The notes beneath the pieces are model-generated. The model was given only the letters and a program-made list of their open reading frames with translations. It did no database searches and was not told where the DNA came from. Made by a program: the position numbers and the translations under genes. From the NCBI GenBank assembly GCA_045837725.1, contig JBEWZL010000077.1:310001-374000 (forward strand): a stretch of 64,000 nucleotides of DNA, read 5' to 3'. Positions 1 to 64,000 of this stretch are shown here, piece by piece; the first letter of the stretch is position 1, and each line of letters opens with the position of its first letter. Source of the stretch: Vermamoeba vermiformis. Its lineage: Eukaryota.

Positions 1-463
1 AGCGTAAGCTACAACTACTGATAGACACCATCATGAAATATTTATTACTAACTTACCTTTCATCATCATAGCGGAGTGCAAGCCAGTGGAGATTGGTGCT
101 TCGGTGTAGCCCATAGTCTCGCTGGATTTAATTAGGAATTCGCACTCTTCGGGAGTTAACACCTAAACAATACACAATTGATATTAATACATTTAAATTT
201 CTTATCGATAAATATCTAAACGAATTCGTAATTTAAAATCGATATTGAGAATTTTTCATTAACAAAGACCAGCGCTCTTTTAACTTATGATCACGTACAT
301 TGCGTAATATAAATGCTCCTTTAACACCTTCTACGTCTTCTTTTTCAACTGGCTTGGGGTTGGAGCTCCACATAAACTTGCCGAGTGGATTGGAGTCGTG
401 CACCTTCATAGCACGTTCGACTTTAGGGTCAATAATTCTCTTCTTTCTTTCAGCTTGTTCCAT
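1..463 (-). CDS. Prolyl-4-hydroxylase-like 2OG-Fe(II) oxygenase, 5' part (continues beyond window start)
   Basis: Spliced exons read MEQAERKK...GAFILRN|VLTPEECEFLIKSSETMGYTEAP, resembling the N-terminus of P4H-like oxygenases. The catalytic HxD region is not in the window. Confidence 0.6.
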
Positions 464-820
464 TCTGAGTTGTTGTGTTGTTTAGGTTGCGAGATGTTAA
501 AATGAAACTCAACCAAAGTTCGGCTTTTGTGCTGACGCAAGACAGTTTCTACGAATTTCAAGTAACGCCTCGCGTAGTAGAATTGCAATTCTAGCGAACA
601 TATCCTCATTAGTGGCAATTTTGTACCAGTATCATATCAGGCTGTCAACCTACGGCTCGGGTAATTTTCAAATAAACAAATTTCAAACCAAAATAATGTT
701 CCCTATTTTTCTTTGCTGATCGTGCACTAAAGCACAAAATAAGAATCAGTGTTATTTATTAGCAGTGTTAAATTGAATAGTGTTGTTTTGCTCAAGCAAC
801 AGGAGTGACAACGCTAAAAT

Positions 821-3800
821 ATGGATGATCAAGGGCAACGTCTAGATAAAATTGTAGCTCAAAATGGTAACACTCCTATATTAGTTTACAATTAAATTTG
901 ATACAATGTAGTGTTCTTGTGGAGTACACTAGCATAATTGGGCAAATTGAAAAATATTTATTTTATTTTTAATTGAATATCGCATTTATTAAATTAAAAT
1001 ATTACAGAGGAGCTAAAGTTAACAGAGAAAACTCAAAAAGCGATTGCCGAAATTCTTCCGAGCAAAGATCCGCTCGATCAGCCAGACTTCAATTACATAG
1101 ATTATGTGAACACTATTTTTCCAAATGGTACGTCGATTAATAATATCCTGTATTTTATGACGATATTAATTTACATGATAATAGAGAAGTCAGTCGAAAA
1201 TATTGAAAATGAGTTGACGAAACTGCGCCTCAAAGTGAAAAGGTACGAACAGAGGAGCAATAATAATACATATATTATTACAAATGAATATAAATATAAC
1301 ACGTGCACTGCAGAATTGACGAAGATATCCTCTCGTCCGTGTACAAACAAACACGAGCAGGCACGAAGGGCAAGCAAGAGCTCGACAAGGCCAATGTCGC
1401 CGTGCAAGAACTGTTCACTAAAGTCGGTGAGATTAAGCGCAAGGCCTCGGAGAGTGAACAGATGGTCCAAGAGATTTGTCGTGACATTCGCGATCTCGAC
1501 TTTGCCAAGCGCAATTTATCGACAGCTATTGATGCCTTGAGAAAACTGCACGAAGCAGGTCAGTTGCACCACTAAGCAGAGTGCATATGAATGAGACTAA
1601 TCATTGTTATTACGTACAGTGACCTGCTTGGAACAGATTAAGACGATGACGGAGAGGAAACAATACGTTGAAGTGGCCAAGCGGTACTCAGTGAGTGTTA
1701 TGATAATATTGCCTAATAGACGCGTAACTAACTGCATGCAAGACGGTGCAAGAGATCTTGTTGTTCTTCTCGGCATACAAAGACATCCCTAAGATCAAAG
1801 AAATTCAAAAACAAGTTGACGCTGTCACCAGTCAACTGCGCGAGCTGATGTTCTCTGAGTTCAACAAGTACGTTACTGGTAATAATACTGCACCATTGCC
1901 CTATCTAACTTGCGTCACAGCCCTAACTTAAAGCACTTGACACCAAGCGAACAACAACTGATTCTCGACGCGTCATCTGTCGTGTCAGCTCTCGGTCCTG
2001 AAACAAAGAAAGAAGTGCTCAGCAAATTTGCTCAAAAACAAATGGACAATTACTTGCGTGAATTCAAAGAGGGCACTGAGGTACTTCTAAAGCAGACAGA
2101 TTTTTTATTACGGATGCACTGACAAAAGGTTACTTTAGCAAGGAAAACTCGAAAATCTTGAAAAGAGATACACGTGGTTGATGCAACTGTTAAAGCAATT
2201 CTCCGAGCACTACTCCAAAATATTCCCTGCAGCTTGGAAAGTCGACGAATATTTGTGCGAGGAGTTCTGTTTCACAACACGTGACAAAATGTCGGAGATG
2301 TTAGAAAAGAACAAATTCGCCTTGAGCAACAACAAAGAAATGATTCCCGTGTTCACCAAGGCCATCAAAAACACACAGAAATTCGAGCGCGAGTTGATGA
2401 ACATGTTTTCACACACCGTTGAACTGAAGCAGTTTGAAGAGGATGGTCAAAACTTGCAAGACAAGTACGAGAAGTGGAAGCAGAGTCAAGAGAAGGGCGA
2501 GGCAGTGGGCGAGGCACCACAGGCCAAACAGACCACTGAGGCCCTCAAGTTCAAAGGCATTATCTTGTGCGCCTTCACACCTTACTTGTATATTTGGGTG
2601 CAACACCAGGACAGTTTGTTGCAGAGCATGTTCGATCAAGTGCTGGCGGATGAGAAGTGGACTGTCGACGAAGACGAGCGCATCAAAGTGCTCGTGTCGA
2701 GTTCAGACATCTTCTACAACCTCAATCAACTCTACACCAAGTCCTTCAGCAAAGGTCAGTCGCACTTTGACCTCTATCGTCTCTTCAAGAAGTACTTGGA
2801 CATGTACGCGGACAGATTGCGTGACAAGATTCAAGGGTAAGCTGTGCTTAGTTACTTCAAGACTTAAAGACTAATCGACTCAGATTTAACACCGCGACCA
2901 TCAGTGCCGATGAAGAGAAGATCATCTGTTTGGTCCTCAACACTTCTGACTACTGCATCGGATTCACAAAGAAAGTTGAGCAAAACTTCAAAGAGGACAT
3001 TGAAGCAGCGTTCAAAGACAAGGTCGAGTTAGACACCACCGCTGAACGATTCCAAAAGTAAGTCGACTCCGCTACAAGTAAATTCTGGGTGCTGACTAAC
3101 ACCTGCTTGACCAGTCTTATTGGCTTGGCCTCAGCGACACTCGTGAAGGTCATTGGTGACGTCATTGAACCAGCTTTAGAGTCACTCGTCCAAACCAACT
3201 GGGGTATGTCGTGCGTGTGATTGTAATTAGCGAGTGTACTTATCATGCACTACAGAGACCCTGACCTCGGTGGGCGATCAATCAGGCTACATGGACGAAA
3301 TGCAATCGATCATTCAAGAGAAGGCACCTTGGTACCGCAAGTGGATGACCTCAGGCCAACACTTCCAGTTCTGGTGCGACTCATTCGTCGGCGTGTTCAT
3401 TCCCAAGCTGTACGAGTCTATCTTCAAGTGCAGACGAATCAGCGAGATTGGCGCAGAACAACTGCGTGTCGATGTTGCTGCAGCCACCAACTTCTTGGCC
3501 ACAATGCCTGTCTACGGCATGGCACCCACCAATCAGGCCCCAGAACGGTACGTGCTTATTGCCGTCTTCCTCCTTTAATAGCACTAACATTGCATGCGCA
3601 GATATGTCAAGCGTGTCAAGCGTGACATGGGTCGTTTGGACAAGTTGTTGAAGACAGTTATGACACCAGCGGAATTGCTCGTTGACACGTACAAAGCTAT
3701 CGTGCAAGACCACACTGAAATGGACCTCATTAAGATCATGGACATTCAAGGCATCAAGAAGTCAGAGCAAGAGACCTATTTAGATCAATATGGCAGTCCT

Positions 3801-3914
3801 AAGGACTCACCTGGTCGTCTCGAGGTCCGTGCAGCAGCCGCGAGTGAAGACAAGGCCTCAACTATTCGCAAGCTGTTCAGTTTGGACACGTATCGATTAG
3901 ACAGAAATAACTAA
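821..3914 (+). CDS. VPS53: Vacuolar protein sorting-associated protein 53 (GARP/EARP subunit), multi-exon
   Basis: Motifs DPLDQPDFNYIDYVNTIFPN, IKRKASESEQMVQEICRDIRDLDFAKRNLSTAI, SVGDQSGY and KCRRISEIGAEQL are characteristic of Vps53; exons join via GT-AG introns. Confidence 0.95.
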
Positions 3915-4008
3915 GTGGTGCACGTGTTAAATTAATAAATAGCTCATTTTTTTGTTAGTCACTTTCTTGCTCTGATCGTGAAAACAACAACTGCAAGGAA
4001 CTAACATA

Positions 4009-5746
4009 ATGGAAGCGAAGTTACAAAATTTTATTAAATGGATGAAGGACAATGGCTTCAACCTCAATCCAAAGCTTGAGCTTAAAAGGATGCCAGATGA
4101 ACGAGGTCATTCTGCCGTTGCCATTGAAAAAATCAAGGTAATTTTGCCAATTATTTTAAAAATATTACCTAACTCTCAAACGTGTAATTTGACAAATCCA
4201 ATCTGGATCGGATCGCAAAACTAATCTGGATTTATATAGAAAGGAGAAGTCCTTTTTAGAATCACACCAAAAATGGTACTTAGTGTCAGCAATAGTGAAC
4301 TCTATCCCAAGCTATTCAAAAAGATGGGATCACGAATTGAGGTTCTGCTGCCTGAGTGGAACGCACTTATTTTAACTATGATGTGGGAATATACGAATCC
4401 GAAGTCAAAGTAAGGTGCTTATAATCCTTTTCATCTATTATAACGATGACTGCAGGTGGAGACCGTATTTGGATCTGTTACCCGAGGCCTTGGAGACACC
4501 TGTGTTCTGGACTGAAACCGAACTCGAACAGCTTAAAGGAACTTCCATTTACGATAGCATTGGTAGGTGCATATACTTTCCATATTATGGTCTTGCTAAC
4601 TGATGCTCCTAGGCCTGACTGAGATCCGCGGCGATTACGACCGCTTCATCGTGCCCATGATTGAGAAACACAAGCAATTATTCGACCCCAATGTGCACAC
4701 TTTTGAGTTGTACAAACGAATGGGCTCCTTGATCATGGCGTACTCATTCTCTACTGAAGAAGAAGTTGCTATGATGCCAATGGCTGGTACGAGTCACTTG
4801 ATATTCATACGATATTTGCACTCGACTAACGGCACGCGCAGATATGCTGAACCACAGAACTGGCTTCAATAACGCACGTCTGATGGATGATGAGGATGAA
4901 GAAGAAGAAGAAAAGCCAAAGAAGTCCAACAAAAAGAACAAGAAGCAAGAAGAGGAAGGTGTGCTCAAGATGACAGCGATTAAAGTGATCGAAAAAGACG
5001 ATGAAATCTACAACACTTACGGAGATTTGGGCACTGGCGAGTTGTTGCGCAAGTACGGCTTTGTTGAAGAGAACAATCCCTTTGACAGCGTGGACATTGA
5101 GATGCCGCTCATCATTGAAGTCTGCAAGCAATTGAGACCTAACTTGTTCGAAAAGAAACTCACCTTCCTCACGGACATTGAGTTGATTGACGAAGAAGGC
5201 ATTATCATTATTAACAACGAAGAACTCGTGCCCGAACGATTGCGCTACTTGTGCAGTCTGTTCAACAGCACGCAAGAGGAGTTTGAACAGTGGATGAAAG
5301 ACGTGTTGAAAGCGCAAGAAGACAGCACCATGCACGATGATCACGAGCACAAACACGATCACGAGCACACTGAGGACGGTGACTGCTGTGCACAGGATGA
5401 CGAGGACAATGATGAAGACGAAGAGATGAATGACGGCGAGGAAGATGAAGACGAGGACGATGAGATGGAGATGAGTGACGATGAGGACAGTGAGATTGAA
5501 GACGTGCCTATCACGATCGCCGATCAGAAGGGCGTCAATGACTTGATGCTCGAAGTGCTCAAAAAGAGACTCAGCTTATACAGCACTAGCCTCCAAGACG
5601 ACGAGGTCCAACTAACTCAATTGAAAGGAGCAAAGAACAACAACAATTCTTCCTCAGCGAACTCCCGTCTGTATGCTGCCCTCGTTGTGCGTATCTCCGA
5701 AAAGAGACTGTTGAATGCCGCAGTGAATAAAATCAGCTCGAGCTAA
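4009..5746 (+). CDS. SET-domain N-lysine methyltransferase, SETD6/RKM4-like (Rubisco LSMT family)
   Basis: WRPYLDLLP, SLIMAYSF, MMPMADMLNH, IYNTYGDLGTGELLRKYGF, and a C-terminal KRLSLYSTSLQDD segment typical of the LSMT substrate-binding domain. Confidence 0.88.
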
Positions 5747-5919
5747 GAGCGATTTATTCTATGTTTAGAAACCACGTGATTCAACCGCTTATAGGTACTT
5801 CTTCCGAATTTGTTTCGAAAATTATTCAATTTATTATCGTATACTGCAATCCAGCCAACTAACACGGATGCGTACCTAATACTACCGAACGAAGTTCATA
5901 ACACGAACGAAATTCTAAT

Positions 5920-8770
5920 ATGGACGACCTGCATGAAACCTTCTTTAATGCGGTGAATAACAGTAAGTCACCTCAAATAATTTAAATATTTTCATGCTCA
6001 GTACAAATTTTTCCGCGAGTGTAAGGATATCGCATAAAGACTGAAAATAATTATTTCTCTGTGCAGACATTGTGCCTCAACTAGAGTATATTTTAACACA
6101 AAAAGCCCTCAATGTAAACAAAGTTGATGAAAATGGCAAATCCGCTTTACATCTGGCTGCGATGAATGGTAAATAGAAATAAATACTCTCCATAATACTA
6201 ACATCAGTTAGAATATTATGAAATATGTTTTATGATTGCAAAGCACAAAAACACCGAGATCACTCCGGATGCCAAACGAGAAACAGTACTGCACGTTCTA
6301 TCGAGAAGGAAAATGCTTGAAGTCGACAAAAAAGTCATTAAACAGCTTGTGCAGGCTGTAATAAAGCGAGGTAAGCTCATGAATTTTCATTCCATACTTT
6401 TTGTACTGATCCAATTCAGGTGGTGACGTCAATCAAGAAAACAAATCAGGCAGTACGCCATTACACGAGGCAATTGGTCATGATAACCATGTGATGACCA
6501 GGATTTTGTTAAGTAGTGGTGCCAAGCCCCTGGTCGCCAATCAGTAATCACACATCATTTACGACCCCATTTGATTGTACTAACACTGCGCTCAGTAACG
6601 GCGAAACAGCCCTGCATTGTTGCTTTGTGAATTTCAACGAGACTATTGCCGAGATTATTGTCAACAAGTACAGCAGCACCATTGACAAACTCAAATCGAA
6701 GAACAAAGAGTCTAACGAGACAGATACGGCTCTAGTCTGGCTATTAAGATGTAAATTAAATAATGCAATTATGTGCAACAACTCTAATATACTACAGGGA
6801 TAATTCACTTGTCGACCACGACTGAACAAGAGAAGACAATGAACTCCAAAGATCGCGCTATATTCGAGTCTATATTCACCAACGCAATCAAAAAAGGTCG
6901 CGCAGACATTGTAGCTGCGTTGCTGAAGGAGCCGATCAATATCAACACGACTGACTTCGATGGCTGGACTCCCCTCCATCACGCCGCCATGCACGGTATG
7001 GCTCTCTATAACTTCCAAATCAGCTCTCATCCTATGACAGGTCAATTCAAAATTGTCAAGCACATCTTGCAGCACAAAGACGTGCGCATTCTCGTTGATC
7101 GCGATGGCAACACACCGCTCTATTACTTGGTACAAAAGATCCCGCAACAACATGAAGTGTGTCTCTATTGGCAGATACTATCGCTGTTTATGCACCACGG
7201 CCTCGATTTGAACTTTCAGAATGAGAAGGGCGAGACACCGCTGCATGAAGCGGCATTTAGGAACAACTTGCCTGCCACTCAGTACTTCCTCTCGAGCGGT
7301 GCTGACATGAGTCTGCAAACTACGTAAGTCACATCAGATTAGCAAGTCCGCATGGGCTCTAACGGGTTTGTAGCTCGGGTGAGAATGTACTGCACTACGG
7401 AGCACGGTGCACTTCAATTGATGTGCTGAAGGTAAGTGCGCAAGTTAATAAAATGACCGTGCCTGATCACGTTCAGCTGCTACTTCAACGCGCTACTCCA
7501 GACCTACTCGATGTCGAGAGTGTTGATGGCACACCCGAAGCAGTGGCACAGAAGTGTTTCAATCACGAGGCCAAACAAGAGTTCAAACACGTGCGCAATC
7601 AGACACCACTCTTGCTCGTGCCACGCTCGCTGTGGCTGCACTTGTTCACATTCCTCTCTGCGAAGTAAGTAGCTGCGCTGGTTCCGACTTGTTGTACTCA
7701 ACGTCACTTGTTTAGTACTCTAGCTCGCATTGGCCAGGTGTGCACTGCATTCTTGAACTTGAGTCGTGACGACGCATTGTGGAGGACTCTAGTGACCGAG
7801 TACGGCGACAACACGATGCTGAGCACCGTTCACCGCATGCACTGCTTTGACTCGCTGACTGGCTCGGAGTTTGTCAAGTCAGTGCTCGTACGAGACAACA
7901 ATATTCGCAGCTATTATCTCGACAGGACCTTGTTACTAAAATGCACTGCGTATGTGGAGCCTGAAGACCTGCCATCGCCCACTATGTCAAAGGTAAGTTG
8001 GTGATTAAATTCCATTCTTAACTGACCTATGATAGTACGACACACTACGCAAGTCAATGTCAGCCATATTCAACAAAATACTCAAAAAGTCCACCTCGGA
8101 AAGGTACGTGTGCCAATTATTCGTGTACGAATCCAGTCTAACCTAGAGCTGCAGCACACCTCCCAAGCAAGCTAATTCGGAAGAAACACCGCCGCAATCC
8201 CCGCGAGTCAGGCCTCTCAATTCGGTACCACTCAAAGTGCTCGTCGTGGGCTCGCCTTCGCATGTCAAATCAGCACTGACGCGCAGACTGTCGCAGCAAG
8301 AAACACTGTTCGCATCAGTCGTCTCTGATTGGTCCATTGTCATTCTACCAGTCGGCGACGCCTCACAAGAGATCAAGATTGCAGATGTGGATGACAAGCA
8401 GTTCAACAATCTTGCCCGCGAATGTGACGGTGTAGTCGTGCACTGTGACTTTACGCGCGAGGATTGCTTGGACGCACTCGTGAACAACTTGCGCGAGGTC
8501 AAACAGAAGTGCAACAAAGATGTGCGCGTGATTGTGTTCGGTGCTGGTGAAGATCGTGCTCGTGTCGCATCTTTCAATGAGATAGTGGTAAGTGCTGTGA
8601 GGCTATTTAAGGCCTGACTAACACCTGCTCTTCAGCACCAATGTCGTGCAGCCTATCAAGACAGCGTGAGCATTCAAGCGTACCTCGAGAACATCCTGTT
8701 GAACGCCGAACTAGCTCTGCACATGATGATGATGAGCCTTCGTCGCTTTCAAAAGCAAACCAAATTGTAA
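5920..8770 (+). CDS. Ankyrin-repeat + F-box protein with a degenerate C-terminal small-GTPase-like domain
   Basis: Repeated G-x-TPLH-x-A ankyrin motifs (GWTPLHHAAMHG, GETPLHEAAFRNN); F-box-like LLVPRSLWLHLFTFLS...LARIGQVCTAFLNLSRDDALW; C-terminal LKVLVVGS...CDGVVVHCDFT. Confidence 0.75.
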
Positions 8771-8850
8771 TGTAGAACAAATAATCAGCGTGTTGTATAT
8801 AAATGTAGAATAGTTCGTTAATGCTGACGTGTTATTCAAAGTATTTTACA

Positions 8851-9882
8851 TTAGTTAACAGGTGCTGCAACGTCATTATTATTGTTATTAGCAGCATTGT
8901 TGTTGTTATCATTATTGTTATTTACATTAGCTGCTGGTTGTGCTGCTCTTCCTGCGACTTGCGGCTCAACGACGGGACCGTCAATCAAATGTTTTCTATT
9001 GCACTCGTTAGACCATACATCACATACAACTATCGCTACTTACAATATGCCTGGCGTCTTCAACAGTTGTCTGCCACTCGTGCGCGGATAAATATCGACG
9101 AAGAAGTAATAAATGTGACCAACAATGATGCCTAACAAGTCAAATATCGAGCCAGACTAGACACACACATTGTTAGTCCTGCCTAATAGCATCCATATAA
9201 GCTACTTACGGGATCAGCCAAGTATTCAATCAGTAAAATGACCCACGGCAAGTACGGCGCGTTGAAATTAAACAAGCCCAAGAAATTCATGCGCGCGTGT
9301 GGATTGCGTCGCGCCCAAACATAAACGATCATAAATGCGAGACTAGGGCCCAAAAATAATGGGTTCAACGTTGTTTTTGAATAGATTGCCCAGTCAATGA
9401 ACTTGAAATGCAGAATTAGTACGATGAAAACTAGTTGTAAGAATACTTACTAATAACATTGAGCCACCAAATATGTACATAAATAAGAAATCGGCTGCTT
9501 TACCGCGGTAAGAACCTTGTTCTAACGCTTCGCTGTGGCGCACTCTTGAAATTGAAAATTTATTAATTTCAAAAATTTAAAAAAACTCAGAAAATACTTA
9601 CAAGAATACCATATGGAATATAAAGCCAAGGCCGAATTGTCCAAAAAATAGAAAATTGGTAAAAAGTCGCCATATCTTTTTAGAACAAGAATTAGTTCAA
9701 TTCCGTCATCCGAAATTCGCGAGACCTACCTCCATGCGTTGATAAACCAACTGAAAATTTAAATAAATATCCATTAAGCTAATAATGTCAAGATGAACTG
9801 CCAGTGTCGTCAAGCAACACGCGGTCATGTAAGATCGCGTAATGATCGGCAACTGCTTGTACCAAGACTCGACCTGATTCAT
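8851..9882 (-). CDS. Derlin-2-like ERAD protein
   Basis: [59 protein letters not shown]. Confidence 0.93.
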
Positions 9883-10097
9883 CGCAGAAACTTCTCGTGT
9901 ATAGTTTGCTTATTAAAATAATAACTCAAGTGCATAACACGTCACCAAGATGGTTCGGTTTTATCAACTTTATTTTGCCGTCACGTGGTCGCATTTCTAT
10001 TTCTGGACCAGTATTGACTTGTGTTGACTGAGCCAGTAAGCAGATTTTTTTATTGGCCTATCAAGGCGTCTTTTACGAGCGGAACTTAAGCAACAAT

Positions 10098-12879
10098 ATG
10101 AAGCTGTCGTCAGTCGTTCCTTCAGCCAGGCAAGACTTCTTGATGAGAGTGGTGATTCTCTCTCTCATCTACGTCTTGGGTAAGATTTTGGTGCTGTGAT
10201 ATTTATTTAAGCCTGCTTAATAATCTAATGCAATTATTTTACAGCCTTTTCGACTCGTTTGTTCTCAGTATTGAGATTTGAGAGTGTTATTCACGAGGTG
10301 AGTCATCGAAGTAATTTTTCAAAATAATTATTCCTTGCCTTCCACTAACGCAGGTAGCAAAATAATTAATGAAAATGCAAAATATACACTACTGCAACAT
10401 TATTTACAGCTATTACAATGTGTATGGACGCAGATATTAATTGTTAAAATTTTTTCAGTTCGATCCTTATTTCAACTTTCGCTCAACCAAGTACCTCGTA
10501 GAAGAAGGATTTTATAACTTTATCAACTGGTTCGATGAAATTAGCTGGTACCCTCTTGGAAGAATTGTTGGTGGTACTGTCTATCCAGGTAAGATGCGCG
10601 AATCTTTTGATCAACTAGATTTTACTTTCTGGAACATTCAATCGCACAACTTGCCACAAAAAATGCAAATATATTCGTAGCACACGCTGTGTGAGCTTCT
10701 ATAGCGAAATTTAATGCTCATCTCGAGTCACACGTCACCACAACTGCGTACTTACAATTCACTAGGTTTGATGCTTACTGCCGCTGCCGTGTACTGGATC
10801 TTGCACGCCCTCAACTTCACCGTGCAAATTCGTAACGTCTGCGTCTTGTTGGCCCCTTGGTTCGCCTCGAACACCTCGTTGGTGACCTACTTCTTCACCA
10901 AGGAAGTCAGTGACTCACCCAGCGCTGGTTTGATTGGTGCTGCTATGATTGCCATCGTCCCTGGTACGACATTAATTCTTGCAAGTGACTTGTTGGGACA
11001 ATAACTAACTGTGATTTTGACTCGTGTAGGTTACATCTCACGTTCAGTTGCCGGTTCATTCGATAACGAAGGTATTGCCATTTTTGCGTTGATTTTGACC
11101 TTCTACACTTGGGTCAAGTCGGTCAATACTGGTTCGTTGTACTGGTCTGTCATCTGCTCGTTGTCCTACTTCTACATGGTCGGCGCGTGGGGTGGTTACG
11201 TGTTCATCATTAACTTGATTCCTTTGCACGTCTTGGCTCTCTTGGTCACTGGTCGCTACAGCAACAAGCTCTACATTGCTTACTCGACTCTCTACATTGT
11301 TGGTACCATTCTTGCCATGCAGATCCGATTCGTCGGTTTCCAAGTAAGTTTCCCGTTTTTACTACCCTCAATAGAGTATGTAACTAACCTTGATGACTTT
11401 AGGCCGTCCAATCCGCTGAGCACATGTTGGCTTTGGGTACTTTCGGTTTGTTGCAATTGTACGTCGGTATCAACTGGATTCGCGGCCACTTGGGTGCTGA
11501 GTTGTTCCGCACCTTCTTCCGCATGTCATTCGGTGTTGGTCTCGCCTCTTTCTTCACCGCCTTGACCATTGGTCAATTGACTGGTTACATCAGCCCTTGG
11601 ACTGGTCGTTTCTGGACTTTGTTGGATCCCACTTACGCCAAGGAGAACATTCCCATTATTGCTTCCGTCTCTGAACATCAAGTAAGTCTGAATGCTAATT
11701 TTGCTATTTATTGCATATTCTAACCCGGTGCTCAGCCTACTTCATGGTCCTCATTCTTCTTTGACTTGCACTTCTTGGTCTTCATGTTCCCCGCTGGCAT
11801 CTACTTCTGCTTCAAGAAGTTGTCTGACGGCAACATCTTCGCCATTCTCTACGGCATTACTAGCATCTACTTCGCCGGAGTCATGGTCCGTTTGATGCTT
11901 GTCTTGGCCCCCATTGCTTGCGTCTTGTCTGCCATTGCTGTCTCCGAGACCTTGAAGACGTACATGAAGTACCTCAAACCTCGTCCTTCTGACCGCGCTG
12001 GTCCTCCTCAAATCAAGGGTCAATCCGAGATTGGCTACATCATGGTCGGTGGTCTCTCTCTCTTGCTCGTTCTCTACGTCTTCCACTGCACTTGGGTCAC
12101 TTCTGAGGCCTACTCTTCTCCTTCTATCGTCCTTGCCGCTCGTGGTGGCGACGGAGGGTAAGTAAAGCAACACATGAACTAGCAAGAATTATTACTAACA
12201 CCTCTATTTAGCCGAATTATCTTCGACGATTTCCGTGAGGCTTACTGGTGGTTGCGCATGAACACTGCTCCTGACGCCAAGGTGATGTCATGGTGGGATT
12301 ACGGCTATCAGATTTCAGCTATGGCCAATCGTACTATTCTGGTCGATAACAACACCTGGAACAACACGCACATTGCTCTCGTTGGTAAGGCCTTCGCCTC
12401 CGACGAAGACGAGGCTATTGGCATTATGCGCTCATTGGACGTCGACTACGTGTTGGTTATCTTCGGTGGTTTGACTGGTTATGCCTCTGACGATATCAAC
12501 AAGTTCTTGTGGATGGTTCGTATTGGTGGTAGTGTGGATCCCAACCTCAAGGAGAAGGACTACTACACCCCTAAGGGCGAGTTCAGAGTCGACGCTGGTG
12601 GCAGCAAGACTCTCTTGAACTGCTTGATGTACAAGTTGTGCTTCTACAGATTCGGTGAGGTGTACACTGAGCGTGGTAAGTAGCACTCGTGACATTCAGC
12701 CGTGTGACTGGCACTCATCTCCGTTTACTTGTGTAGGTCGTCCCAGCGGTTACGATCGTGTCCGCAATGCTGAGATTGGCAACAAGGCCTTCGACTTGGA
12801 ATACCTCGAGGAAGCCTTCACTTCTCAACACTGGTTGGTCCGTATTTACAAGGTTAAGCCGCCAGCCAACCGTGCTTAA
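10098..12879 (+). CDS. STT3: Oligosaccharyltransferase catalytic subunit STT3
   Basis: [68 protein letters not shown]. Confidence 0.98.
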
Positions 12880-13238
12880 AAAACTGACAATATAATGTTA
12901 AACATGTCATATGCGCGAGAACTAAGTTGGTAGGCACGCATTGCATGTATTAATTTCGTTTATTTTTATCAAAGCAAGTAAAATACTCTTCAAATTAATT
13001 TACCGCGTCACGCAGGATGGATCATGAAAAATTAATATTTTTTAGTTCATTGTACTTGTAAATACCGAGTTACTCCCTCGTGAACACACGTGCCGCTATG
13101 TCCGAAGATCCGTGAAGTCAGAAAATCGAAAAATATTTTGTTTATTTACAATAATCGTTTTTTGCGTGTATTAAGTTAAATATTCATATTCACTACCTTT
13201 TTTTGTTCGCGGCCATTTTTTTATCGTCTCTCGTGATC

Positions 13239-13433
13239 TCACACGTTGAATCCAGCCTCTCGTAAGCACTTCTTATGCAGTTCAATGAATTCTCCGCATT
13301 TATCTTCGCCATGTTTAGCAACGCACTCATCTCTTGTTCGCTTAGTGTCAGGACAAGCGCAGCAGATCTTCAGCTGGGGCTTGGTGGCAGATGTAGTTGA
13401 GTTAGTGTTTGCTTGAGCGTCTGTTGAGGACAT
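13239..13433 (-). CDS. COX17: Cytochrome c oxidase copper chaperone COX17 (64 aa, intronless)
   Basis: KICCACPDTKRTRDEC-x8-CGEFIELHKKCLREAGF: CCxC plus twin Cx9C. Confidence 0.97.
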   Translation of the reverse strand: MSSTDAQANTNSTTSATKPQLKICCACPDTKRTRDECVAKHGEDKCGEFIELHKKCLREAGFNV

Positions 13434-13566
13434 TGTGCTTGCGCTTGGTGGTGGCGTGTTAATTAAAATGAAGAAATAGTAGAACTGTGAATTCACCAGG
13501 CCCGTGGAGTCTCGAAAAGAAAAAAATTGACTGACTCTTTATTTTGGCTCGATAGACAGATGCACA

Positions 13567-16442
13567 ATGAGTCGGTCAAGGAGTGCCAGTTTAGTTTCGG
13601 TCCCACAAGCCGAACAGAATTTGAATTCGAACAAATCCGAAACATTGGTGAAAAGTTTGTTAATATTTTGCGAGCTCAAAGAACTCGTTAAAAAAATTCT
13701 AGAGGCGAAGAAAAATGCACCCAAAAATAAGGTAATGGGAGCTATCATTCTCTTCACTATTTGAATTATTTAAAAATGGATATTTTCTGATCTCGACTTT
13801 GTAGACTGCGATCGAGGACCTTATTTCTCAAGGACAGCTACTCTTTGTAGATTTAAAAGAATTCAACCGCGACTTATTAACAGATGTCGAAGCAGAGAGA
13901 GACAAATTAAACAAACACAAAGAGCAATTAAATCAACTACATTTGCGATTACAGAACTTCCAATACGAAAAAAATCATTTATTAAGAGAGATCGAATCAT
14001 GTAAAAATTATAGGTAAGCTGCTGAGAATATAGAAAATGATTAATCTAATATTTATTGCCAGACCAAAACAACAGATTGAAGGCTTGATTTCAGAGGAAG
14101 AGTTTCTCCGTTCAGCCACACCTGATCAATTGCCGCAAGACAAGAGCGACGAGCACCAAGTCATGTTGAAGCGACTAGCCTTTGAATTAGATCAACGAAG
14201 GAAATTGAGCGACCAAATCGCGGAGATGACGACTAGAAAGAAGGCGCTGATCGATATGAACGAGTCGCGCGTCAATTATTTGAAAGGATTGCAGTCCAAG
14301 CTCAAGGCTATTGACACAGTACGATAAATATAAGCCTATTGCTGCTCGTGCTAACGATCTGCAGGCCTCGAAACAATTGGATCCGCACATCACACTGTCC
14401 ATCAAACAGCGGTTCAAAAATGCAGATCAGGCACAGTTCTTGCCTGGTCCTCTGTACATTTTATTCAGTCACTTGAATGCATACAAGGAGAGCTATGGTA
14501 TGTATCGCGCAAGAACAATATGCGCAACTAACACACGCTTGTTCTACAGACTTGGACGTTGAAATTTCAGTTGAAGGCAACATTGATGACGCGCGAGCAG
14601 ACTACGGCAAAGTACCTGAAAAGAAGAAGCCAAGCACTGAAGACGAGGCCTACACATCTCACCCACTCTTCGTGCAGCTGTCATTTTCTAAAGTCAATAG
14701 TACGTAGCGCTAATAATACAACAATTAACAAGCTAACCGCATTGCAGCTCGGACACTCAATCCACCAGTGATGATCAAGTTTGAATACTTGACCTATTTG
14801 AATATTGTTGTAGTCTCTGTCAGCACGACAAATGCAGCGCTGTTAGACAAAGACTTTTTGATTGATTTGTTCCCGCAAGACACTGGCGAGACAACACCAA
14901 ATATGGCAAATCTGTATTTGTTCGGCAGGTAAGAAAAGTCACCAGATGTAAAGACGTTCCTGACAATTTGTGTTTCAGTAAGCCGTTTTCATTTGATCCC
15001 TCAAAGAAAGGACGGCCGTTCTGGTGGGCACAATGGCTGTCAGGTCTACAATTCTTGCGCAACAGACCAGGTACGTTGTTATGGCTAGTAATATCAGTGC
15101 TAACATCTTCTACTCAGAAATTTCACAAAACAACGATGCGATGCAAGTCGATCAAACAAATCCCTTGGACAATAACTACCACTTCAAAATCACCGAGGTG
15201 TTTGATCGCATTAAGAAGCGGATCTTGGCACGATTGACATTGTCGCAGCAGCTCGAACAATTGTGTTAGTATTCTTTTCGAAGATAATTCAATAATAAGA
15301 AATAAAATTGTACAGTTCTCAAATTACATTACAATCAATAGTTACATTACAATTAGACATTGTCTCATTCTTTGTATTTAAAGCCAAGTTGAGGATAGCC
15401 CTGGTAGACCCAACGACAGGCACCACGACCACGACAATGACAACTTCACAACTGTTGAAGAGTGCTACGACATTGACTAGCTTTGGCGAGATTACTGCTG
15501 AGAAGTTTTACGTAAGTCATGGCTACCCTTTGCTTGGTTTATCATTGACACGTGTCACATTAGGGCAAGAAATACGCAGCACGAAAAGAGCTCACGAAAT
15601 CTACACCCGCCAATCAGAGCAACAACACTAACCTCAACTTGAACATTACTGAAGCGAACGATGAACCGGCATCGACGAACACTCACGCACAAGGCACTAA
15701 AACCACTTCATTTGACGGGCAGTACGTGCCACTCGATGAGGCAGACGAGGAAGACATGATTGTGGACGACTTGGCAGGCACCACTGTGACACCTGTCAAC
15801 TCGACCACGCCACTGAACAGCGAGTCAGTGCGCACACTGCCCAAGCATTGTACATATTACCGCGCAGTGTTTTTGACCGACAAAGGTATGTCAATGATCT
15901 CTGGTCCTTACAATGCTAATCCTCTGCAGAGCAAGTTGAAGTGCGCATTGAACTGAGCAAAGAATATCCGCTCAGACCTCCATTGTTCCGCATTAAAAAG
16001 GCCAAAAAGAGACCTGTCGCTGGTGCCGCCACGACAACAGCAGCACCTCAAGTACCCAATTACCCGCAGCACATTCGCAACAAGATGGACGCGAGTGCCG
16101 TGCAACAACTGAGCGCTAGTGTGAAGGAATCGAGTTACGATCCGACCTTGAAACAGATCGAGAGCGAATTGAACACCAACAGCACTGCTTTGGTTGGCAA
16201 TGAGAACGATCGGCTCAACATTCTGCCGCTGCTCATGAATAGACTACGTGTAAGAACTGATATGACTAGTTATTTGACTTGGTGACTAACTCCGCTTTGA
16301 TTTATAGTTCAGTCTGGATGTCGCTAACGAACTGGACAAAAAAGGCAATGATTCTGTTGTTACGAAGATGTTTGGTCGTGCACATCACGGCAAAGATAGA
16401 CACAAGCCCTTAAGTCAAGATCAGTTGAATAACCTGTTGTAA
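13567..16442 (+). CDS. THOC5: THO complex subunit 5 (FMIP)
   Basis: LHLRLQNFQYEKNHLLREIESCKNY, DEHQVMLKRLAFELDQRRKL, AQFLPGPLYILF, KFEYLTYLNIVVV, GRPFWWAQWLSGL. Confidence 0.9.
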
Positions 16443-16586
16443 TGATAAACCGAACTACTGTTCTCAATTTTTTCAGTTCACACAGCTTCACCGAATTGCT
16501 TCGAAATTACGTGCACCAGCAACACAATCGCGATATGAGCACAATGTTTTACCAATTGATTATCGTCGTATTGATGTAAAGGAACA

Positions 16587-18678
16587 ATGGCGTCCTCTTT
16601 CACCTCAAAATTAGCGATCGAGGATCAAGTTGCTTTGAGTAGAGGTAATTTATAGCCAAAATAATTATCAATATCGTGCTTAATTATTTAAAAATTATCA
16701 GCACTACTTCAGCGACATATAAATACTGTTGAATGTCATTCTACTTTTGGTTGCAAGTTCAGCATCCAGTTGCTGGCTCAAACTAAACCCCATGGCGTGT
16801 TCGATCTAATAGAACGAATGACTAGTAGTGTATTGATGAGAAATATGGAGGTTTGCACAGCGCTCCTAATGATCGGCGGCGGAACTTCGTCTACATCTGA
16901 CCAGTAAGCTACAAAGGTATCTACGGCACTAAGCTAATCAGTGGAATATCTAGTCAAGATCTACTTATCAATTTGGGCTGCGCAATTGAATATCAATCAG
17001 CGCAGGACAAAAGCATCAAATTCACTGCCGAGAGTGGATCTATCGTGCTTGTGCCACCTAAAACTAGCATGCTATCGAGTGTGCTACCCAACACATGCCC
17101 CACTGCACTCGGGCACATACCACAAGGGTGCAGTATACTCGTGTCTTTGTGCACGGCAGATTCAAACCTCAGTGATTCTGAGCTTTTGCGGTACAACCAA
17201 CGCTTGCAAAAAGGAATTCAGCACGCATCTAAGCACATTGTAACGGTACGTCGGGCTTATTTTAGTTAAACTTGTATTTTGACATCTTGTATAGCAGTTA
17301 TCCTCGAAGGACAAATTGACAGTCCTGCGCGGACTGTGGCCTCAATTACCCGCAGAAATTTCATATTACATCATCAAACAATTAGACGTCAAGGGACTCA
17401 TGAGATTTGCATGCACTTCTAAAGGCACGCAAACACTGGTGTACAGTGACAACCAGCTCTGGCAGGCTGCAGATGTCACTCGATCGTATTCCAAAGAGTT
17501 GAAGCTCGCTACGAGTAATAGACGATTGATTCAACGGGAGATGAGGAACAAAGGCAAAGATGGCAACGAGAATGTTATGGCATTGGTGGTGGCATTGGGG
17601 TCACATCACATTGACGCAGGCATGGCTGGTGACGACATCCCTGATATTGTAGTGCCCAGTCTTGTGTGTCAAGTCAAGTCATTCGGCGAACAGCCGCAGT
17701 TATTTGCTGGACACGAGGCCACGCTCATTCCTAGCGGCACAAAAATACTGCCGATACAGAAGAAGCAAATTATCAACACAAAATACTTGCTGCACCTTAT
17801 CGAACAAGTTTATGTCTCGCATCCTTGCGCTGATTTCGAATATCAGCCTCTGTTGCTCTCATTTAGTGCACGCAACATGGTGTCAGACTACGACGAGTTG
17901 ATGTACGAGTGCTTGCAACGCTTTAACATTCCTGTGATCGCAGCTGTCGAGTCAGAAACTCTTGCCCTATACACACACGGCCAGACTGATGGCATAGTCG
18001 TGGATGTCGGTTATGAATGCACAACAATAGTTCCAGTCGAGGAAGGTCAGTCTAATATTTCAGTCCTGTACCTCTTACTAACTGCGCGCAGGCTTCGCTA
18101 TTCGTGCCAACATGATAGTGATCCCAGTGGGAGGGCGTCACGTGACATTAGAACTTTTGAATCGCATTCGCGCACAATATCCAGCACTCAGCGACTTGAC
18201 AGAGGAAGAGGCTAATGAGATCAAGGAGAAATATTGTTATTTCAAGACCAACAGTCCATACGCAGCAGTGTACGAAGGTGACCGAGAGGTGTTGATTAGA
18301 GGTGAATACTATCACCTTGGAGAGGCCTTGTACGAGTCATGCAATGTGCTTTTCAATCCTTTCGAGTTTGGCACGGGCACTCGCGACTTTAAAGAGCAAT
18401 ATTCATACATGATAGAATCACTCGAGCACAACTATCCGAAGCCTAAGGTTCGCAATACGGTGGTACTCGTTGGTGCTACGACACTTCTGCCTGGCTACGT
18501 GCACCGATTTAAAGAGGTGGTTGAAGACCTCTACATTAAATTCCCTTCATGGAAACTAACAGCCTTTGCATACCGAGGTTTTGCCGAGTGGATCGGTGGC
18601 AGCATTTTGGGCTCCTTGACTTGCCAGCAAAATTTCTGGCTGACAAAAGAGCAGCTCAAAGCGAGACTTGATGGCTAG
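16587..18678 (+). CDS. F-box + divergent actin-related protein with unassigned N-terminal domain
   Basis: F-box LPAEISYYIIKQLDVKGLMRFACTSK...DNQLW, followed by actin-fold motifs ALVVALGSHHIDAGMAGDD, GIVVDVGYECTTIVPVEEG, EIKEKYCY, WIGGSILGSL. Start codon inferred. Confidence 0.85.
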
Positions 18679-18686
18679 CCTTGGAT

Positions 18687-18977
18687 TTTATTACGGGGGT
18701 GTGCTACAATAAATTGTGGAGTTGTGAGAAAGTGTTGAGAAAGGTCTTTGTTGGTCCCAAAAATTTTGTGTTTTGATTGTTGCGGCCTGTTCTTAACGAG
18801 GAAGTGATGCAATTGTGTTTTGGAGATGCGGTTATGCTACAATTCATCATTACATTACTGCTTCATTAGCGTTTGTGAGGCGTATGGTAATGTGGTGGTG
18901 AAGGGTGGCTTGGTGTACTCTAATTCGTTATCCTAGCAATAGGACCATAGAGTGCGTCAAGTTAATCCCCGAATAAA
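18687..18977 (+). ncRNA. Candidate ~290-nt rod-like structured RNA (long hairpin; pri-miRNA-like or 3'UTR element)
   Basis: Co-linear nested helices, including 17 uninterrupted bp (18843-18859/18886-18902, 4 G:U) and a 13-bp closing stem with one bulge. Confidence 0.55.
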
Positions 18978-19285
18978 CGCGGGTGCACACGGTTCCTCGA
19001 TTACATTGTTGGATCCGCGAGGATCCGATAGTACAATTACTCTGAATTCAAAGTATTTTCACTCGAGACAATAGCTTGTGAATTTCTAGCTTGAAGGAGC
19101 AATCTGGATAGTTGGTTATTTCTGCCCCGTAGGGGGTCGCATCTTCTTTTTTAATGACCAATCTTTTTTTTTGGTTCGACGACTGCTGGCATGCAAATGA
19201 AAAGCGCTTGAACGATCGGCCTTTGTTGGATCTTGCATTGAGTATTAAGCATTATTTTTATTTCGACGCAAGACAAAATTGTTGT

Positions 19286-21896
19286 TTAAAAGAAGTCCTT
19301 GGCTACAACTTTCTTTTTCTTCGCTTTGGTGAGACCAGCGTTCCACACAAGAGGCTTGATCTTAGCAGGCTGAAAAGGAGCTGTTAGGCACTGTAAATGC
19401 ACGATATACTCAATGTTACCTTCAAAATTCCTTTGGGCGAGGACTCGTTGCTTGACGGACTTGCCAATGTCTTCTTCTTAGCTTGTTTGGCGAGCTCACT
19501 CAGTGCTGATCCAGGCAGGTTAGCTAATTTTCGATCGATCCACAAGCTTTGAGAACTACTTACAGATCTCGGTGTTGCGATGCAGGGCCCAGTTGACACG
19601 CTTCTTTCGCTCAGCAGAGGACAGCAGACTCTCATCGACTTGATCGGTCTGTTCAGCGGCACTGTGGCTCGGTGTCTTGGGACTCGCAAGGGCCTTGGCG
19701 CGCATCGGAGTGGCGGGCAACGAGGGCTTGGGCGATGTTTGTGGGGACTGACGGGCCTTCTTGCGACCAGGACTGACGGTCAAAATATCAACGTCCTCTT
19801 GCTCTGCGTCCATAGCATCGTCTCCATTCTCATTGTGCTCGTTGTCATTATCAGCCTCGTCTTCATTGATGTTGTTGTTCTTGCCTTTCTTGTTGTTAAC
19901 TTGCAGTTGTTTCTTGGTGGCTTGTTTCTTCAGCTCACGAATGGACTTAGCTTTAACTACTTTGCGAGGCTAGAAAGAGAGGGTTAGAATCGCGACCACG
20001 AGTATTATAGTCCTTACTTGTTGCTCGACTTCTTCCTCTTGTTCGTTGCCCTCGCCGTTCTGTTCAACTTCCATTTGCTCTTCTAGCTGTTGTTGCTTTT
20101 TGTTCTTCTTGTTGGTGTTGTTGTTCGTTGTGTTCGTGTTGCTGACTTTGACATTCTTGGCACTGCCATTGGCTTGTTTAGACTTCTTTTGCGCTGGCTG
20201 TTTCTCCTCTTTGCTCTCAGTCTCGTGCTCGGTGCTGTCCTCCAAATCATCAGCCTTTCTTTTCTTCACTAACAACGTCAACTTCATGGCCTTTCGTTGC
20301 AGATCCAACTTCATTTCGTATAGCATTGTTCGACCTCCTTCGGTGGTAGCACTATAATAAAATTTTAAGTGAGATAATTTACCAGTGACACGTGTCAAAT
20401 TTGAATAACTTACGGATCCGAAGCGTATTGGAAACAAGTCTTGGAGATTCCTTTCAAGACATCGTTCAGCGCTGATTGATAGGCGGAGAATTTCTTGCCC
20501 AAGTTCTCGCGCAGTGTTTGCTTTTGTTCTTTGGTCATATCTGCGCCTGACTCTTCGCTCGATTGAAGTTTGTATTGTTCACGCGAGATGAAATTGTCTC
20601 GTTTGTTGTCAATGAAATCTAGCACAAATAATATAATATTAATCTATATGATACTTGATACTAAAGTATTGACCAATAGCGTACCAGCCCATTTTTCCAA
20701 CAAACCGTCAAAAATTTCGCGCTTGACACGATTGCGCATGACTTTTTCAAATGAACCGGCCAAGAAATGGACCCAAGGTGTGAACAGCTGTTTAACGACA
20801 TCGGCATTGAGCTGTAAATACATGTTAATTACATATTGCCAAATAAGGAAATGATTTACCTTGATGACATATTCAGGCACAACTTTTTCGAGCTCGTCAA
20901 AGTAGATGTCGGCCAAGTGATACACGACACCTTGAGTGCACGTGCGGATATTGAGTGGTCCTACGGTCTCATCGGTCATTGTTTCCACGAATTTCTGCAC
21001 AACTTCCTCGCTCCAGTCACGTGCTTTAATCAGCTGAAAACACTCGTTCAAAAAGTATCGCACTAAGGCGTAGAACTTGTCCAATCTATTTCAATATAAT
21101 ATTAATATACTATTATGACTATAGAGAGTAAAAATATACTAAAGTGAGCTGATTGAAAAATTAAGCGGCGGATCCAAATTTGAATTTACCTGTAACGATC
21201 AATACCGCTCCATTCGCGGTTCATAGTCGAGAAGAATGCGCGCATATATAGGAAACGTTGTTCTTCGCTAGGCAACACGTGCAATAGTGCCGCTAATTTG
21301 CGCGCAAGCTCGTGTTGAATGAGCGGTTTGTCCGACATCCACATGCCTAGTAATTGTTTATTAATCATTTACTATTTTGAGTTATAATGAATTAATTTAA
21401 CAAGGCAATTCAGGAAATCAATAGAAGTAGCAATAATTTTTTTGAGATCGTTGTTGGATCGTGGTAGATCAACTTACAATAAAAGAGAGCCTTCCAAATT
21501 TTGTTCAAATCGAGTTCTGAAATATCTTGTTTGGATGAGAGCCATCGCTCGAGCACTTTGACGGCCTTGTCTCGTGTTTTCTTGTCTAAATAACAAATTC
21601 GTTGTTAGATGTGACACTCAACACCATCAGAAAATTAGTTTCGTTGCGTAACAAATGTTTAAAAAATATTTATAACCGTATAATTATTATTTTAGCATTG
21701 ATTATTTTTTCTGGGTGTAACGGATGGATTAGATTCGATCGGATCGTCGATCGCACTATTAAAAATCAAGACAAATTGATAGCAACAATAATAATGTCTT
21801 ATAAACATATATTTAATTAAAATTACCATTAGATGCTAGCTTGTTGCCAAATCTGAGCTGGTTTTTGCTTGCCGCTTTGTTAGGTTTGGATGCCAT
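19286..21896 (-). CDS. RRP1: Ribosomal RNA processing protein 1 (RRP1/NNP-1/Nop52) with long low-complexity tail
   Basis: LASN-DKKTRDKAV, KIWKALFY, MWMSDKPLIQ, REWSGIDRYRLDKFYALVR, GVVYHLADIYFDEL; tail ends AKDFF. Confidence 0.92.
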
Positions 21897-22461
21897 TTGT
21901 ATTTCTTATTTATAATGCACACAATTGAATATTGAATAATACAGTCAATATGCACGTGTTGTTTCGTGTCAAGTGCCTCACAAACAATCTTTTGTTTCGA
22001 ACAGTTGCTTTTTTTGCCCGCGATCGACCACGACAGAAGTCATTTTGATGCTTATATTTAAAACAAAGTACGTTAACGCCCTTATGAAATATATTTTGAA
22101 CAAATTACAACAAACAAGCACCGTATTTCATTCGATCTAGAAATGCAGCGATTTTAGAGAGCTGGTACCTTCCTCCTGCCTATTAAACGTATGTCCGCTT
22201 CAAATTTCATCGTGGATTAAGTTTAGTTCTTTTCTTTATATCTCTATCCTCCGCGAGTTGGATCAGAAAAGTGGATCAGATCCATTTTGGACCAATAAGC
22301 GCTGTTTCCTTTGCTCATTATTTAATTGCGCCAAGAACCTAGTCATAATTAGTCGAGCACGTGCTCTCGTGTCAAAGAGTGCAAAATATTAGTTCAGCAA
22401 TTATTAATTTTACCACTATCGACTACCACGACCACGTCATCATTTCGATACAGTAGTTAAT

Positions 22462-23563
22462 ATGAGCAGCAAGAGCAAGAATAGGGCGGCAAGTTTACGA
22501 GCAGGAAAAGGCAAGTGTCGCTTGTGCCAGCAACAATTTTCGAAAGGCAAGATCGAAGAGCATCTGAAAAAGTGTCTCGAGAGCAAATTTCCTCCTCCAG
22601 CAGATGACGTAAGTTCCATAGCAAAAGGTTGAATAAATTAACTTTATTTTATAGAATAAGGTGAAATACTTTTTGCTGAAGGCTCACGCGGACAAAGTGT
22701 TCTGGATGTACCTGAAGGCACCCGCAGCCGCTAGGTAAATTAACGAAATTATTTACTAATTACTAATTCTAATTGTAAAAACCTTCCAGGTTGCAAGATC
22801 TTGACGATCTACTTCGCAACATCTGGGTTGAGTGCTGTGGTCATTTAAGCACATTCAACCGTACCAAGCCGAAGAAGAAAAAGTAAGTTCAATAATACTG
22901 GTGCGAAGAAGCATTATCGATGAGTTATCAAGCTTGATCCTGATCCGACATTTTTTCAGAGGTCAAACGCTAACCTTGGAAGATTTAATGCATAAACCGA
23001 ATACCAATGATGAAAAGAATGAAGAAGGGTTCGGTATTAGCAAGAAATCAACGTTAGGTAAGATCTGTCCATTATACGATTCGGGTCTAATGCTTCAATA
23101 TTAGAAAAAGTATTGAAGCCCGGAGATTCCCTCGATTATGCATATGATATGGGCACTACAACAGACATTGCTATTGATGTTTTGTCTGAAAACTTCGCTC
23201 CCAAATCCACCGACAAGGCTCAAAACGAAGCAATTTCAATACTAGCGCGCAATAACCACCCAATGTGGGAGTGCATTGACTGCGACAAGACTGCGAGGAA
23301 TATTTGCTCTGCATGCTTCCAGTTTTACTGTGGCAAACGTAAGTGAAATGTACTGGATCGAGTTATGGTTACTGATCGATCGTTGCATAGATGGAAAAAG
23401 ACATGGTTGCGATGTCGATATGTTATTGGCCGCAGCGAATTCTCCGCGCTGTGGATTTTGCGGCTACATGGGCAACGATGAAGATGAAGGCGACAGATTA
23501 GATTTGCCCGAAGAAGATGACGCTGATAATGGCAGCGAAGAAGAAGACGGTGACGACGATTGA
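22462..23563 (+). CDS. Cys-rich pRiA4b-ORF3-like (MM3350-like) protein, copy 1
   Basis: GKCRLC...HLKKC, LQDLDDLLRNIWVECCGHLSTF, YAYDMGTTT, ILARNNHP, CxxC pairs, NSPRCGFCGYMG, acidic tail. Family recognised from memory of prokaryotic homologs. Confidence 0.75.
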
Positions 23564-23819
23564 ACATTTTTCGGCTAGATTAGATGTAGTTGTTTAATTG
23601 ACTCAGAGATCTTTGTTCCGTGGATCCGCACTTAGCAGGCTGTAGACGACTAGAAACGGTCAGACTTGGTTTGTTCAATAAATTTGTTCCCTACTAATTG
23701 GTAGTGCCCATTTCTAATCTGAAAAACACAACGACGTGTGAATCCGCGAAAATTATTAAATTTTTCTTCCGTTTCAGTTTCATCGCGCACAATCGAACTG
23801 ACTACCAGACTTATTAAAT

Positions 23820-24967
23820 ATGAGCACCAAGGGCAAGCGTAAAGCAGCTGGTTTAAGAGCAGCGAAGGGCAAGTGTCGCTTGTGCCAGCAACAATTTGCG
23901 AGCGACAAGATCGAAGAGCATCTGAACAAATGCCTTGAGACCAAATTTCCTCCTCCAGCTGACGACGTAAATATTGCAAATAATACAGTACAAGTGTATA
24001 ATATTCTGACTTAGTATTTCTAGAATAAGACCAAATATTATTTGGTGAAAGCTTACGCTGAGGTCTATTGGTTGTATTTGAAAGCACCTGCCACTGCTAC
24101 GTAAGCACATATTATATTCTACCCATTGATGCTTACTCTGGGTCTTATTTAGTTTGCAAGATCTGGATTACACACTACGCAGAATCTGGCTCGAGTGTTG
24201 TGGTCACATGAGCACCTTCAACCGCGCTATGCCACCACTACCAAAGTAAGCGATTAATATACTTATGCATTCATATGACTTAGTACTAAGCTGATATCCT
24301 TTGTCGACTGCAGAGGTAAAAAGCCTAGCCTGGAAGATTTGATGCCGCCCACAAATAATGACGATGAAAGAGATGAAGATGATATGGGCATCAATAAGTC
24401 ATTAAAATTAGGTAAGATCTAGCAACTTAAAGGCATCTACGTCGACTCTAATCATTAATTTGACTTTAGAGAAAGTATTTAAAGTTGGCGATTGTTTCGA
24501 CTATGAATACGATATGGGCACTACAACGGAGCTCGCTGTCGACGTCTTAGCTGAAAAGTATGCTCCTCGATCCAACGACAAAACAATTACGATCTTAGCG
24601 CGCAATAACCATCCAATGATCGACTGCACCAAGTGCGATGATACAGCGAAGAAAATATGTTCAGAGTGCTTCAATCATTTCTGCACCAAACGTACGTTAA
24701 TGGATCGTGTACTGGCCTGGATCGGGCTTTGACCACTCGTTTATTGTAGATAGCAAGCATGACTGTGACAGTGAGATGTTGTTGAGTGTGGCTAATTCTC
24801 CGCGCAGTGGTTCTTGCGGCTACGAAGGCAACACTGAAGACGAGGGCGACAGATTCCCTAAACAAAAAGAAGCAGTGAACATTGATGAGGCTGCTGACGA
24901 TGACGACGATGAATTCGAAGAAGATGAAGAGGACGAAGAGGATGACGACGAGGTCAGTGATGATTAA
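23820..24967 (+). CDS. Cys-rich pRiA4b-ORF3-like protein, copy 2 (tandem paralog)
   Basis: Same motifs (LRRIWLECCGHMSTF, YEYDMGTTTEL, NSPRSGSCGYEG) and equivalent intron positions as copy 1. Confidence 0.75.
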
Positions 24968-25216
24968 TCGCTTTTCAAACGGAGCGGATCTCTGATGAGC
25001 GTTGTAAATGGAATACTAAAGCTGCATTTGTACGAAGTATGCATTGGCACTCTCAACTATAGTTGATTATATATAATGTTTCTTGCTTTATTAAATTTTT
25101 GGCCTACTGACGTTGCGCGACAAATTGAACTTCGGAAAAAAAGTTAAAGCAAATTAAAATTATTACGAGATACGAACACAATAGTCCATTAGCTATTGTC
25201 TAGATATCAATCACGA

Positions 25217-27056
25217 ATGAGCTCTAATAAGCAAAAGGGTTCGAAAAAAGAACCGGCGGACGGTAAGTTGACTGCAGATGCCACGTAATTAACCTTGAAT
25301 TGCTTTAAAAAATTAATTAAATTGTTCAAGGGTTTTATTAGTGCTTATAAATGGTTATGTCACTCTATTTATCGTGGTTGTATTTAAAAATATTTTGCAT
25401 TAATTTAATTTTTATTTGCAGAGCTCCAAAAGCTGAGAGAAAAGCAACATCATGATAGAAAGAAAATCACGTTATTTAGAAGCCCTATTAAGACTCTCTA
25501 TATCTTCGCTTTGGTTGTCCTAGGCTGGATCAAGCGATCGGCTGTTTTTCTTGTTTCTCACAAACTCTTGTTTTATTTATCAACATTGACACTCTCAGCT
25601 GCATTAGCCGCATATTTACTGCCTGGACCTCATCAAGTCGTAAGTCAATTTTTCCTTACTTGCAGAACTACCAAACAAATTTAAAAAAATTCAAATTAAT
25701 TTTTAATAATACGCTAATACGTCCATTACAATATAGTTCGTCGATTCAGCGATGCAAGTCGGTTCTCGTATTGTTTGGTGGGTCGTGCTCGGAGTACTGT
25801 CCTCGATTGGTCTCGGTACGGAATCAAATATTCCGCTCTGAGTGTTAGTTCTAAATCAGTCTAATTGTGTGCTATTAATAGGCACTGGTCTGCACACATT
25901 TGTGTTGTATTTGGGACCATTCATTGCTCAAGTGACCCTCGCAGCCACTGAATGCAAATCAACTGACATTCAAACTTATGGCCCCAACAGGTACGCGAGA
26001 GTTATATTACTATAATTGATATATTAATATATTAATATGCTATTCTTGCAGATTGTTGTGTCCTGATGAAGCACTCGCAGCAGATCCAAACGCACCAGTG
26101 CCGGGCTTCGTTCAAATCGCTCAACTGGTCATCTTTGAAGGTAGGTCTAATCACGCGATATGTCGTAACAAATGGACATATGACTAACGCACTGATCAGC
26201 ATTCTTGTGGGGCATGGGCACTGCCATCGGTGAATTGCCTCCTTACTTTGTGGCTCGTGCAGGTACAATAGGAATAATAATTAATAATAGTACATAATAA
26301 TAATGATATTTTTGTAGCTCGTTTGACTGAAGAACGATTGAAACAACGCAAAATCGATTTGTTGGACGAAGAAGACGAGGGCAACGGCATTGTCGCGCGA
26401 TTGAAGCAGGTAAATAGTACAGCGCAACGAGTATTATACGGTGTTAATATTAACATTGCATCGATTCAGTTCGTAGTCAACAATTTGGGTCGTTTGGGCT
26501 TCTTCGGCATCTTGTTGTTCGCGTCAGTGCCCAACCCCTTGTTTGATCTCGCAGGTCTGACTGCTGGTCACTTGTTAGTGCCGTTCAAAACATTCTTCTT
26601 CGCGACGCTGATTGGCAAGGCTGTCATCAAGGCTGTCTTCGTGCAAGTAAGTTCGATCACGTGCTGTTCAACACTCACTGACACGTGTCACACTAGTCGT
26701 TCTTGTTGGTCACCGTGTTCAGCAAAGATCACTTGGAGACCGTTATTTCGCTCATTGAACGTGTCTTGCCGTTCTTGAAGGGCAAATTGCAACAAATCTT
26801 CGATGACGTCAAGAAACAATATCACCACACTGCTGCCAGTGACACCGCTCACGTGGTCAAGGTAAGTCGTTTTGTATGATCTTAATGCAAATGATGCTAA
26901 TTCTCTGATCAGAAAACTAACTACTTGTCGCTCGTGTGGGACGTGGTGTTGGCAGTGATGATTTCCTATTTTGTCGTGTCACTGGTCAACTCGACCGTTC
27001 AAGAATATCTTCATGAACGCGACGAAGAAGAATTGGAAAAGAGAAAGAAGAAATAA
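25217..27056 (+). CDS. VMP1: Vacuole membrane protein 1 (TMEM49)
   Basis: [70 protein letters not shown]. Confidence 0.96.
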
Positions 27057-27128
27057 TAAATAAAGAGAGCCTCCCTCGTAAATAAATATCACCCTATCGC
27101 CATGTAATTAAAGAACTACAATTCTCTT

Positions 27129-28661
27129 TTACTTGAGTGCATTCAAAGCACACCGCAAGTTTACTGCTTGGTGTCACCTTCTTTCTTGTCACGAGCAGCG
27201 CGTCTCTTGACAGCCGCAAGACCTTGGCTGACGACTGTGGAGGCAACGTATGACTTGGGGATGATCTTGGTGGTCAAGAAGCTGCGTGATATTCTCATTA
27301 GATATGAGTACTATATTAATATTGTATATACGCACATCATGACGTCGTGGAAGAAATAACCAGTGTTGAACTTGGTGCCCAATGCGTTCAACGAGGCACG
27401 AGCAAAAGTCTTGGCGGAGGGAACCAAAGCAGAGGTGCGCTTGATCTTGCTCATCTTGGAGGACTAAGCATATAAATGCGTGTTATTAATATCCATCTAT
27501 TATCTGTGAATTAGCATTGAACTTACGACAAAGCTGGGAGTGATGTTCTCGACGACAATGCCCTTGTTGGCGTACCTATAGAAATAAGGTTATGAGTCTC
27601 ATATTAACATAATAAGCCGTGCTTGACACCTACTCGAATTGAATGTTTTGGGAGAAGTGATTGACGTATGACTTGCTGGCACCATAGACGCTCAAGAGAG
27701 GTGCGGGGATGACTGAGGAGATCGAGCTAATGTTCAAGATGAGACCCTTCTTCCTGCAGCATGACATCATTAATATCATATTCACTAGTATAGGTGTTAT
27801 ATGTACGTACTTGGTCAACATGGATCTGAGGACGATCTGAGTAACCATAGTAAGAGCAGTGATGTTCAAATCAACGATTTCCTTCAATCTCTTCGAGTCC
27901 AATTCGTGCAAATATGCAGGCAAGTCGTATGAGACACCAGCGTTGTTAACTGTTTGATAATAAAATATTTAGCAATTTTTTTCTGGAGGAGATCTGAGAC
28001 TTACTCAAAACAGTGGCATTCAAATCAGCGATCTCAGCAGCGAATTTAGCCCAAGCAGCTTCATTAGCGTGAGCCAAGTCGATGATAACGACGCGAGTTT
28101 GAGCGCTGGGAGTGGTCTTTTTGATCTCCTCTTGAACAGCATCCAATTTCTCCTTGGATCGACCAACGAGGCAGACATTGGAGCCGCGACGTGCGAGTTC
28201 AAGGGCGTATTCTTTACCAATACCATCAGAGGCACCAGTGACCACTTGAATTATAAGGGGTTAGTTTTTAGCACGTGATCCAAAAATAGAGGATAATCCA
28301 ATAATTGATTTTACAATAAATATTATAACATGAGCCGTATAATATTCTACTATGCTCGTCAATAAGTAATTGAGCGGATTATTATTTCTAAAAAAATTTT
28401 TTGCTATCAGCGCTGATAGTTGATCCGATCAACGGGATATTGTAACATACCAGCCCAAGACTCTCCTTTCTTAATAAACTTGCGCAGATTAGAGGGAGAA
28501 AAGAATCGCTTGAGGATCAAGAACCCAAACAGAGTTTTCAACCAAGAGAGCACTTTGAGACAACCAATAATGAAGGCAAAAGCGAGGAGGTAAGCCAAAT
28601 AAGGGTGAGACATGCGCACATCTGCGAATGCAGTGGCGAGAATACTAAGATGTTGTTGCAT
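27129..28661 (-). CDS. Very-long-chain 3-oxoacyl-CoA reductase / HSD17B12-like SDR
   Basis: N-terminal hydrophobic segment, [35 protein letters not shown] catalytic motif, FVSSKMSKI. Confidence 0.9.
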
Positions 28662-28871
28662 ATTGTTGTGCTGGTTTGTACGATCGGGCAACAAAAAGAC
28701 AAAAATTTGCAACGAGCCATTTTAACCAACTGTGTGACGTGGCTTACACATTCAAAGCTTACGTCATATATTTCTTAATTAGGAAATCCTGCGGATAGTG
28801 GATCAAGCGTGGAATAGTAAACTAGCGACAGATCAGCAACACGACAGATCCCAACTACAAAAAAAGTTATA

Positions 28872-30031
28872 ATGTTTCCATTATTGAAAGTAGTATTATT
28901 AGGCGATGCTGGGTAAGTTTAAGTGAAGCACTTGCAATGTTCCTCGGATCTTCCGTAAATAACACGAAGAACCTACAATTAGGGAATTAATGTTACTTTA
29001 TTGCCCTATTTTATTGATATTAATTTATGATCGTTATTTAGGGTTGGAAAAACCTCGTTGATGGACAGATATCCTTAAAAATATTCATAAAATTTGGAGG
29101 ATATTTTCTGCGGCAATATAACGTTTATTATTACCGATTAATATATAATATTCTCCTTAATGTACGATTACATTTGTAAATCAGACTTTTTCAGAGCGAT
29201 ACAAGGCGACAATTGGAGCAGACTTTTTGACAAAAGAACTACGAATAGAGAATAAACTCGTTACATTACAGGTAAATAGTTCATCTAATTTTAATGTTAT
29301 AATATTCCTAACATTATTTCTAGATTTGGTACGTGTTACATCAAAGGCGATCTGCACACAATTATTTATATCAAACACTTTAATAGGGACACTGCTGGCT
29401 GTGAGCGATTTAATTCGTTAGGCAGTGCATATTTCCGAGGATCAGATTGTTGTATATTAGTATTCGACGTTACCGACGCAAAGTCACTCGTAAGTTCAAA
29501 TAAGCTAAATTTGGAACGGATCCATCGTTACTAATCAATTATATTTGAATAGAACTCGTTGACTTTTTGGAAAGAAGAATTTTTTATGCACGCATTAGAG
29601 GACGAAAAAGACAGAAAGACATTTCCATTTGTCGTATTAGCCAACAAAATTGATATGTTAGAGCGACGCGTAGTACGGATCTGACCGAATATTTATATCA
29701 GCAGTGGCAGTGTTAACTAATTGTTGATTATATAGGTCACAACAGAACAGGCCCAAGAGTGGTGCAAGAGCAACGGCCACAACATTAATTACTTTGAAAC
29801 GAGTGCCAAGTCCGGTCAAAATGTCGAATCAGCATTCAAAGTGGCTGTGACAGCAGTGCTGAAACAGTACTTGGACGAAGAACGCAACTCCACGTAAGTA
29901 CTGACGAGCGACTATAAGACAGAGTGCACTTTAACTAACGCCCTAATAATAGACCTAGTACGAGGCCTCCAACAGCAGTAGATTTGCGCGCACAAAAACC
30001 AAACAGTCGCGACAACGATTGTCCGTGTTAA
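28872..30031 (+). CDS. Rab7-like small GTPase (contains a U12 AT-AC intron and a 5-nt microexon)
   Basis: Spliced: [42 protein letters not shown]...[18 protein letters not shown]...[11 protein letters not shown]...FETSAK...CPC*. Confidence 0.92.
29069..29171 (+). other. U12-type (minor spliceosome) AT-AC intron
   Basis: 5' splice site ATATCCTT, branch site TTCTCCTTAAT about 10 nt before the terminal AC; removal restores the conserved Rab7 frame. Confidence 0.93.
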
Positions 30032-30600
30032 TAAAATGTCTTGTGTATTAATTCTAATGGCAGAACAGAGCTGCTCGTGTATAATAATAATAGTACTTAA
30101 CCGTTGCCTATTTACACGTGCTGAAGTTAACACAATGCAGTGCAAGTTCATATTATTAACCCTCCCTGAAGACACGTGTCTTGTTTTAACACCAAATGAT
30201 ATTTTTCAACTGTCGTCGTCACAGCCCTATATCCAATAACACAACACATAAAAGGTATAAATTCTAATGCAATTAGCAAAATGTCGTTACTCTGCTGGGC
30301 ATTGGTTTTCAGCTTCCAAATTGATCAGATCGTAGAAGAACTAATTAGCTCATAATATTAATTTTGCAGCACTGAACTTGTTAATAACAGCATATTCAAG
30401 CTACTAACAATGATGATTGACGCTGGAATTTTATTTCAAATTGACAAATAATTTATTTTAATACAAGATATTATTTTATCGTGCAAACTTGAATCATTAG
30501 CTGCATTACATTATTAAATAATAAAATAGCAATTTTTAATTTTATTCTTGCTTTGAAAAATCAAGATCTGACTTTTTAATGCAGATTCAATACATACAAC

Positions 30601-30885
30601 ATGGCAGACGCAAAAATAACAGTCAAGAGCGTGGATATGTCCGATGAGATGCTTGACGATGTAAAGAAATTAGCGAAAGACAGTTTTCAGCAATTTGAAG
30701 GCAAAAACGTAGTCTGCCGAGATGTGGCCTCAGCCATCAAGAAAGAATGCGACAAACGATTTGGAGGTACTTGGCACTGCATTGTAGGCAAGGATTTTGG
30801 CAGCTTTGTTAGTCATGAATCGAAGCACTTCGTTTATTTCTATTTGAACGACTACGCCATTTTGCTGTTCCGTGCAGGCTTGTAA
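30601..30885 (+). CDS. Dynein light chain type 1 (LC8 family)
   Basis: VKSVDMSDEM...DVASAIKKECDKRFGGTWHCIVGKDFGSFVSHESKHFVYFYL...ILLF. Confidence 0.95.
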   Translation: MADAKITVKSVDMSDEMLDDVKKLAKDSFQQFEGKNVVCRDVASAIKKECDKRFGGTWHCIVGKDFGSFVSHESKHFVYFYLNDYAILLFRAGL

Positions 30886-30967
30886 TATAATACCTTTATT
30901 TAATAAATTCTAACATATATGCTTACTCGTCCGAATTAAGCTTTAACTAGGATCATGAAAGTTCCTC

Positions 30968-31283
30968 AAAAAAACTAGCATTGCCACAGCTTTCCTTACT
31001 GAAGCTCGCTTTCCTACGCCTGAGGCAAAGAGTTCAGCGTAACGATGCAGCACGATAAGTACTACCAAGCGAGTTCCATGTACCTTAACAACCGCCACTT
31101 CTGATTGGTCCAGTAAAACTAACGGTAAATCTGAACGCTATCTCCCTTAGGGAAGCGCTACTGTGCCTACAATACTCGTACTAACGCTATTCGACATATA
31201 GGCAATAGAAAGCGCCGCAATCCAAGGGAAGTTACCCGGTAAAGCGTGCGTACAAACTTTCCGTATTTGGAAGATTCAGCTAA
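30968..31283 (-). ncRNA. Candidate ~310-nt multi-domain structured RNA ending in a T7 run
   Basis: Two nested helical domains with G:U pairs on the minus strand, short 5'/3' closing stem, TTTTTTT immediately downstream. Confidence 0.45.
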
Positions 31284-31349
31284 AATTAAACTCTGTTAAT
31301 GAACGGCAGCAGGTGAACTACATTCGAATAGTTGTATTATGTTCGCGTT

Positions 31350-34300
31350 ATGAACATCAAAAATATCATAACGGCTGAGACATCGGCCCTTCCCGACAAA
31401 GCCTCAAGTGATAACACTGAAAAACTGCCGAGGGCCGAGTCCGCGGCCGCTCTACCGGACTCCTTGGAATCAGCAGCAACGCCTTTGATGAAAATACGAT
31501 TCACGGCATCGGGTTCACCGTCTCTGCCAACAAAGGTAAATTTTTAATTAAGATAATAATATTTTCATTCGCGGATCTGCTGAGAGCTCTCTACCAGCTG
31601 TCGTAATTAATTCGTCGCATTAATATAAATTAACTGGCAATATAGAAAAGTATTCATAAAGACTTTGGCGACATTCTTTTTCTTATTACTTTTACATCCG
31701 CATCCACTTTCCGCTAACTTCGTACTTAGGCATCACCAGACGAAAGTGTCCCCAGTAAATCAATATTCGAGGATCCAGACGTTGACGAGAAGAAGTCACT
31801 GCTCATTTGGTTTTTCGGTACACCGATCACTACAGAGATGGTAGAGAAGATCGTGCCTGCCTTTCTGGAGTCTCGCAAGGCAAGAATTCCTTCGTCGATT
31901 ACTAAATCCACGCGGAGAGACGATGTGATTCGAGTAGTTTACGAATCCACCGCGGATTGCCCAAAGAAGCTCAGAGGTGAATTTCAGTTTGTCTACAACG
32001 ACAAACCGATTCGCATGTACTTCGGCAAGACCATAATGACCACACCCCGCGCTTCTTCGCCTCCCAAGATGTTGGACAGTCCCCAAACCGCGTCGGTACA
32101 AACCCTAAATCCAGAAAGTGCGGGCGTGGTTGTTATCTCAGTGCCGAAAAAAACCGAACCACCACCAAAGGTGCAAACGAGCGCCCAAATGCAAGGCACG
32201 AAGATACGCTTTCGGAGGTCTAAACCCATCTCAACGGATGTGGGGCCTGGTCTAACGCCGACGCCAGAAAATATTAATTGCTACTGCGGGTCCAAGACTG
32301 TATCGCCCGAGACTATTGGCACGTGGCCCGATTTGAAGTGCTCGAAATGTCACGCATTCTTCCACGGCAGATGCACCCAACAAACGCACCTAAAACCACT
32401 GCTGCCTGGCGATATCTATTACACGTTTATGTGTAAAAAATGTGGTTGTGACATCGAATTATTTGCAAAACAGGCAAAATCGTGGTCGCAAGTGCTGCAG
32501 ATCGCTTTCTACAATCTGACCTGCGCAAAACGAGGCGGAAGAGTCGATCCGCCGGACGATAATTTGGAGTATTTTTCCTTGGATGAGCTGTGCACATTCA
32601 TAGCGACCAACCGCCTCCTATTAGCAATTAAAGGTAATTAGACACCAAAAATATTTTCTGATTTTTTTCTAATGAAGGTATAAATATCGGCATTAACCCG
32701 ATAAATATTTGCAATATTCTCTATTAATATTTAACGATCCATTAATTAATTTAAATTACAGAGAGTATTGACGTGACCGCCATGCTCCTGCAAGAAAAGC
32801 TGAAAGAACAGCCCTTATTCTTCGCCAATAAGGACAGTTTGTGGGCCTTCAACAAGGCTCATCTTCATCCTGGCTCGTATTCCTTCATAATCAAGTGCGT
32901 AGTTTAGTAACCGCATCACGTGTCATTAACTTGATTTGACAGCCCTGAGCGCAGCAACACACCGAGTGGCCTCGTGGCGATTGATCTGAACGGCACCTCG
33001 AGCGCAGATTTCTTGCCAAATCCAGCGGCATACAGCACACCGATTGAGCCCATGAAAATGTCCACACCGCTCGTTGAAATTATTCCGCCAGGTCTTCCCA
33101 TCGATCGCTCCAAGTTCACCGACTTGCGTACTCAACTGACCAATCGGCTGCAACAAGCTACTGGCACTGCTGTGATGGGCTCGGTGTCCGCAACTGGCCA
33201 AGTTGTTCCGTCACGTGTGCAACAACCAATCATTGTCAGCGCGGTGCAATCCTCACCGACACCCATCAACATGTACAAGCCAGGAGTGATCATGCCGTAC
33301 ATGACATTCCCAACACAGCTCGTGCCGTATCCGCCTGAGATGCTGCAGCCCATGCAGATGGCCATGCCGCCAATGTACCAACCAGCGCCTGCAATAGCAC
33401 CACCTCCTGACGAACCCAAGCGCGATCAGTTCGAGGAAATTGCGAGCATCATTGCCTCGGCCAAAAAAGCCGCAGCGAGTTCTACCGTCCCGCGCTACAC
33501 ATTCACCAAGGGCAGAGTTAGCGGATACAACACGCGCAGACGATCTGATCGAGGCAATCGCAGCAGTCGCGAGAATCGTCAGTCAAGAGACAAAGACAAC
33601 AGCAGTAATAATAATTCCCAACGTAGCAGCGGCGGCAGTAGCGGCAGCGGTGGAAACAACAACAATAATAATAACAACAACAACAACAACAACGGTCGTG
33701 AGAACGGACACAACAATGTGGTCACTGTCGATGAAGACGAAGACGAAGAGAAGTCGGAGTCTAACAAGAAAAAAAGAACTCGTGACCAAGTCGCAGACTC
33801 AGATCCCAGCACGACTGACGTGCAAGTCAAGGAGATTGAGATCGACAACGAGGCCCTTGAGACACCGCCCGTGAAGAAGCCACGCCTCACTATCCCACAA
33901 CCCACGCTGCTCAGTGTGGAACCGATCAACTCTTCGGAGAGCAGAGCTACACAAGTCACGCGTGAGACTACAAACACGAGCACATTTGCAGTTGGCTCAC
34001 CTGTGCCCATGCCCGTGCCGAGAGTAAGTCACGTGATCAAATGAACTTGCCCGAAATTTCATTCTAACCACGTGTTTTTTGCAGCAACGCTCACCAACAC
34101 CCACACCAACACCACCGAAAATACTTGCAATGCCACACATTGACAATGACAACGTGACTGAAGTTGAAGAGATTTTGGGCGTTAAAGTCGTCGCGTCAAA
34201 GCTGTTCTTTTACATTCGATGGCGAATACCACCTGGTGTCAGCGAAGCAGATCAGGAGTGCTTTTATTCGTTCTTGCCTGCTGAAGTGTTGAACCAATTA

Positions 34301-34393
34301 GCGCCGCAGAAAGTGATTCAATTCTATCAGAGTCGCATTCAATTTGACAAAAATGTCATCAGTTTTGGAACACTGCCAAATAACGGCAAGTAG
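31350..34393 (+). CDS. Chromatin protein: ASH2L/PCL-type PHD-winged-helix + low-complexity linker + chromo-shadow domain (start uncertain)
   Basis: CYCG...LKCSKCHAFFHGRC...LLPGDIYYTFMCKKCG...SWSQVLQIAFYNL; C-terminal VEEILGV...LFFYIRW...PAEVLNQLAPQKVIQFYQSRI. Confidence 0.8.
33655..33693 (+). repeat. (AAC/AAT)n trinucleotide run encoding poly-Asn
   Basis: aacaacaacaataataataacaacaacaacaacaacaac in frame. Confidence 0.9.
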
Positions 34394-34459
34394 ATCTGGA
34401 TGTGGCATGAAACAACTTTGTAAATTTACTGTACATAATAACGGACTGTCGAAATAAAA

Positions 34460-37400
34460 TTATTCTTTCTCTTCTCGTTGAATAATTCTATCACCGAGTT
34501 GTTTGGCCAAATAGCGGTAAAATCTTAACAGATCCGGTTAGATTATACAATTAAAAGTCAAGTGTTTAATATGTACCTGTAAGCGAGATGTGGATGCGAA
34601 TAGAACAACATGTTCAAGTAGCTGCCATCAATGACGTTTCTACAAGGAGTTAGTCAGACATCCAAATTAGGCAATTCTGATCACGTGATCTACTTACACC
34701 ACGACTTGATCAGTGCTCGCAATCACAAAAGCCGAAGCTGCACTGCCCTGCAACAGCCCAATCTCACCGAAGATCTCGCCTTCATTCACTGTACCGAGCA
34801 CCTATAACCAAATATAGTAATGAGTACTTTCATGCTGTTGGTGCATTGATATGACGTACCTTGTTGTGCAATTCAATGCGACAACTGCCCTCAGCGATCT
34901 GAAACATGGCTGGATAGACCTTGCCCTGTTGCATCACCACCTCGCCCTTGTCATAGCTGCGTGTGTCGTGATGATTCCAGCCACGCAAAATCAACGACCA
35001 TTCGCTCGGTGTCAAATCTCTGCAATATTTGGTTAGCCCTTACGTTACCAAATAAGGAAATATCGACGCATACTGATCATCGATCTCTTCTTCTGAGTCG
35101 AGATCGGCTTCAACGACGTTTCTGCGCGGTGACGAGAGAGATTTGTCGCTGCCAATAGCGTTCTCATCCGAGGACGTGCTGCGTACACTGGCCACACTCG
35201 ATGTTGTGGCAGGGCCAGTGGTCTTGTGTGCTTTGGTACTGAGCTCGGGGTACCATAGACTATGAATCAGTGCCGCCACACCATTCACCTCGCTCTTTTC
35301 GACTGTGATACGTGCTTCCTAATAAGGAAATTTTTAGAAGTCAGCGGCAGACGAGCCACAAAAAAAAACGTACCCTGATTTTGCCTTCAGCCCTCCATTT
35401 GAATGATAATTTAGCGCTATCTTCATTGGCATGGAAAGTGACCATTGTTTTTAGTGAAATTAATTCCTAGAATAAAAACATCAATTTAGGTAACCGAGCT
35501 CAAGAGGAGGATCTTACCTTGACTTTACGGCCAAACACCTGAGCGTGGAAACCAATGTAATTCTGAGAAATGTATAGCTTGCCATGATTATTCTTAACAT
35601 GAGCGCGATAAGTCTTGATCAACACCTCTTCAGGGCCCAGATCAAATTTCTTTACAAAGTCAAAATCTCGCTTAATCTCGTCCAATGCACCGTCCACTGG
35701 CTTAACCACCGACATTTGTCTGCGCAGCGTTGAAGTAGTGCGCTCTAATGTCTAAATTAGGGAAGAATTATCAGAATCGGTTGATTATCGGTCATTTCCT
35801 TTAAAGGCAAAAGATGTACCTGATCGTGGGCCAATAATCTCTTGCACAGTTTGGTCGCTAAAAACTTGTAAAATCTGATGCCCAAGTGCGGATCTGTGTG
35901 GAACAATTGGAACAATAATGATGGCGCTATTTGATGCAACACTACGTCATCGGCTGCAGACTGTAAGATCTGTCAGTAGACTTCCAAATAAGGAAATTCA
36001 ATGACACCTACGATAGTGGCCGAGACTTGACTTCTGTTCGTTAAAATTGAAATTTCACCAAACGCAGCGCCAGGTCCAAGTTGCGTCAATTTGACACGAT
36101 CACGTGATATCTCCACGTGACCAGATTCAATCCTGTCACTCACGTTAGCATCGATGTGCTCGTTCATGAAACAGATCATCAGTCACGTGCCTGTACAAGA
36201 ACTGATTTGGCGTGTTTTGTTTCACGATCACCGTGCCCTTTGGATAGGTCTTGTGTTGCGCACCTGTTTCGAACACGTGAGCATTACCAAATAAGGAAAT
36301 GACATGACCGTACCCGTCAGGATGATGGCCCAATCACGTGTGGTGAGTTCAGCCTTGGTGACACTGAGCGCATTCAATTCTTTCAGTTGATTTTCATACC
36401 TCTTCGCGGCCCAGTCATTCGCGACCACGTGATACAGCGCCATTAGTCGCTCAGTCTCGTCTTTGACAGGTGTCAAAAGCTGACCACTAGTAGACCGAGA
36501 GATCTCCAATGAGGCCGACATCAACACGTGCGCTGCTGTGGCGACCTGTTCGAACATCTGATGCACGTGCTCGATCAAAAACACGAGCACTTTCACGTTC
36601 TGTTTTTCCGCTTCGTTCACTGAAACAGTAAGAGGGCTTGGTGGCACTGGACCCATCAACAGCGGTGCTATTTTACGGCAATATTAACCATCGATTACGA
36701 TCGCGTATTATTCTTAAATAGAACTTACCAAATATGGTAGCTAATTGTTTGGCATTGCCTAAATTAGACAAACAAACTAAAAGCTGAAGACGGTATGAGG
36801 TCAGTATGATTATGATTAATAGGTGTTACTTTAACCAATACAAACCTTATGCAACAAATGCTGTTGTTTAGGAGCCAATGAATGCACTAACAACTTCATG
36901 CAGCCTATGCGATCTTCTTTGTCTATTCTTAAATTAGAAAAGTTATTATATAGTCCTTGTACTTGCCTTGCAGAGCTATTCGCATGAACAAGGGCAGTTC
37001 TGGGGCAATAACGCGGTGTTCACTCGCATTTAATTGACTCAACAACAAGGCAGCGATGATTTTAGGCTCTTTTTGCTCCAACTCATCCAGATTATTCTCT
37101 ATAATACATTATATTACTATTACGCATTAAGGTGTGGCTATTTAGAATTACCTTTTTCGTATTTCTGACGCAACTCTTGGATCTCGATCGTGTTCCAGTC
37201 CTGATTGAAGATAGAAGCCGAGTGATCTTTCTTGTTTAATATATCCAAGCACTTCTCAATGAGTTTGTTCAGTTTAATTTTGCCTTGGAAACTACAAATA
37301 GAGCTATTAATTTATCTGCATACGCGTACTAGATCCAGTTTGACTTACCCTTGCATTTCTTTCCACTCTCTGCTCTTAATGAACTTAGGCAATGAATCGG

Positions 37401-37912
37401 TATTCATAAGCTGATATATAGCTGTTTGTGCCTCATCAAATAACGTCTTGGTTGGATTCGCAATATTTTGATGAATTTTCTCGCGGATGTGTGAGGCGAC
37501 ATTGATTTCTTTCTCGCAAGATGCTGTTATATAAGTATTGTATATCGCTTTAGCCCCATCAGTGAGCCCTGCAAAGTCAGAGTCCGCGATCTGTTTGGTA
37601 ATTAAATTAATGACGGACGTTAACCTATGATACGACATGGATAAACTTAAATTTGCTATTTTAATAAAATATAGTCATTATATAATCGCGTGATGCAATA
37701 ATCGCGCTAATAGAGCGAATATATATTCCATAAACTTTAAGCGGATAAATTAAGCTAAAAAAATATTAATTTATTACCTTCTTGTATTCTTCCACTGCAT
37801 TATAAAATAATATATTTTCCTCGCAGAATTGATGGTGCAAAAATGATTGAAATGCTGCGCGAGCACTTTGAGATCTGAAAATAGTTTTCAACTGTACTTT
37901 GGTCGCATCCAT
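34460..37912 (-). CDS. Multidomain signalling protein: RGS + RhoGAP-like + cNMP-binding + GRAM + cNMP-binding
   Basis: RGS (FQSFLHHQFCEENILFY, EINVASHIR, LFDEAQTAIYQLMNTDSLPKF); RhoGAP-like (LIEKCLDIL, QLATIFAPLL); two cNMP domains (LGPGAAFGEISIL, EGEIFGEIG); GRAM (HGKLYISQNYIGFHAQVFG). Confidence 0.82.
34662..36737. promoter_or_regulatory. Cluster of CArG boxes CC(A/T)6GG, mostly intronic (putative MADS-box factor sites)
   Basis: Perfect matches start at 34662, 35048, 35318, 35798, 35984, 36287 and 36728. Confidence 0.6.
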
Positions 37913-38096
37913 TTAACAATCACCAACTTTGCTTACGGCACCTCTGATATGCCAACCACCGTAGCTCCGGTAATACAAAGCGAAAACTAAAACCAGGGAG
38001 ATTTATGGAAGATCACGCACGTGATTTTTTTATTTTTAGTTTTTTTTCAGCTAAACATTTTCCAAACTCGAAAGGACATGCATCACCACAACAAAT

Positions 38097-41000
38097 ATGC
38101 TAAATAGATCTATATTAATATATTTGTGCGTATTTGTCGGCCTCGCTTGTGTCACTTTGGCTCAGGTAAGAAAAATATCTTTGGCGCGAAGTCTTTACAC
38201 TGTAAAATAATTCAAATTAATATTCCATCATATGAAAATATTTTGTTAATTATAACAGTCGTCACTTAATTATTTTGGAATTTTTGGAGCTTTTTTTGAC
38301 ACGTTAATTTTTTTGCGATTCATGTCTTTCCACCAGTTTCTTGACAAATAGTTTGACTATTTATATTATAGCGAGTGGCTATAGTAGGTGGTGGAATAGG
38401 AGCAGCAACTACGGCATTTTATTTGAAAGAAAAACAGCCCTATGCTGAGATTGTTGTTTATGAAAAGACTGACAGGCTTGGCGGTCGATTGGACCACATT
38501 AAAATCGAGAATCATACATTAGAGGCATGTAATATATAATATATTCGTTAGTACGATGTAAACTAATATATGTTGAGTTCAGAAAGGCGGTGAGAACTGG
38601 ATTCGCATGAACAAGTATGTCGATCGAATGGCGCGTGAATTAGGCATACCTCTCGACGAAGAAGGTAATATATATATAATTGACTATTAATACGCCTATC
38701 ATTACGAATACAACAGTCATGATTGAGATCCGGCCGATAATTATTTAATGCCACGGAGCTTTAATTAGCCACCTATATGAGATTACATATATTTACCATA
38801 TTCTGATATCGATCTCATATCTGACGTTCATTTGTACCAGACCCAACAACAGCGCGAGATCCAATTAAAGTTCTCATTTGGCACAAGGACCGCCAGTGGT
38901 TGCCCTTTGCCCTTGGTCAGCCTACACTCGACAACATTAGATTTCTCGCTGAGGTTGAAAAATTCAAGTACCATTGCTTGGAAAATTATTTATCGCGCGG
39001 AGCAGATCTAGCGGCCACTGAAGACTTGAAAGAGTTACTGGACTATGGCGAGTGGAATAAATATACCAATGTTAGTTTTGGTGATTGGTTGCGCAAGGCG
39101 AGAGTATCAGATGAGTTCATTGCCGAACAACTTACCCCGATCTTGCGTGTAATCTACGAACAAAACGAAAACATCAACGGTACGTATAATAATGATTAAT
39201 TTGTATTATATTATGGCTATAATAAGTCTAATTGGTCGTTACTAATGAAATTTCTATATGCAGCCTTTGCCGGATTCGTTTCGTTCTTAGACACCTTTGA
39301 GCCTCTAGGCGCTACTCATGGCAACAGAGGCATTGTAGAAGCAGCTCTGAAAGAAAAGGCAGACAAAGTACTCTTCAACACCGCCGTACAGAGCATTGAG
39401 TACTACGAGCAAAGCGGTCAATATACGATCAATGGCCAGGAGAAATTCGATTACGTAGTCATAGCTGGTATGTAATACACCCATACTATACATAACAATA
39501 ATTATCTACCAAATACTGAATCATCTTATTTATAAAATTAATGTCGGATCCACATAACGAAAAGTTATTCGTTGTAATGATTCTAATCTATTGTAAATAT
39601 AGTCCCGCTTGAGTTTGCCAATATCAGATCGAACAGCATCAAGTCGTTGAGTGAAGTCAAGCCACGTAAATTCGTCGGCAAGGCAGTGACTCACGTGATT
39701 GCTGAAGGACTGAATGTAGACTATTTGGACGGTACTTTGCCCGAGCCTAATGGTGTATTCACTACGCACGATAGTACTGCACCGTTCTATTCAGTTGTAA
39801 GAAAACTCAAGCTTGATGGTACGCAATCAGATCTCGTTACAAAAAATAATACTTTTGCTTAGAAATCAAATCTTACCGTATTTAATACCCCTAATATGCT
39901 TTAATATTACTATAATACTATTTTTAATCACGAATTAGCGTGTTACTGACATTTTATTATTAGCCAAGAGATCCGTTTACAAGTTCTTTTCCCCCCGAGA
40001 AATGACGCGCGCTGAACTCGACAAAGTGCTGAAAGGCATCAGTTATGTACACACGACTACTTGGGAGTACACATTCCCGCAATTGGATCCGATCAACGAA
40101 TACCAACCCATGCAACTGCATCAAAAGTTATTTTATATTAACGGCATTGAAAGTGCTGCTAGCGCCATGGAAGGTATGTATACTAAATCATTCGTATATA
40201 TGTAATGAACTGCTATTATCTTTCGAAGAATTTAGTACTGACTTTTATTGCCTAATTAGGAAGTGCACTTTCGGCACGTAACATTGCGTTGCTAATTGCC
40301 GCTCAAGAGACGCACGGCGATGTCAAAGCAGTGGCCGGCAAGGAGAAACCAATTCCAGCTTTGCCTTATTTGGAAAAGTTGATAGCACACCCCTGGGCCC
40401 AGTACTTTGTGCTGTTCATCACGGGTGCCTATTACGGCTCGATTTATTCCGCGATGGAGATTCGCTCTGCTAATTCTCCGCGCGAATTCTTTGCAATTAT
40501 TCAGTTCGTGCTGACAGCCTACCTCGTTGGCTTCTGGACGGAATATCTTATTTCCTTTTTAGTACCGTTCACTGCCGCACTACAGCCACGTGATCTTGCC
40601 GTGATGAGTGGCGGTGAAATCATTGGCGGAATTTTACTCGGCCTAGGCATGATTCTTTCGCGTAAGTAGTATTTGGCTGAAACGTTACCAAATTAGGCAA
40701 TACTCTAACACTGATCACGTGATGCAGATGTTGCGGCCCCAGCAGCCCTCGTTTTAAAGATGAAAAATCTGACCAATCAGACACGCAGAACGAGTGCCAT
40801 TTTGACACTTTTGGGTGTGACAGCAGGCATCGTGTTGTGCGTGACAGCAAACGAATCTTTGCAATCGTTCGTCGGTGTCGTCTCTTAGTAAGTACACCAC
40901 GCGCTGTATTATTGCAAAGATTACTTACTGACATTCCTCTTGTAGTTTCAGCGGTGGCGTTAATCCTCAGCCCACAGCACTGGATCTGCGCTTGAATGTG

Positions 41001-41532
41001 TTGACCAACTTGCAGTACTCGTTCATATTCTTAGCGCTCTTAGTCGTGCTCTCGCAAGCTGAAAATGTGCTCAATTTTATTTCCGAGTAAGTCCTTGCTC
41101 TGCTTTTTTTGTTGCTTTCTGGTACTAACTCGCTACAGGATCCAACACCCAATCAGCTACGGCGTGTTGTTAGGTCTGTGGCAAGCTGTTTACGTCATCT
41201 TCCAATTCGGCCCTTCATTCCACTCAGGTTACGCAATGAGTGCTGCGCTGAATCCGCTCGGCATTGGTGTCAACTCCTTGGTGCAGATCTGCGTTGTTGG
41301 ACTCGGTCTGTTCGTTCAATATCAACTCAATAGTAAGACTGCCAATCAAGTGGTCGCTAACGACATTGCACGTGGCGGTGTACGTGAACAGCACAAAGAG
41401 GATCCGATCTACAACTTTGTTGGTGCAGTGTGCATAGTGATTGGCCTGTACTTGCAAAAGAGTTCATTGTTGTTCGTACAAGCACTTTTTATATTAGTGC
41501 TCGTCAAGGCCTTTGTCTCTGCACTCAAATAA
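38097..41532 (+). CDS. Prenylcysteine oxidase-like flavoprotein fused to a C-terminal polytopic membrane domain
   Basis: Signal peptide, RVAIVGGGIGAA (FAD-binding), YEKTDRLGGRL, FYINGIESAASAMEGSALSARNIALL; the frame continues into several hydrophobic segments. Confidence 0.8.
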
Positions 41533-41680
41533 CTGTAATAAAAGACAATCCATATTTTCAAATTGATTCCCGATTAAAGTCGTTAATTATCGGTGTTTAC
41601 ATCTGACTCTCTATTTTACAATTGTTTTGCCTTACAAAATTCGCCGAGAATTAACATTTACAATACAAGGGTGTTGGGAT

Positions 41681-44600
41681 CTATTTCTCGCGATCGGTTG
41701 AGCTTGGTGGGGGTGGGCCCTAAACAAGTCATTAATAAATAATCAGGAGATGATAAATGTATGTATAACTTACTCCTCCAGGGGGCATGGTGTACGCAGG
41801 TGGCTCAAGAACGTGCGGCACATTGATCCACTTGGCTGGATCCGGTTCAGCGGCAATCTCTTCCAAAAATTTGAGCAGATGATCTAGATCATAAAATATT
41901 AGACATAAAGCCACTATGATCATAGATAGGCCCTCCTTACCCGTCGACGGTCGAACATCGGGGATGTGGTTCCAACATCGCTGAATCATGCTCGCTAATG
42001 CCACAGGACAAGCTTTATCGATTGTTGGTCGAATACCTCGTCTTGCAGCCTGATTACAAAACAAAAAATTAGAAATTGTTATGCTGATAACAAAAGCGTA
42101 ACGGTTGGATCCAAAACAAAAAATAAATGTTAGCCTGGTAGCTTAGGAACAATTGTAATAGTTCGTTACTCAATCATTCGGCCATGATAGGCTAGACTCG
42201 CTCTATGCGCTTTTGACGATTCAGGCCGTGATGAAAGTGCACAGCGCGAAAGGTAAGGAAGCGCAAGAAATTATTCAAAAAAGAAATTGGATTCGCAGGG
42301 TTTCGATCCCCGTACCTCCCGCATGCTAAGCGGACGTGCTACCAAGTGCACCACGAACCCGTCGTTGAAACGGTCCGCAGTTTTTGCTTGGTGCCGTCAC
42401 CTCAGGCGCTGCGGAGTTGAAAAACGAACAGCGGATCTTACCTGTACAATGATTTGGAAGTCGTAGATCAACGTCTTGAACTCCGAATACGGCGGTTGAT
42501 ACGTTCCCTAAGTTCCAATACGTTAGTTGATGCTTCTTACGCGTAATAAGTCCAGATCGACGTACCTTGATGCACTTCGTGACTAACTCCCACGCTACGA
42601 TAGCAAACGCGTAGACGTCAGACTTGGGCGTGAACGATTGTCCAAAGTAGACCTCAGGAGAAATGTACGCGTAAGTGCCGCGCATTTTACACAGCGTCTC
42701 CAAGTTATTGCCAACCAATTGCCTGCTCAACGTTAGACTCTAAAACAACGGCTAGATCCGCCACAGTTGGACGTACCTTGATTCTCCAAAATCGCATAAC
42801 TTGGTCTGCCAGTCATTATCAACTAAGATATTCCTGCTCTATAAATTTCCGTTCGTTAGAAAGATTATATCAAAGTCTCAAAAAGGGTCAGATCCGTTTA
42901 CCTTTAAATCTCTATGCACAATTTGAGGCTTCCAGTTATGCAGCGAATGAAGACCTCGCACGACTTGATGCAGCACTTTAACGACAATAGGCCAAGTGAG
43001 CACTGTTTGCGGGTCTTTCATCACACTGTACAACGACCCTCGCTCGCCGTAACCGAGTACCATCACTGGCGTCGGTTTGATGCACGCACCGAAAAAGAAA
43101 ACAATATCCGGACTGCGGAATTGACTGCACAAGAAATCACATGTTAATTACACTTCCCATTCACGAAATGAATTTAGTCCCTACCTCATTATAGTAAATT
43201 CCTTGGTAAAATTGTCCAATTGTTTCTCGTTCAGATCCTTCAATACTTTGAGCGCCACAATTTGATTTCTGAATTTGCCTTTGTAGACTGAACAGCTGGT
43301 GCCTTCACCGATCTTTTCAATGAATTCAATGTCAGTGCCGTCAATTTCCCAGCTGTGCGTCAACATCGTTGGCTTCCATCGAGCAAACGAGTCCTTGAGT
43401 TCGGTAAGTTCAATGGTCGGATCCTTCTTCTCTGCGAGTTCAAAAGGAGTGTTAGTAATATGATACAGTTACATATGTGAGCGTACTTTTCTTCTTGCGT
43501 CCTTTATCTTTTGGCGATTTGCCATCAACACCATTCGCTGAAAGCATTCGTTTGGTCTTATTCCGCTTATTTGGCTTCGTGTCATTATATTTATCATACT
43601 ACAGTAGTTATTAGTAAAACGCAATTAAATCAAATCAAGATAGCGGTATTCTACGAACCGCAATACAAAATGAAAATATTTCCTTTTAAGGAAAATAATC
43701 GAAAAGGGTGTTCCGAGCTTATCGATAGTTAAATATTGCAGCGTATAGGTTAATCGACTCCTTTTGGTGTTTTGAATTTTTGGGTTTCTGGATGCAAAAA
43801 AAAAAATCCAAAAATAGCTTACCAAATCGGTACTGCTCCGCTTGTGCTTGTTCGTGCTCGGTGATTCACTTTCAGCTATCTTTTTGTCCTTGTCTTTACT
43901 CTCCTTGTCTTTGCTTTCTTTGCCGCTCTTGCTCGGTGTGTTCGTTGCATTCGTGTTCACGCCAGAGCTGCTGGGACCATTATCCAGCTCCCCGTCTTTC
44001 TTCTTAGACGACGATCGACGGCTCTTCTCCTTCTCCTTCGGCTTCAGCTTGGGACTCTCGCTAGTTTTAGTGCGCGACTTGTCCTTGTCTCGCTTCTTGT
44101 CCTTGTCACGTATCTTCTTCGGGGTCGAGACTTCTATTGACGTGGGACCGCTGTCAATCTGCGCGGGCAAGTTAGGGCTGCTCATTGAATTGCGCAAGTC
44201 ATCGCCTGTCTCCAATTGATCATTGGTGTTCGATTGCAGGGTTGGATCTGACTGCGACTTGGTGTTTCCGCTGAAGATATTTTCGCTGAGTGTCTTCGGG
44301 GGCTCAACTTCTGCAGGCTCTGGCTTTTGCGGGGCAGGAGGTTCAGTTACGGCCACGCTAGGACCATTATTTTCAACGCCATTCGGCTCTTTGTTGTTAT
44401 TTTTATCCTCCGCTGCGTCTTTGGGTTTTGGCGGTGATTTTGGTGACTTGGGCGCCTTCGGTTTCTTGTCTTTAGGCGTCTTTTCAGGTGTTGTTGGTGA
44501 CACGCCTGGTTCTCGTTCAGGCCGCGGCGATGGCTGAATTAACGCCGGTCGCGTGGTCGTGCTGAACCCTTTCGGCTCGGGTGTCGTCGGAGCTGTTATG

Positions 44601-45365
44601 TGCACGTCATGCGGCTTTGACTTGCGTCGGACCATCGCCGCTTCTTTTTGTGCACGCAATTGTTCGCGCATTTGTCGTTCTTTCAGCGCCTCTTCTTCTT
44701 GTTGCTGCTTCAACAGTTCCCACTTATTTTTCAGATTCGCAACTTTTCCACTGCTAGACTGTTTGGTAACTGCATCGTCTTCGACAGTATTGTTATTATT
44801 GCTTTCCGTCCCATTCGGTGGATTTTCTTTCTTGGTTTCAGATTTCAGATCCCCGTTGGACGAACTGTTTATCGTTGTAACTTTAACGTTCAATTTTTCT
44901 AATGAAAGAAATCATAAGCAACCATAAAGTCATGATAAAAATATTCAAAATGATATATGAGCAAATACACATGAAATGAGGGAAATTTGTGGATTTGTCC
45001 CGAAAATTAAACGCTGCAGCAAAAACAAATAATAGATATATACCGGGATACACATCTTTCTTACTAGGCGCTACTCTTTCAAATGATGCTGGTCCGTTTA
45101 ATTGCTGTTCGCTAGCACTTTCAGTTTCGGTGTTCGAATCTTGTTCTTCGTTATCAACCTCTTCTTCTTCAAAATCAAATGGATAAGGAGAATCTGATAA
45201 TATTTTTTGTTCTTCTTCTGGTGCTAGCGATCCTTTTTTCTCCTGCTGCTCTTTCAATTCTTGTTCGTACTGCTGATTCAGACTCTCGAAAAACGTAGTC
45301 AGCTGAATAACATTGCTCCTCCGTTTAAAGGTGACTTTTCGTCTTAATTTTGGTCTTTCGTTCAT
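41681..45365 (-). CDS. Tyrosine-kinase-like (TKL) protein kinase with long charged/low-complexity N-terminus
   Basis: WEIDGTDIEFIEKIGEGTSCSVYKG, VALK, IVHRDLK, LCDFG, RGTYAYISPE, SDVYAF, MIQRCW...RP. Confidence 0.92.
42125..42267 (-). ncRNA. Candidate box H/ACA snoRNA (intronic)
   Basis: Two hairpins, each with an internal pocket, separated by a hinge; ACA plus 3 nt directly follows hairpin 2. The H box is imperfect (AGAGCG). Confidence 0.6.
42288..42360 (-). tRNA. tRNA-Ala(AGC), inside kinase intron 42050-42441, same strand as host
   Basis: GGGTTCG/CGAATCC acceptor stem with G3:U70, D-loop TGG, anticodon arm CCGC-TTAGCAT-GCGG, T-arm GGGG-ATCGAAA-CCCT, 73 nt, T6 run just downstream. Confidence 0.96.
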
Positions 45366-46250
45366 ATTTTATCAACTCTTTGCCAAATTTTGATTTTTTC
45401 TTTGTATTCTAGAAAAGAAAAAACCGTATTAATAAAATAATCCTCTGGTGACTGTTTCCGCCTATACTATCATATACAATTACACAACATTATATAAATT
45501 ATTATTATAACAGAATGCGAGTTGGAAATGAATTTACCAAACCGCAGATTCGATCGAAAGAAAAATCTTTGCAATTCGAATCAACCTCCAATCTTGGCAC
45601 AACTGTATTATCCCACCCACGATTACTGAATACAGATGCAATTTAGTATTTCGTGTTCTGTTGGGTACCGCAGTGTGTATACAGAAAACAGGCTAAAATA
45701 GATTTTTTCGCTGTGTGGTTCATTAACGCGAACTATTGCCAAGCTAAATATGGCAACGCGGGACCTTCGGAAGTTAGTTATAAAGCATGTAAGCTACGAG
45801 GTCGTCCTAAGGTGCTTGTAGATCCCTGCTGACCGAAACACCGGATTTGCTTTACGTATTTGGGTTGATATCAAATCATTTAGCCGTTGCGTAAATAACC
45901 AATTACCAATTTAAGCAAGTACGATTTTTGTATGCGGCACGTATCTTGTCCTCATAATATCAAGATTTCGTATCAATGTGGACGCACTACGTCCGCACGT
46001 CGACAAAAGTGTAATTATTGCTTCTTGTTATTTAATTAACGTCTACGTAGTATTGTTCGATGAAACGGGTGTTAAATAATGGCTTCCTAATTTGCGTTGT
46101 TTTTAATCATTTTGCGCAAAATTCTTTCGGAAAATAATTTTTGGGCCGGAAAATTCAGATAACAACCCTTATTTGAAATAGCAACGTACATATAAATACA
46201 ACAACGTAAGTACATTACGATCATTCGATAATTAGTGACGACAAACTGAC

Positions 46251-47843
46251 ATGGCTGTTGCCAATGTTGCTAGATTCGGTATGGCAGACAAGGAGGAACA
46301 AGGCCGTCATTATATGAAGAAGGCCGAAGAGAAATTAAAGGGCTGGTCTCTATTTAACAAAAAGGGCAAATATGAAGATGCTGCTTTATTATACGTCGAT
46401 GCAGCTAATGCTTTTAAAATGGCGAAAAAAAGTAAGTTTTTCATTTACGATCTTTACGCTCGCTTTGTTATTGTTAAAATATTATAATCATTTCGTATTT
46501 ACACATACGATTAATTATCGAAATATTATAAAATCAAGCAATTATTTTTTAACTGAACTTTCCTTGGATTCGACGTGCACGATCTTTTAGTCTTTCGTTC
46601 TCTTGAGCATTTGCTCGTACATTATTAATATTTAATATCACAGATAACTTAGCCGCTGAAGCATATGCCAAGGCTGCCTTTAACTTTTTAGAATACGGCT
46701 CAAAACACGATGCCGCGACTCAATACGTAAACGCTTCAAATATCCTCAAGAAAACAGACGTATTAAGTGAGTACATATTATAGTATTTATTTTTACTATT
46801 GCGATCACCGAGCTAATACGCCTATAATAGATTCAGTCGATTTCCTTTCCAAGGCCGTCGAAATCTACACCGACGACGGTCGATTCAGCATTGCCGCTAA
46901 GCACGAAAAAGATATGGCCGAGGCATTGGAAAGCGAGGTAAGCGAGATTTTATTTACCCGAGCATAGTCCTTCAATTATAATCGTAAAAATATTCGCAAA
47001 AATTAGCGAGGAGCGGATTCAATTTTGAACTCCGTTAAAATCGCACAAATAATATTTCTCGAATTTATTGCCATGTAATAATATTATTTAGACATAATTT
47101 AATTATTTTTCGCAAATTTAGAACCAATTGGAGGAAGCTCTTAAACACTATCAAACAGCCGCTGAATACTACGAAGGTGAAGGTTCCAACACGTAAGTAC
47201 TATTGATTTCTATATAGCGTCATATCAAATATCAATTACAACCACATACAACTGTTTTCTATCGTGTATATTGCACGTGCAAATATTAATACTCGTTCTC
47301 AACAGCACTTCCAATTCATGCTTGTTGAAGGTCGCACACATCTCCGCCTCGCTCGGCTCGTACGACAAGGCCATTGAGATCTTCGAACAAGTCGCTGCAG
47401 CCAGCACTAGCGGTCCTACTAAGTGGAGCGTGAAAGACTACCTCTTCAAGGCCGGCATTTTGCACCTTGCTCGTGGTGTAAGTAATTGACATTCAACACT
47501 CTTATTTGTGACACTGATATGGGTCGCCTATGACTACTATAATATACTATAGTCGATCGATTACATTATTAAGCAGTGTTGCTAATTTGATGTTTGTGAA
47601 CAGGATCTCGTCGCTGCTAAGAAGGCTTTGGAACGATACCCCGAAATGTCAGTCCAATTCGGTGGTTCTCGCGAGCACAAGTTCTTGACACAAATCACCA
47701 ACGCGGTCGAGACATACGACGTCGAGGCATTCACTAACGCCGTCGTTGAGTTCGATCAGATCACTAAGCTGGATCCTTGGATGACTTCTCTGTTGTTGAA
47801 GATCAAGCAAGGCATCAAGACCGAAGACAACGATCTCACTTAA
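46251..47843 (+). CDS. Alpha-soluble NSF attachment protein (alpha-SNAP/Sec17)
   Basis: KYEDAALLYVDAANAFKMAK, GRFSIAAKHEKDMAE, CLLKVAH, KAIEIFEQV, ITKLDPWMTSLLLKIK, C-terminal DLT. Confidence 0.96.
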
Positions 47844-48160
47844 GTTTTACGGCGTCATGTTGCAGCGCTGTAGTGTTTTAGTAGATGTAAATCCGGATTC
47901 TCTCTTTTTGCCTCTCTCATGTAATTAGTCTTATCTATTTGTTCAAATAAACCCATTTAAAGTATCAAAGCAGACCATAGCTGCAACTTGCATTGAAAAC
48001 AGAAAACATACTTTATTACATTGGGTTAGGAGACCAAACAAAAATTAATTTTTGAGGTTAGTTCGTTATGTTATATTGAAATAAATATTCGCGAGTGTCC
48101 AATCAATAAATATGGACGAGAGAAGGATAACTAACTAGATGTCTATTTGTCGCACGTCAA

Positions 48161-51100
48161 TTACAGCAGTTGTTGCTGTCCTTTGATTGGTGTGCCAGTG
48201 GAGTGTTGTCGCGCGTGGCCAGGCGTGGTATTATTCACATTCACGTTGTTGTTAGCCGTCACTACCATAGGACTCTTCACGGCGGCAGGTGCGGCCGGGG
48301 TACCAGGCGTGCTGTTCGTGGGCGTGCCGACTGGCTTCGAGGGCGTGCCACCAACCGTTGAACTACGCGCACGACCGCCAGAAGGCTGAGCGGAGGCAGC
48401 AATGTCCAAGGCCTCGACCCACTCCATCATGTCTTGCATGGAGTTGGCGCACAAATAGATCGTCTTGCGTTGCGGGTGACTCAACACGAATTGATATTTG
48501 AAGTCCGGGGCTGTCTCGCTGTCCTTGCGAATGGTCACTGAACAGCCGTCCACGGGCACAATACCGTCTGCAAAGCGAGACTGCAAAAACAATACAGGTT
48601 AGTCATTTCCTTAAAAAGAGATTATCGTCAGAATACGTACTTCTTTGTTTTCGAAATAATACAAGTTGCAGTCCTTGAGCACGAACCATCTTTCTTTCCA
48701 GTTCCTAATAAGGCAAGTTAGCACGTGATGAGCCTACAAGTACACGTTGAAATTTTACCTGAAAAAGCCAGAAATTTGATGCAAGTAGCCATCTTTGCGA
48801 CACTCGGCCAAGTCCTCACGAGTGGGTGCTGGCTAAAAATGGTAACAAACGGGATTAGCTCGGCGTCATTGATGCGTTAGAATAGTTGCAAAGACTTACT
48901 GGATCACCGGCATCGAACAGCCACGAGAAGAATCCTTGCTTGTTCGGTGAGTCGACGTTCTGTTTGCCGTCCTTCGCGAGTTGGTTGGTCGATTTCTTCT
49001 TCACCGTGGGGTTCTGAACGGGGACGACGATATTTCCTTTTTTGGAATTGGTTCGTCCTCGGTGTTGGTAGGCTGCACGAGGAGAAATTTCTTCATCTTG
49101 TTGGATCAGTCGATCGGTCAACCTGAAAATGGGACCACGTTAATAAAGAGGCCATTATAGTATACCTCTATTATAATATACGTACTTCTTTTGCATTTGG
49201 ACGTAAGCTTCGACAGATCCGTCCAACTTGTTTTTGAGATCTTCGTTCTTGCTGTGCAATTCATCAACAATCTTCTCGAGTTCAGAAACACTATACACAT
49301 TATATTATTAGTAATGATATACTATAACTTAATATTGATCAGTTCTTACCGAGAGGTGGCTTGTTGGAGCTGCTTGGTCGCAGAAACACTTTGTTGCTGA
49401 CCTTCTTTCTTCAACGAGTCATTAGCCTCTTGCAAGCTTCGAATGCGCTTCTCTTGAGCGGCGACAATGCGTTTATGAGCGCGCACTTCGCTCTCAGCAT
49501 TCATACGACGAGTTTGTTCCTCGCTGAACTCTTCCTCGATCTGCTTCAAACGAGCTTCGATTTGAACGCGCTTTTCTTCCTCGGAATTCTTAAGCTCCTA
49601 TAATCATATGTTATTATTGATCTTTAATAATGTGTTTTTAACGTACTTGGTAGTCAGTCTTGAGTTGTTCAACGTCCTTAGTAAGCTCTTCAGTGCGGTA
49701 CTCGTAGTCTTGGAGCTTTTTCTTGAGGTCCTTAGCTTCCATTTCTTTCTTGCTAAGATCGCCTTGGAGACCCAAGTTCTATGAAAAAAAATTGTTAGAC
49801 ACGCAACAAAACTAGCCGTTACACGGAGCTCATAATCCTGCGAGAGAATCGATTCTTTTCTTACCTGTTTCTTCAACTCGCCAATAGCATTCTTAGTGCT
49901 CTCGATTTGATCAACAGATGAGCCCAATTCGCCGGAAGGAGCACCAATCGAAGCAGATCCGAGTTCAGCAGTCAGTTCTTGGTACTGTCGTTGAATGGTA
50001 GCAAGTTCTTGACGCAACTCGTTCACTTCTTCCTCTTGGCGCTTGTATTTTTCTTCGGCAGCGTTGAGTCTGGACTTCAGAGTCTCGCGCTCCTTGGTCA
50101 AAGCGCTCACTGCAGATCTCGTTAATATTCTGCTCTAGGCACAACGAGTAGTTTTAACTCCTTACCTTGATCTTTATCGGAGGCCGCGTTCTTCTCTAAC
50201 TTGGATACGTTCTCCTTCAGTTGCTTTAATTCCTCTTTCCACTTGGTCTCGTTCATTTTGAAGGTCTCGTTTTCAGACTCGAAGACTGAGAGCGAGTCAC
50301 GAGTTCGACTCAATTCGTCTTGCAACATCTTGTTGTTATCGTGCAGAAGTTGGATCTCTTCCTTCTGAGTCTCGAGCTATATCAAAATCATATTAGTCCC
50401 GGTTGTTAAATTCCTAGTACCGCGAGAAATTCTTGCGGGATCCAGATCAGATCAATCGATTTTTACGAAGGCATACCTCGAGTTTGCTTTGAGTAGCGTC
50501 ATATTCTACTTTACTCAATTGCATGCGGAACTCTTCTCGCTCGTTTTCCAATAGTTTTTTAACGACGCTGATCTCGTGGTCCTTCTGCTCGACACGTGTT
50601 TGTGCTGTCTTCATGTGAGCAATTAACTCTTCTTTCTCACTGGTGACAGATTGGATCTCGTCTTTGAGCTCTTGGACCTCAATTTGCATGCGTTCTCGAG
50701 TCTGTTCTAAGAGCACTTGAGCCTCAACGAGTGCCATCGGGTTGTACGAAGACATGGACAGTGAGTTTCGTTGCTTAGGTTTGTCGTCTTCACCACCTCC
50801 GTCTGATCCATCATCACCCGCCGATGATCTAATACAGTGTTAGCGAGTGATTTAACTAAGCTAAATCATTGCACTTACTCTTTACTCGGCGTACTTGGCG
50901 ACCCACCTTCTGCTCCAGCAACTTCCTTCATGCTCTACGGACTATTAGAGATCGCCCTAAGATATTACACATCGATACTTACGTCTTGTCTGGCCTTGTC
51001 CAAGTCGTATTTGGGGTCGCGGCTAACAATGTCACGTTCAAGAATGTTGGCATAACGACGCAACGAGTCAAGCTCTTGTTGGAGCTTAGCAATAATAGCG

Positions 51101-53097
51101 TTCAACTCAGCAACAGATCGTTGTTGATTGATAGAGACCTTGTTCTTAATGGTCTTGGCACGTTGTCCGAACTTGAGCGTGGACACTGTTTCTTCAATGT
51201 TGAAAGGATGCGGCGAGGCAGCAATGAGGAGCGTTGTCTTCGAGTTACCTCCCAGCGATTCCTGTTAGAGGCACGTAAGTAATCACGATTGCATTATTGA
51301 TGTTTTTTTTCGTAGAGCACTGGTTTTGTGCCTGGAAGTTGGCGCGTAACTTACTCGCAAAATAAATGTCAATTTGCTATCACGATAAGGAATGTGCGTC
51401 TTCTTCGACTGTGTCAAGGCGTTGATGCAGTTACCAAGAGCAGAAAGGGACTGATTGATCTTCTTGGCCTCTTCAAGAGTGTCACCAGTAGCGCCCGTCT
51501 TGCCGACTTTTTCACTACCAGCCAAATCTGCCAAGTTCAATTTGCCTTCTTTCGTTGAACCTTCAGGACTCTTCTGTTGCAACGTAATAATGAACAAACT
51601 GTGACTGCGCGAGCTGACTGCATTCATCTTCGTAGACGAGACTGCACGATACTTCTCACCCATCTTCAACAGCTCAATAATATCCTCTTCGCATGTCACG
51701 AACTTTATAAATAGTGGCCGTTAGTGACAATGTATTTATACAAATAGGAAAGTTATTCGAGTTACCTGTTCAGTGAGATCTTGAACCCAAACACCGCGTG
51801 AAGGAGACTCACGCACTTTCAAATTATCATTACCAGGAGATAACAAATCACGAATGGTTTCCTATAAATTATTGTGAGTTATTTGCATCATATTGAGGCT
51901 GTTTAAAGCTTACTTTGTAGATCTCCAAGAACGAACACTTGATCGTGTACTCAGTGCCAGAGTTATCACGTTCAATATATTTAAAGATTTGCTCGCAAGA
52001 TCGAGGAATAATGCCCTTCAATTCAGGCACTGAAATATCTGGTCCAAACATTGTAAAGCTCTTGCCAGCTCCAGTTTGACCTATTAATTTAAATTAATGG
52101 ATCTGGTCAACTCGAATGCAGAGAGCGCCGAAAGGTTAAGCAAGCTGTAACAATAAGCGCTGTTTATATTATTGAACGTACCATAAGCGAAAATGGTTCC
52201 GTTATAGCCTCCAATGACGTCACTGAAAAAAACATTAGACGTTTATCTTTGTGCTAAGCTTCGCGCAAATCAAAATTGATAATTAACACTATAAAGTGAT
52301 AGTAGCACATATAGTTAGCTGTTATTAGTTGAAAACTAGATATTTTAAGATAAAATTTCAAATAAAGGTTCTTCTCGGTACCATCGACTTACTTAATTGT
52401 GTCTTTTGCAGCTGCTGAATATACTTCCATCTATAAATTAAATAATTAATATTTTAATTCGCAGGCTTTTCATAATAGCAAGCTTAACGGAGAATTAAAA
52501 ATGCGAAAATTAATAAAGGCTCCGTAGCGCAATAATGCCTTAGAATGACTTCAAAAATATAATTTCTTCTAAATTGAAGCAATTTCAAATTTTAGGTAAT
52601 GATTGGGAATGTATCCGTTGCAAATCTCACCTGTTTCGAGTCAGAACCAAAAACGCGATCAAAATTAAATGTCTGAGGGGGCTGCTTAGGCATATTTACG
52701 ACCACCGTAGAATCATTGGGGTATTCTAAGAGCGGCAAAGAGCCGTCGTGAGTCACAGCCTCAGATTTCTCGCGCTCGTTGACCGGGCGAAACCGGCAAA
52801 TTACGCTGTAAAATATCGAGATTAATTATATATTCCAATAGTAGAATAAACTGGGGACTATAACGGTTTAATTTCTAGCGATTTTATGGGAGATCTGTGA
52901 AACGTATTCATAATTACGACACTATCTCCCTTTATTAACTATTATTTTTATACGTCTAATATTATGGAGAATATTTTAATTATTTGATTATTAAAAATTC
53001 AATGGAATCGATGTAATCTTTTCGATAGATCAAGCTTTCCGTTTTACGGATCTTTCGACCCGTTGTAAAATACATACCGAACACTTGCGTCAGGCAT
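48161..53097 (-). CDS. Kinesin (kinesin-1-like motor) with coiled-coil stalk and C-terminal PH domain
   Basis: [88 protein letters not shown]...MMEWVEAL. Confidence 0.94.
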
Positions 53098-54022
53098 GGT
53101 TCTTTGTGTTTTAAGTGTTTACTATCGAGCTGTGCGGCAAGTTCGTCCCTGGTTGTATTTACAGGCGGATTGCAAACTAATTTTGCTCGAGTTTGGCGTT
53201 AGATCCGCAAATGAATATTATTGTCTTGATGCAGACAAATGACGATTATTATGCCCTTGTGCACGGCTCATAAAATAATAATTGATTTGGTCGATAAAAT
53301 TTTTGCCAGTTTTCTTCGATTGATTTTTCTCCAGCTATTTCATTCAGCAACAATTGCTCGTAATAATACATACCCGGCTAGAGTACAAAGCATCGGGCTT
53401 GTCAGTGGGACATAATCCTCTGGGCCTAAGATCCACGCATCTAGCCGTTGCAAGTGACACAACGCTGTCCGAACGCATACAAAGGGATTAATTGTGACTT
53501 GGTGGTGTACGTATTAATCTACGTTCGATCAAGACACAAGAAACCGAAGTTGAATAGCGAATCTTTTGTAATCTTTCGCGCATACAAAATTTCGACGATC
53601 GGGCGTTTTAGTTGGTCATTGATTGCGCCAAATAGGGATTCAAGTTCGCGTGCAGCGTATCTTTTGAGCTAAATTTAGGTAATTACACGGAGTAAGCGAA
53701 TAAAATTTAGCTAGTACAAAAAAGCAATTTGCTTGACTTATGAAGGACTTCTAAATAAGATAATTTATGTTTTATTTGATTTTCTTTGTCTATGCAAAGA
53801 TAAATTACAATCAAGCGATATTTAATTACAAAGTTAGTACTTATTTTAAATAATATTGTCTAGACAAGCTAAATAATAAACCAATCGAAGTAATGCAAGG
53901 CTCTCTTAATTCTCTCTTGTTAATGACTCAACGCAAAATAACACGAAACGCCAGCTAGCTAATATACAATTTAGCGATTCTGAGAGCCTTGTAGCATTAC
54001 CTCGATTGATCTCTCATCTAGC

Positions 54023-55237
54023 TTACAGAATGAGGCAATTGCCTCGCTTCTTCTTAGTCTGGCTTGGGGGACCGCCGTTCTTCTCCCAAATTTGATCGAT
54101 CAGTGAGAAAAAGATCTCATTAATGTTCACGTCGGTCTTGGCTGATGTTTCCAAAAATGGGCATCCGTACGCTTTGGCGAGCTCTTTGCCATCCTTAGTC
54201 TCGACTTCACGCTTCTTTTCCAAGTCACACTTGTTGCCGACGAGGACCATAGGGACCTACGCACGTAATTGTCAGTACTATCGCTTGAATTACAAAATTC
54301 CTGCTGCTATTTTCGGCAGATCGACAAATTAATTTCAATTAAAGCTCCTTAAAATAGGTTTCATGACTTACGCTTGAGCTGCTCTTGTGTCGAATAATGC
54401 CTTGGCGGATAGGATCCAAATCTTCTAAACTGCGTTGTGAAGTAATACTGTACACTAAAACGAATCCCTAACAAATTTAACGTAATGAGCTCGCGATCCA
54501 CTTTTAGTTAGGTCTTTTGAAATTTACCTCTCCGTTCTTCATATATAATTCTCGCATTGCACTGAATGTTTCCTATGATAAAAAATGCCGATGAGCTCCG
54601 AATCGGGATGGTTTTGCAGCATGTACTTACTTGACCAGCTGTATCTAAAATTTCTAAAACACAAGGAATTCCTTGATATTCAATAACCTTTTGATATCTA
54701 TCTTCGATTGTCGGGTCGTACTGTAACAAAATAACGGTAAGTGAGGTTGCGAGAGCGTAGGAATAAAATTAATTAATCAATTAAAGCAGACATTAAATAT
54801 CATAAAATTATAAACGTCATTATTATTTAGCATGTGAATTGCTATATTGCTGATGTGTAGAAGGTAAAGAAAAAAAAGTGCACCGATTTGACTCGGTTTA
54901 AAAATTTATTAATGTTGAAATGAGTCTAAATAATCATCCTTCGCTGTGAGTACAACGGTATTATTAATTGTTCATAAGTATGTACTAAAATACGAAGGAA
55001 GATAATTTCTTCAATTTCGGATGGGTAGTGGAGTGATCAATTCAAAAACATTACCTTAGCTTCAAATTGACGGTTGACAAATCTAATCGTGATAGCGCTC
55101 TTGCCTACACCTCCAGAGCCCATTACGACAAAGTGGTACGTGCACGAAGTTCGTGTATCTTCGTTCTTGGCTCCACATTGTGAGCAGAAGTTGTAATTAT
55201 CAGGATTCTTGTGTCTACACTTTGGGCAGCGAGGCAT
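54023..55237 (-). CDS. Ras/Rap-family GTPase with N-terminal zinc ribbon and CaaX (CLIL)
   Basis: MPRCPKC...FCSQCG, then [41 protein letters not shown]. Confidence 0.93.
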
Positions 55238-56010
55238 TATGTATTATATTATAGAGCTGTGTTCGCTGTGTATCGGGGGACAATTAAATTGAAAAAATAA
55301 ACCTCGACAAAAAAGGACCGTTGAAGACAAAATTTATTGCCTATTTTTAACACACCAATCCTCCACAACCAACAAGATTCTTAACTAAATTAAGGCAATG
55401 TTTTTTATTCCGTCGTGGCCAGCTCCGTGACTCTGATCAATAAAAACGGTAAATCTGGGCAGCGCTATCAGTATGGCGTACTTTCTCCTTAATTTGAAAT
55501 GACCCAAATATTCAGGATTATTTACGCTAGAGATTTAATGCACGTCGATTGTTAACGCGTGGTTTGCGTATCTGGCGTTCGGGCCACGATCAGCAATTAA
55601 TGGAGATCGTAAAATTAACTGAGCACGGTATTAATTCACCTTACTATTTGCTGGAGATGCACGTGAGATTAAAACAAAGACCGCTTCAGATGCAGGGTAA
55701 ATTTCTTTATCTGAAAACTTGAACGAACGAAGAGCAAGGAAATAAGTAAGCCACTTTCTTTAGACCGTCTTCGCATTGCTAGAAGAGGTACAGGCTAATT
55801 TTGGGTCAAATTAACCTCTATTGTACTGCTCAGTAAGAACGTACGTGCAGATGTGAACTTTTAGCAATCCAATTTGGCAAGGAGGCTACCGTTGATACGA
55901 ACTACGAGATATCCAAGTGGGTTATTTCAGAAATAAAGTTTACTAAATTACAATCTATGATGACGTGTTTTACAAGGCAACCTACCGCAAAAAAGTTCGA
56001 GTTCCAGCGA

Positions 56011-59000
56011 TTATTTCTTCGACTTCTTTTCTTTTTCTTTCTTGTCGGATTTCTTTGAGGTCTTTGGGCTGATCTCACCGGATGCGGACATCGAAATTGA
56101 TGAAGAATCGCGAGGAGTCTTGCTGTGTCTTCGTGAAGAGAACAAGGACTTTCTCTTCTTCTTGCTCTCCTTAATCTCTTGCTCTATTTGTTCTTCTTGT
56201 TTCTTGATGACTTCGAGTTCTTCATGGCTGAGTTGTTTCTTCAACTCGCTAATGGATTCATCCACTTCTTTCAACTCTTCCATCAAATTCTTGTTTAACT
56301 CATTGGCTACCTCAGGCTTGACCTCTTCTTGTTCCTGCGTGGATATGGTTAATACTAATTCATTCTTAAAGTCGGATCGCGTACCTCAACGTCCGCCAAT
56401 TGTTTTCGAATGATGGATTTCATTTGTAACAGCGATTCAGTCTTCTTATGCATGTAGATACGGTCTTCGGCACTCTGAGAAGGACGTTAGATACTTATGA
56501 TTTAATTACTTGTCATACGTGTGTCTTTACTTCGTTCAATTTGCTCTTCAACTGTTGTTTCTCGAGCTCTCGTTGTTTGAGCTTTTCTTCAACAGACATC
56601 AGTTCTTGCTTCTGAACGACTTCGACGGGCACCTCCGTGACTCCAGACATTCTCTTAAGCGCTACATAAGCAGTTAGGATCGTGGAGTACTGATAAAAGT
56701 GAGCGGATCGCGTACCTCGTTCTTTATCGCTCTTCTTGGTTTCCAGATCTGCTTTAGCTTTCTTATAAGCATTCATCAGATCTTGTCGTTCTTGTGGCGT
56801 CTTAAGGCAGATTTTGTACAATGAGTTGTTCTTGGGCTTGGCTACAAAGTCAAAGCAGTTCGTTATTCCTTTGCTATCAGGAACTTCAACGACCTCGACT
56901 GTTTCAATCATAAACGAGTCCCTATTAATAAAATAAAGGTTAACCGCACGATGCTAACATTGTTTGGATGGTGATGTTTGGTCGCGAGTACGCACTTGTA
57001 ACGGATGAAATTCTTTTGTTTCTTCGCTTCTACTTTGCCGAGAATAACCATGTCATTCAACAGATATAAGTTCGTTTCGCCGACCTTTGGAATATCAACT
57101 ACATATTGGTTAATGAACGAGCGATGAGGCTCTGCGATTGGCGGGCAATCTCCGATAATGGCTTCGGTGATTTCCATGAGCTTTCTGTTATTCGAATATA
57201 GTTAATATAACGTTATATAAGTATTAATATATGATCTTTAAACGTACTGTAAGTTTTCTGCTTCGCGTTTCTTTTCGTTCAAGTACTTTCCGACTTCGGC
57301 CACTTGTGTACGGGCCTTGACTAATGCTTCATAATCAGGGTGCTCGTTCCAGGTATGTTTGACGAGATCTTCTAAGAGCAAGTTATATCGAGGGACACCT
57401 GCGAATACATATTAATAAGTTTGTCGGAACAAACCAGAATCATGTATTAATATCGAGCATAATTAGTTCTAGTATATACAAATTAATACTTACGTTGTAC
57501 GGGCATAATAAGGTAACTAGCAATGTCGAGTTGATTGACTTCGGGCTTCTGTTGGATCTCTTGAATCATCGTCAGGAACTTCGGGTTTTTCTTCAATTGA
57601 TCGATCATTTGGAGCGACAAGTTGAAGTTTTGTACGTAATTGGTGTATACTTTTAAGAACCCGAACTACAACGAGAGGTGTCAGATCTGTGTTCGGAAGG
57701 AGATCTGGATCGGCTACTTACAATCTTAGTGAAAATGTCTCCAAGAATATCTGCGCGCTTCCAAGTGTTCCACTTCTCCACTCTACTCTGGAGCTCTTCT
57801 AGCAGCTTAGTGTTGAAGCTGTAAATGATTTCTATGTCGCTGAAAAGTCGCTTCAACTGCTCTTTTGTCAACAACGGTTTTTTGTTCGCCGTCTCTTCTT
57901 CTAAGGGCTTATAATAGTTCTAATAATATGGGTTAGTATATGTGCATATTATTTCATATTATACTCACGTCAATGCAGGCCTTCAAGGCTTTAACATAAA
58001 CAACTTCGGTCGATAAAATTTCTTTTGCGATTTTTTCTCGATAAGCGACATCTCGGACTGATATTGATAGTAAATTAGTACCACTAGTAATAATTCATTT
58101 AAAAATAAATAGGCATACCCATGCGCTGGTATTTCTTGCGTTGCAATCGAGTTCTAATTAGTGCCTGTACTTTGGCCCATTTTTTCTCGAATTTGACCAC
58201 TTTAAAAAAACATGTTAGTACTTCGTTCAAAACATACTATATATGGCACTATATAACACGTACTATCAACGCCATTGCCGGCTAACAAGGCAATCTTCAA
58301 TCTTGCAATGCCAGATCCTTCTTTCGGCTTTCTAGTGGCAGTTGGCTTCTCTCTGACTTTCGCCAATAATTGTCGCAGCGTTTCTTTCGTCTTAACATCG
58401 AGTGTTGGTCTGCTCTTAGGGTCATCCTGATTGATTTTTGGTTAGATTATTTAAGGTTAAGAAACATTTAGCCTGATCCGCGAGTGGTAAATTAAATTAG
58501 GATAAGAATACGCTCGCTTATATACGACGATACTAAATGTCGCTATTTGCACGAGGAAACGCTTGAAGTGGATGTGGAGGATGAAAAATCCGTAAAAACA
58601 CTTACTGGAATGGTTTTAATCGTAGGTTTGAATCCCTTTTCAGCTGCTTTTTCAGCGAGCGCGGCCAAGCAAATAACGACGTTGACTATGCTCTTGTTCT
58701 CCCACAGATCATCCACAAGAAATATTCTGAAAGGTCGAAATGAGTAAATTTGACATAGGGCAGATAGGAAAATTTTACTATAATGCTGTGGCAATGTATT
58801 TTCAAGTAGATCTGCAGATCTAAGTACTTACTTGTGTTTTGGAACACCGTAATCTTCAACGGCTTCTAAAAAGAAAGAAATATTTTCTTTCAACTTGAAC
58901 GGCGTATCGGTGCTCTCTTGAATACGTGGAATTGCATTCTCATCAATTTGTTTCATTAAATAGCACAGAATTACACCTCTTTTAAGTTGCGGATGAAGAT

Positions 59001-59429
59001 CTGCTCGCAAAAGAAAGATTAGAAATCGTTGCAGTATAATGAAAGTAACATAATTAATATAATAATTTGGTTGATAATCGGAGAATAAAGAAAGCAATTT
59101 GCGCAAGTGAATTGATCTCGATATTTTTGTGGGACACGTTTTTAAATTGAATTAATTCATATAATACACGCTTAGTTATATCAAGCTTACAAGTAAACAA
59201 AGTTAGCCTTATAAATTAATTATTACGAGATCTACGATATTTTTTATTCAATTGGAGAATTCGAATGGTAATTCAAGCACTACGTACCGTCTTGTAGTTT
59301 AATTGATAGAACCTCTTCAATCCACTGTTTTACTCCTTTTTGCAAATTAATAAACTCATACACACGCTCATCTGGGACGAGAGCGCTGAAGTTTCTCGAT
59401 TCCTCTCTGCGGACTGGTGCTCGGGCCAT
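56011..59429 (-). CDS. RhoGEF: calponin-homology + IQ-like + DH + PH + coiled coil
   Basis: CH (KQWIEEVL, LKRGVILC, KENISFFL, DLWENKSIVNVVICL); DH (REKIAKEILSTEVVYV, YLIMPVQRVPRYNLLLEDLVKHT); PH (LYLLNDMVIL). Confidence 0.92.
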
Positions 59430-59907
59430 TGTCAAATTAATAGGCTCAATACGAATCACTGGCCTAGTGTTGTTGAGGACGTTGTATACAATTCGATTCA
59501 AATTAAACGCAAGTAAATTTTAACCATTAAAAATCTTGCTTGACATTTCTGTCATTTGGTGCTCGAACGCACACTTGGTACTCGATACTAAAGCTTTATG
59601 TTTGAAGACTATAATATGTTTCGTGCGACGGGTACTCTTTTCAAGTCTCATCTAAACATCGTTGGTTAAATTTAACTCGCAGAAACGAGTGCAAGCGATT
59701 GCCTTTAATTCGTAAGTTCCTACTCGAGCATATATTTGGGAACAAATTTCGGTTAGTATGACGTGCTACTTGACGTCTATAAAATCAGGAAAATGTCTCT
59801 GACTTTTATTGAAAGTTAAGACGAAGAGAGAATCAACAACCCTTTGTTTTTATCTATATTATCACTATATTTATATCATAATCAAGTACCAATTCAGAGA
59901 TCAAAGC

Positions 59908-61366
59908 ATGCGTACTGTAGTTTTATTGACTACTTTATTTTTACTCGCCACATCCGCATTCGCGACGACTTATTGGACCGTTGTATCATCAAGTAATACT
60001 ATTTAACAATATATATCGGCTCGATTTGTCTAATCCTTCATATTTAGTCTCGAGCAGCCAATCTAATATTACAGAAATTGATCCCACGACAGGAGCTTGG
60101 AAAACAATCTGCAGTTTATCAACACAAGGTAATTTTAGCGATAAATAGACAAATATTAATTATGAGACTTGTTTCAAAAGATCACAACCTTTGCTTTTAT
60201 TCCGCCTTTAAGCGCATGATTATTAGCGCCATTTGATTGACCAATATTAGAATTTATGGCGATGTTGTTTTCGTGTTGCTGATTCTAATTGGGTCAGATC
60301 TGCCAAACTCATTTCATGAAACTAACTGGCTGCTTACAGAATACGACTTAAGTCCAGTCTACACTGACAAGCAAAGCAACGCATTTGTTACATACAATAA
60401 GAATACGCAACAGCTTATTTACTTCACAATCTCCGCTTCTCCTTCCGCAGGATCGTGCGATCAAGTTTTGGCACCGGTCAAGCAAGTCGCCTTGCCTTCT
60501 ATTATTACCGCCAACAATGCAGTCGTATTGGAGGTATTTAGAGAAAGCAGCACCTCTGTCTTGGTCGCCACTCAGTACGGAGCAAACAACTATCAGTTTT
60601 CAGTGTACCGCTGGACTTTGAGCACTTCTCAAGTGACCCAATTGGTATGCTTATGATATTATATCGAGTATTAAATGCCTAATATCTAATCCTCGTATTT
60701 GCGTAGTTTTACGTCGACACTCAACAATCGACGGACTCACCAAATCCGATCGGTCCTTTGGCTTTCGACTCACAAAACGATCTCCTCTATAACATTCAAT
60801 ACCGCGGTCTTGGCAGTGCAAATTTCCCGGAAGTCCTTATCTATACTTTTGACGTCAAGAACAACATCACTCGCAATGTCGATGTTCCATTGCTGATCAA
60901 CTGGAGCGGAGGTACTTGACTTCGTTATTAATTATTATATATGTTACTAATGTCGCGCTAGGTCGATTGATGAGCTCGCTTGTTTGGAACGGCGATTCTC
61001 GTCGCATTATTGGTCTCTGGTTCATCGGTACCAAGGCTGACGCACGCATCATCAGTCTCGATCCTAAGACTGGAAATTACGGTGAAAAGTAATCACTTGA
61101 CAATACCGAGTACTTATTATATTAGCACGTACTAACTTGACATTTCTATATTTAGGTACCGCTCAGCAAGCTTGGCGTACTGCATCGAGTTTGAGCCTTA
61201 TATTGCAGGTCTGACCGACAATGTGCTGTTGAGTTGTATGGACACGACAGCGACTAACCAGTACTACACTTCGTTCTCGCTCAAACAAATGAAGTTCAAC
61301 AACTATCCTCAGTTCTACATTGGAGGCGAAGAATACACGCCCAATTATTTGATTCCTATTAATTAA
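59908..61366 (+). CDS. Uncharacterised secreted beta-rich protein
   Basis: Signal peptide MRTVVLLTTLFLLATSAFA; spliceable exons with strand/turn motifs (EIDPTTG, SLDPKTG); no family recognised. Confidence 0.65.
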
Positions 61367-61589
61367 TTCGGCGAGATAGCTCATTTATTTTTCTTGTAGT
61401 TTTAACGTTAGCGACGACCTATTTGCTCGTCACAGTAGATAAAAGAGAACTCTACAGATCCGATCGAATCCAAAATTTCATTGTGGACGTAAACTAACAT
61501 TTCTAACAGCGTGAGTATTCAACAATGATAAGAATATGCACAAGATTTATTACTAATATTACATCGCAGGAACAAGCAAGATACACAGT

Positions 61590-63483
61590 CTAGTACCTCA
61601 ACTTGTCAAAGTAGAACGGATTGTACAAGTAGAGCACTGACTTTGAAATCAAATAAGAGCTCGCTGAGAACGGGAATCGATAGAACATCCACGCTTGCAA
61701 GCCTAAGTACTGCACATTGGCTGCTGTCACGACTCCAAGTTTGGCTTCACCGCTGAAATGTCAAACAGATTAGCACTGCGGTCTATAATATTGTAAGTCA
61801 TATATTAATTATTTACCTTAAATCGTTTGCACGCTCAAGGGCCTTGGGTACTTCACGCTGTTGAACAATAAATAGCTTCAACATGGCGTAGTTGATGCCC
61901 GTTGTAACGAGTGTTTTGAAGCCAACAAGACCCTATGTACGTCATTACTATTACTACATGCATGGGGACTGATTATATTATGAGGTACTTACAGCTGTTG
62001 TCAGACTTAGTGGCAATTTGTTTCGGTAAGCGGCGTAGCTCCATCCAGCAAGAGATGCACCGAACACAACTTGCGTAGCTTTCGTTAAGTACTTTGCATC
62101 GGCCTGAATATAAAAGGTATGCATAAATATATATTATATTGAGCTATATGAATATTTCTTACGCGTTGGTAATTATAATTCCACACTTGCGTCATGTCCC
62201 AATCATTCGAGGCCATGTCGTTGAAATAGACCGTTGATAACATGCCGAAATTAGCCTTATTGTCGTGCAATTTCTTGCTCAAATTGTAATATTTGTCATA
62301 AGTCACTGGATCTTTCTTCAATTCGTCGCGTAATTTCGGGTTGGCCATGTACGATGCCAAAATTAGACCAGTCTTGGTTGGATATGATGTATGAAGTCTA
62401 TCTAAAATATAATACAGCTCTGGTATTCTGCTCAATCGTACGGCACCACTCTCTGTTTGCAACAAATTGCCCATAGATCGGACGACGGATCCAACTTTAT
62501 CAGGAACCTTTTGATCTTTGATTTCTGACTCGCCCATACGATCAGTGTTCTTAAGTATGAGCTCTATCGCACCTTTTTCAATAGCTGCGTGTGCTGCTTC
62601 AGGCACACGAGTAATTTTGTTGAAGAAATCGAGCGTACCCGTCTAAATAAGGAAAGTTTAGTTTTAAATTAACCTAATCGATCAAAATTACGCATAAATT
62701 ATAGTGGATGGTATCATGATTACTTACGTCCCAACGCTTCTGATACTTCAACAACGAAATTGCCAGATCGACTCCACCAACTCGTTTGGCGTGTTCGTAT
62801 GAGATTGGAGACGAGATCAATAGGTAACGCATGTTAGCATCCCAAAGCTCGTTATTATCCTTGGCACTATCAGTCTTCTTTTTTGATCGTGTTTCCGTTT
62901 CGGAAGATGCAGATTTCGAACTTGATTGTGGTAAATTGAGGGCCTTACTAAAGAACGTAACTATTCTAGCTTTGATGTCCTTTTCATCGCCTATCATAAT
63001 AATAAGCAATTAGTGCGCCAACATCAGAAAGATTTCAACCAGCAGATTCGCGATCGGCGGTTGACATTTCGGAAGCTATAATTCAGTAATTACAATATTA
63101 TAACAGTACTTACTCTTCAATGCGTTCAAATCCGTTAATAAATGACGCAAATGAGGCACGGGCTCGATTAAAAACGATGCCACTAAACCTCCAACGACTA
63201 TTCCCAAGCTGCTGCGGGCATTAAGAAAGCGCAAGTACAATTCCTATTATAATGAATAATATTACTATCGGATTATAGCCGCTAATTAATTATAATTTAT
63301 GCATTATAATCTCCGTAGCAATTAAATTCTCCGGATTCGATCGACGGCTTACCTTTTCTTCGTTCACCTAATAAGTATAGCCGGTTAATAATAATATTAT
63401 AAATAAAGATTTAAAAATTTTAGGCTTACCATTCCTTTGAACAGGACTTGATCTTGGAAATGACGAACAGCTTGGCGGAACAT
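61590..63483 (-). CDS. Uncharacterised protein with ARM-like helical region and hydrophobic segments; possible mitochondrial targeting
   Basis: MFRQAVRHF start; GT-AG exons including a 15-nt exon (VNEEK); AAIEKGAIELIL...SMGNL ARM-like segment. Confidence 0.55.
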
Positions 63484-63774
63484 ATTAACAGATGAAAGCC
63501 TCAATAAAACAATGCAGCTCTTGTGCTATTCTATCAATAAAACGTGAAATCAAATAACCAAAACAGTTGTTGTGAATTTAACGTGAGTTATTAAGATTGA
63601 CAGAAACCCGACACAATTTCGATTTGTTGCAAGATTTGTGTGGCCGATCTGCTCAATCTTTACAAGTTTAATATAATAGTAAGTGGCATTAGGCTATTTA
63701 AATGGCAGATTTAAGTTTGAATGTACGGATTGCGCGCTTTTTTGAACGTCGTCTTAGCAATAAAGGTGATTCAT

Positions 63775-64000
63775 TTATTCACTATCATCATCATCGCCAT
63801 CATCGTTATTATTATTGTTGTTATTATTGTTAGAATCTGATGCGTCTGTACCGTCATTCAATTTTCTTCTCTTGCGCGTTCTTTTTCGCTTCTTCTTTTC
63901 GCCCTAAGTTGCAAATTAGCAACAGAATATAATAACTATTAACTAGTAAATAACGTACATCAGTGCTATTTTCATTCTGTTGCTGTGGTTGTTGAGGAGG
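63775..64000 (-). CDS. 3' end of a gene entering from the right edge (basic NLS-like segment, Asn/Asp-rich tail)
   Basis: ...ENSTD|GEKKKRKRTRKRRKLNDG...NNNNDDGDDDDSE*. Confidence 0.6.

What the first reader, a model, noticed from the sequence alone, without database searches (positions are those of the whole stretch)
486..59731. Recurrent strand-specific structured islands in the larger intergenic gaps: a possible undescribed class of ncRNAs
Seen: at least seven intergenic gaps (486-619, 18687-18977, 30968-31283, 45667-45997, 53375-53712, 55412-55892, 59559-59731) contain a ~130-480 nt island that looks GC-richer than the AT-rich flanks, has no convincing ORF, and can be drawn as nested helices whose wobble pairs are G:U on one strand (they would be A:C on the other). 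They share no obvious primary sequence, except an apical loop TAGCGTT(T/A)G in two of them. I could not match them to snRNA, SRP, RNase P/MRP, U3 or telomerase motifs. Inference: a dispersed set of structured RNAs (small-RNA precursors, Pol III RNAs or decayed fold-back elements). Caveat: 7-8 bp helices allowing G:U arise often by chance in 300 nt, so only the co-linear long helices are strong evidence.
Basis: partly seen in the sequence, partly recalled or inferred. Interest (0 to 1): 0.75.

Follow-up and report, generated by a model that had tools for sequence, protein, structure and literature searches.

The report
One real RNA fold, six ordinary gaps
Six of the seven flagged intergenic islands fold no better than shuffled sequence and share nothing, so there is no recurring RNA class, but one locus between two convergent genes holds a strongly folded, strand-specific RNA-like element that matches no known RNA family.

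Summary
The window is a compact, intron-rich eukaryotic region from an unnamed lineage. All seven islands lie in intergenic gaps. Six of them are average-GC cores (0.405-0.456) inside AT-rich gaps (0.307-0.341).

As a class of structured RNAs, the finding fails:
- With dinucleotide shuffles, 12 of 12 strand-folds of six islands have z between +0.43 and -2.47. None survives correction for 14 tests.
- Boundary-free scans show these islands fold like the rest of the window: 0 of 42 windows below z -2, against 68 of 1258 elsewhere.
- The islands share no sequence, k-mer or Rfam family.
- The "shared loop" motif is at chance level and sits on opposite strands.

Island 2 is the exception. Its best-defined form is 18797-19034 (+): MFE -99.6 kcal/mol, z -6.87, 0 of 200 shuffles. 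It contains a 29-bp hairpin with z -8.26 and two hairpins with GNRA tetraloops.
- The minus strand is about 42 kcal/mol weaker.
- The hairpin beats every low-GC local structure in the window and in 7 shuffled copies.
- It matches no Rfam family and fails a defining RNase MRP feature.

It is an orphan candidate ncRNA. Neither expression nor conservation could be tested.

The parts
18797..19034 (+). Best-defined structured element: a closing helix enclosing hairpins A and B, followed by hairpin C
   Evidence: MFE -99.6 kcal/mol, identical to the centroid; shuffles -65.78 +/- 4.92; z -6.87; 0 of 200 shuffles as good. Minus strand: -57.9 kcal/mol, z -3.09.
18797..18823 (+). 5' strand of the long closing helix
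   Evidence: Pairs with 18963-18999 in both the MFE and the centroid structure.
18963..18999 (+). 3' strand of the closing helix; contains the second AATAAA (18972-18977)
   Evidence: AATAAA position.
18836..18909 (+). Hairpin A: 29 bp (5+17+7), 7 G:U pairs, one 2x2 internal loop, one 4-nt bulge, 8-nt loop UUAGCGUU
   Evidence: -38.6 kcal/mol, z -8.26, 0 of 200 shuffles, MFE frequency in the ensemble 0.67. Minus strand -13.5 kcal/mol, z -2.75. Lowest local structure with GC<=0.45 in the window; the next real ones are -27.7 and -29.0 kcal/mol, and the minima of 7 shuffled strand-copies are -28.6 to -33.1. Helix list.
18908..18962 (+). Hairpin B: 15-bp stem, asymmetric internal loop, 5-bp stem capped by GCAA (a GNRA tetraloop, 18936-18939)
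   Evidence: -20.0 kcal/mol, z -4.48, 0 of 200 shuffles; helix list.
19005..19032 (+). Hairpin C: 12 bp capped by GCGA (a GNRA tetraloop, 19017-19020). Only the 6-bp palindromic core survives on the minus strand.
   Evidence: -16.6 kcal/mol, z -4.12, 1 of 200 shuffles; minus-strand fold.
18687..18977 (+). It overlaps the element but starts about 110 nt too early and ends about 60 nt too early.
   Evidence: z -5.63 and -5.23. Block-preserving shuffles give z -4.66 and -4.41, 0 of 100 each. The fold has 101 pairs: 45 A:U, 31 G:C and 25 G:U.
18708..18713 (+). First AATAAA, 30 nt after the stop codon (18676-18678) of the F-box/actin-related gene; likely its poly(A) signal
   Evidence: four other genes have their first AATAAA 5-93 nt after the stop, against a background of 0.95 per kb per strand.
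17295..18678 (+). Upstream neighbour: a gene with an F-box and an actin fold
   Evidence: Pfam F-box/F-box-like plus Actin.
19287..21090 (-). Downstream convergent neighbour, Nop52-like. The last exons and the stop near 19286-19288 were read by eye from splice-like motifs.
   Evidence: Pfam Nop52 on 20647-21090; ORFs; sequence. The exon model is inferred, not verified.
19056..19172 (+). T runs after the element: T4 at 19056, T6 at 19147, T9 at 19164. There is no T4 run between 18822 and 19055.
486..619 (.). Island 1: ordinary core of a divergent promoter gap
   Evidence: z -0.42 (+) and -1.10 (-); GC 0.410 against 0.307 for the rest of the gap.
30968..31283 (.). Island 3: ordinary tandem gap between the dynein light chain gene's 3' end and the next gene's 5' end
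   Evidence: z +0.09 (+) and -0.96 (-).
45667..45997 (.). Island 4: ordinary core of a divergent promoter gap
   Evidence: z -0.73 (+) and -0.33 (-).
53375..53712 (.). Island 5: ordinary tandem gap
   Evidence: z -1.14 (+) and -1.74 (-).
55412..55892 (.). Island 6: ordinary tandem gap; the weakest 'maybe' of the six
   Evidence: z +0.43 (+); minus strand -2.47 with 50 shuffles and -1.70 with 100 shuffles, 4 of them as good.
59559..59731 (.). Island 7: ordinary core of a divergent promoter gap
   Evidence: z -0.57 (+) and -0.73 (-).

Best explanation
There is no recurrent class.

Six islands (1, 3, 4, 5, 6, 7) are ordinary promoter/UTR spacer. They are average-GC cores flanked by the AT-rich tracts that abut genes in this compact genome, and their predicted folding is that of random sequence of the same composition.

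Island 2 is different. It belongs to a roughly 240-nt, plus-strand-specific structured element at 18797-19034, in the middle of the gap between two convergent genes. A roughly 25-bp closing helix encloses a 29-bp hairpin (A) and a GNRA-capped hairpin (B), followed by a second GNRA-capped hairpin (C).

I take it to be a functional structured RNA read from the plus strand. It is most likely a separate small non-coding transcript, or one processed out of read-through from the upstream gene. The long hairpin looks like a plausible double-strand-specific RNase III/Dicer-type or protein-binding substrate.

What is shown: the fold statistics, the strand specificity, the position, and the absence of any Rfam match. 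What is inferred: transcription, the ends of the RNA, and any function.
For: SIX ISLANDS ARE ORDINARY
- 12 of 12 strand-folds have z >= -2.47, and none passes correction for 14 tests.
- In the boundary-free 291-nt scan, 42 windows over these islands have mean z -0.13 and 0 of 42 fall below -2. Elsewhere the mean is -0.09 and 68 of 1258 fall below -2.
- In the 120-nt scan, 3 of 64 island windows fall below -2, against 3.3% window-wide.
- The whole-window 120-nt scan equals its shuffles: z<-2 in 106 real against 109 shuffled of 3196.
- No shared sequence, k-mers or motif. No Rfam hit.

ISLAND 2 IS REAL
- z -5.2 to -5.6, and -4.4 to -4.7 with shuffles that keep local composition.
- 18797-19034: z -6.87 on the plus strand against -3.09 on the minus strand, with energies of -99.6 and -57.9 kcal/mol.
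- Three adjacent hairpins are each significant: z -8.26, -4.48 and -4.12.
- It is the top window in both whole-window scans.
- Hairpin A is 5.5 kcal/mol below the best low-GC structure found in any of 7 shuffled strand-copies.
- 25 of 101 pairs are G:U. Hairpin A has 7 G:U pairs and no A:C-type interruption.

POSITION
- The first AATAAA lies 30 nt after the upstream stop, as in other genes here.
- A 234-nt stretch free of T4 runs covers hairpins A to C and is followed by T4, T6 and T9 runs.
Against: - No expression data and no related genomes were available. Transcription, RNA ends and covariation are all untested.
- It is a single locus, picked after the fact by a reader who chose boundaries to maximise helices.
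- The genome-wide null for hairpin A rests on only 7 shuffled strand-copies.
- By raw energy alone, 6 of 8 shuffled copies reach -38.6 kcal/mol or lower somewhere, always in GC-rich (0.55-0.69) patches.
- In the regression-based 120-nt scan, the hairpin window (z -4.68) is not far beyond the shuffled tail, where 3 of 3196 windows fall below -4.
- The minus strand also folds better than its shuffles (z -3.09), as any Watson-Crick helix must. An old inverted duplication is therefore not excluded.
- A second AATAAA at 18972-18977 would make most of the element a 3' UTR.
- The six islands have a mildly negative mean z (about -0.8 over the 12 folds). I attribute this to boundary selection, because it vanishes in the boundary-free windows.
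Confidence: 0.7

Rival explanations
1. One reading: all seven islands are members of an undescribed dispersed class of structured ncRNAs, such as small-RNA precursors, Pol III RNAs or decayed fold-back elements.
For: - 6 of 7 are compositional islands inside AT-rich gaps.
- Their 12 full-length folds are on average slightly below shuffles, with mean z about -0.8.
- The island 6 minus strand reached z -2.47 in one estimate.
- 2 of the 7 WCCCAWAA matches in the window fall inside islands 2 and 6.
Against: - None of the 12 folds survives multiple testing.
- The shift disappears with boundary-free windows: mean -0.13, 0 of 42 below -2.
- No shared sequence, k-mer or loop motif beyond chance.
- No low-GC local hairpin other than hairpin A exceeds shuffled copies.
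- The total WCCCAWAA count equals chance: 7 against 6.97.
Confidence: 0.05
2. The island 2 element is a cis-acting structured 3' UTR of the F-box/actin-related mRNA. It would work through stability, localisation or translational control via double-stranded-RNA-binding proteins, and not as a separate RNA.
For: - It starts 119 nt after that gene's stop codon, on the same strand.
- An AATAAA at 18972-18977 would end a roughly 300-nt UTR holding hairpins A and B.
Against: - An earlier AATAAA lies 30 nt after the stop, like the +5 to +93 positions seen at four other genes.
- The later AATAAA is buried in the closing helix.
- Hairpin C and the 3' strand of the closing helix lie at or beyond that signal.
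Confidence: 0.25
3. Hairpin A is a microRNA-like or small-interfering-RNA precursor cut by a Dicer/RNase III enzyme. The surrounding helices would be the primary-transcript context.
For: - 29 bp with only a small bulge and internal loop; -38.6 kcal/mol in 78 nt; z -8.26; a single dominant fold with ensemble frequency 0.67.
- Such values are typical of microRNA precursors. That comparison is recalled general knowledge, not a tool result.
Against: - No small-RNA data.
- The only microRNA family match is MIR1886 at 16.1 bits, against a gathering score of 62 and with E 2.4-2.8.
- No complementary target was found in the window. The best non-self matches of island 2 are 11-21 nt with E>=0.63.
- The two GNRA hairpins and the long closing helix are not explained by this reading.
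Confidence: 0.2
4. The island 2 fold is a non-functional relic: an old local inverted duplication or fold-back in a transcribed region. Strand-biased transitions would have turned G:C and A:U pairs into G:U on the plus strand.
For: - The minus strand still folds better than its shuffles, at z -3.09.
- At the DNA level the arms of hairpin A are 74% complementary.
- The plus strand is G+T-rich, at 0.622.
Against: - There are three separate significant hairpins plus a long-range closing helix on one strand, not one duplication.
- Hairpin A has 7 G:U-type positions and 0 A:C-type positions.
- Two apical GNRA tetraloops.
- No copies elsewhere in the window.
Confidence: 0.2

Closest known systems
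MicroRNA / microRNA-like precursor hairpins (animals, plants, Dictyostelium, fungi)
   Same: Hairpin A is a roughly 75-nt stem-loop with 29 bp and few defects. Its folding energy is far below shuffles (z -8.26) and it folds on one strand only.
   Different: - No small-RNA evidence.
- No family match above noise.
- It is embedded in a larger multi-helix fold with two GNRA hairpins.
RNase MRP / RNase P RNA (Pol III, about 260-370 nt, paired 5' and 3' regions)
   Same: - Similar size range.
- A long helix pairs the two ends of the domain.
- A C-run/G-run pair (18967-18970 with 19131-19135) loosely resembles P4 strands; that resemblance is recalled from memory.
- T runs lie downstream.
   Different: - No Rfam hit even at E<=10 on a 441-nt search.
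- No GARAR pentaloop anywhere on the plus strand of 18790-19180. PMC13184271 (passages read) gives this feature as conserved in MRP RNA from protists to metazoans.
SRP RNA S domain (helix 5 splitting into helices 6 and 8, both tetraloop-capped)
   Same: A long closing helix opens into two hairpins, one of them with a GNRA-type tetraloop and an asymmetric internal loop. The SRP layout itself is recalled, not from a tool.
   Different: - No hit to any SRP family in Rfam at E<=10.
- Hairpin A has an 8-nt loop and no SRP-like internal loops.
- There is no Alu domain.
Dictyostelid Class I RNAs and DUSE-driven ncRNA genes
   Same: A DUSE-like octamer (18755-18762) lies about 40 nt upstream of the closing helix and about 80 nt upstream of hairpin A. 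PMC7919456 (passages read) places DUSE about 60 nt upstream of the transcription start.
   Different: - The octamer count in the window equals chance: 7 against 6.97.
- The motif letters are recalled, not seen in the passages read.
- Class I RNAs are about 60 nt long.
- The organism is not shown to be a dictyostelid.
Ordinary promoter/UTR composition in compact AT-biased genomes
   Same: Six islands are average-GC cores between the AT-rich tracts next to genes. They have no fold signal, motif or ORF.
   Different: Nothing distinguishes them from it with the tools at hand.

Membership tests
New class of structured ncRNAs (the finding itself) | Members fold significantly better than dinucleotide shuffles on one strand | tested here: not met
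   Met by 1 of 7 islands (island 2). The 12 strand-folds of the other six have z from +0.43 to -2.47. 0 of 42 boundary-free windows fall below -2.
New class of structured ncRNAs (the finding itself) | Members share a sequence or loop motif | tested here: not met
   TAGCGTTWG: 3 matches against 1.11 expected, and the island copies are on opposite strands. All 97 blastn hits have E>=0.2. The k-mer sharing maxima are reached or exceeded by 71% (k=7) to 100% (k=8) of shuffles.
Any Rfam 15 family (4227 models) | Score at or above the gathering threshold | tested here: not met
   Only tRNA-Ala at 42288-42360 passes. Nothing inside any island reaches E<=5. Around island 2, only hits at 16-18 bits, against gathering scores of 37-62.
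RNase MRP RNA | P8 pentaloop 5'-GARAR-3' (PMC13184271, passages read) | tested here: not met
   No GARAR on the plus strand of 18790-19180.
RNase MRP / RNase P RNA | Catalytic pseudoknot with CR-I, CR-IV and CR-V, as recognised by the Rfam models | tested here: not met
   No hit to any RNase MRP or RNase P family at E<=10 in 18760-19200.
SRP RNA | Helix 8 / S-domain signature, as recognised by the Rfam SRP models | tested here: not met
   No SRP-family hit at E<=10.
Telomerase RNA | Template complementary to the telomere repeat | tested here: inconclusive
   No 8-mer of a CCCTAA-type template on either strand of 18679-19286. The organism's telomere repeat is unknown.
MicroRNA-like precursor | Stable hairpin with 22 or more mostly paired bp and energy well below shuffles | tested here: met
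   Hairpin A: 29 bp, -38.6 kcal/mol, z -8.26.
MicroRNA-like precursor | A discrete 20-24-nt small-RNA duplex from the arms | not testable with these tools
DUSE-driven dictyostelid ncRNA gene | DUSE about 60 nt upstream of the transcription start, enriched at ncRNA genes (PMC7919456, passages read) | tested here: inconclusive
   One match at 18755-18762 (+), but the window total of 7 equals the chance value of 6.97. The transcription start is unknown, the taxon is unknown, and the motif letters are recalled.
Protein-coding exon | An open frame with a family match | tested here: not met
   0 of 8 island-overlapping frames have a Pfam hit at E<=0.01. No frame of 50 aa or more overlaps island 2.

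The most novel reading that the evidence does not exclude
The 18797-19034 (+) element is the gene for a new family of structured non-coding RNA in a poorly sampled eukaryotic lineage. It would be about 240-350 nt, possibly a Pol III transcript ending at the downstream T runs. It would be built as a long closing helix, a 29-bp hairpin and two GNRA-capped hairpins, and it would be unrelated to the families in Rfam 15.
Probability: 0.3. Interest if true: 0.55.

Novelty: new member of a known kind. Interest (0 to 1): 0.25.

Why it matters
As a class, it does not matter. The recurrence came from drawing helices by eye in about 300 nt of sequence, and showing that prevents seven false ncRNA annotations.

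The one surviving locus is a cheap, well-defined target. It is a strand-specific fold with z near -7, sitting alone in a roughly 500-nt unassigned stretch of a gene-dense genome. The lineage is so sparsely sampled that a Vps53 fragment finds a single relative, at 43% identity. If the element is transcribed and conserved, it would add an orphan structured RNA (or a Dicer-type precursor) to a group with essentially no ncRNA annotation.

Tried and rejected
1. Shared loop motif TAGCGTTWG: chance level, and the island copies are on opposite strands.
2. Sequence kinship among the islands or with the rest of the window: none.
3. DUSE-like promoter octamer WCCCAWAA, recalled from memory: 7 matches against 6.97 expected. 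The paper passages confirmed only the roughly 60-nt spacing, not the letters.
4. RNase MRP/P idea for a 18797-19152 transcript:
   - It folds with z -4.61.
   - There is no Rfam hit and no GARAR.
   - My by-eye pairing of the two ends (18800-18809 with 19138-19146) did not appear in the MFE.
5. Telomerase template: none for a CCCTAA-type repeat.
6. H/ACA snoRNA, C/D snoRNA, Sm-site snRNA, 7SK, and Pol III A/B boxes. I looked for these by eye only and found no convincing boxes. They were not tested by any tool other than Rfam.
7. Coding potential of the islands: none.
8. Naming the organism:
   - The STT3 fragment gave unnamed hits at up to 97% identity and named metazoan STT3A at about 81%.
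   - The F-box/actin gene gave 4 hits, none named.
   - The Vps53 fragment gave 1 hit at 43%.
   - The Atlas gave only "Eukaryota".
   - The taxon stays unknown; fungus-like introns (GTAAGT...CTAAC...AG, about 55 nt) are seen.
9. Full-text search for the two arms of hairpin A: 0 papers.
10. DNA-level inverted-repeat scan of the whole window: 23 weak pairs and no family.
11. Raw-energy ranking alone is not discriminating: 6 of 8 shuffled copies reach hairpin A's energy, in GC-rich patches. It had to be conditioned on GC.

Not done:
- The closed collections (metagenome contigs, viral contigs) were not searched.
- The bacterial/archaeal genome collection was not searched, because the window is eukaryotic.
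- No comparative or covariation test was therefore possible.
- No covariance model was built, because only one copy exists.


Full report
WHAT THE WINDOW IS

The window has 41.7% GC and many short open frames interrupted by introns of about 55 nt. These introns have GTAAGT donors and CTAAC/TACTAAC branch sites.

Pfam assigns ordinary eukaryotic genes: Vps53, a SET-type substrate-binding domain, ankyrin, STT3, COX17, Thoc5, F-box plus actin, Nop52, a short-chain dehydrogenase, dynein light chain, chromo-shadow, RGS, protein kinase, SNAP, PH, kinesin and CH.

Rfam finds one gene, tRNA-Ala(AGC) at 42288-42360 on the minus strand.

The organism could not be named:
- An STT3 fragment hits unnamed sequences at up to 97% identity and named metazoan STT3A at about 81%.
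- The F-box/actin gene has 4 relatives, none named.
- A Vps53 fragment has 1 relative, at 43%.
- The Atlas reports only "Eukaryota".

CHECKING THE OBSERVATION

All seven intervals lie between coding frames.
- Islands 1, 4 and 7 sit between divergent gene starts.
- Islands 3, 5 and 6 sit between tandem genes.
- Island 2 sits between convergent gene ends.

The gene ends were read from ORFs and from the sequence. They are approximate.

Island GC is 0.405-0.456, against 0.307-0.341 for the rest of the same gap. Island 2 does not fit (0.409 against 0.422). The islands merely equal the window mean of 0.417.

No island has a credible ORF. The islands share no sequence: all 97 non-self blastn hits have E>=0.2. 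They share no k-mer beyond shuffles.

The quoted apical-loop motif occurs 3 times against 1.11 expected, and 9 of 100 shuffles reach 3 or more. Its two island copies are on opposite strands.

FOLD STATISTICS FOR THE SEVEN ISLANDS

I folded each island on both strands against dinucleotide-preserving shuffles.

| Island | z, plus strand | z, minus strand |
|---|---|---|
| 1 | -0.42 | -1.10 |
| 2 | -5.63 | -1.69 |
| 3 | +0.09 | -0.96 |
| 4 | -0.73 | -0.33 |
| 5 | -1.14 | -1.74 |
| 6 | +0.43 | -2.47 |
| 7 | -0.57 | -0.73 |

- The fold tool gave -5.23 for island 2 plus, with 0 of 200 shuffles as good.
- It gave -1.70 for island 6 minus, with 4 of 100 shuffles as good.
- With 14 tests, only island 2 plus survives.
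- The large raw plus/minus energy differences in islands 3 and 6 are matched by their shuffles, so they reflect G+U content and not structure.
- The 12 values for the six islands average about -0.8. This shift is expected when a reader sets boundaries around helices, and it vanishes with fixed windows.
- In the 291-nt scan, the 42 windows covering those six islands have mean z -0.13 and none falls below -2. The other 1258 windows have mean -0.09, and 68 fall below -2.
- In the 120-nt scan, 3 of 64 island windows fall below -2, against 3.3% overall.

WHOLE-WINDOW CONTROLS

A 120-nt, 40-nt-step scan of both strands used z-scores from a composition regression trained on shuffles. It is indistinguishable from its shuffles: z<-2 in 106 real against 109 shuffled windows of 3196, and z<-3 in 12 against 19.

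At 291 nt there is a modest real excess: z<-2 in 67 against 38 of 1314, and z<-4 in 5 against 1. The excess is concentrated at three places:
- 18687-19074 (+);
- 53801-54091, on both strands;
- 31200-31490 (-).

Only the first overlaps an island's core.

ISLAND 2

The signal is robust.
- Shuffling within 97-nt or 48-nt blocks, which preserves local composition, still gives z -4.66 and -4.41, with 0 of 100 shuffles as good in each case.
- The best-defined unit is 18797-19034 (+): MFE -99.6 kcal/mol, identical to the centroid, z -6.87, 0 of 200 shuffles as good.
- Its reverse complement reaches only -57.9 kcal/mol, z -3.09.

The anatomy:
- A closing helix of about 25 bp pairs 18797-18823 with 18963-18999.
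- Hairpin A (18836-18909) has 29 bp as 5+17+7, 7 G:U pairs, one 2x2 internal loop, one 4-nt bulge and the loop UUAGCGUU. It folds at -38.6 kcal/mol, z -8.26, with ensemble frequency 0.67.
- Hairpin B (18908-18962) has z -4.48 and the apical tetraloop GCAA.
- Hairpin C (19005-19032) has z -4.12 and the tetraloop GCGA.
- In the island 2 fold, 25 of 101 pairs are G:U. This is why the minus strand loses the structure. On the minus strand hairpin A drops to -13.5 kcal/mol, and hairpin C keeps only its 6-bp palindromic core.

For a genome-wide null I ran local folding with span <=90 nt.
- By raw energy, hairpin A ties for lowest on the plus strand.
- Raw energy is not decisive, however. 6 of 8 block-shuffled copies reach -38.6 kcal/mol or lower somewhere, always in patches of GC 0.55-0.69.
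- Restricted to GC<=0.45, hairpin A (GC 0.44) stands at -38.6. The next real loci are at -27.7 (+) and -29.0 (-). The minima of 7 shuffled strand-copies run from -28.6 to -33.1, so 0 of 7 reach it.
- The same test shows that nothing else in the low-GC, mostly intergenic, sequence is exceptional at hairpin scale.

CONTEXT OF THE ELEMENT

- The F-box/actin-related gene stops at 18676-18678. An AATAAA follows at +30 (18708-18713). Four other genes with clear stops have their first AATAAA at +5 to +93, against a background of 0.95 per kb per strand. The mRNA therefore probably ends near 18730.
- On the other side, the Nop52-like gene appears to end near 19287, with its own AATAAA equivalent at about 19259-19264. 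This was read by eye and is not verified.
- That leaves about 500 nt unassigned, with the element in the middle.
- From 18822 to 19055 the plus strand has no T4 run. T4, T6 and T9 runs follow at 19056, 19147 and 19164. This is compatible with, but does not show, a Pol III-type transcript.
- A second AATAAA at 18972-18977 keeps the 3' UTR reading alive, though it lies inside the closing helix.

WHAT THE ELEMENT IS NOT

- Rfam 15 gives nothing at gathering scores. At E<=10 on short sub-windows it gives only noise: CRISPR-DR63 at 17.9 bits and MIR1886 at 16.1 bits.
- I pursued a resemblance, recalled from memory, between the C-run at 18967-18970 and the G-run at 19131-19135 and the P4 strands of RNase MRP RNA.
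  - The longer candidate 18795-19152 folds with z -4.61.
  - It has no MRP or P hit.
  - It has no GARAR pentanucleotide anywhere on the plus strand. PMC13184271 (passages read) describes that feature as conserved in MRP RNA from protists to metazoans.
  - Membership is therefore rejected.
- No CCCTAA-type telomerase template is present.
- A DUSE-like octamer at 18755-18762 is at chance frequency in the window. PMC7919456 (passages read) supports only the roughly 60-nt spacing rule. The motif letters are my recollection.
- A full-text search for the hairpin arms found no paper.

INTERPRETATION

The recurrent class is not real. Six islands are ordinary promoter/UTR cores.

Island 2 belongs to a genuine, plus-strand-specific structured element of unknown family. 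I think it is most likely an independently accumulated small ncRNA, or a processed piece of read-through transcript, whose long hairpin could serve an RNase III/Dicer-type enzyme or a double-stranded-RNA-binding protein.

Live rivals are a structured 3' UTR, a microRNA-like precursor, and a neutral relic of an inverted duplication. Transcription, the RNA ends and conservation are all untested.

VERDICT

Interest is low as a class (0.25 overall). There is a 0.3 chance that the single element is a new ncRNA family.

Noticed in passing
window 53876-54010 (both strands): Near-perfect inverted repeat with arms of about 24-27 nt and a spacer of about 68 nt. It starts about 15 nt downstream of the stop (54023-54025, minus strand) of a Ras-like GTPase gene. 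z is -6.24 (+) and -5.67 (-), with 0 of 200 shuffles as good on each strand. Unlike island 2 it is symmetric, so it is a DNA-level repeat or a 3'-end stem.
   Followed up: partly
window 31340-31489 (-): GC-rich multi-hairpin fold with z -3.14 (0 of 200 shuffles as good). It is the lowest local energy on the minus strand (-41.5 kcal/mol at 31369-31451). It lies in the 5' coding part of the plus-strand gene that starts at about 31346, just 3' of island 3. The plus strand is also low (z -3.01 in the 291-nt scan).
   Followed up: partly
window 38270-38410 (-): An AT-rich segment with an unexpectedly stable fold: -27.4 kcal/mol against -14.35 for shuffles, z -4.12, 0 of 200 shuffles as good. Its context was not examined.
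   Followed up: no
window 42288-42360 (-): tRNA-Ala(AGC), the only Rfam/ARAGORN gene in the window. It overlaps the end of an open frame (42329-42739, minus strand) that carries a protein-kinase match, so it sits within or directly beside that gene.
   Followed up: no
window 17295-18678 (+): A gene that combines an N-terminal F-box with an actin fold. Only 4 relatives were found among 5.8 billion clustered proteins, the closest non-self at 59% identity and one of them with the same F-box-plus-actin Pfam pair.
   Followed up: partly
window 55040-55243 (-): The Ras-like GTPase gene begins with a zinc-ribbon-like CxxC...CxxC segment ([10 protein letters not shown]...CSQCG) ahead of the G domain, as seen in the ORF translation.
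   Followed up: no
window-wide (e.g. 18708, 30902, 34453, 41537): AATAAA lies 5-93 nt after the stop codon in 5 of 14 putative gene ends examined (some of the 14 may be exon ends and not true stops). The background is 0.95 per kb per strand. This suggests canonical poly(A) signals and very short 3' UTRs in this genome.
   Followed up: partly
window 2139-2837 (+) and others: The lineage is poorly sampled. A 233-aa Vps53 fragment finds a single longer relative, at 43% identity. No close named relative appeared in any of the three protein searches.
   Followed up: partly

What the first reader, a model, noticed from the sequence alone, without database searches (positions are those of the whole stretch)
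42050..42441. One intron hosting a tRNA-Ala followed ~20 nt later by a candidate H/ACA snoRNA
Seen (minus strand, same as host): a 392-nt intron among ~55-nt neighbours. After the tRNA (42360-42288) and a T6 run comes hairpin 1 (TGCGCTT/AAGCGCA; pocket CCTTACCT + TCGTCAA; upper GCTGTG/CACGGC), hinge TAGAGCGAGTC, hairpin 2 (TAGCCT/AGGCTA; pocket ATCATGGCC + CTAAGCTACC; upper GAATGATT/AATTGTTC and GTAA/TTAC), then ACA-TTT 16 nt from the pocket top. Tentatively, pocket 1 is complementary to the conserved LSU segment AGGUAAGG and pocket 2 to SSU CUUAG-UU-GGU. Known: dicistronic tRNA-snoRNA units exist in plants (C/D type). Inference: the snoRNA is released from the host intron or by Pol III read-through, with RNase Z cleavage providing the 5' entry.
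Basis: partly seen in the sequence, partly recalled or inferred. Interest (0 to 1): 0.7.

Follow-up and report, generated by a model that had tools for sequence, protein, structure and literature searches.

The report
tRNA-linked H/ACA snoRNA in an intron
An unusually long intron of a protein kinase gene in an amoeba-like eukaryote holds a normal alanine tRNA gene followed 22 bases later by a small RNA with the build of a pseudouridine-guide (H/ACA) snoRNA. RNA libraries contain reads that run from the tRNA into that RNA, so this is a rare and testable case of a tRNA and a guide RNA sharing a precursor.

Summary
The minus-strand intron 42441-42050 (392 nt) is spliced in RNA reads. It lies between introns of 58 and 57 nt. 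It holds a sound tRNA-Ala(AGC), a T6 run, and a two-hairpin element (42265-42125) with a hinge box AUAGAG and an ACA. No Rfam family matches the element.

Three RNA libraries hold it. In a sediment metatranscriptome, a roughly 93% identical relative forms a contig of mean depth 678 that runs from the tRNA's 3' half through the spacer and over the element. Its 10 substitutions inside the element avoid the stems. One makes the H box canonical (AUAGAA) and two turn a C·C mismatch into an A-U pair.

A better candidate for pocket 2 is a conserved LSU site, GCUUAG-UG-GGCCAU, with 12 Watson-Crick pairs. The organism's own rRNA was not available.

My odds:
- Genuine H/ACA snoRNA: about 0.8.
- Made through a tRNA-snoRNA precursor: about 0.7.
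- Precursor from Pol III read-through of the T6: 0.42.
- Precursor from the host intron: 0.38.

This is a new variant of the known tRNA-snoRNA and intronic snoRNA arrangements. Interest is moderate.

The parts
42050..42441 (-). Host intron, 392 nt, GT..AG, in a protein kinase gene
   Evidence: Joint 42048>42441 in 16 X22 reads and one X7 contig. The flanking exons match PF07714.
42288..42360 (-). tRNA-Ala(AGC) gene with G3:U70; T loop reads AUCGAAA
   Evidence: ARAGORN. Rfam RF00005, 49.6 bits. X17 holds a 76-nt contig over 42287-42360 with 0 differences, depth 117.5.
42277..42286 (-). tRNA trailer T3-C-T6, a Pol III terminator-like run (T6 = 42282-42277)
   Evidence: Read. Unchanged in the X17 relative's contig. 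Other tRNA-Ala loci share it and then add a second T run (tables 7 and 8).
42266..42287 (-). 22-nt spacer between the tRNA and hairpin 1
   Evidence: Crossed by contigs of X7, X9 and X17 (table 8).
42125..42265 (-). Candidate box H/ACA snoRNA, about 141 nt if it ends 3 nt after ACA
   Evidence: Two-hairpin fold, z -2.85. X17 contig of depth 678.3 over 42131-42316. Pattern of substitutions.
42206..42265 (-). Hairpin 1. Lower stem 42265-42259 / 42212-42206. Pocket strands 42258-42251 and 42219-42213. Upper stem with a C·C mismatch at 42246/42224.
   Evidence: In the relative the mismatch becomes A-U, giving an 11-bp upper stem and -44.1 kcal/mol.
42201..42206 (-). H box AUAGAG (ANANNA with a G in the last place)
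   Evidence: The relative has A at 42201, which gives AUAGAA (table 3).
42131..42194 (-). Hairpin 2. Lower stem 42194-42189 / 42136-42131. Pocket strands 42188-42180 and 42146-42137.
   Evidence: No difference in the X17 relative over all 64 nt. The pocket pairs 6+6 bp with the LSU site GCUUAG-UG-GGCCAU.
42128..42130 (-). ACA box directly after hairpin 2, 16 nt from the top of the pocket
   Evidence: None of the three laid contigs covers it, so its conservation and the RNA's 3' end are unknown.
42113..42123 (-). T6 (42123-42118) and T4 (42116-42113) just after ACA-UUU-A: a possible Pol III stop for read-through transcripts
   Evidence: Function inferred.
42442..42507 (-). Upstream host exon (22 codons)
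   Evidence: Joints; reading frame.
41941..42049 (-). Downstream host exon (end of the kinase domain)
   Evidence: joints and loose ends. PF07714 positions 218-250.

Best explanation
The element at 42265-42125 is a genuine box H/ACA guide RNA gene lying 22 nt behind a working tRNA-Ala gene, both inside a kinase intron on the host's strand.

Shown:
- The intron is spliced.
- The tRNA is sound.
- RNA libraries hold the element.
- Reads cross from the tRNA's 3' part through the spacer into the element.

Inferred:
- RNA polymerase III starts at the tRNA's internal promoter, partly reads through the single T6, transcribes the snoRNA and stops at the T6/T4 run just after ACA.
- tRNA 3' processing (RNase Z) cuts behind the tRNA.
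- 5'-3' trimming then stops at the assembled Cbf5 particle.
- The host intron may be a second source of the same precursor.
- Pocket 2 most likely guides pseudouridylation of the U in the conserved LSU segment GCUUAG-U-G-GGCCAU. The target of pocket 1 is open.

Odds: genuine H/ACA snoRNA 0.8; shared tRNA-snoRNA precursor 0.7; Pol III read-through as the main source 0.42 (the figure given as confidence).
For: Build:
- Hairpin-hinge-hairpin-ACA, with internal loops whose tops lie 13 nt (idx 50-62) from the H box and 16 nt (idx 123-138) from ACA.

RNA:
- X17 is a metatranscriptome. One 211-nt contig of mean word depth 678.3 covers 42131-42316 with 11 other letters and 2 indels. The tRNA contig in the same run has depth 117.5. 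All other bins of the 701-nt stretch are 0.
- X7 also holds the spliced mRNA contig, so it is RNA. Its 151-nt contig covers 42142-42292.
- X9 has a 189-nt contig over 42161-42347 with 0 differences, while its exons have depth 0.

Constraint:
- Of the 10 substitutions inside the element, 8 fall in the 26 unpaired 'free' positions out of 135 (P = 6e-5; 0.015 if adjacent changes count as one event). None falls in a stem.
- One changes AUAGAG to AUAGAA.
- Two change C·C to A-U and lower the fold energy from -39.9 to -44.1 kcal/mol.

For Pol III:
- T6 and T4 follow ACA within 18 nt.
- Two other tRNA-Ala loci in X17 carry a second T run (T8; T6) within about 5 nt of the shared trailer. This copy lacks one until after the snoRNA (tables 7 and 8).
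- The host is a kinase with modest exon depth (about 10-25).
- Precedents are plant tRNA-snoRNA genes and C. elegans UM2 loci. These include an intronic H/ACA snoRNA whose tRNA-like leader is transcribed and which terminates at T runs (passages of PMC2527325; PMC2566860).

Target:
- 12 contiguous Watson-Crick pairs in 79 of 107 LSU contigs.
- 12 or more pairs arise in 0.6% of 1000 shuffles of a 6.1-kb rRNA set.
Against: - A T6 (preceded by T3-C) starts 6 nt after the tRNA and is kept in the relative. Composite Pol III genes are recognised by having no T-track there (PMC2566860).
- The H box is imperfect in the window.
- No Rfam family matches at E up to 10.
- In X22 (raw RNA-seq reads, 12.97 million records read, 75 laid), depth is 0 over 42140-42259. 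Its tRNA reads come from other loci.
- Contigs cannot show ends, strand or level. The tool marks X9 as 'probably DNA'.
- The X17 contig meets an adapter at 42131, 1 nt before ACA. No 3' end at ACA+3 has therefore been seen, and ACA conservation is untested.
- Only one relative was seen and it is close, so the conservation is shallow.
- The first metagenome scan for homologues gave 0 hits.
- My search pattern selected the 12-bp LSU variant. Among nine distinct LSU contexts in rDNA loci not chosen for this site, the best match is 5+6 bp, in 2 of the 9. 11 or more pairs arise in 1.9-4.5% of shuffles.
- The organism's own rRNA was not available.
- Same-strand placement 75 nt before the 3' splice site fits the classic intron route equally well.
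Confidence: 0.42

Rival explanations
1. Classic intron-encoded H/ACA snoRNA. The snoRNA is cut out of the spliced, debranched kinase intron by exonucleases. The tRNA is an independent Pol III gene with its own terminator that happens to share the intron. The RNAs that join the two are intron-processing intermediates, trimmed back to the structured tRNA and to the snoRNP, and RNase Z may still open the 5' side.
For: - The element lies on the host's strand in a spliced intron, 75 nt before the 3' splice site.
- The tRNA has the complete family trailer with T3-C-T6, identical to the paralogues (tables 7 and 8).
- Composite Pol III genes lack such a T-track.
- H/ACA particles normally assemble on Pol II transcripts (established knowledge, recalled).
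Against: - No depth on any other part of the intron in X7, X9 or X17.
- In X9 the joined RNA is seen although the host exons have depth 0.
- A kinase gene of modest expression is an unusual supplier for an RNA seen at depth 678.
- T runs directly after ACA are not needed on this route.
Confidence: 0.38
2. An abundant tRNA-linked small RNA that is not a pseudouridylation guide. It would be another structured Pol III or intron product, in the way Yarrowia tRNA-Trp genes carry the unexplained RUF70 RNA, and its H/ACA-like shape would be incidental.
For: - No Rfam match.
- Imperfect H box.
- No target above chance in rRNAs not chosen by my pattern.
- An adapter abuts 42131, before ACA.
- The H/ACA-like shape arises 0.75 times per shuffled window under relaxed rules.
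- There is a precedent for unexplained tRNA-linked RNAs (PMC2566860).
Against: - Both box-to-pocket distances fit the rule.
- The relative's change makes the H box canonical.
- Both pocket strands of both hairpins are unchanged apart from one edge base.
- There is a 12-bp match to a conserved LSU site.
Confidence: 0.12
3. No functional RNA. The hairpins are chance features of a long, T-rich intron, and the library signal comes from DNA or from tRNA-related sequence.
For: - The shape alone is not rare.
- The tool marks X9 as probably DNA.
- X22 has no reads on the element.
Against: - A depth of 678 in a 112-million-letter RNA library, with zero depth on the flanks, cannot be single-copy DNA.
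- X7 is RNA, because it holds a spliced contig.
- The substitutions avoid stems and pockets.
Confidence: 0.05

Closest known systems
Plant dicistronic tRNA-snoRNA genes (Arabidopsis tRNA-Gly(GCC)-snoR43, rice tRNA-eMet-snoRNA). Seen as passages in PMC2566860 and PMC2875012. The original paper, Kruszka et al. 2003, is not held; only its title was seen in reference lists.
   Same: A real tRNA gene lies directly upstream of a snoRNA on the same strand. A precursor joins the two. RNase Z is the proposed cutter.
   Different: The plant snoRNAs are C/D type, multi-copy and not described as intronic. Composite Pol III genes have no T-track between the two parts. Here the snoRNA is H/ACA type, only one copy was seen, it sits in a Pol II intron, and a T6 lies between the two.
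C. elegans UM2-snoRNA loci (passages of PMC2527325)
   Same: Box A/B tRNA-type promoter sequence lies upstream of snoRNAs and is itself part of a short-lived primary transcript. Termination is at T runs, with some read-through to later runs. The loci are often in introns of protein genes, and one figured example (CeN55) is an intronic H/ACA snoRNA.
   Different: UM2 is only a tRNA-like remnant about 70 nt upstream, not a tRNA. Here the upstream unit is an intact tRNA-Ala that is also found as RNA. This is the ancestral state that paper postulates.
Canonical intron-encoded box H/ACA snoRNAs of animals, plants and many protists (established knowledge, recalled)
   Same: One snoRNA in an intron on the host's strand. 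Two hairpins, an H box, an ACA box, and pockets 14-16 nt from the boxes.
   Different: These have no tRNA gene in the same intron and usually a highly expressed housekeeping host. No sequence family match was found here.
Yarrowia lipolytica tRNA-5S rRNA and tRNA-Trp-RUF70 composite genes (PMC2566860)
   Same: A tRNA leads a second small RNA, and the Pol III terminator sits after the second RNA.
   Different: The partner RNA is a different class. The Yarrowia units have no terminator within about 50 nt of the tRNA, and they are multi-copy and intergenic.

Membership tests
box H/ACA snoRNA | Hairpin-hinge-hairpin-tail fold, each hairpin with a large internal loop (pocket) | tested here: met
   The MFE fold gives two hairpins, z -2.85. 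The relative's form keeps the same fold at -44.1 kcal/mol.
box H/ACA snoRNA | H box ANANNA in the hinge | tested here: inconclusive
   The window has AUAGAG at 42206-42201 (5 of 6). The X17 relative has A at 42201, giving AUAGAA.
box H/ACA snoRNA | ACA three nucleotides from the mature 3' end | tested here: inconclusive
   ACA at 42130-42128 follows hairpin 2 directly. No library piece covers it. The X17 contig ends in an adapter at 42131.
box H/ACA snoRNA | Top of each pocket 14-16 nt from the H or ACA box (rule recalled) | tested here: met
   13 nt (idx 50-62) lie between the pocket top and the H box, and 16 nt (idx 123-138) before ACA.
box H/ACA snoRNA | Both pocket strands pair with rRNA or snRNA around an unpaired U-N | tested here: inconclusive
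   Pocket 2 pairs 6+6 Watson-Crick bp with LSU GCUUAG-UG-GGCCAU in 79 of 107 contigs, which my pattern had selected. In rDNA not chosen for this site the best is 5+6 bp. Pocket 1 has nothing above chance. The organism's own rRNA is not available.
box H/ACA snoRNA | Stable small RNA bound by Cbf5/dyskerin, Nop10, Nhp2 and Gar1 | not testable with these tools
   Only presence in RNA libraries is shown.
box H/ACA snoRNA | Match to a curated H/ACA family | tested here: not met
   No Rfam match at E up to 10 in 41900-42600 apart from the tRNA. H/ACA families are short-lived in sequence, so this is weak evidence.
Pol III composite (dicistronic) tRNA-snoRNA gene | Second RNA directly 3' of a tRNA gene on the same strand | tested here: met
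   22-nt spacer.
Pol III composite (dicistronic) tRNA-snoRNA gene | No T-track within about 40-50 nt after the tRNA; terminator after the second RNA (criterion in PMC2566860) | tested here: not met
   T6 lies at 42282-42277, starting 6 nt after the tRNA, and is kept in the relative. The second half of the criterion is met: T6 and T4 at 42123-42113.
Pol III composite (dicistronic) tRNA-snoRNA gene | A transcript that carries both RNAs | tested here: inconclusive
   Contigs in X7, X9 and X17 cross the tRNA 3' end, the spacer and the snoRNA. Contigs do not prove one full-length transcript or name its polymerase.
Pol III composite (dicistronic) tRNA-snoRNA gene | Cleavage by RNase Z behind the tRNA | not testable with these tools
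   Inferred only.
intron-encoded snoRNA | Lies in a spliced intron on the host's strand | tested here: met
   Joint reads and contig. The kinase frame continues across the intron.
intron-encoded snoRNA | Release depends on host transcription and splicing | not testable with these tools
   Needs experiments.

The most novel reading that the evidence does not exclude
An intact, expressed tRNA gene serves as the Pol III promoter of a box H/ACA snoRNA in an amoeba-like eukaryote. A leaky T6 sets the ratio of tRNA to snoRNA, and the unit is nested in a Pol II intron that gives a second supply. This would be a living example, outside plants and for the H/ACA class, of the ancestral 'tRNA as snoRNA promoter' state that was postulated from the tRNA-like UM2 remnants of nematodes.
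Probability: 0.3. Interest if true: 0.65.

Novelty: new variant of a known kind. Interest (0 to 1): 0.5.

Why it matters
Known tRNA-snoRNA units are C/D type and come from plants. Nematodes keep only tRNA-like promoter remnants in front of their Pol III snoRNAs.

A bona fide tRNA followed by an H/ACA snoRNA, with RNA evidence that the two are joined, would extend that design to another RNA class and another branch of eukaryotes. It would also give a simple system to ask three questions:
- Can H/ACA particles assemble on Pol III transcripts?
- How does terminator leakiness partition the output between the tRNA and the snoRNA?
- Do tRNA processing enzymes supply snoRNA ends?

If the intron route is the true one, the locus is an ordinary intronic snoRNA with a tRNA as neighbour. 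In that case the finding is mainly an annotation of a new snoRNA with a candidate LSU target.

Tried and rejected
SSU CUUAG-UU-GGU gives 5+3 bp. AGGUAAGG was found only in L067 LSU, and the other arm does not pair.
- Pocket 1 leads, none above chance (nulls):
  - SSU 3' end UUGAUGAU(U)-U..., with an 8-9 bp arm but only 3-4 bp on the other side.
  - L067 U2708, next to a group I intron, 7+6 bp, in one locus only.
  - LSU AAUGAU-UA-GAGGUA, 102-106 nt upstream of the pocket 2 site, 5+6/7 bp with 2 G·U, in 11 of 107 loci.
- Yeast numbering, from memory only and checked by no tool. The two LSU uridines seem to lie about 4 nt 3' of yeast 25S Psi1004 and Psi1110, so they are not those sites. The table in PMC8307265 shows only that 25S 960-1124 is rich in pseudouridines.
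- Strict fold-based detector. It gave 0 hits and missed the candidate itself, so I dropped it for the relaxed one.
- Homologue scan of metagenome contigs with both pocket strands of hairpin 2: 0 hits.
- Lineage:
  - Atlas search: no usable hit.
  - F-box/actin ORF search: none.
  - Kinesin exon: the named hits include Vannella, Physarum, Polysphondylium and Acrasis among 120 listed, most of them unnamed. This is only a lead towards an amoeboid protist.
- Second detector hit at 764-906 (+): z -1.77, no Rfam match.
- Family searches in the genome search failed twice. I used a DNA query instead.
- Papers PMC140725 and PMC2705039 are not held. Supplementary tables of the modification reviews were not opened and may list sites near the candidate target.
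Full report
**What is there**

Read on the minus strand, the region is part of a protein kinase gene.
- The exon 42739-42566 matches Pfam PF07714 at profile positions 149-201 (E 7.8e-08). The exon 42049-41942 matches positions 218-250 (E 0.0039, 17 bits, below Pfam's own cut-off of 23.1).
- Between them lie a 58-nt intron (42565-42508), a 22-codon exon (42507-42442) and the 392-nt intron 42441-42050.
- RNA shows both introns being removed. In the raw reads of run X22, 16 reads from 13 start places carry the 392-nt joint and 4 reads carry the 58-nt joint. One 1502-nt contig of run X7 carries both joints (table 5).
- The next intron downstream is 57 nt. The X7 loose end at 41941 equals the window sequence from 41883.

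**The tRNA**

- ARAGORN finds one tRNA in the whole window: tRNA-Ala(AGC) at 42360-42288.
- Rfam scores it 49.6 bits against a threshold of 29.
- The alignment shows G3:U70 and an unusual T loop, AUCGAAA.
- It is the organism's ordinary tRNA-Ala. In run X17 a 76-nt contig covers it with no difference, at depth 117.5. Reads and contigs with other flanks show further copies elsewhere (tables 7 and 8).
- The trailer is A-T3-C-T6, with T6 at 42282-42277.

**The candidate snoRNA**

- From 42265 to 42125 the strand folds into two hairpins, at -39.9 kcal/mol and z -2.85; 2 of 200 shuffles fold as well.
- Hairpin 1 has a 7-bp lower stem, pocket strands of 8 and 7 nt, and an upper stem of 4+6 bp broken by a C·C mismatch.
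- The hinge starts with AUAGAG.
- Hairpin 2 has a 6-bp lower stem, pocket strands of 9 and 10 nt and an 8-bp upper stem. ACA follows it directly.
- 13 and 16 nt separate the tops of the pockets from the H box and from ACA.
- No Rfam family matches at E up to 10.
- The shape alone is not rare. A relaxed detector written after seeing the candidate finds it plus one other place (764-906, + strand). It finds 0-3 hits, mean 0.75, in each of 20 dinucleotide shuffles of the window. For one 392-nt intron that is an expectation of about 0.002, but the rules were fitted afterwards.
- A stricter detector that relied on the full minimum-energy fold missed the candidate itself and was dropped.

**RNA evidence**

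- X17 (sediment metatranscriptome):
  - A 211-nt contig with mean word depth 678.3 covers 42131-42316: hairpin 2, hinge, hairpin 1, the spacer and the 3' half of the tRNA.
  - It has 11 other letters and 2 indels, so it comes from a relative about 93% identical.
  - Its low end runs into a sequencing adapter at 42131.
  - Everything else in the 701-nt stretch, apart from the tRNA, has depth 0.
- X7:
  - It is certainly RNA, because it holds the spliced mRNA at depth 10.4.
  - A 151-nt contig covers 42142-42292 with one difference.
- X9 (wastewater cDNA library, marked by the tool as probably DNA):
  - A 189-nt contig covers 42161-42347 with no difference.
  - Exons and the rest of the intron have depth 0, which low-coverage DNA would not give.
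- X22:
  - No read lies on 42140-42259.
  - Its reads on the tRNA run into other flanks, so they come from other loci.
  - Its exon reads differ from the window at fixed positions, so it is another strain.
  - A poly(A)-type library would be expected to miss a 141-nt snoRNA, so this absence is weak evidence against.
- Limits. Contigs show presence and continuity only, not ends, strand or level. The adapter at 42131 is compatible with an RNA that ends a few nt further on, because a short dead-end branch would be clipped in assembly. That is my inference. The expected end 3 nt after ACA has not been seen.

**Pattern of change in the relative**

Ten substitutions and one insertion fall inside the element (tables 3 and 4).
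- Four substitutions and the insertion lie in the apical loop of hairpin 1.
- Two lie in the hinge.
- One is the first base of a pocket strand.
- One turns the last base of AUAGAG into A, giving the canonical ANANNA.
- Two, at 42246 and 42224, turn the C·C mismatch into A-U. The upper stem becomes 11 bp and the fold energy drops to -44.1 kcal/mol.
- No stem base and no other pocket base changes. Hairpin 2 (64 nt) is identical.
- Eight of ten substitutions in 26 free positions out of 135 gives P = 6e-5, or 0.015 if runs of adjacent changes count once.
- This is what constraint on an H/ACA fold predicts, but it rests on one close relative.
- A scan of metagenome contigs for both hairpin 2 pocket strands found no further homologue.

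**Targets**

No genome is held for the window. I therefore took eukaryotic rDNA from contaminated bacterial assemblies with the ITS1 primer and defined SSU, 5.8S and LSU by Rfam. This gave two full LSUs (L058, L066) and several partial sets.

  - The SSU site gives 5+3 bp.
  - AGGUAAGG occurs in one LSU only, without pairing of the other arm.
- With mismatches allowed, the best scores are at chance level. For hairpin 1, 82 of 100 shuffles reach the observed best. For hairpin 2, 10 of 100 do.
- With contiguous pairing, hairpin 2 gives 5+6 Watson-Crick pairs at a conserved LSU site, UUAG-UG-GGCCAU, followed by UUUUGGUAAGCAG, in L067 and L054. 11 or more pairs arise in 1.9-4.5% of shuffles.
Of these, 79 give 6+6 pairs, 27 give 6+5 and 1 gives 6+7. 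None extends the first arm further.
- Twelve or more pairs arise in 0.6% of 1000 shuffles. However, my pattern selected that variant, and I cannot say which variant this organism has.
- Hairpin 1, with the lowest pair of its upper stem opened, pairs 5+6 or 5+7 bp (2 G·U) with AAUGAU-UA-GAGGUA, 102-106 nt upstream of that site, in 11 of 107 loci. This is not above chance.
- The region belongs to the pseudouridine-rich helices 37-39 of yeast 25S (table in PMC8307265). My mapping of the two uridines to about 4 nt 3' of Psi1004 and Psi1110 is from memory and untested.

**How it is probably made**

- Reads cross the tRNA 3' end, the spacer and the snoRNA 5' end in three runs from three studies, so molecules not yet cut behind the tRNA exist.
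- Both routes predict the same covered span:
  - A Pol III transcript would start just before the tRNA and stop at the T6/T4 at 42123-42113.
  - An excised intron would be trimmed back to the folded tRNA and to the snoRNP.
- For Pol III:
  - T runs follow ACA directly.
  - Two other tRNA-Ala loci in X17 add a second T run (T8; T6) within about 5 nt of the shared trailer, whereas this copy has none before the end of the snoRNA.
  - The host is a modestly expressed kinase whose exons are invisible in X9 although the joined RNA is seen.
  - There are precedents in plants and nematodes.
- Against Pol III:
  - The T6 between the genes fails the criterion by which composite Pol III genes are recognised.
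  - Same-strand placement 75 nt before the 3' splice site is typical of intronic snoRNAs.
- I put Pol III read-through at 0.42, the intron route at 0.38, a non-guide RNA at 0.12 and no function at 0.05.

**Comparison and novelty**

- The closest systems are:
  - the plant tRNA-Gly-snoR43 and rice tRNA-eMet-snoRNA genes, which are C/D type, multi-copy and without an internal terminator;
  - the C. elegans UM2 loci, in which a tRNA-like remnant about 70 nt upstream is transcribed with the snoRNA. Some of these are intronic and H/ACA type.
- Four literature searches for a tRNA joined to an H/ACA snoRNA found only those systems. One search listed 12 papers that hold both 'tRNA-snoRNA' and 'ACA snoRNA'. 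I read passages of three of them, and none describes a bona fide tRNA-H/ACA unit. Subscription papers are not covered.
- The named relatives of a kinesin exon (Vannella, Physarum, Polysphondylium and Acrasis among 120 mostly unnamed hits) point to an amoeboid protist, with low confidence.
- I rate this a new variant of a known kind, with moderate interest.

Noticed in passing
window 662-1008 (+), especially 764-906: A second unusually long intron-like stretch in the Vps53-like gene. My relaxed H/ACA-shape detector also flags its hairpin-rich core. The fold z is only -1.77 and there is no Rfam match. It could be another intronic small RNA or nothing.
   Followed up: partly
window 42360-42288 (-): The tRNA-Ala(AGC) has A at T-loop positions 54 and 60 (loop AUCGAAA), which I recall as a feature of eukaryotic initiator tRNA. 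Even so, it is the form found as RNA and at several loci.
   Followed up: no
loose ends at window 42277 and 42280 in runs X17 and X22 (table 7): Other tRNA-Ala loci share the trailer up to the T6 and then carry a second T run (T8, or T6) a few bases later. This looks like back-up terminators and hints that a single T6 is leaky in this organism.
   Followed up: partly
window 17295-18215 and 18082-18678 (+): ORFs with an F-box followed by actin-family domains, an uncommon combination. A search among longer proteins found no scored relative.
   Followed up: partly
loci L058, L066, L067; handle G004: Bacterial MAG and isolate assemblies of the genome collection carry full eukaryotic rDNA units. 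One genome (G004) gave 43 matches to an LSU 5' probe on many contigs. This is contamination worth flagging.
   Followed up: no
window 41960, 41978, 42002, 42043, 42478, 42490 (table 3): All X22 reads differ from the window at these exon positions. The RNA-seq filed under the same species label therefore comes from a diverged strain or a sibling species.
   Followed up: no
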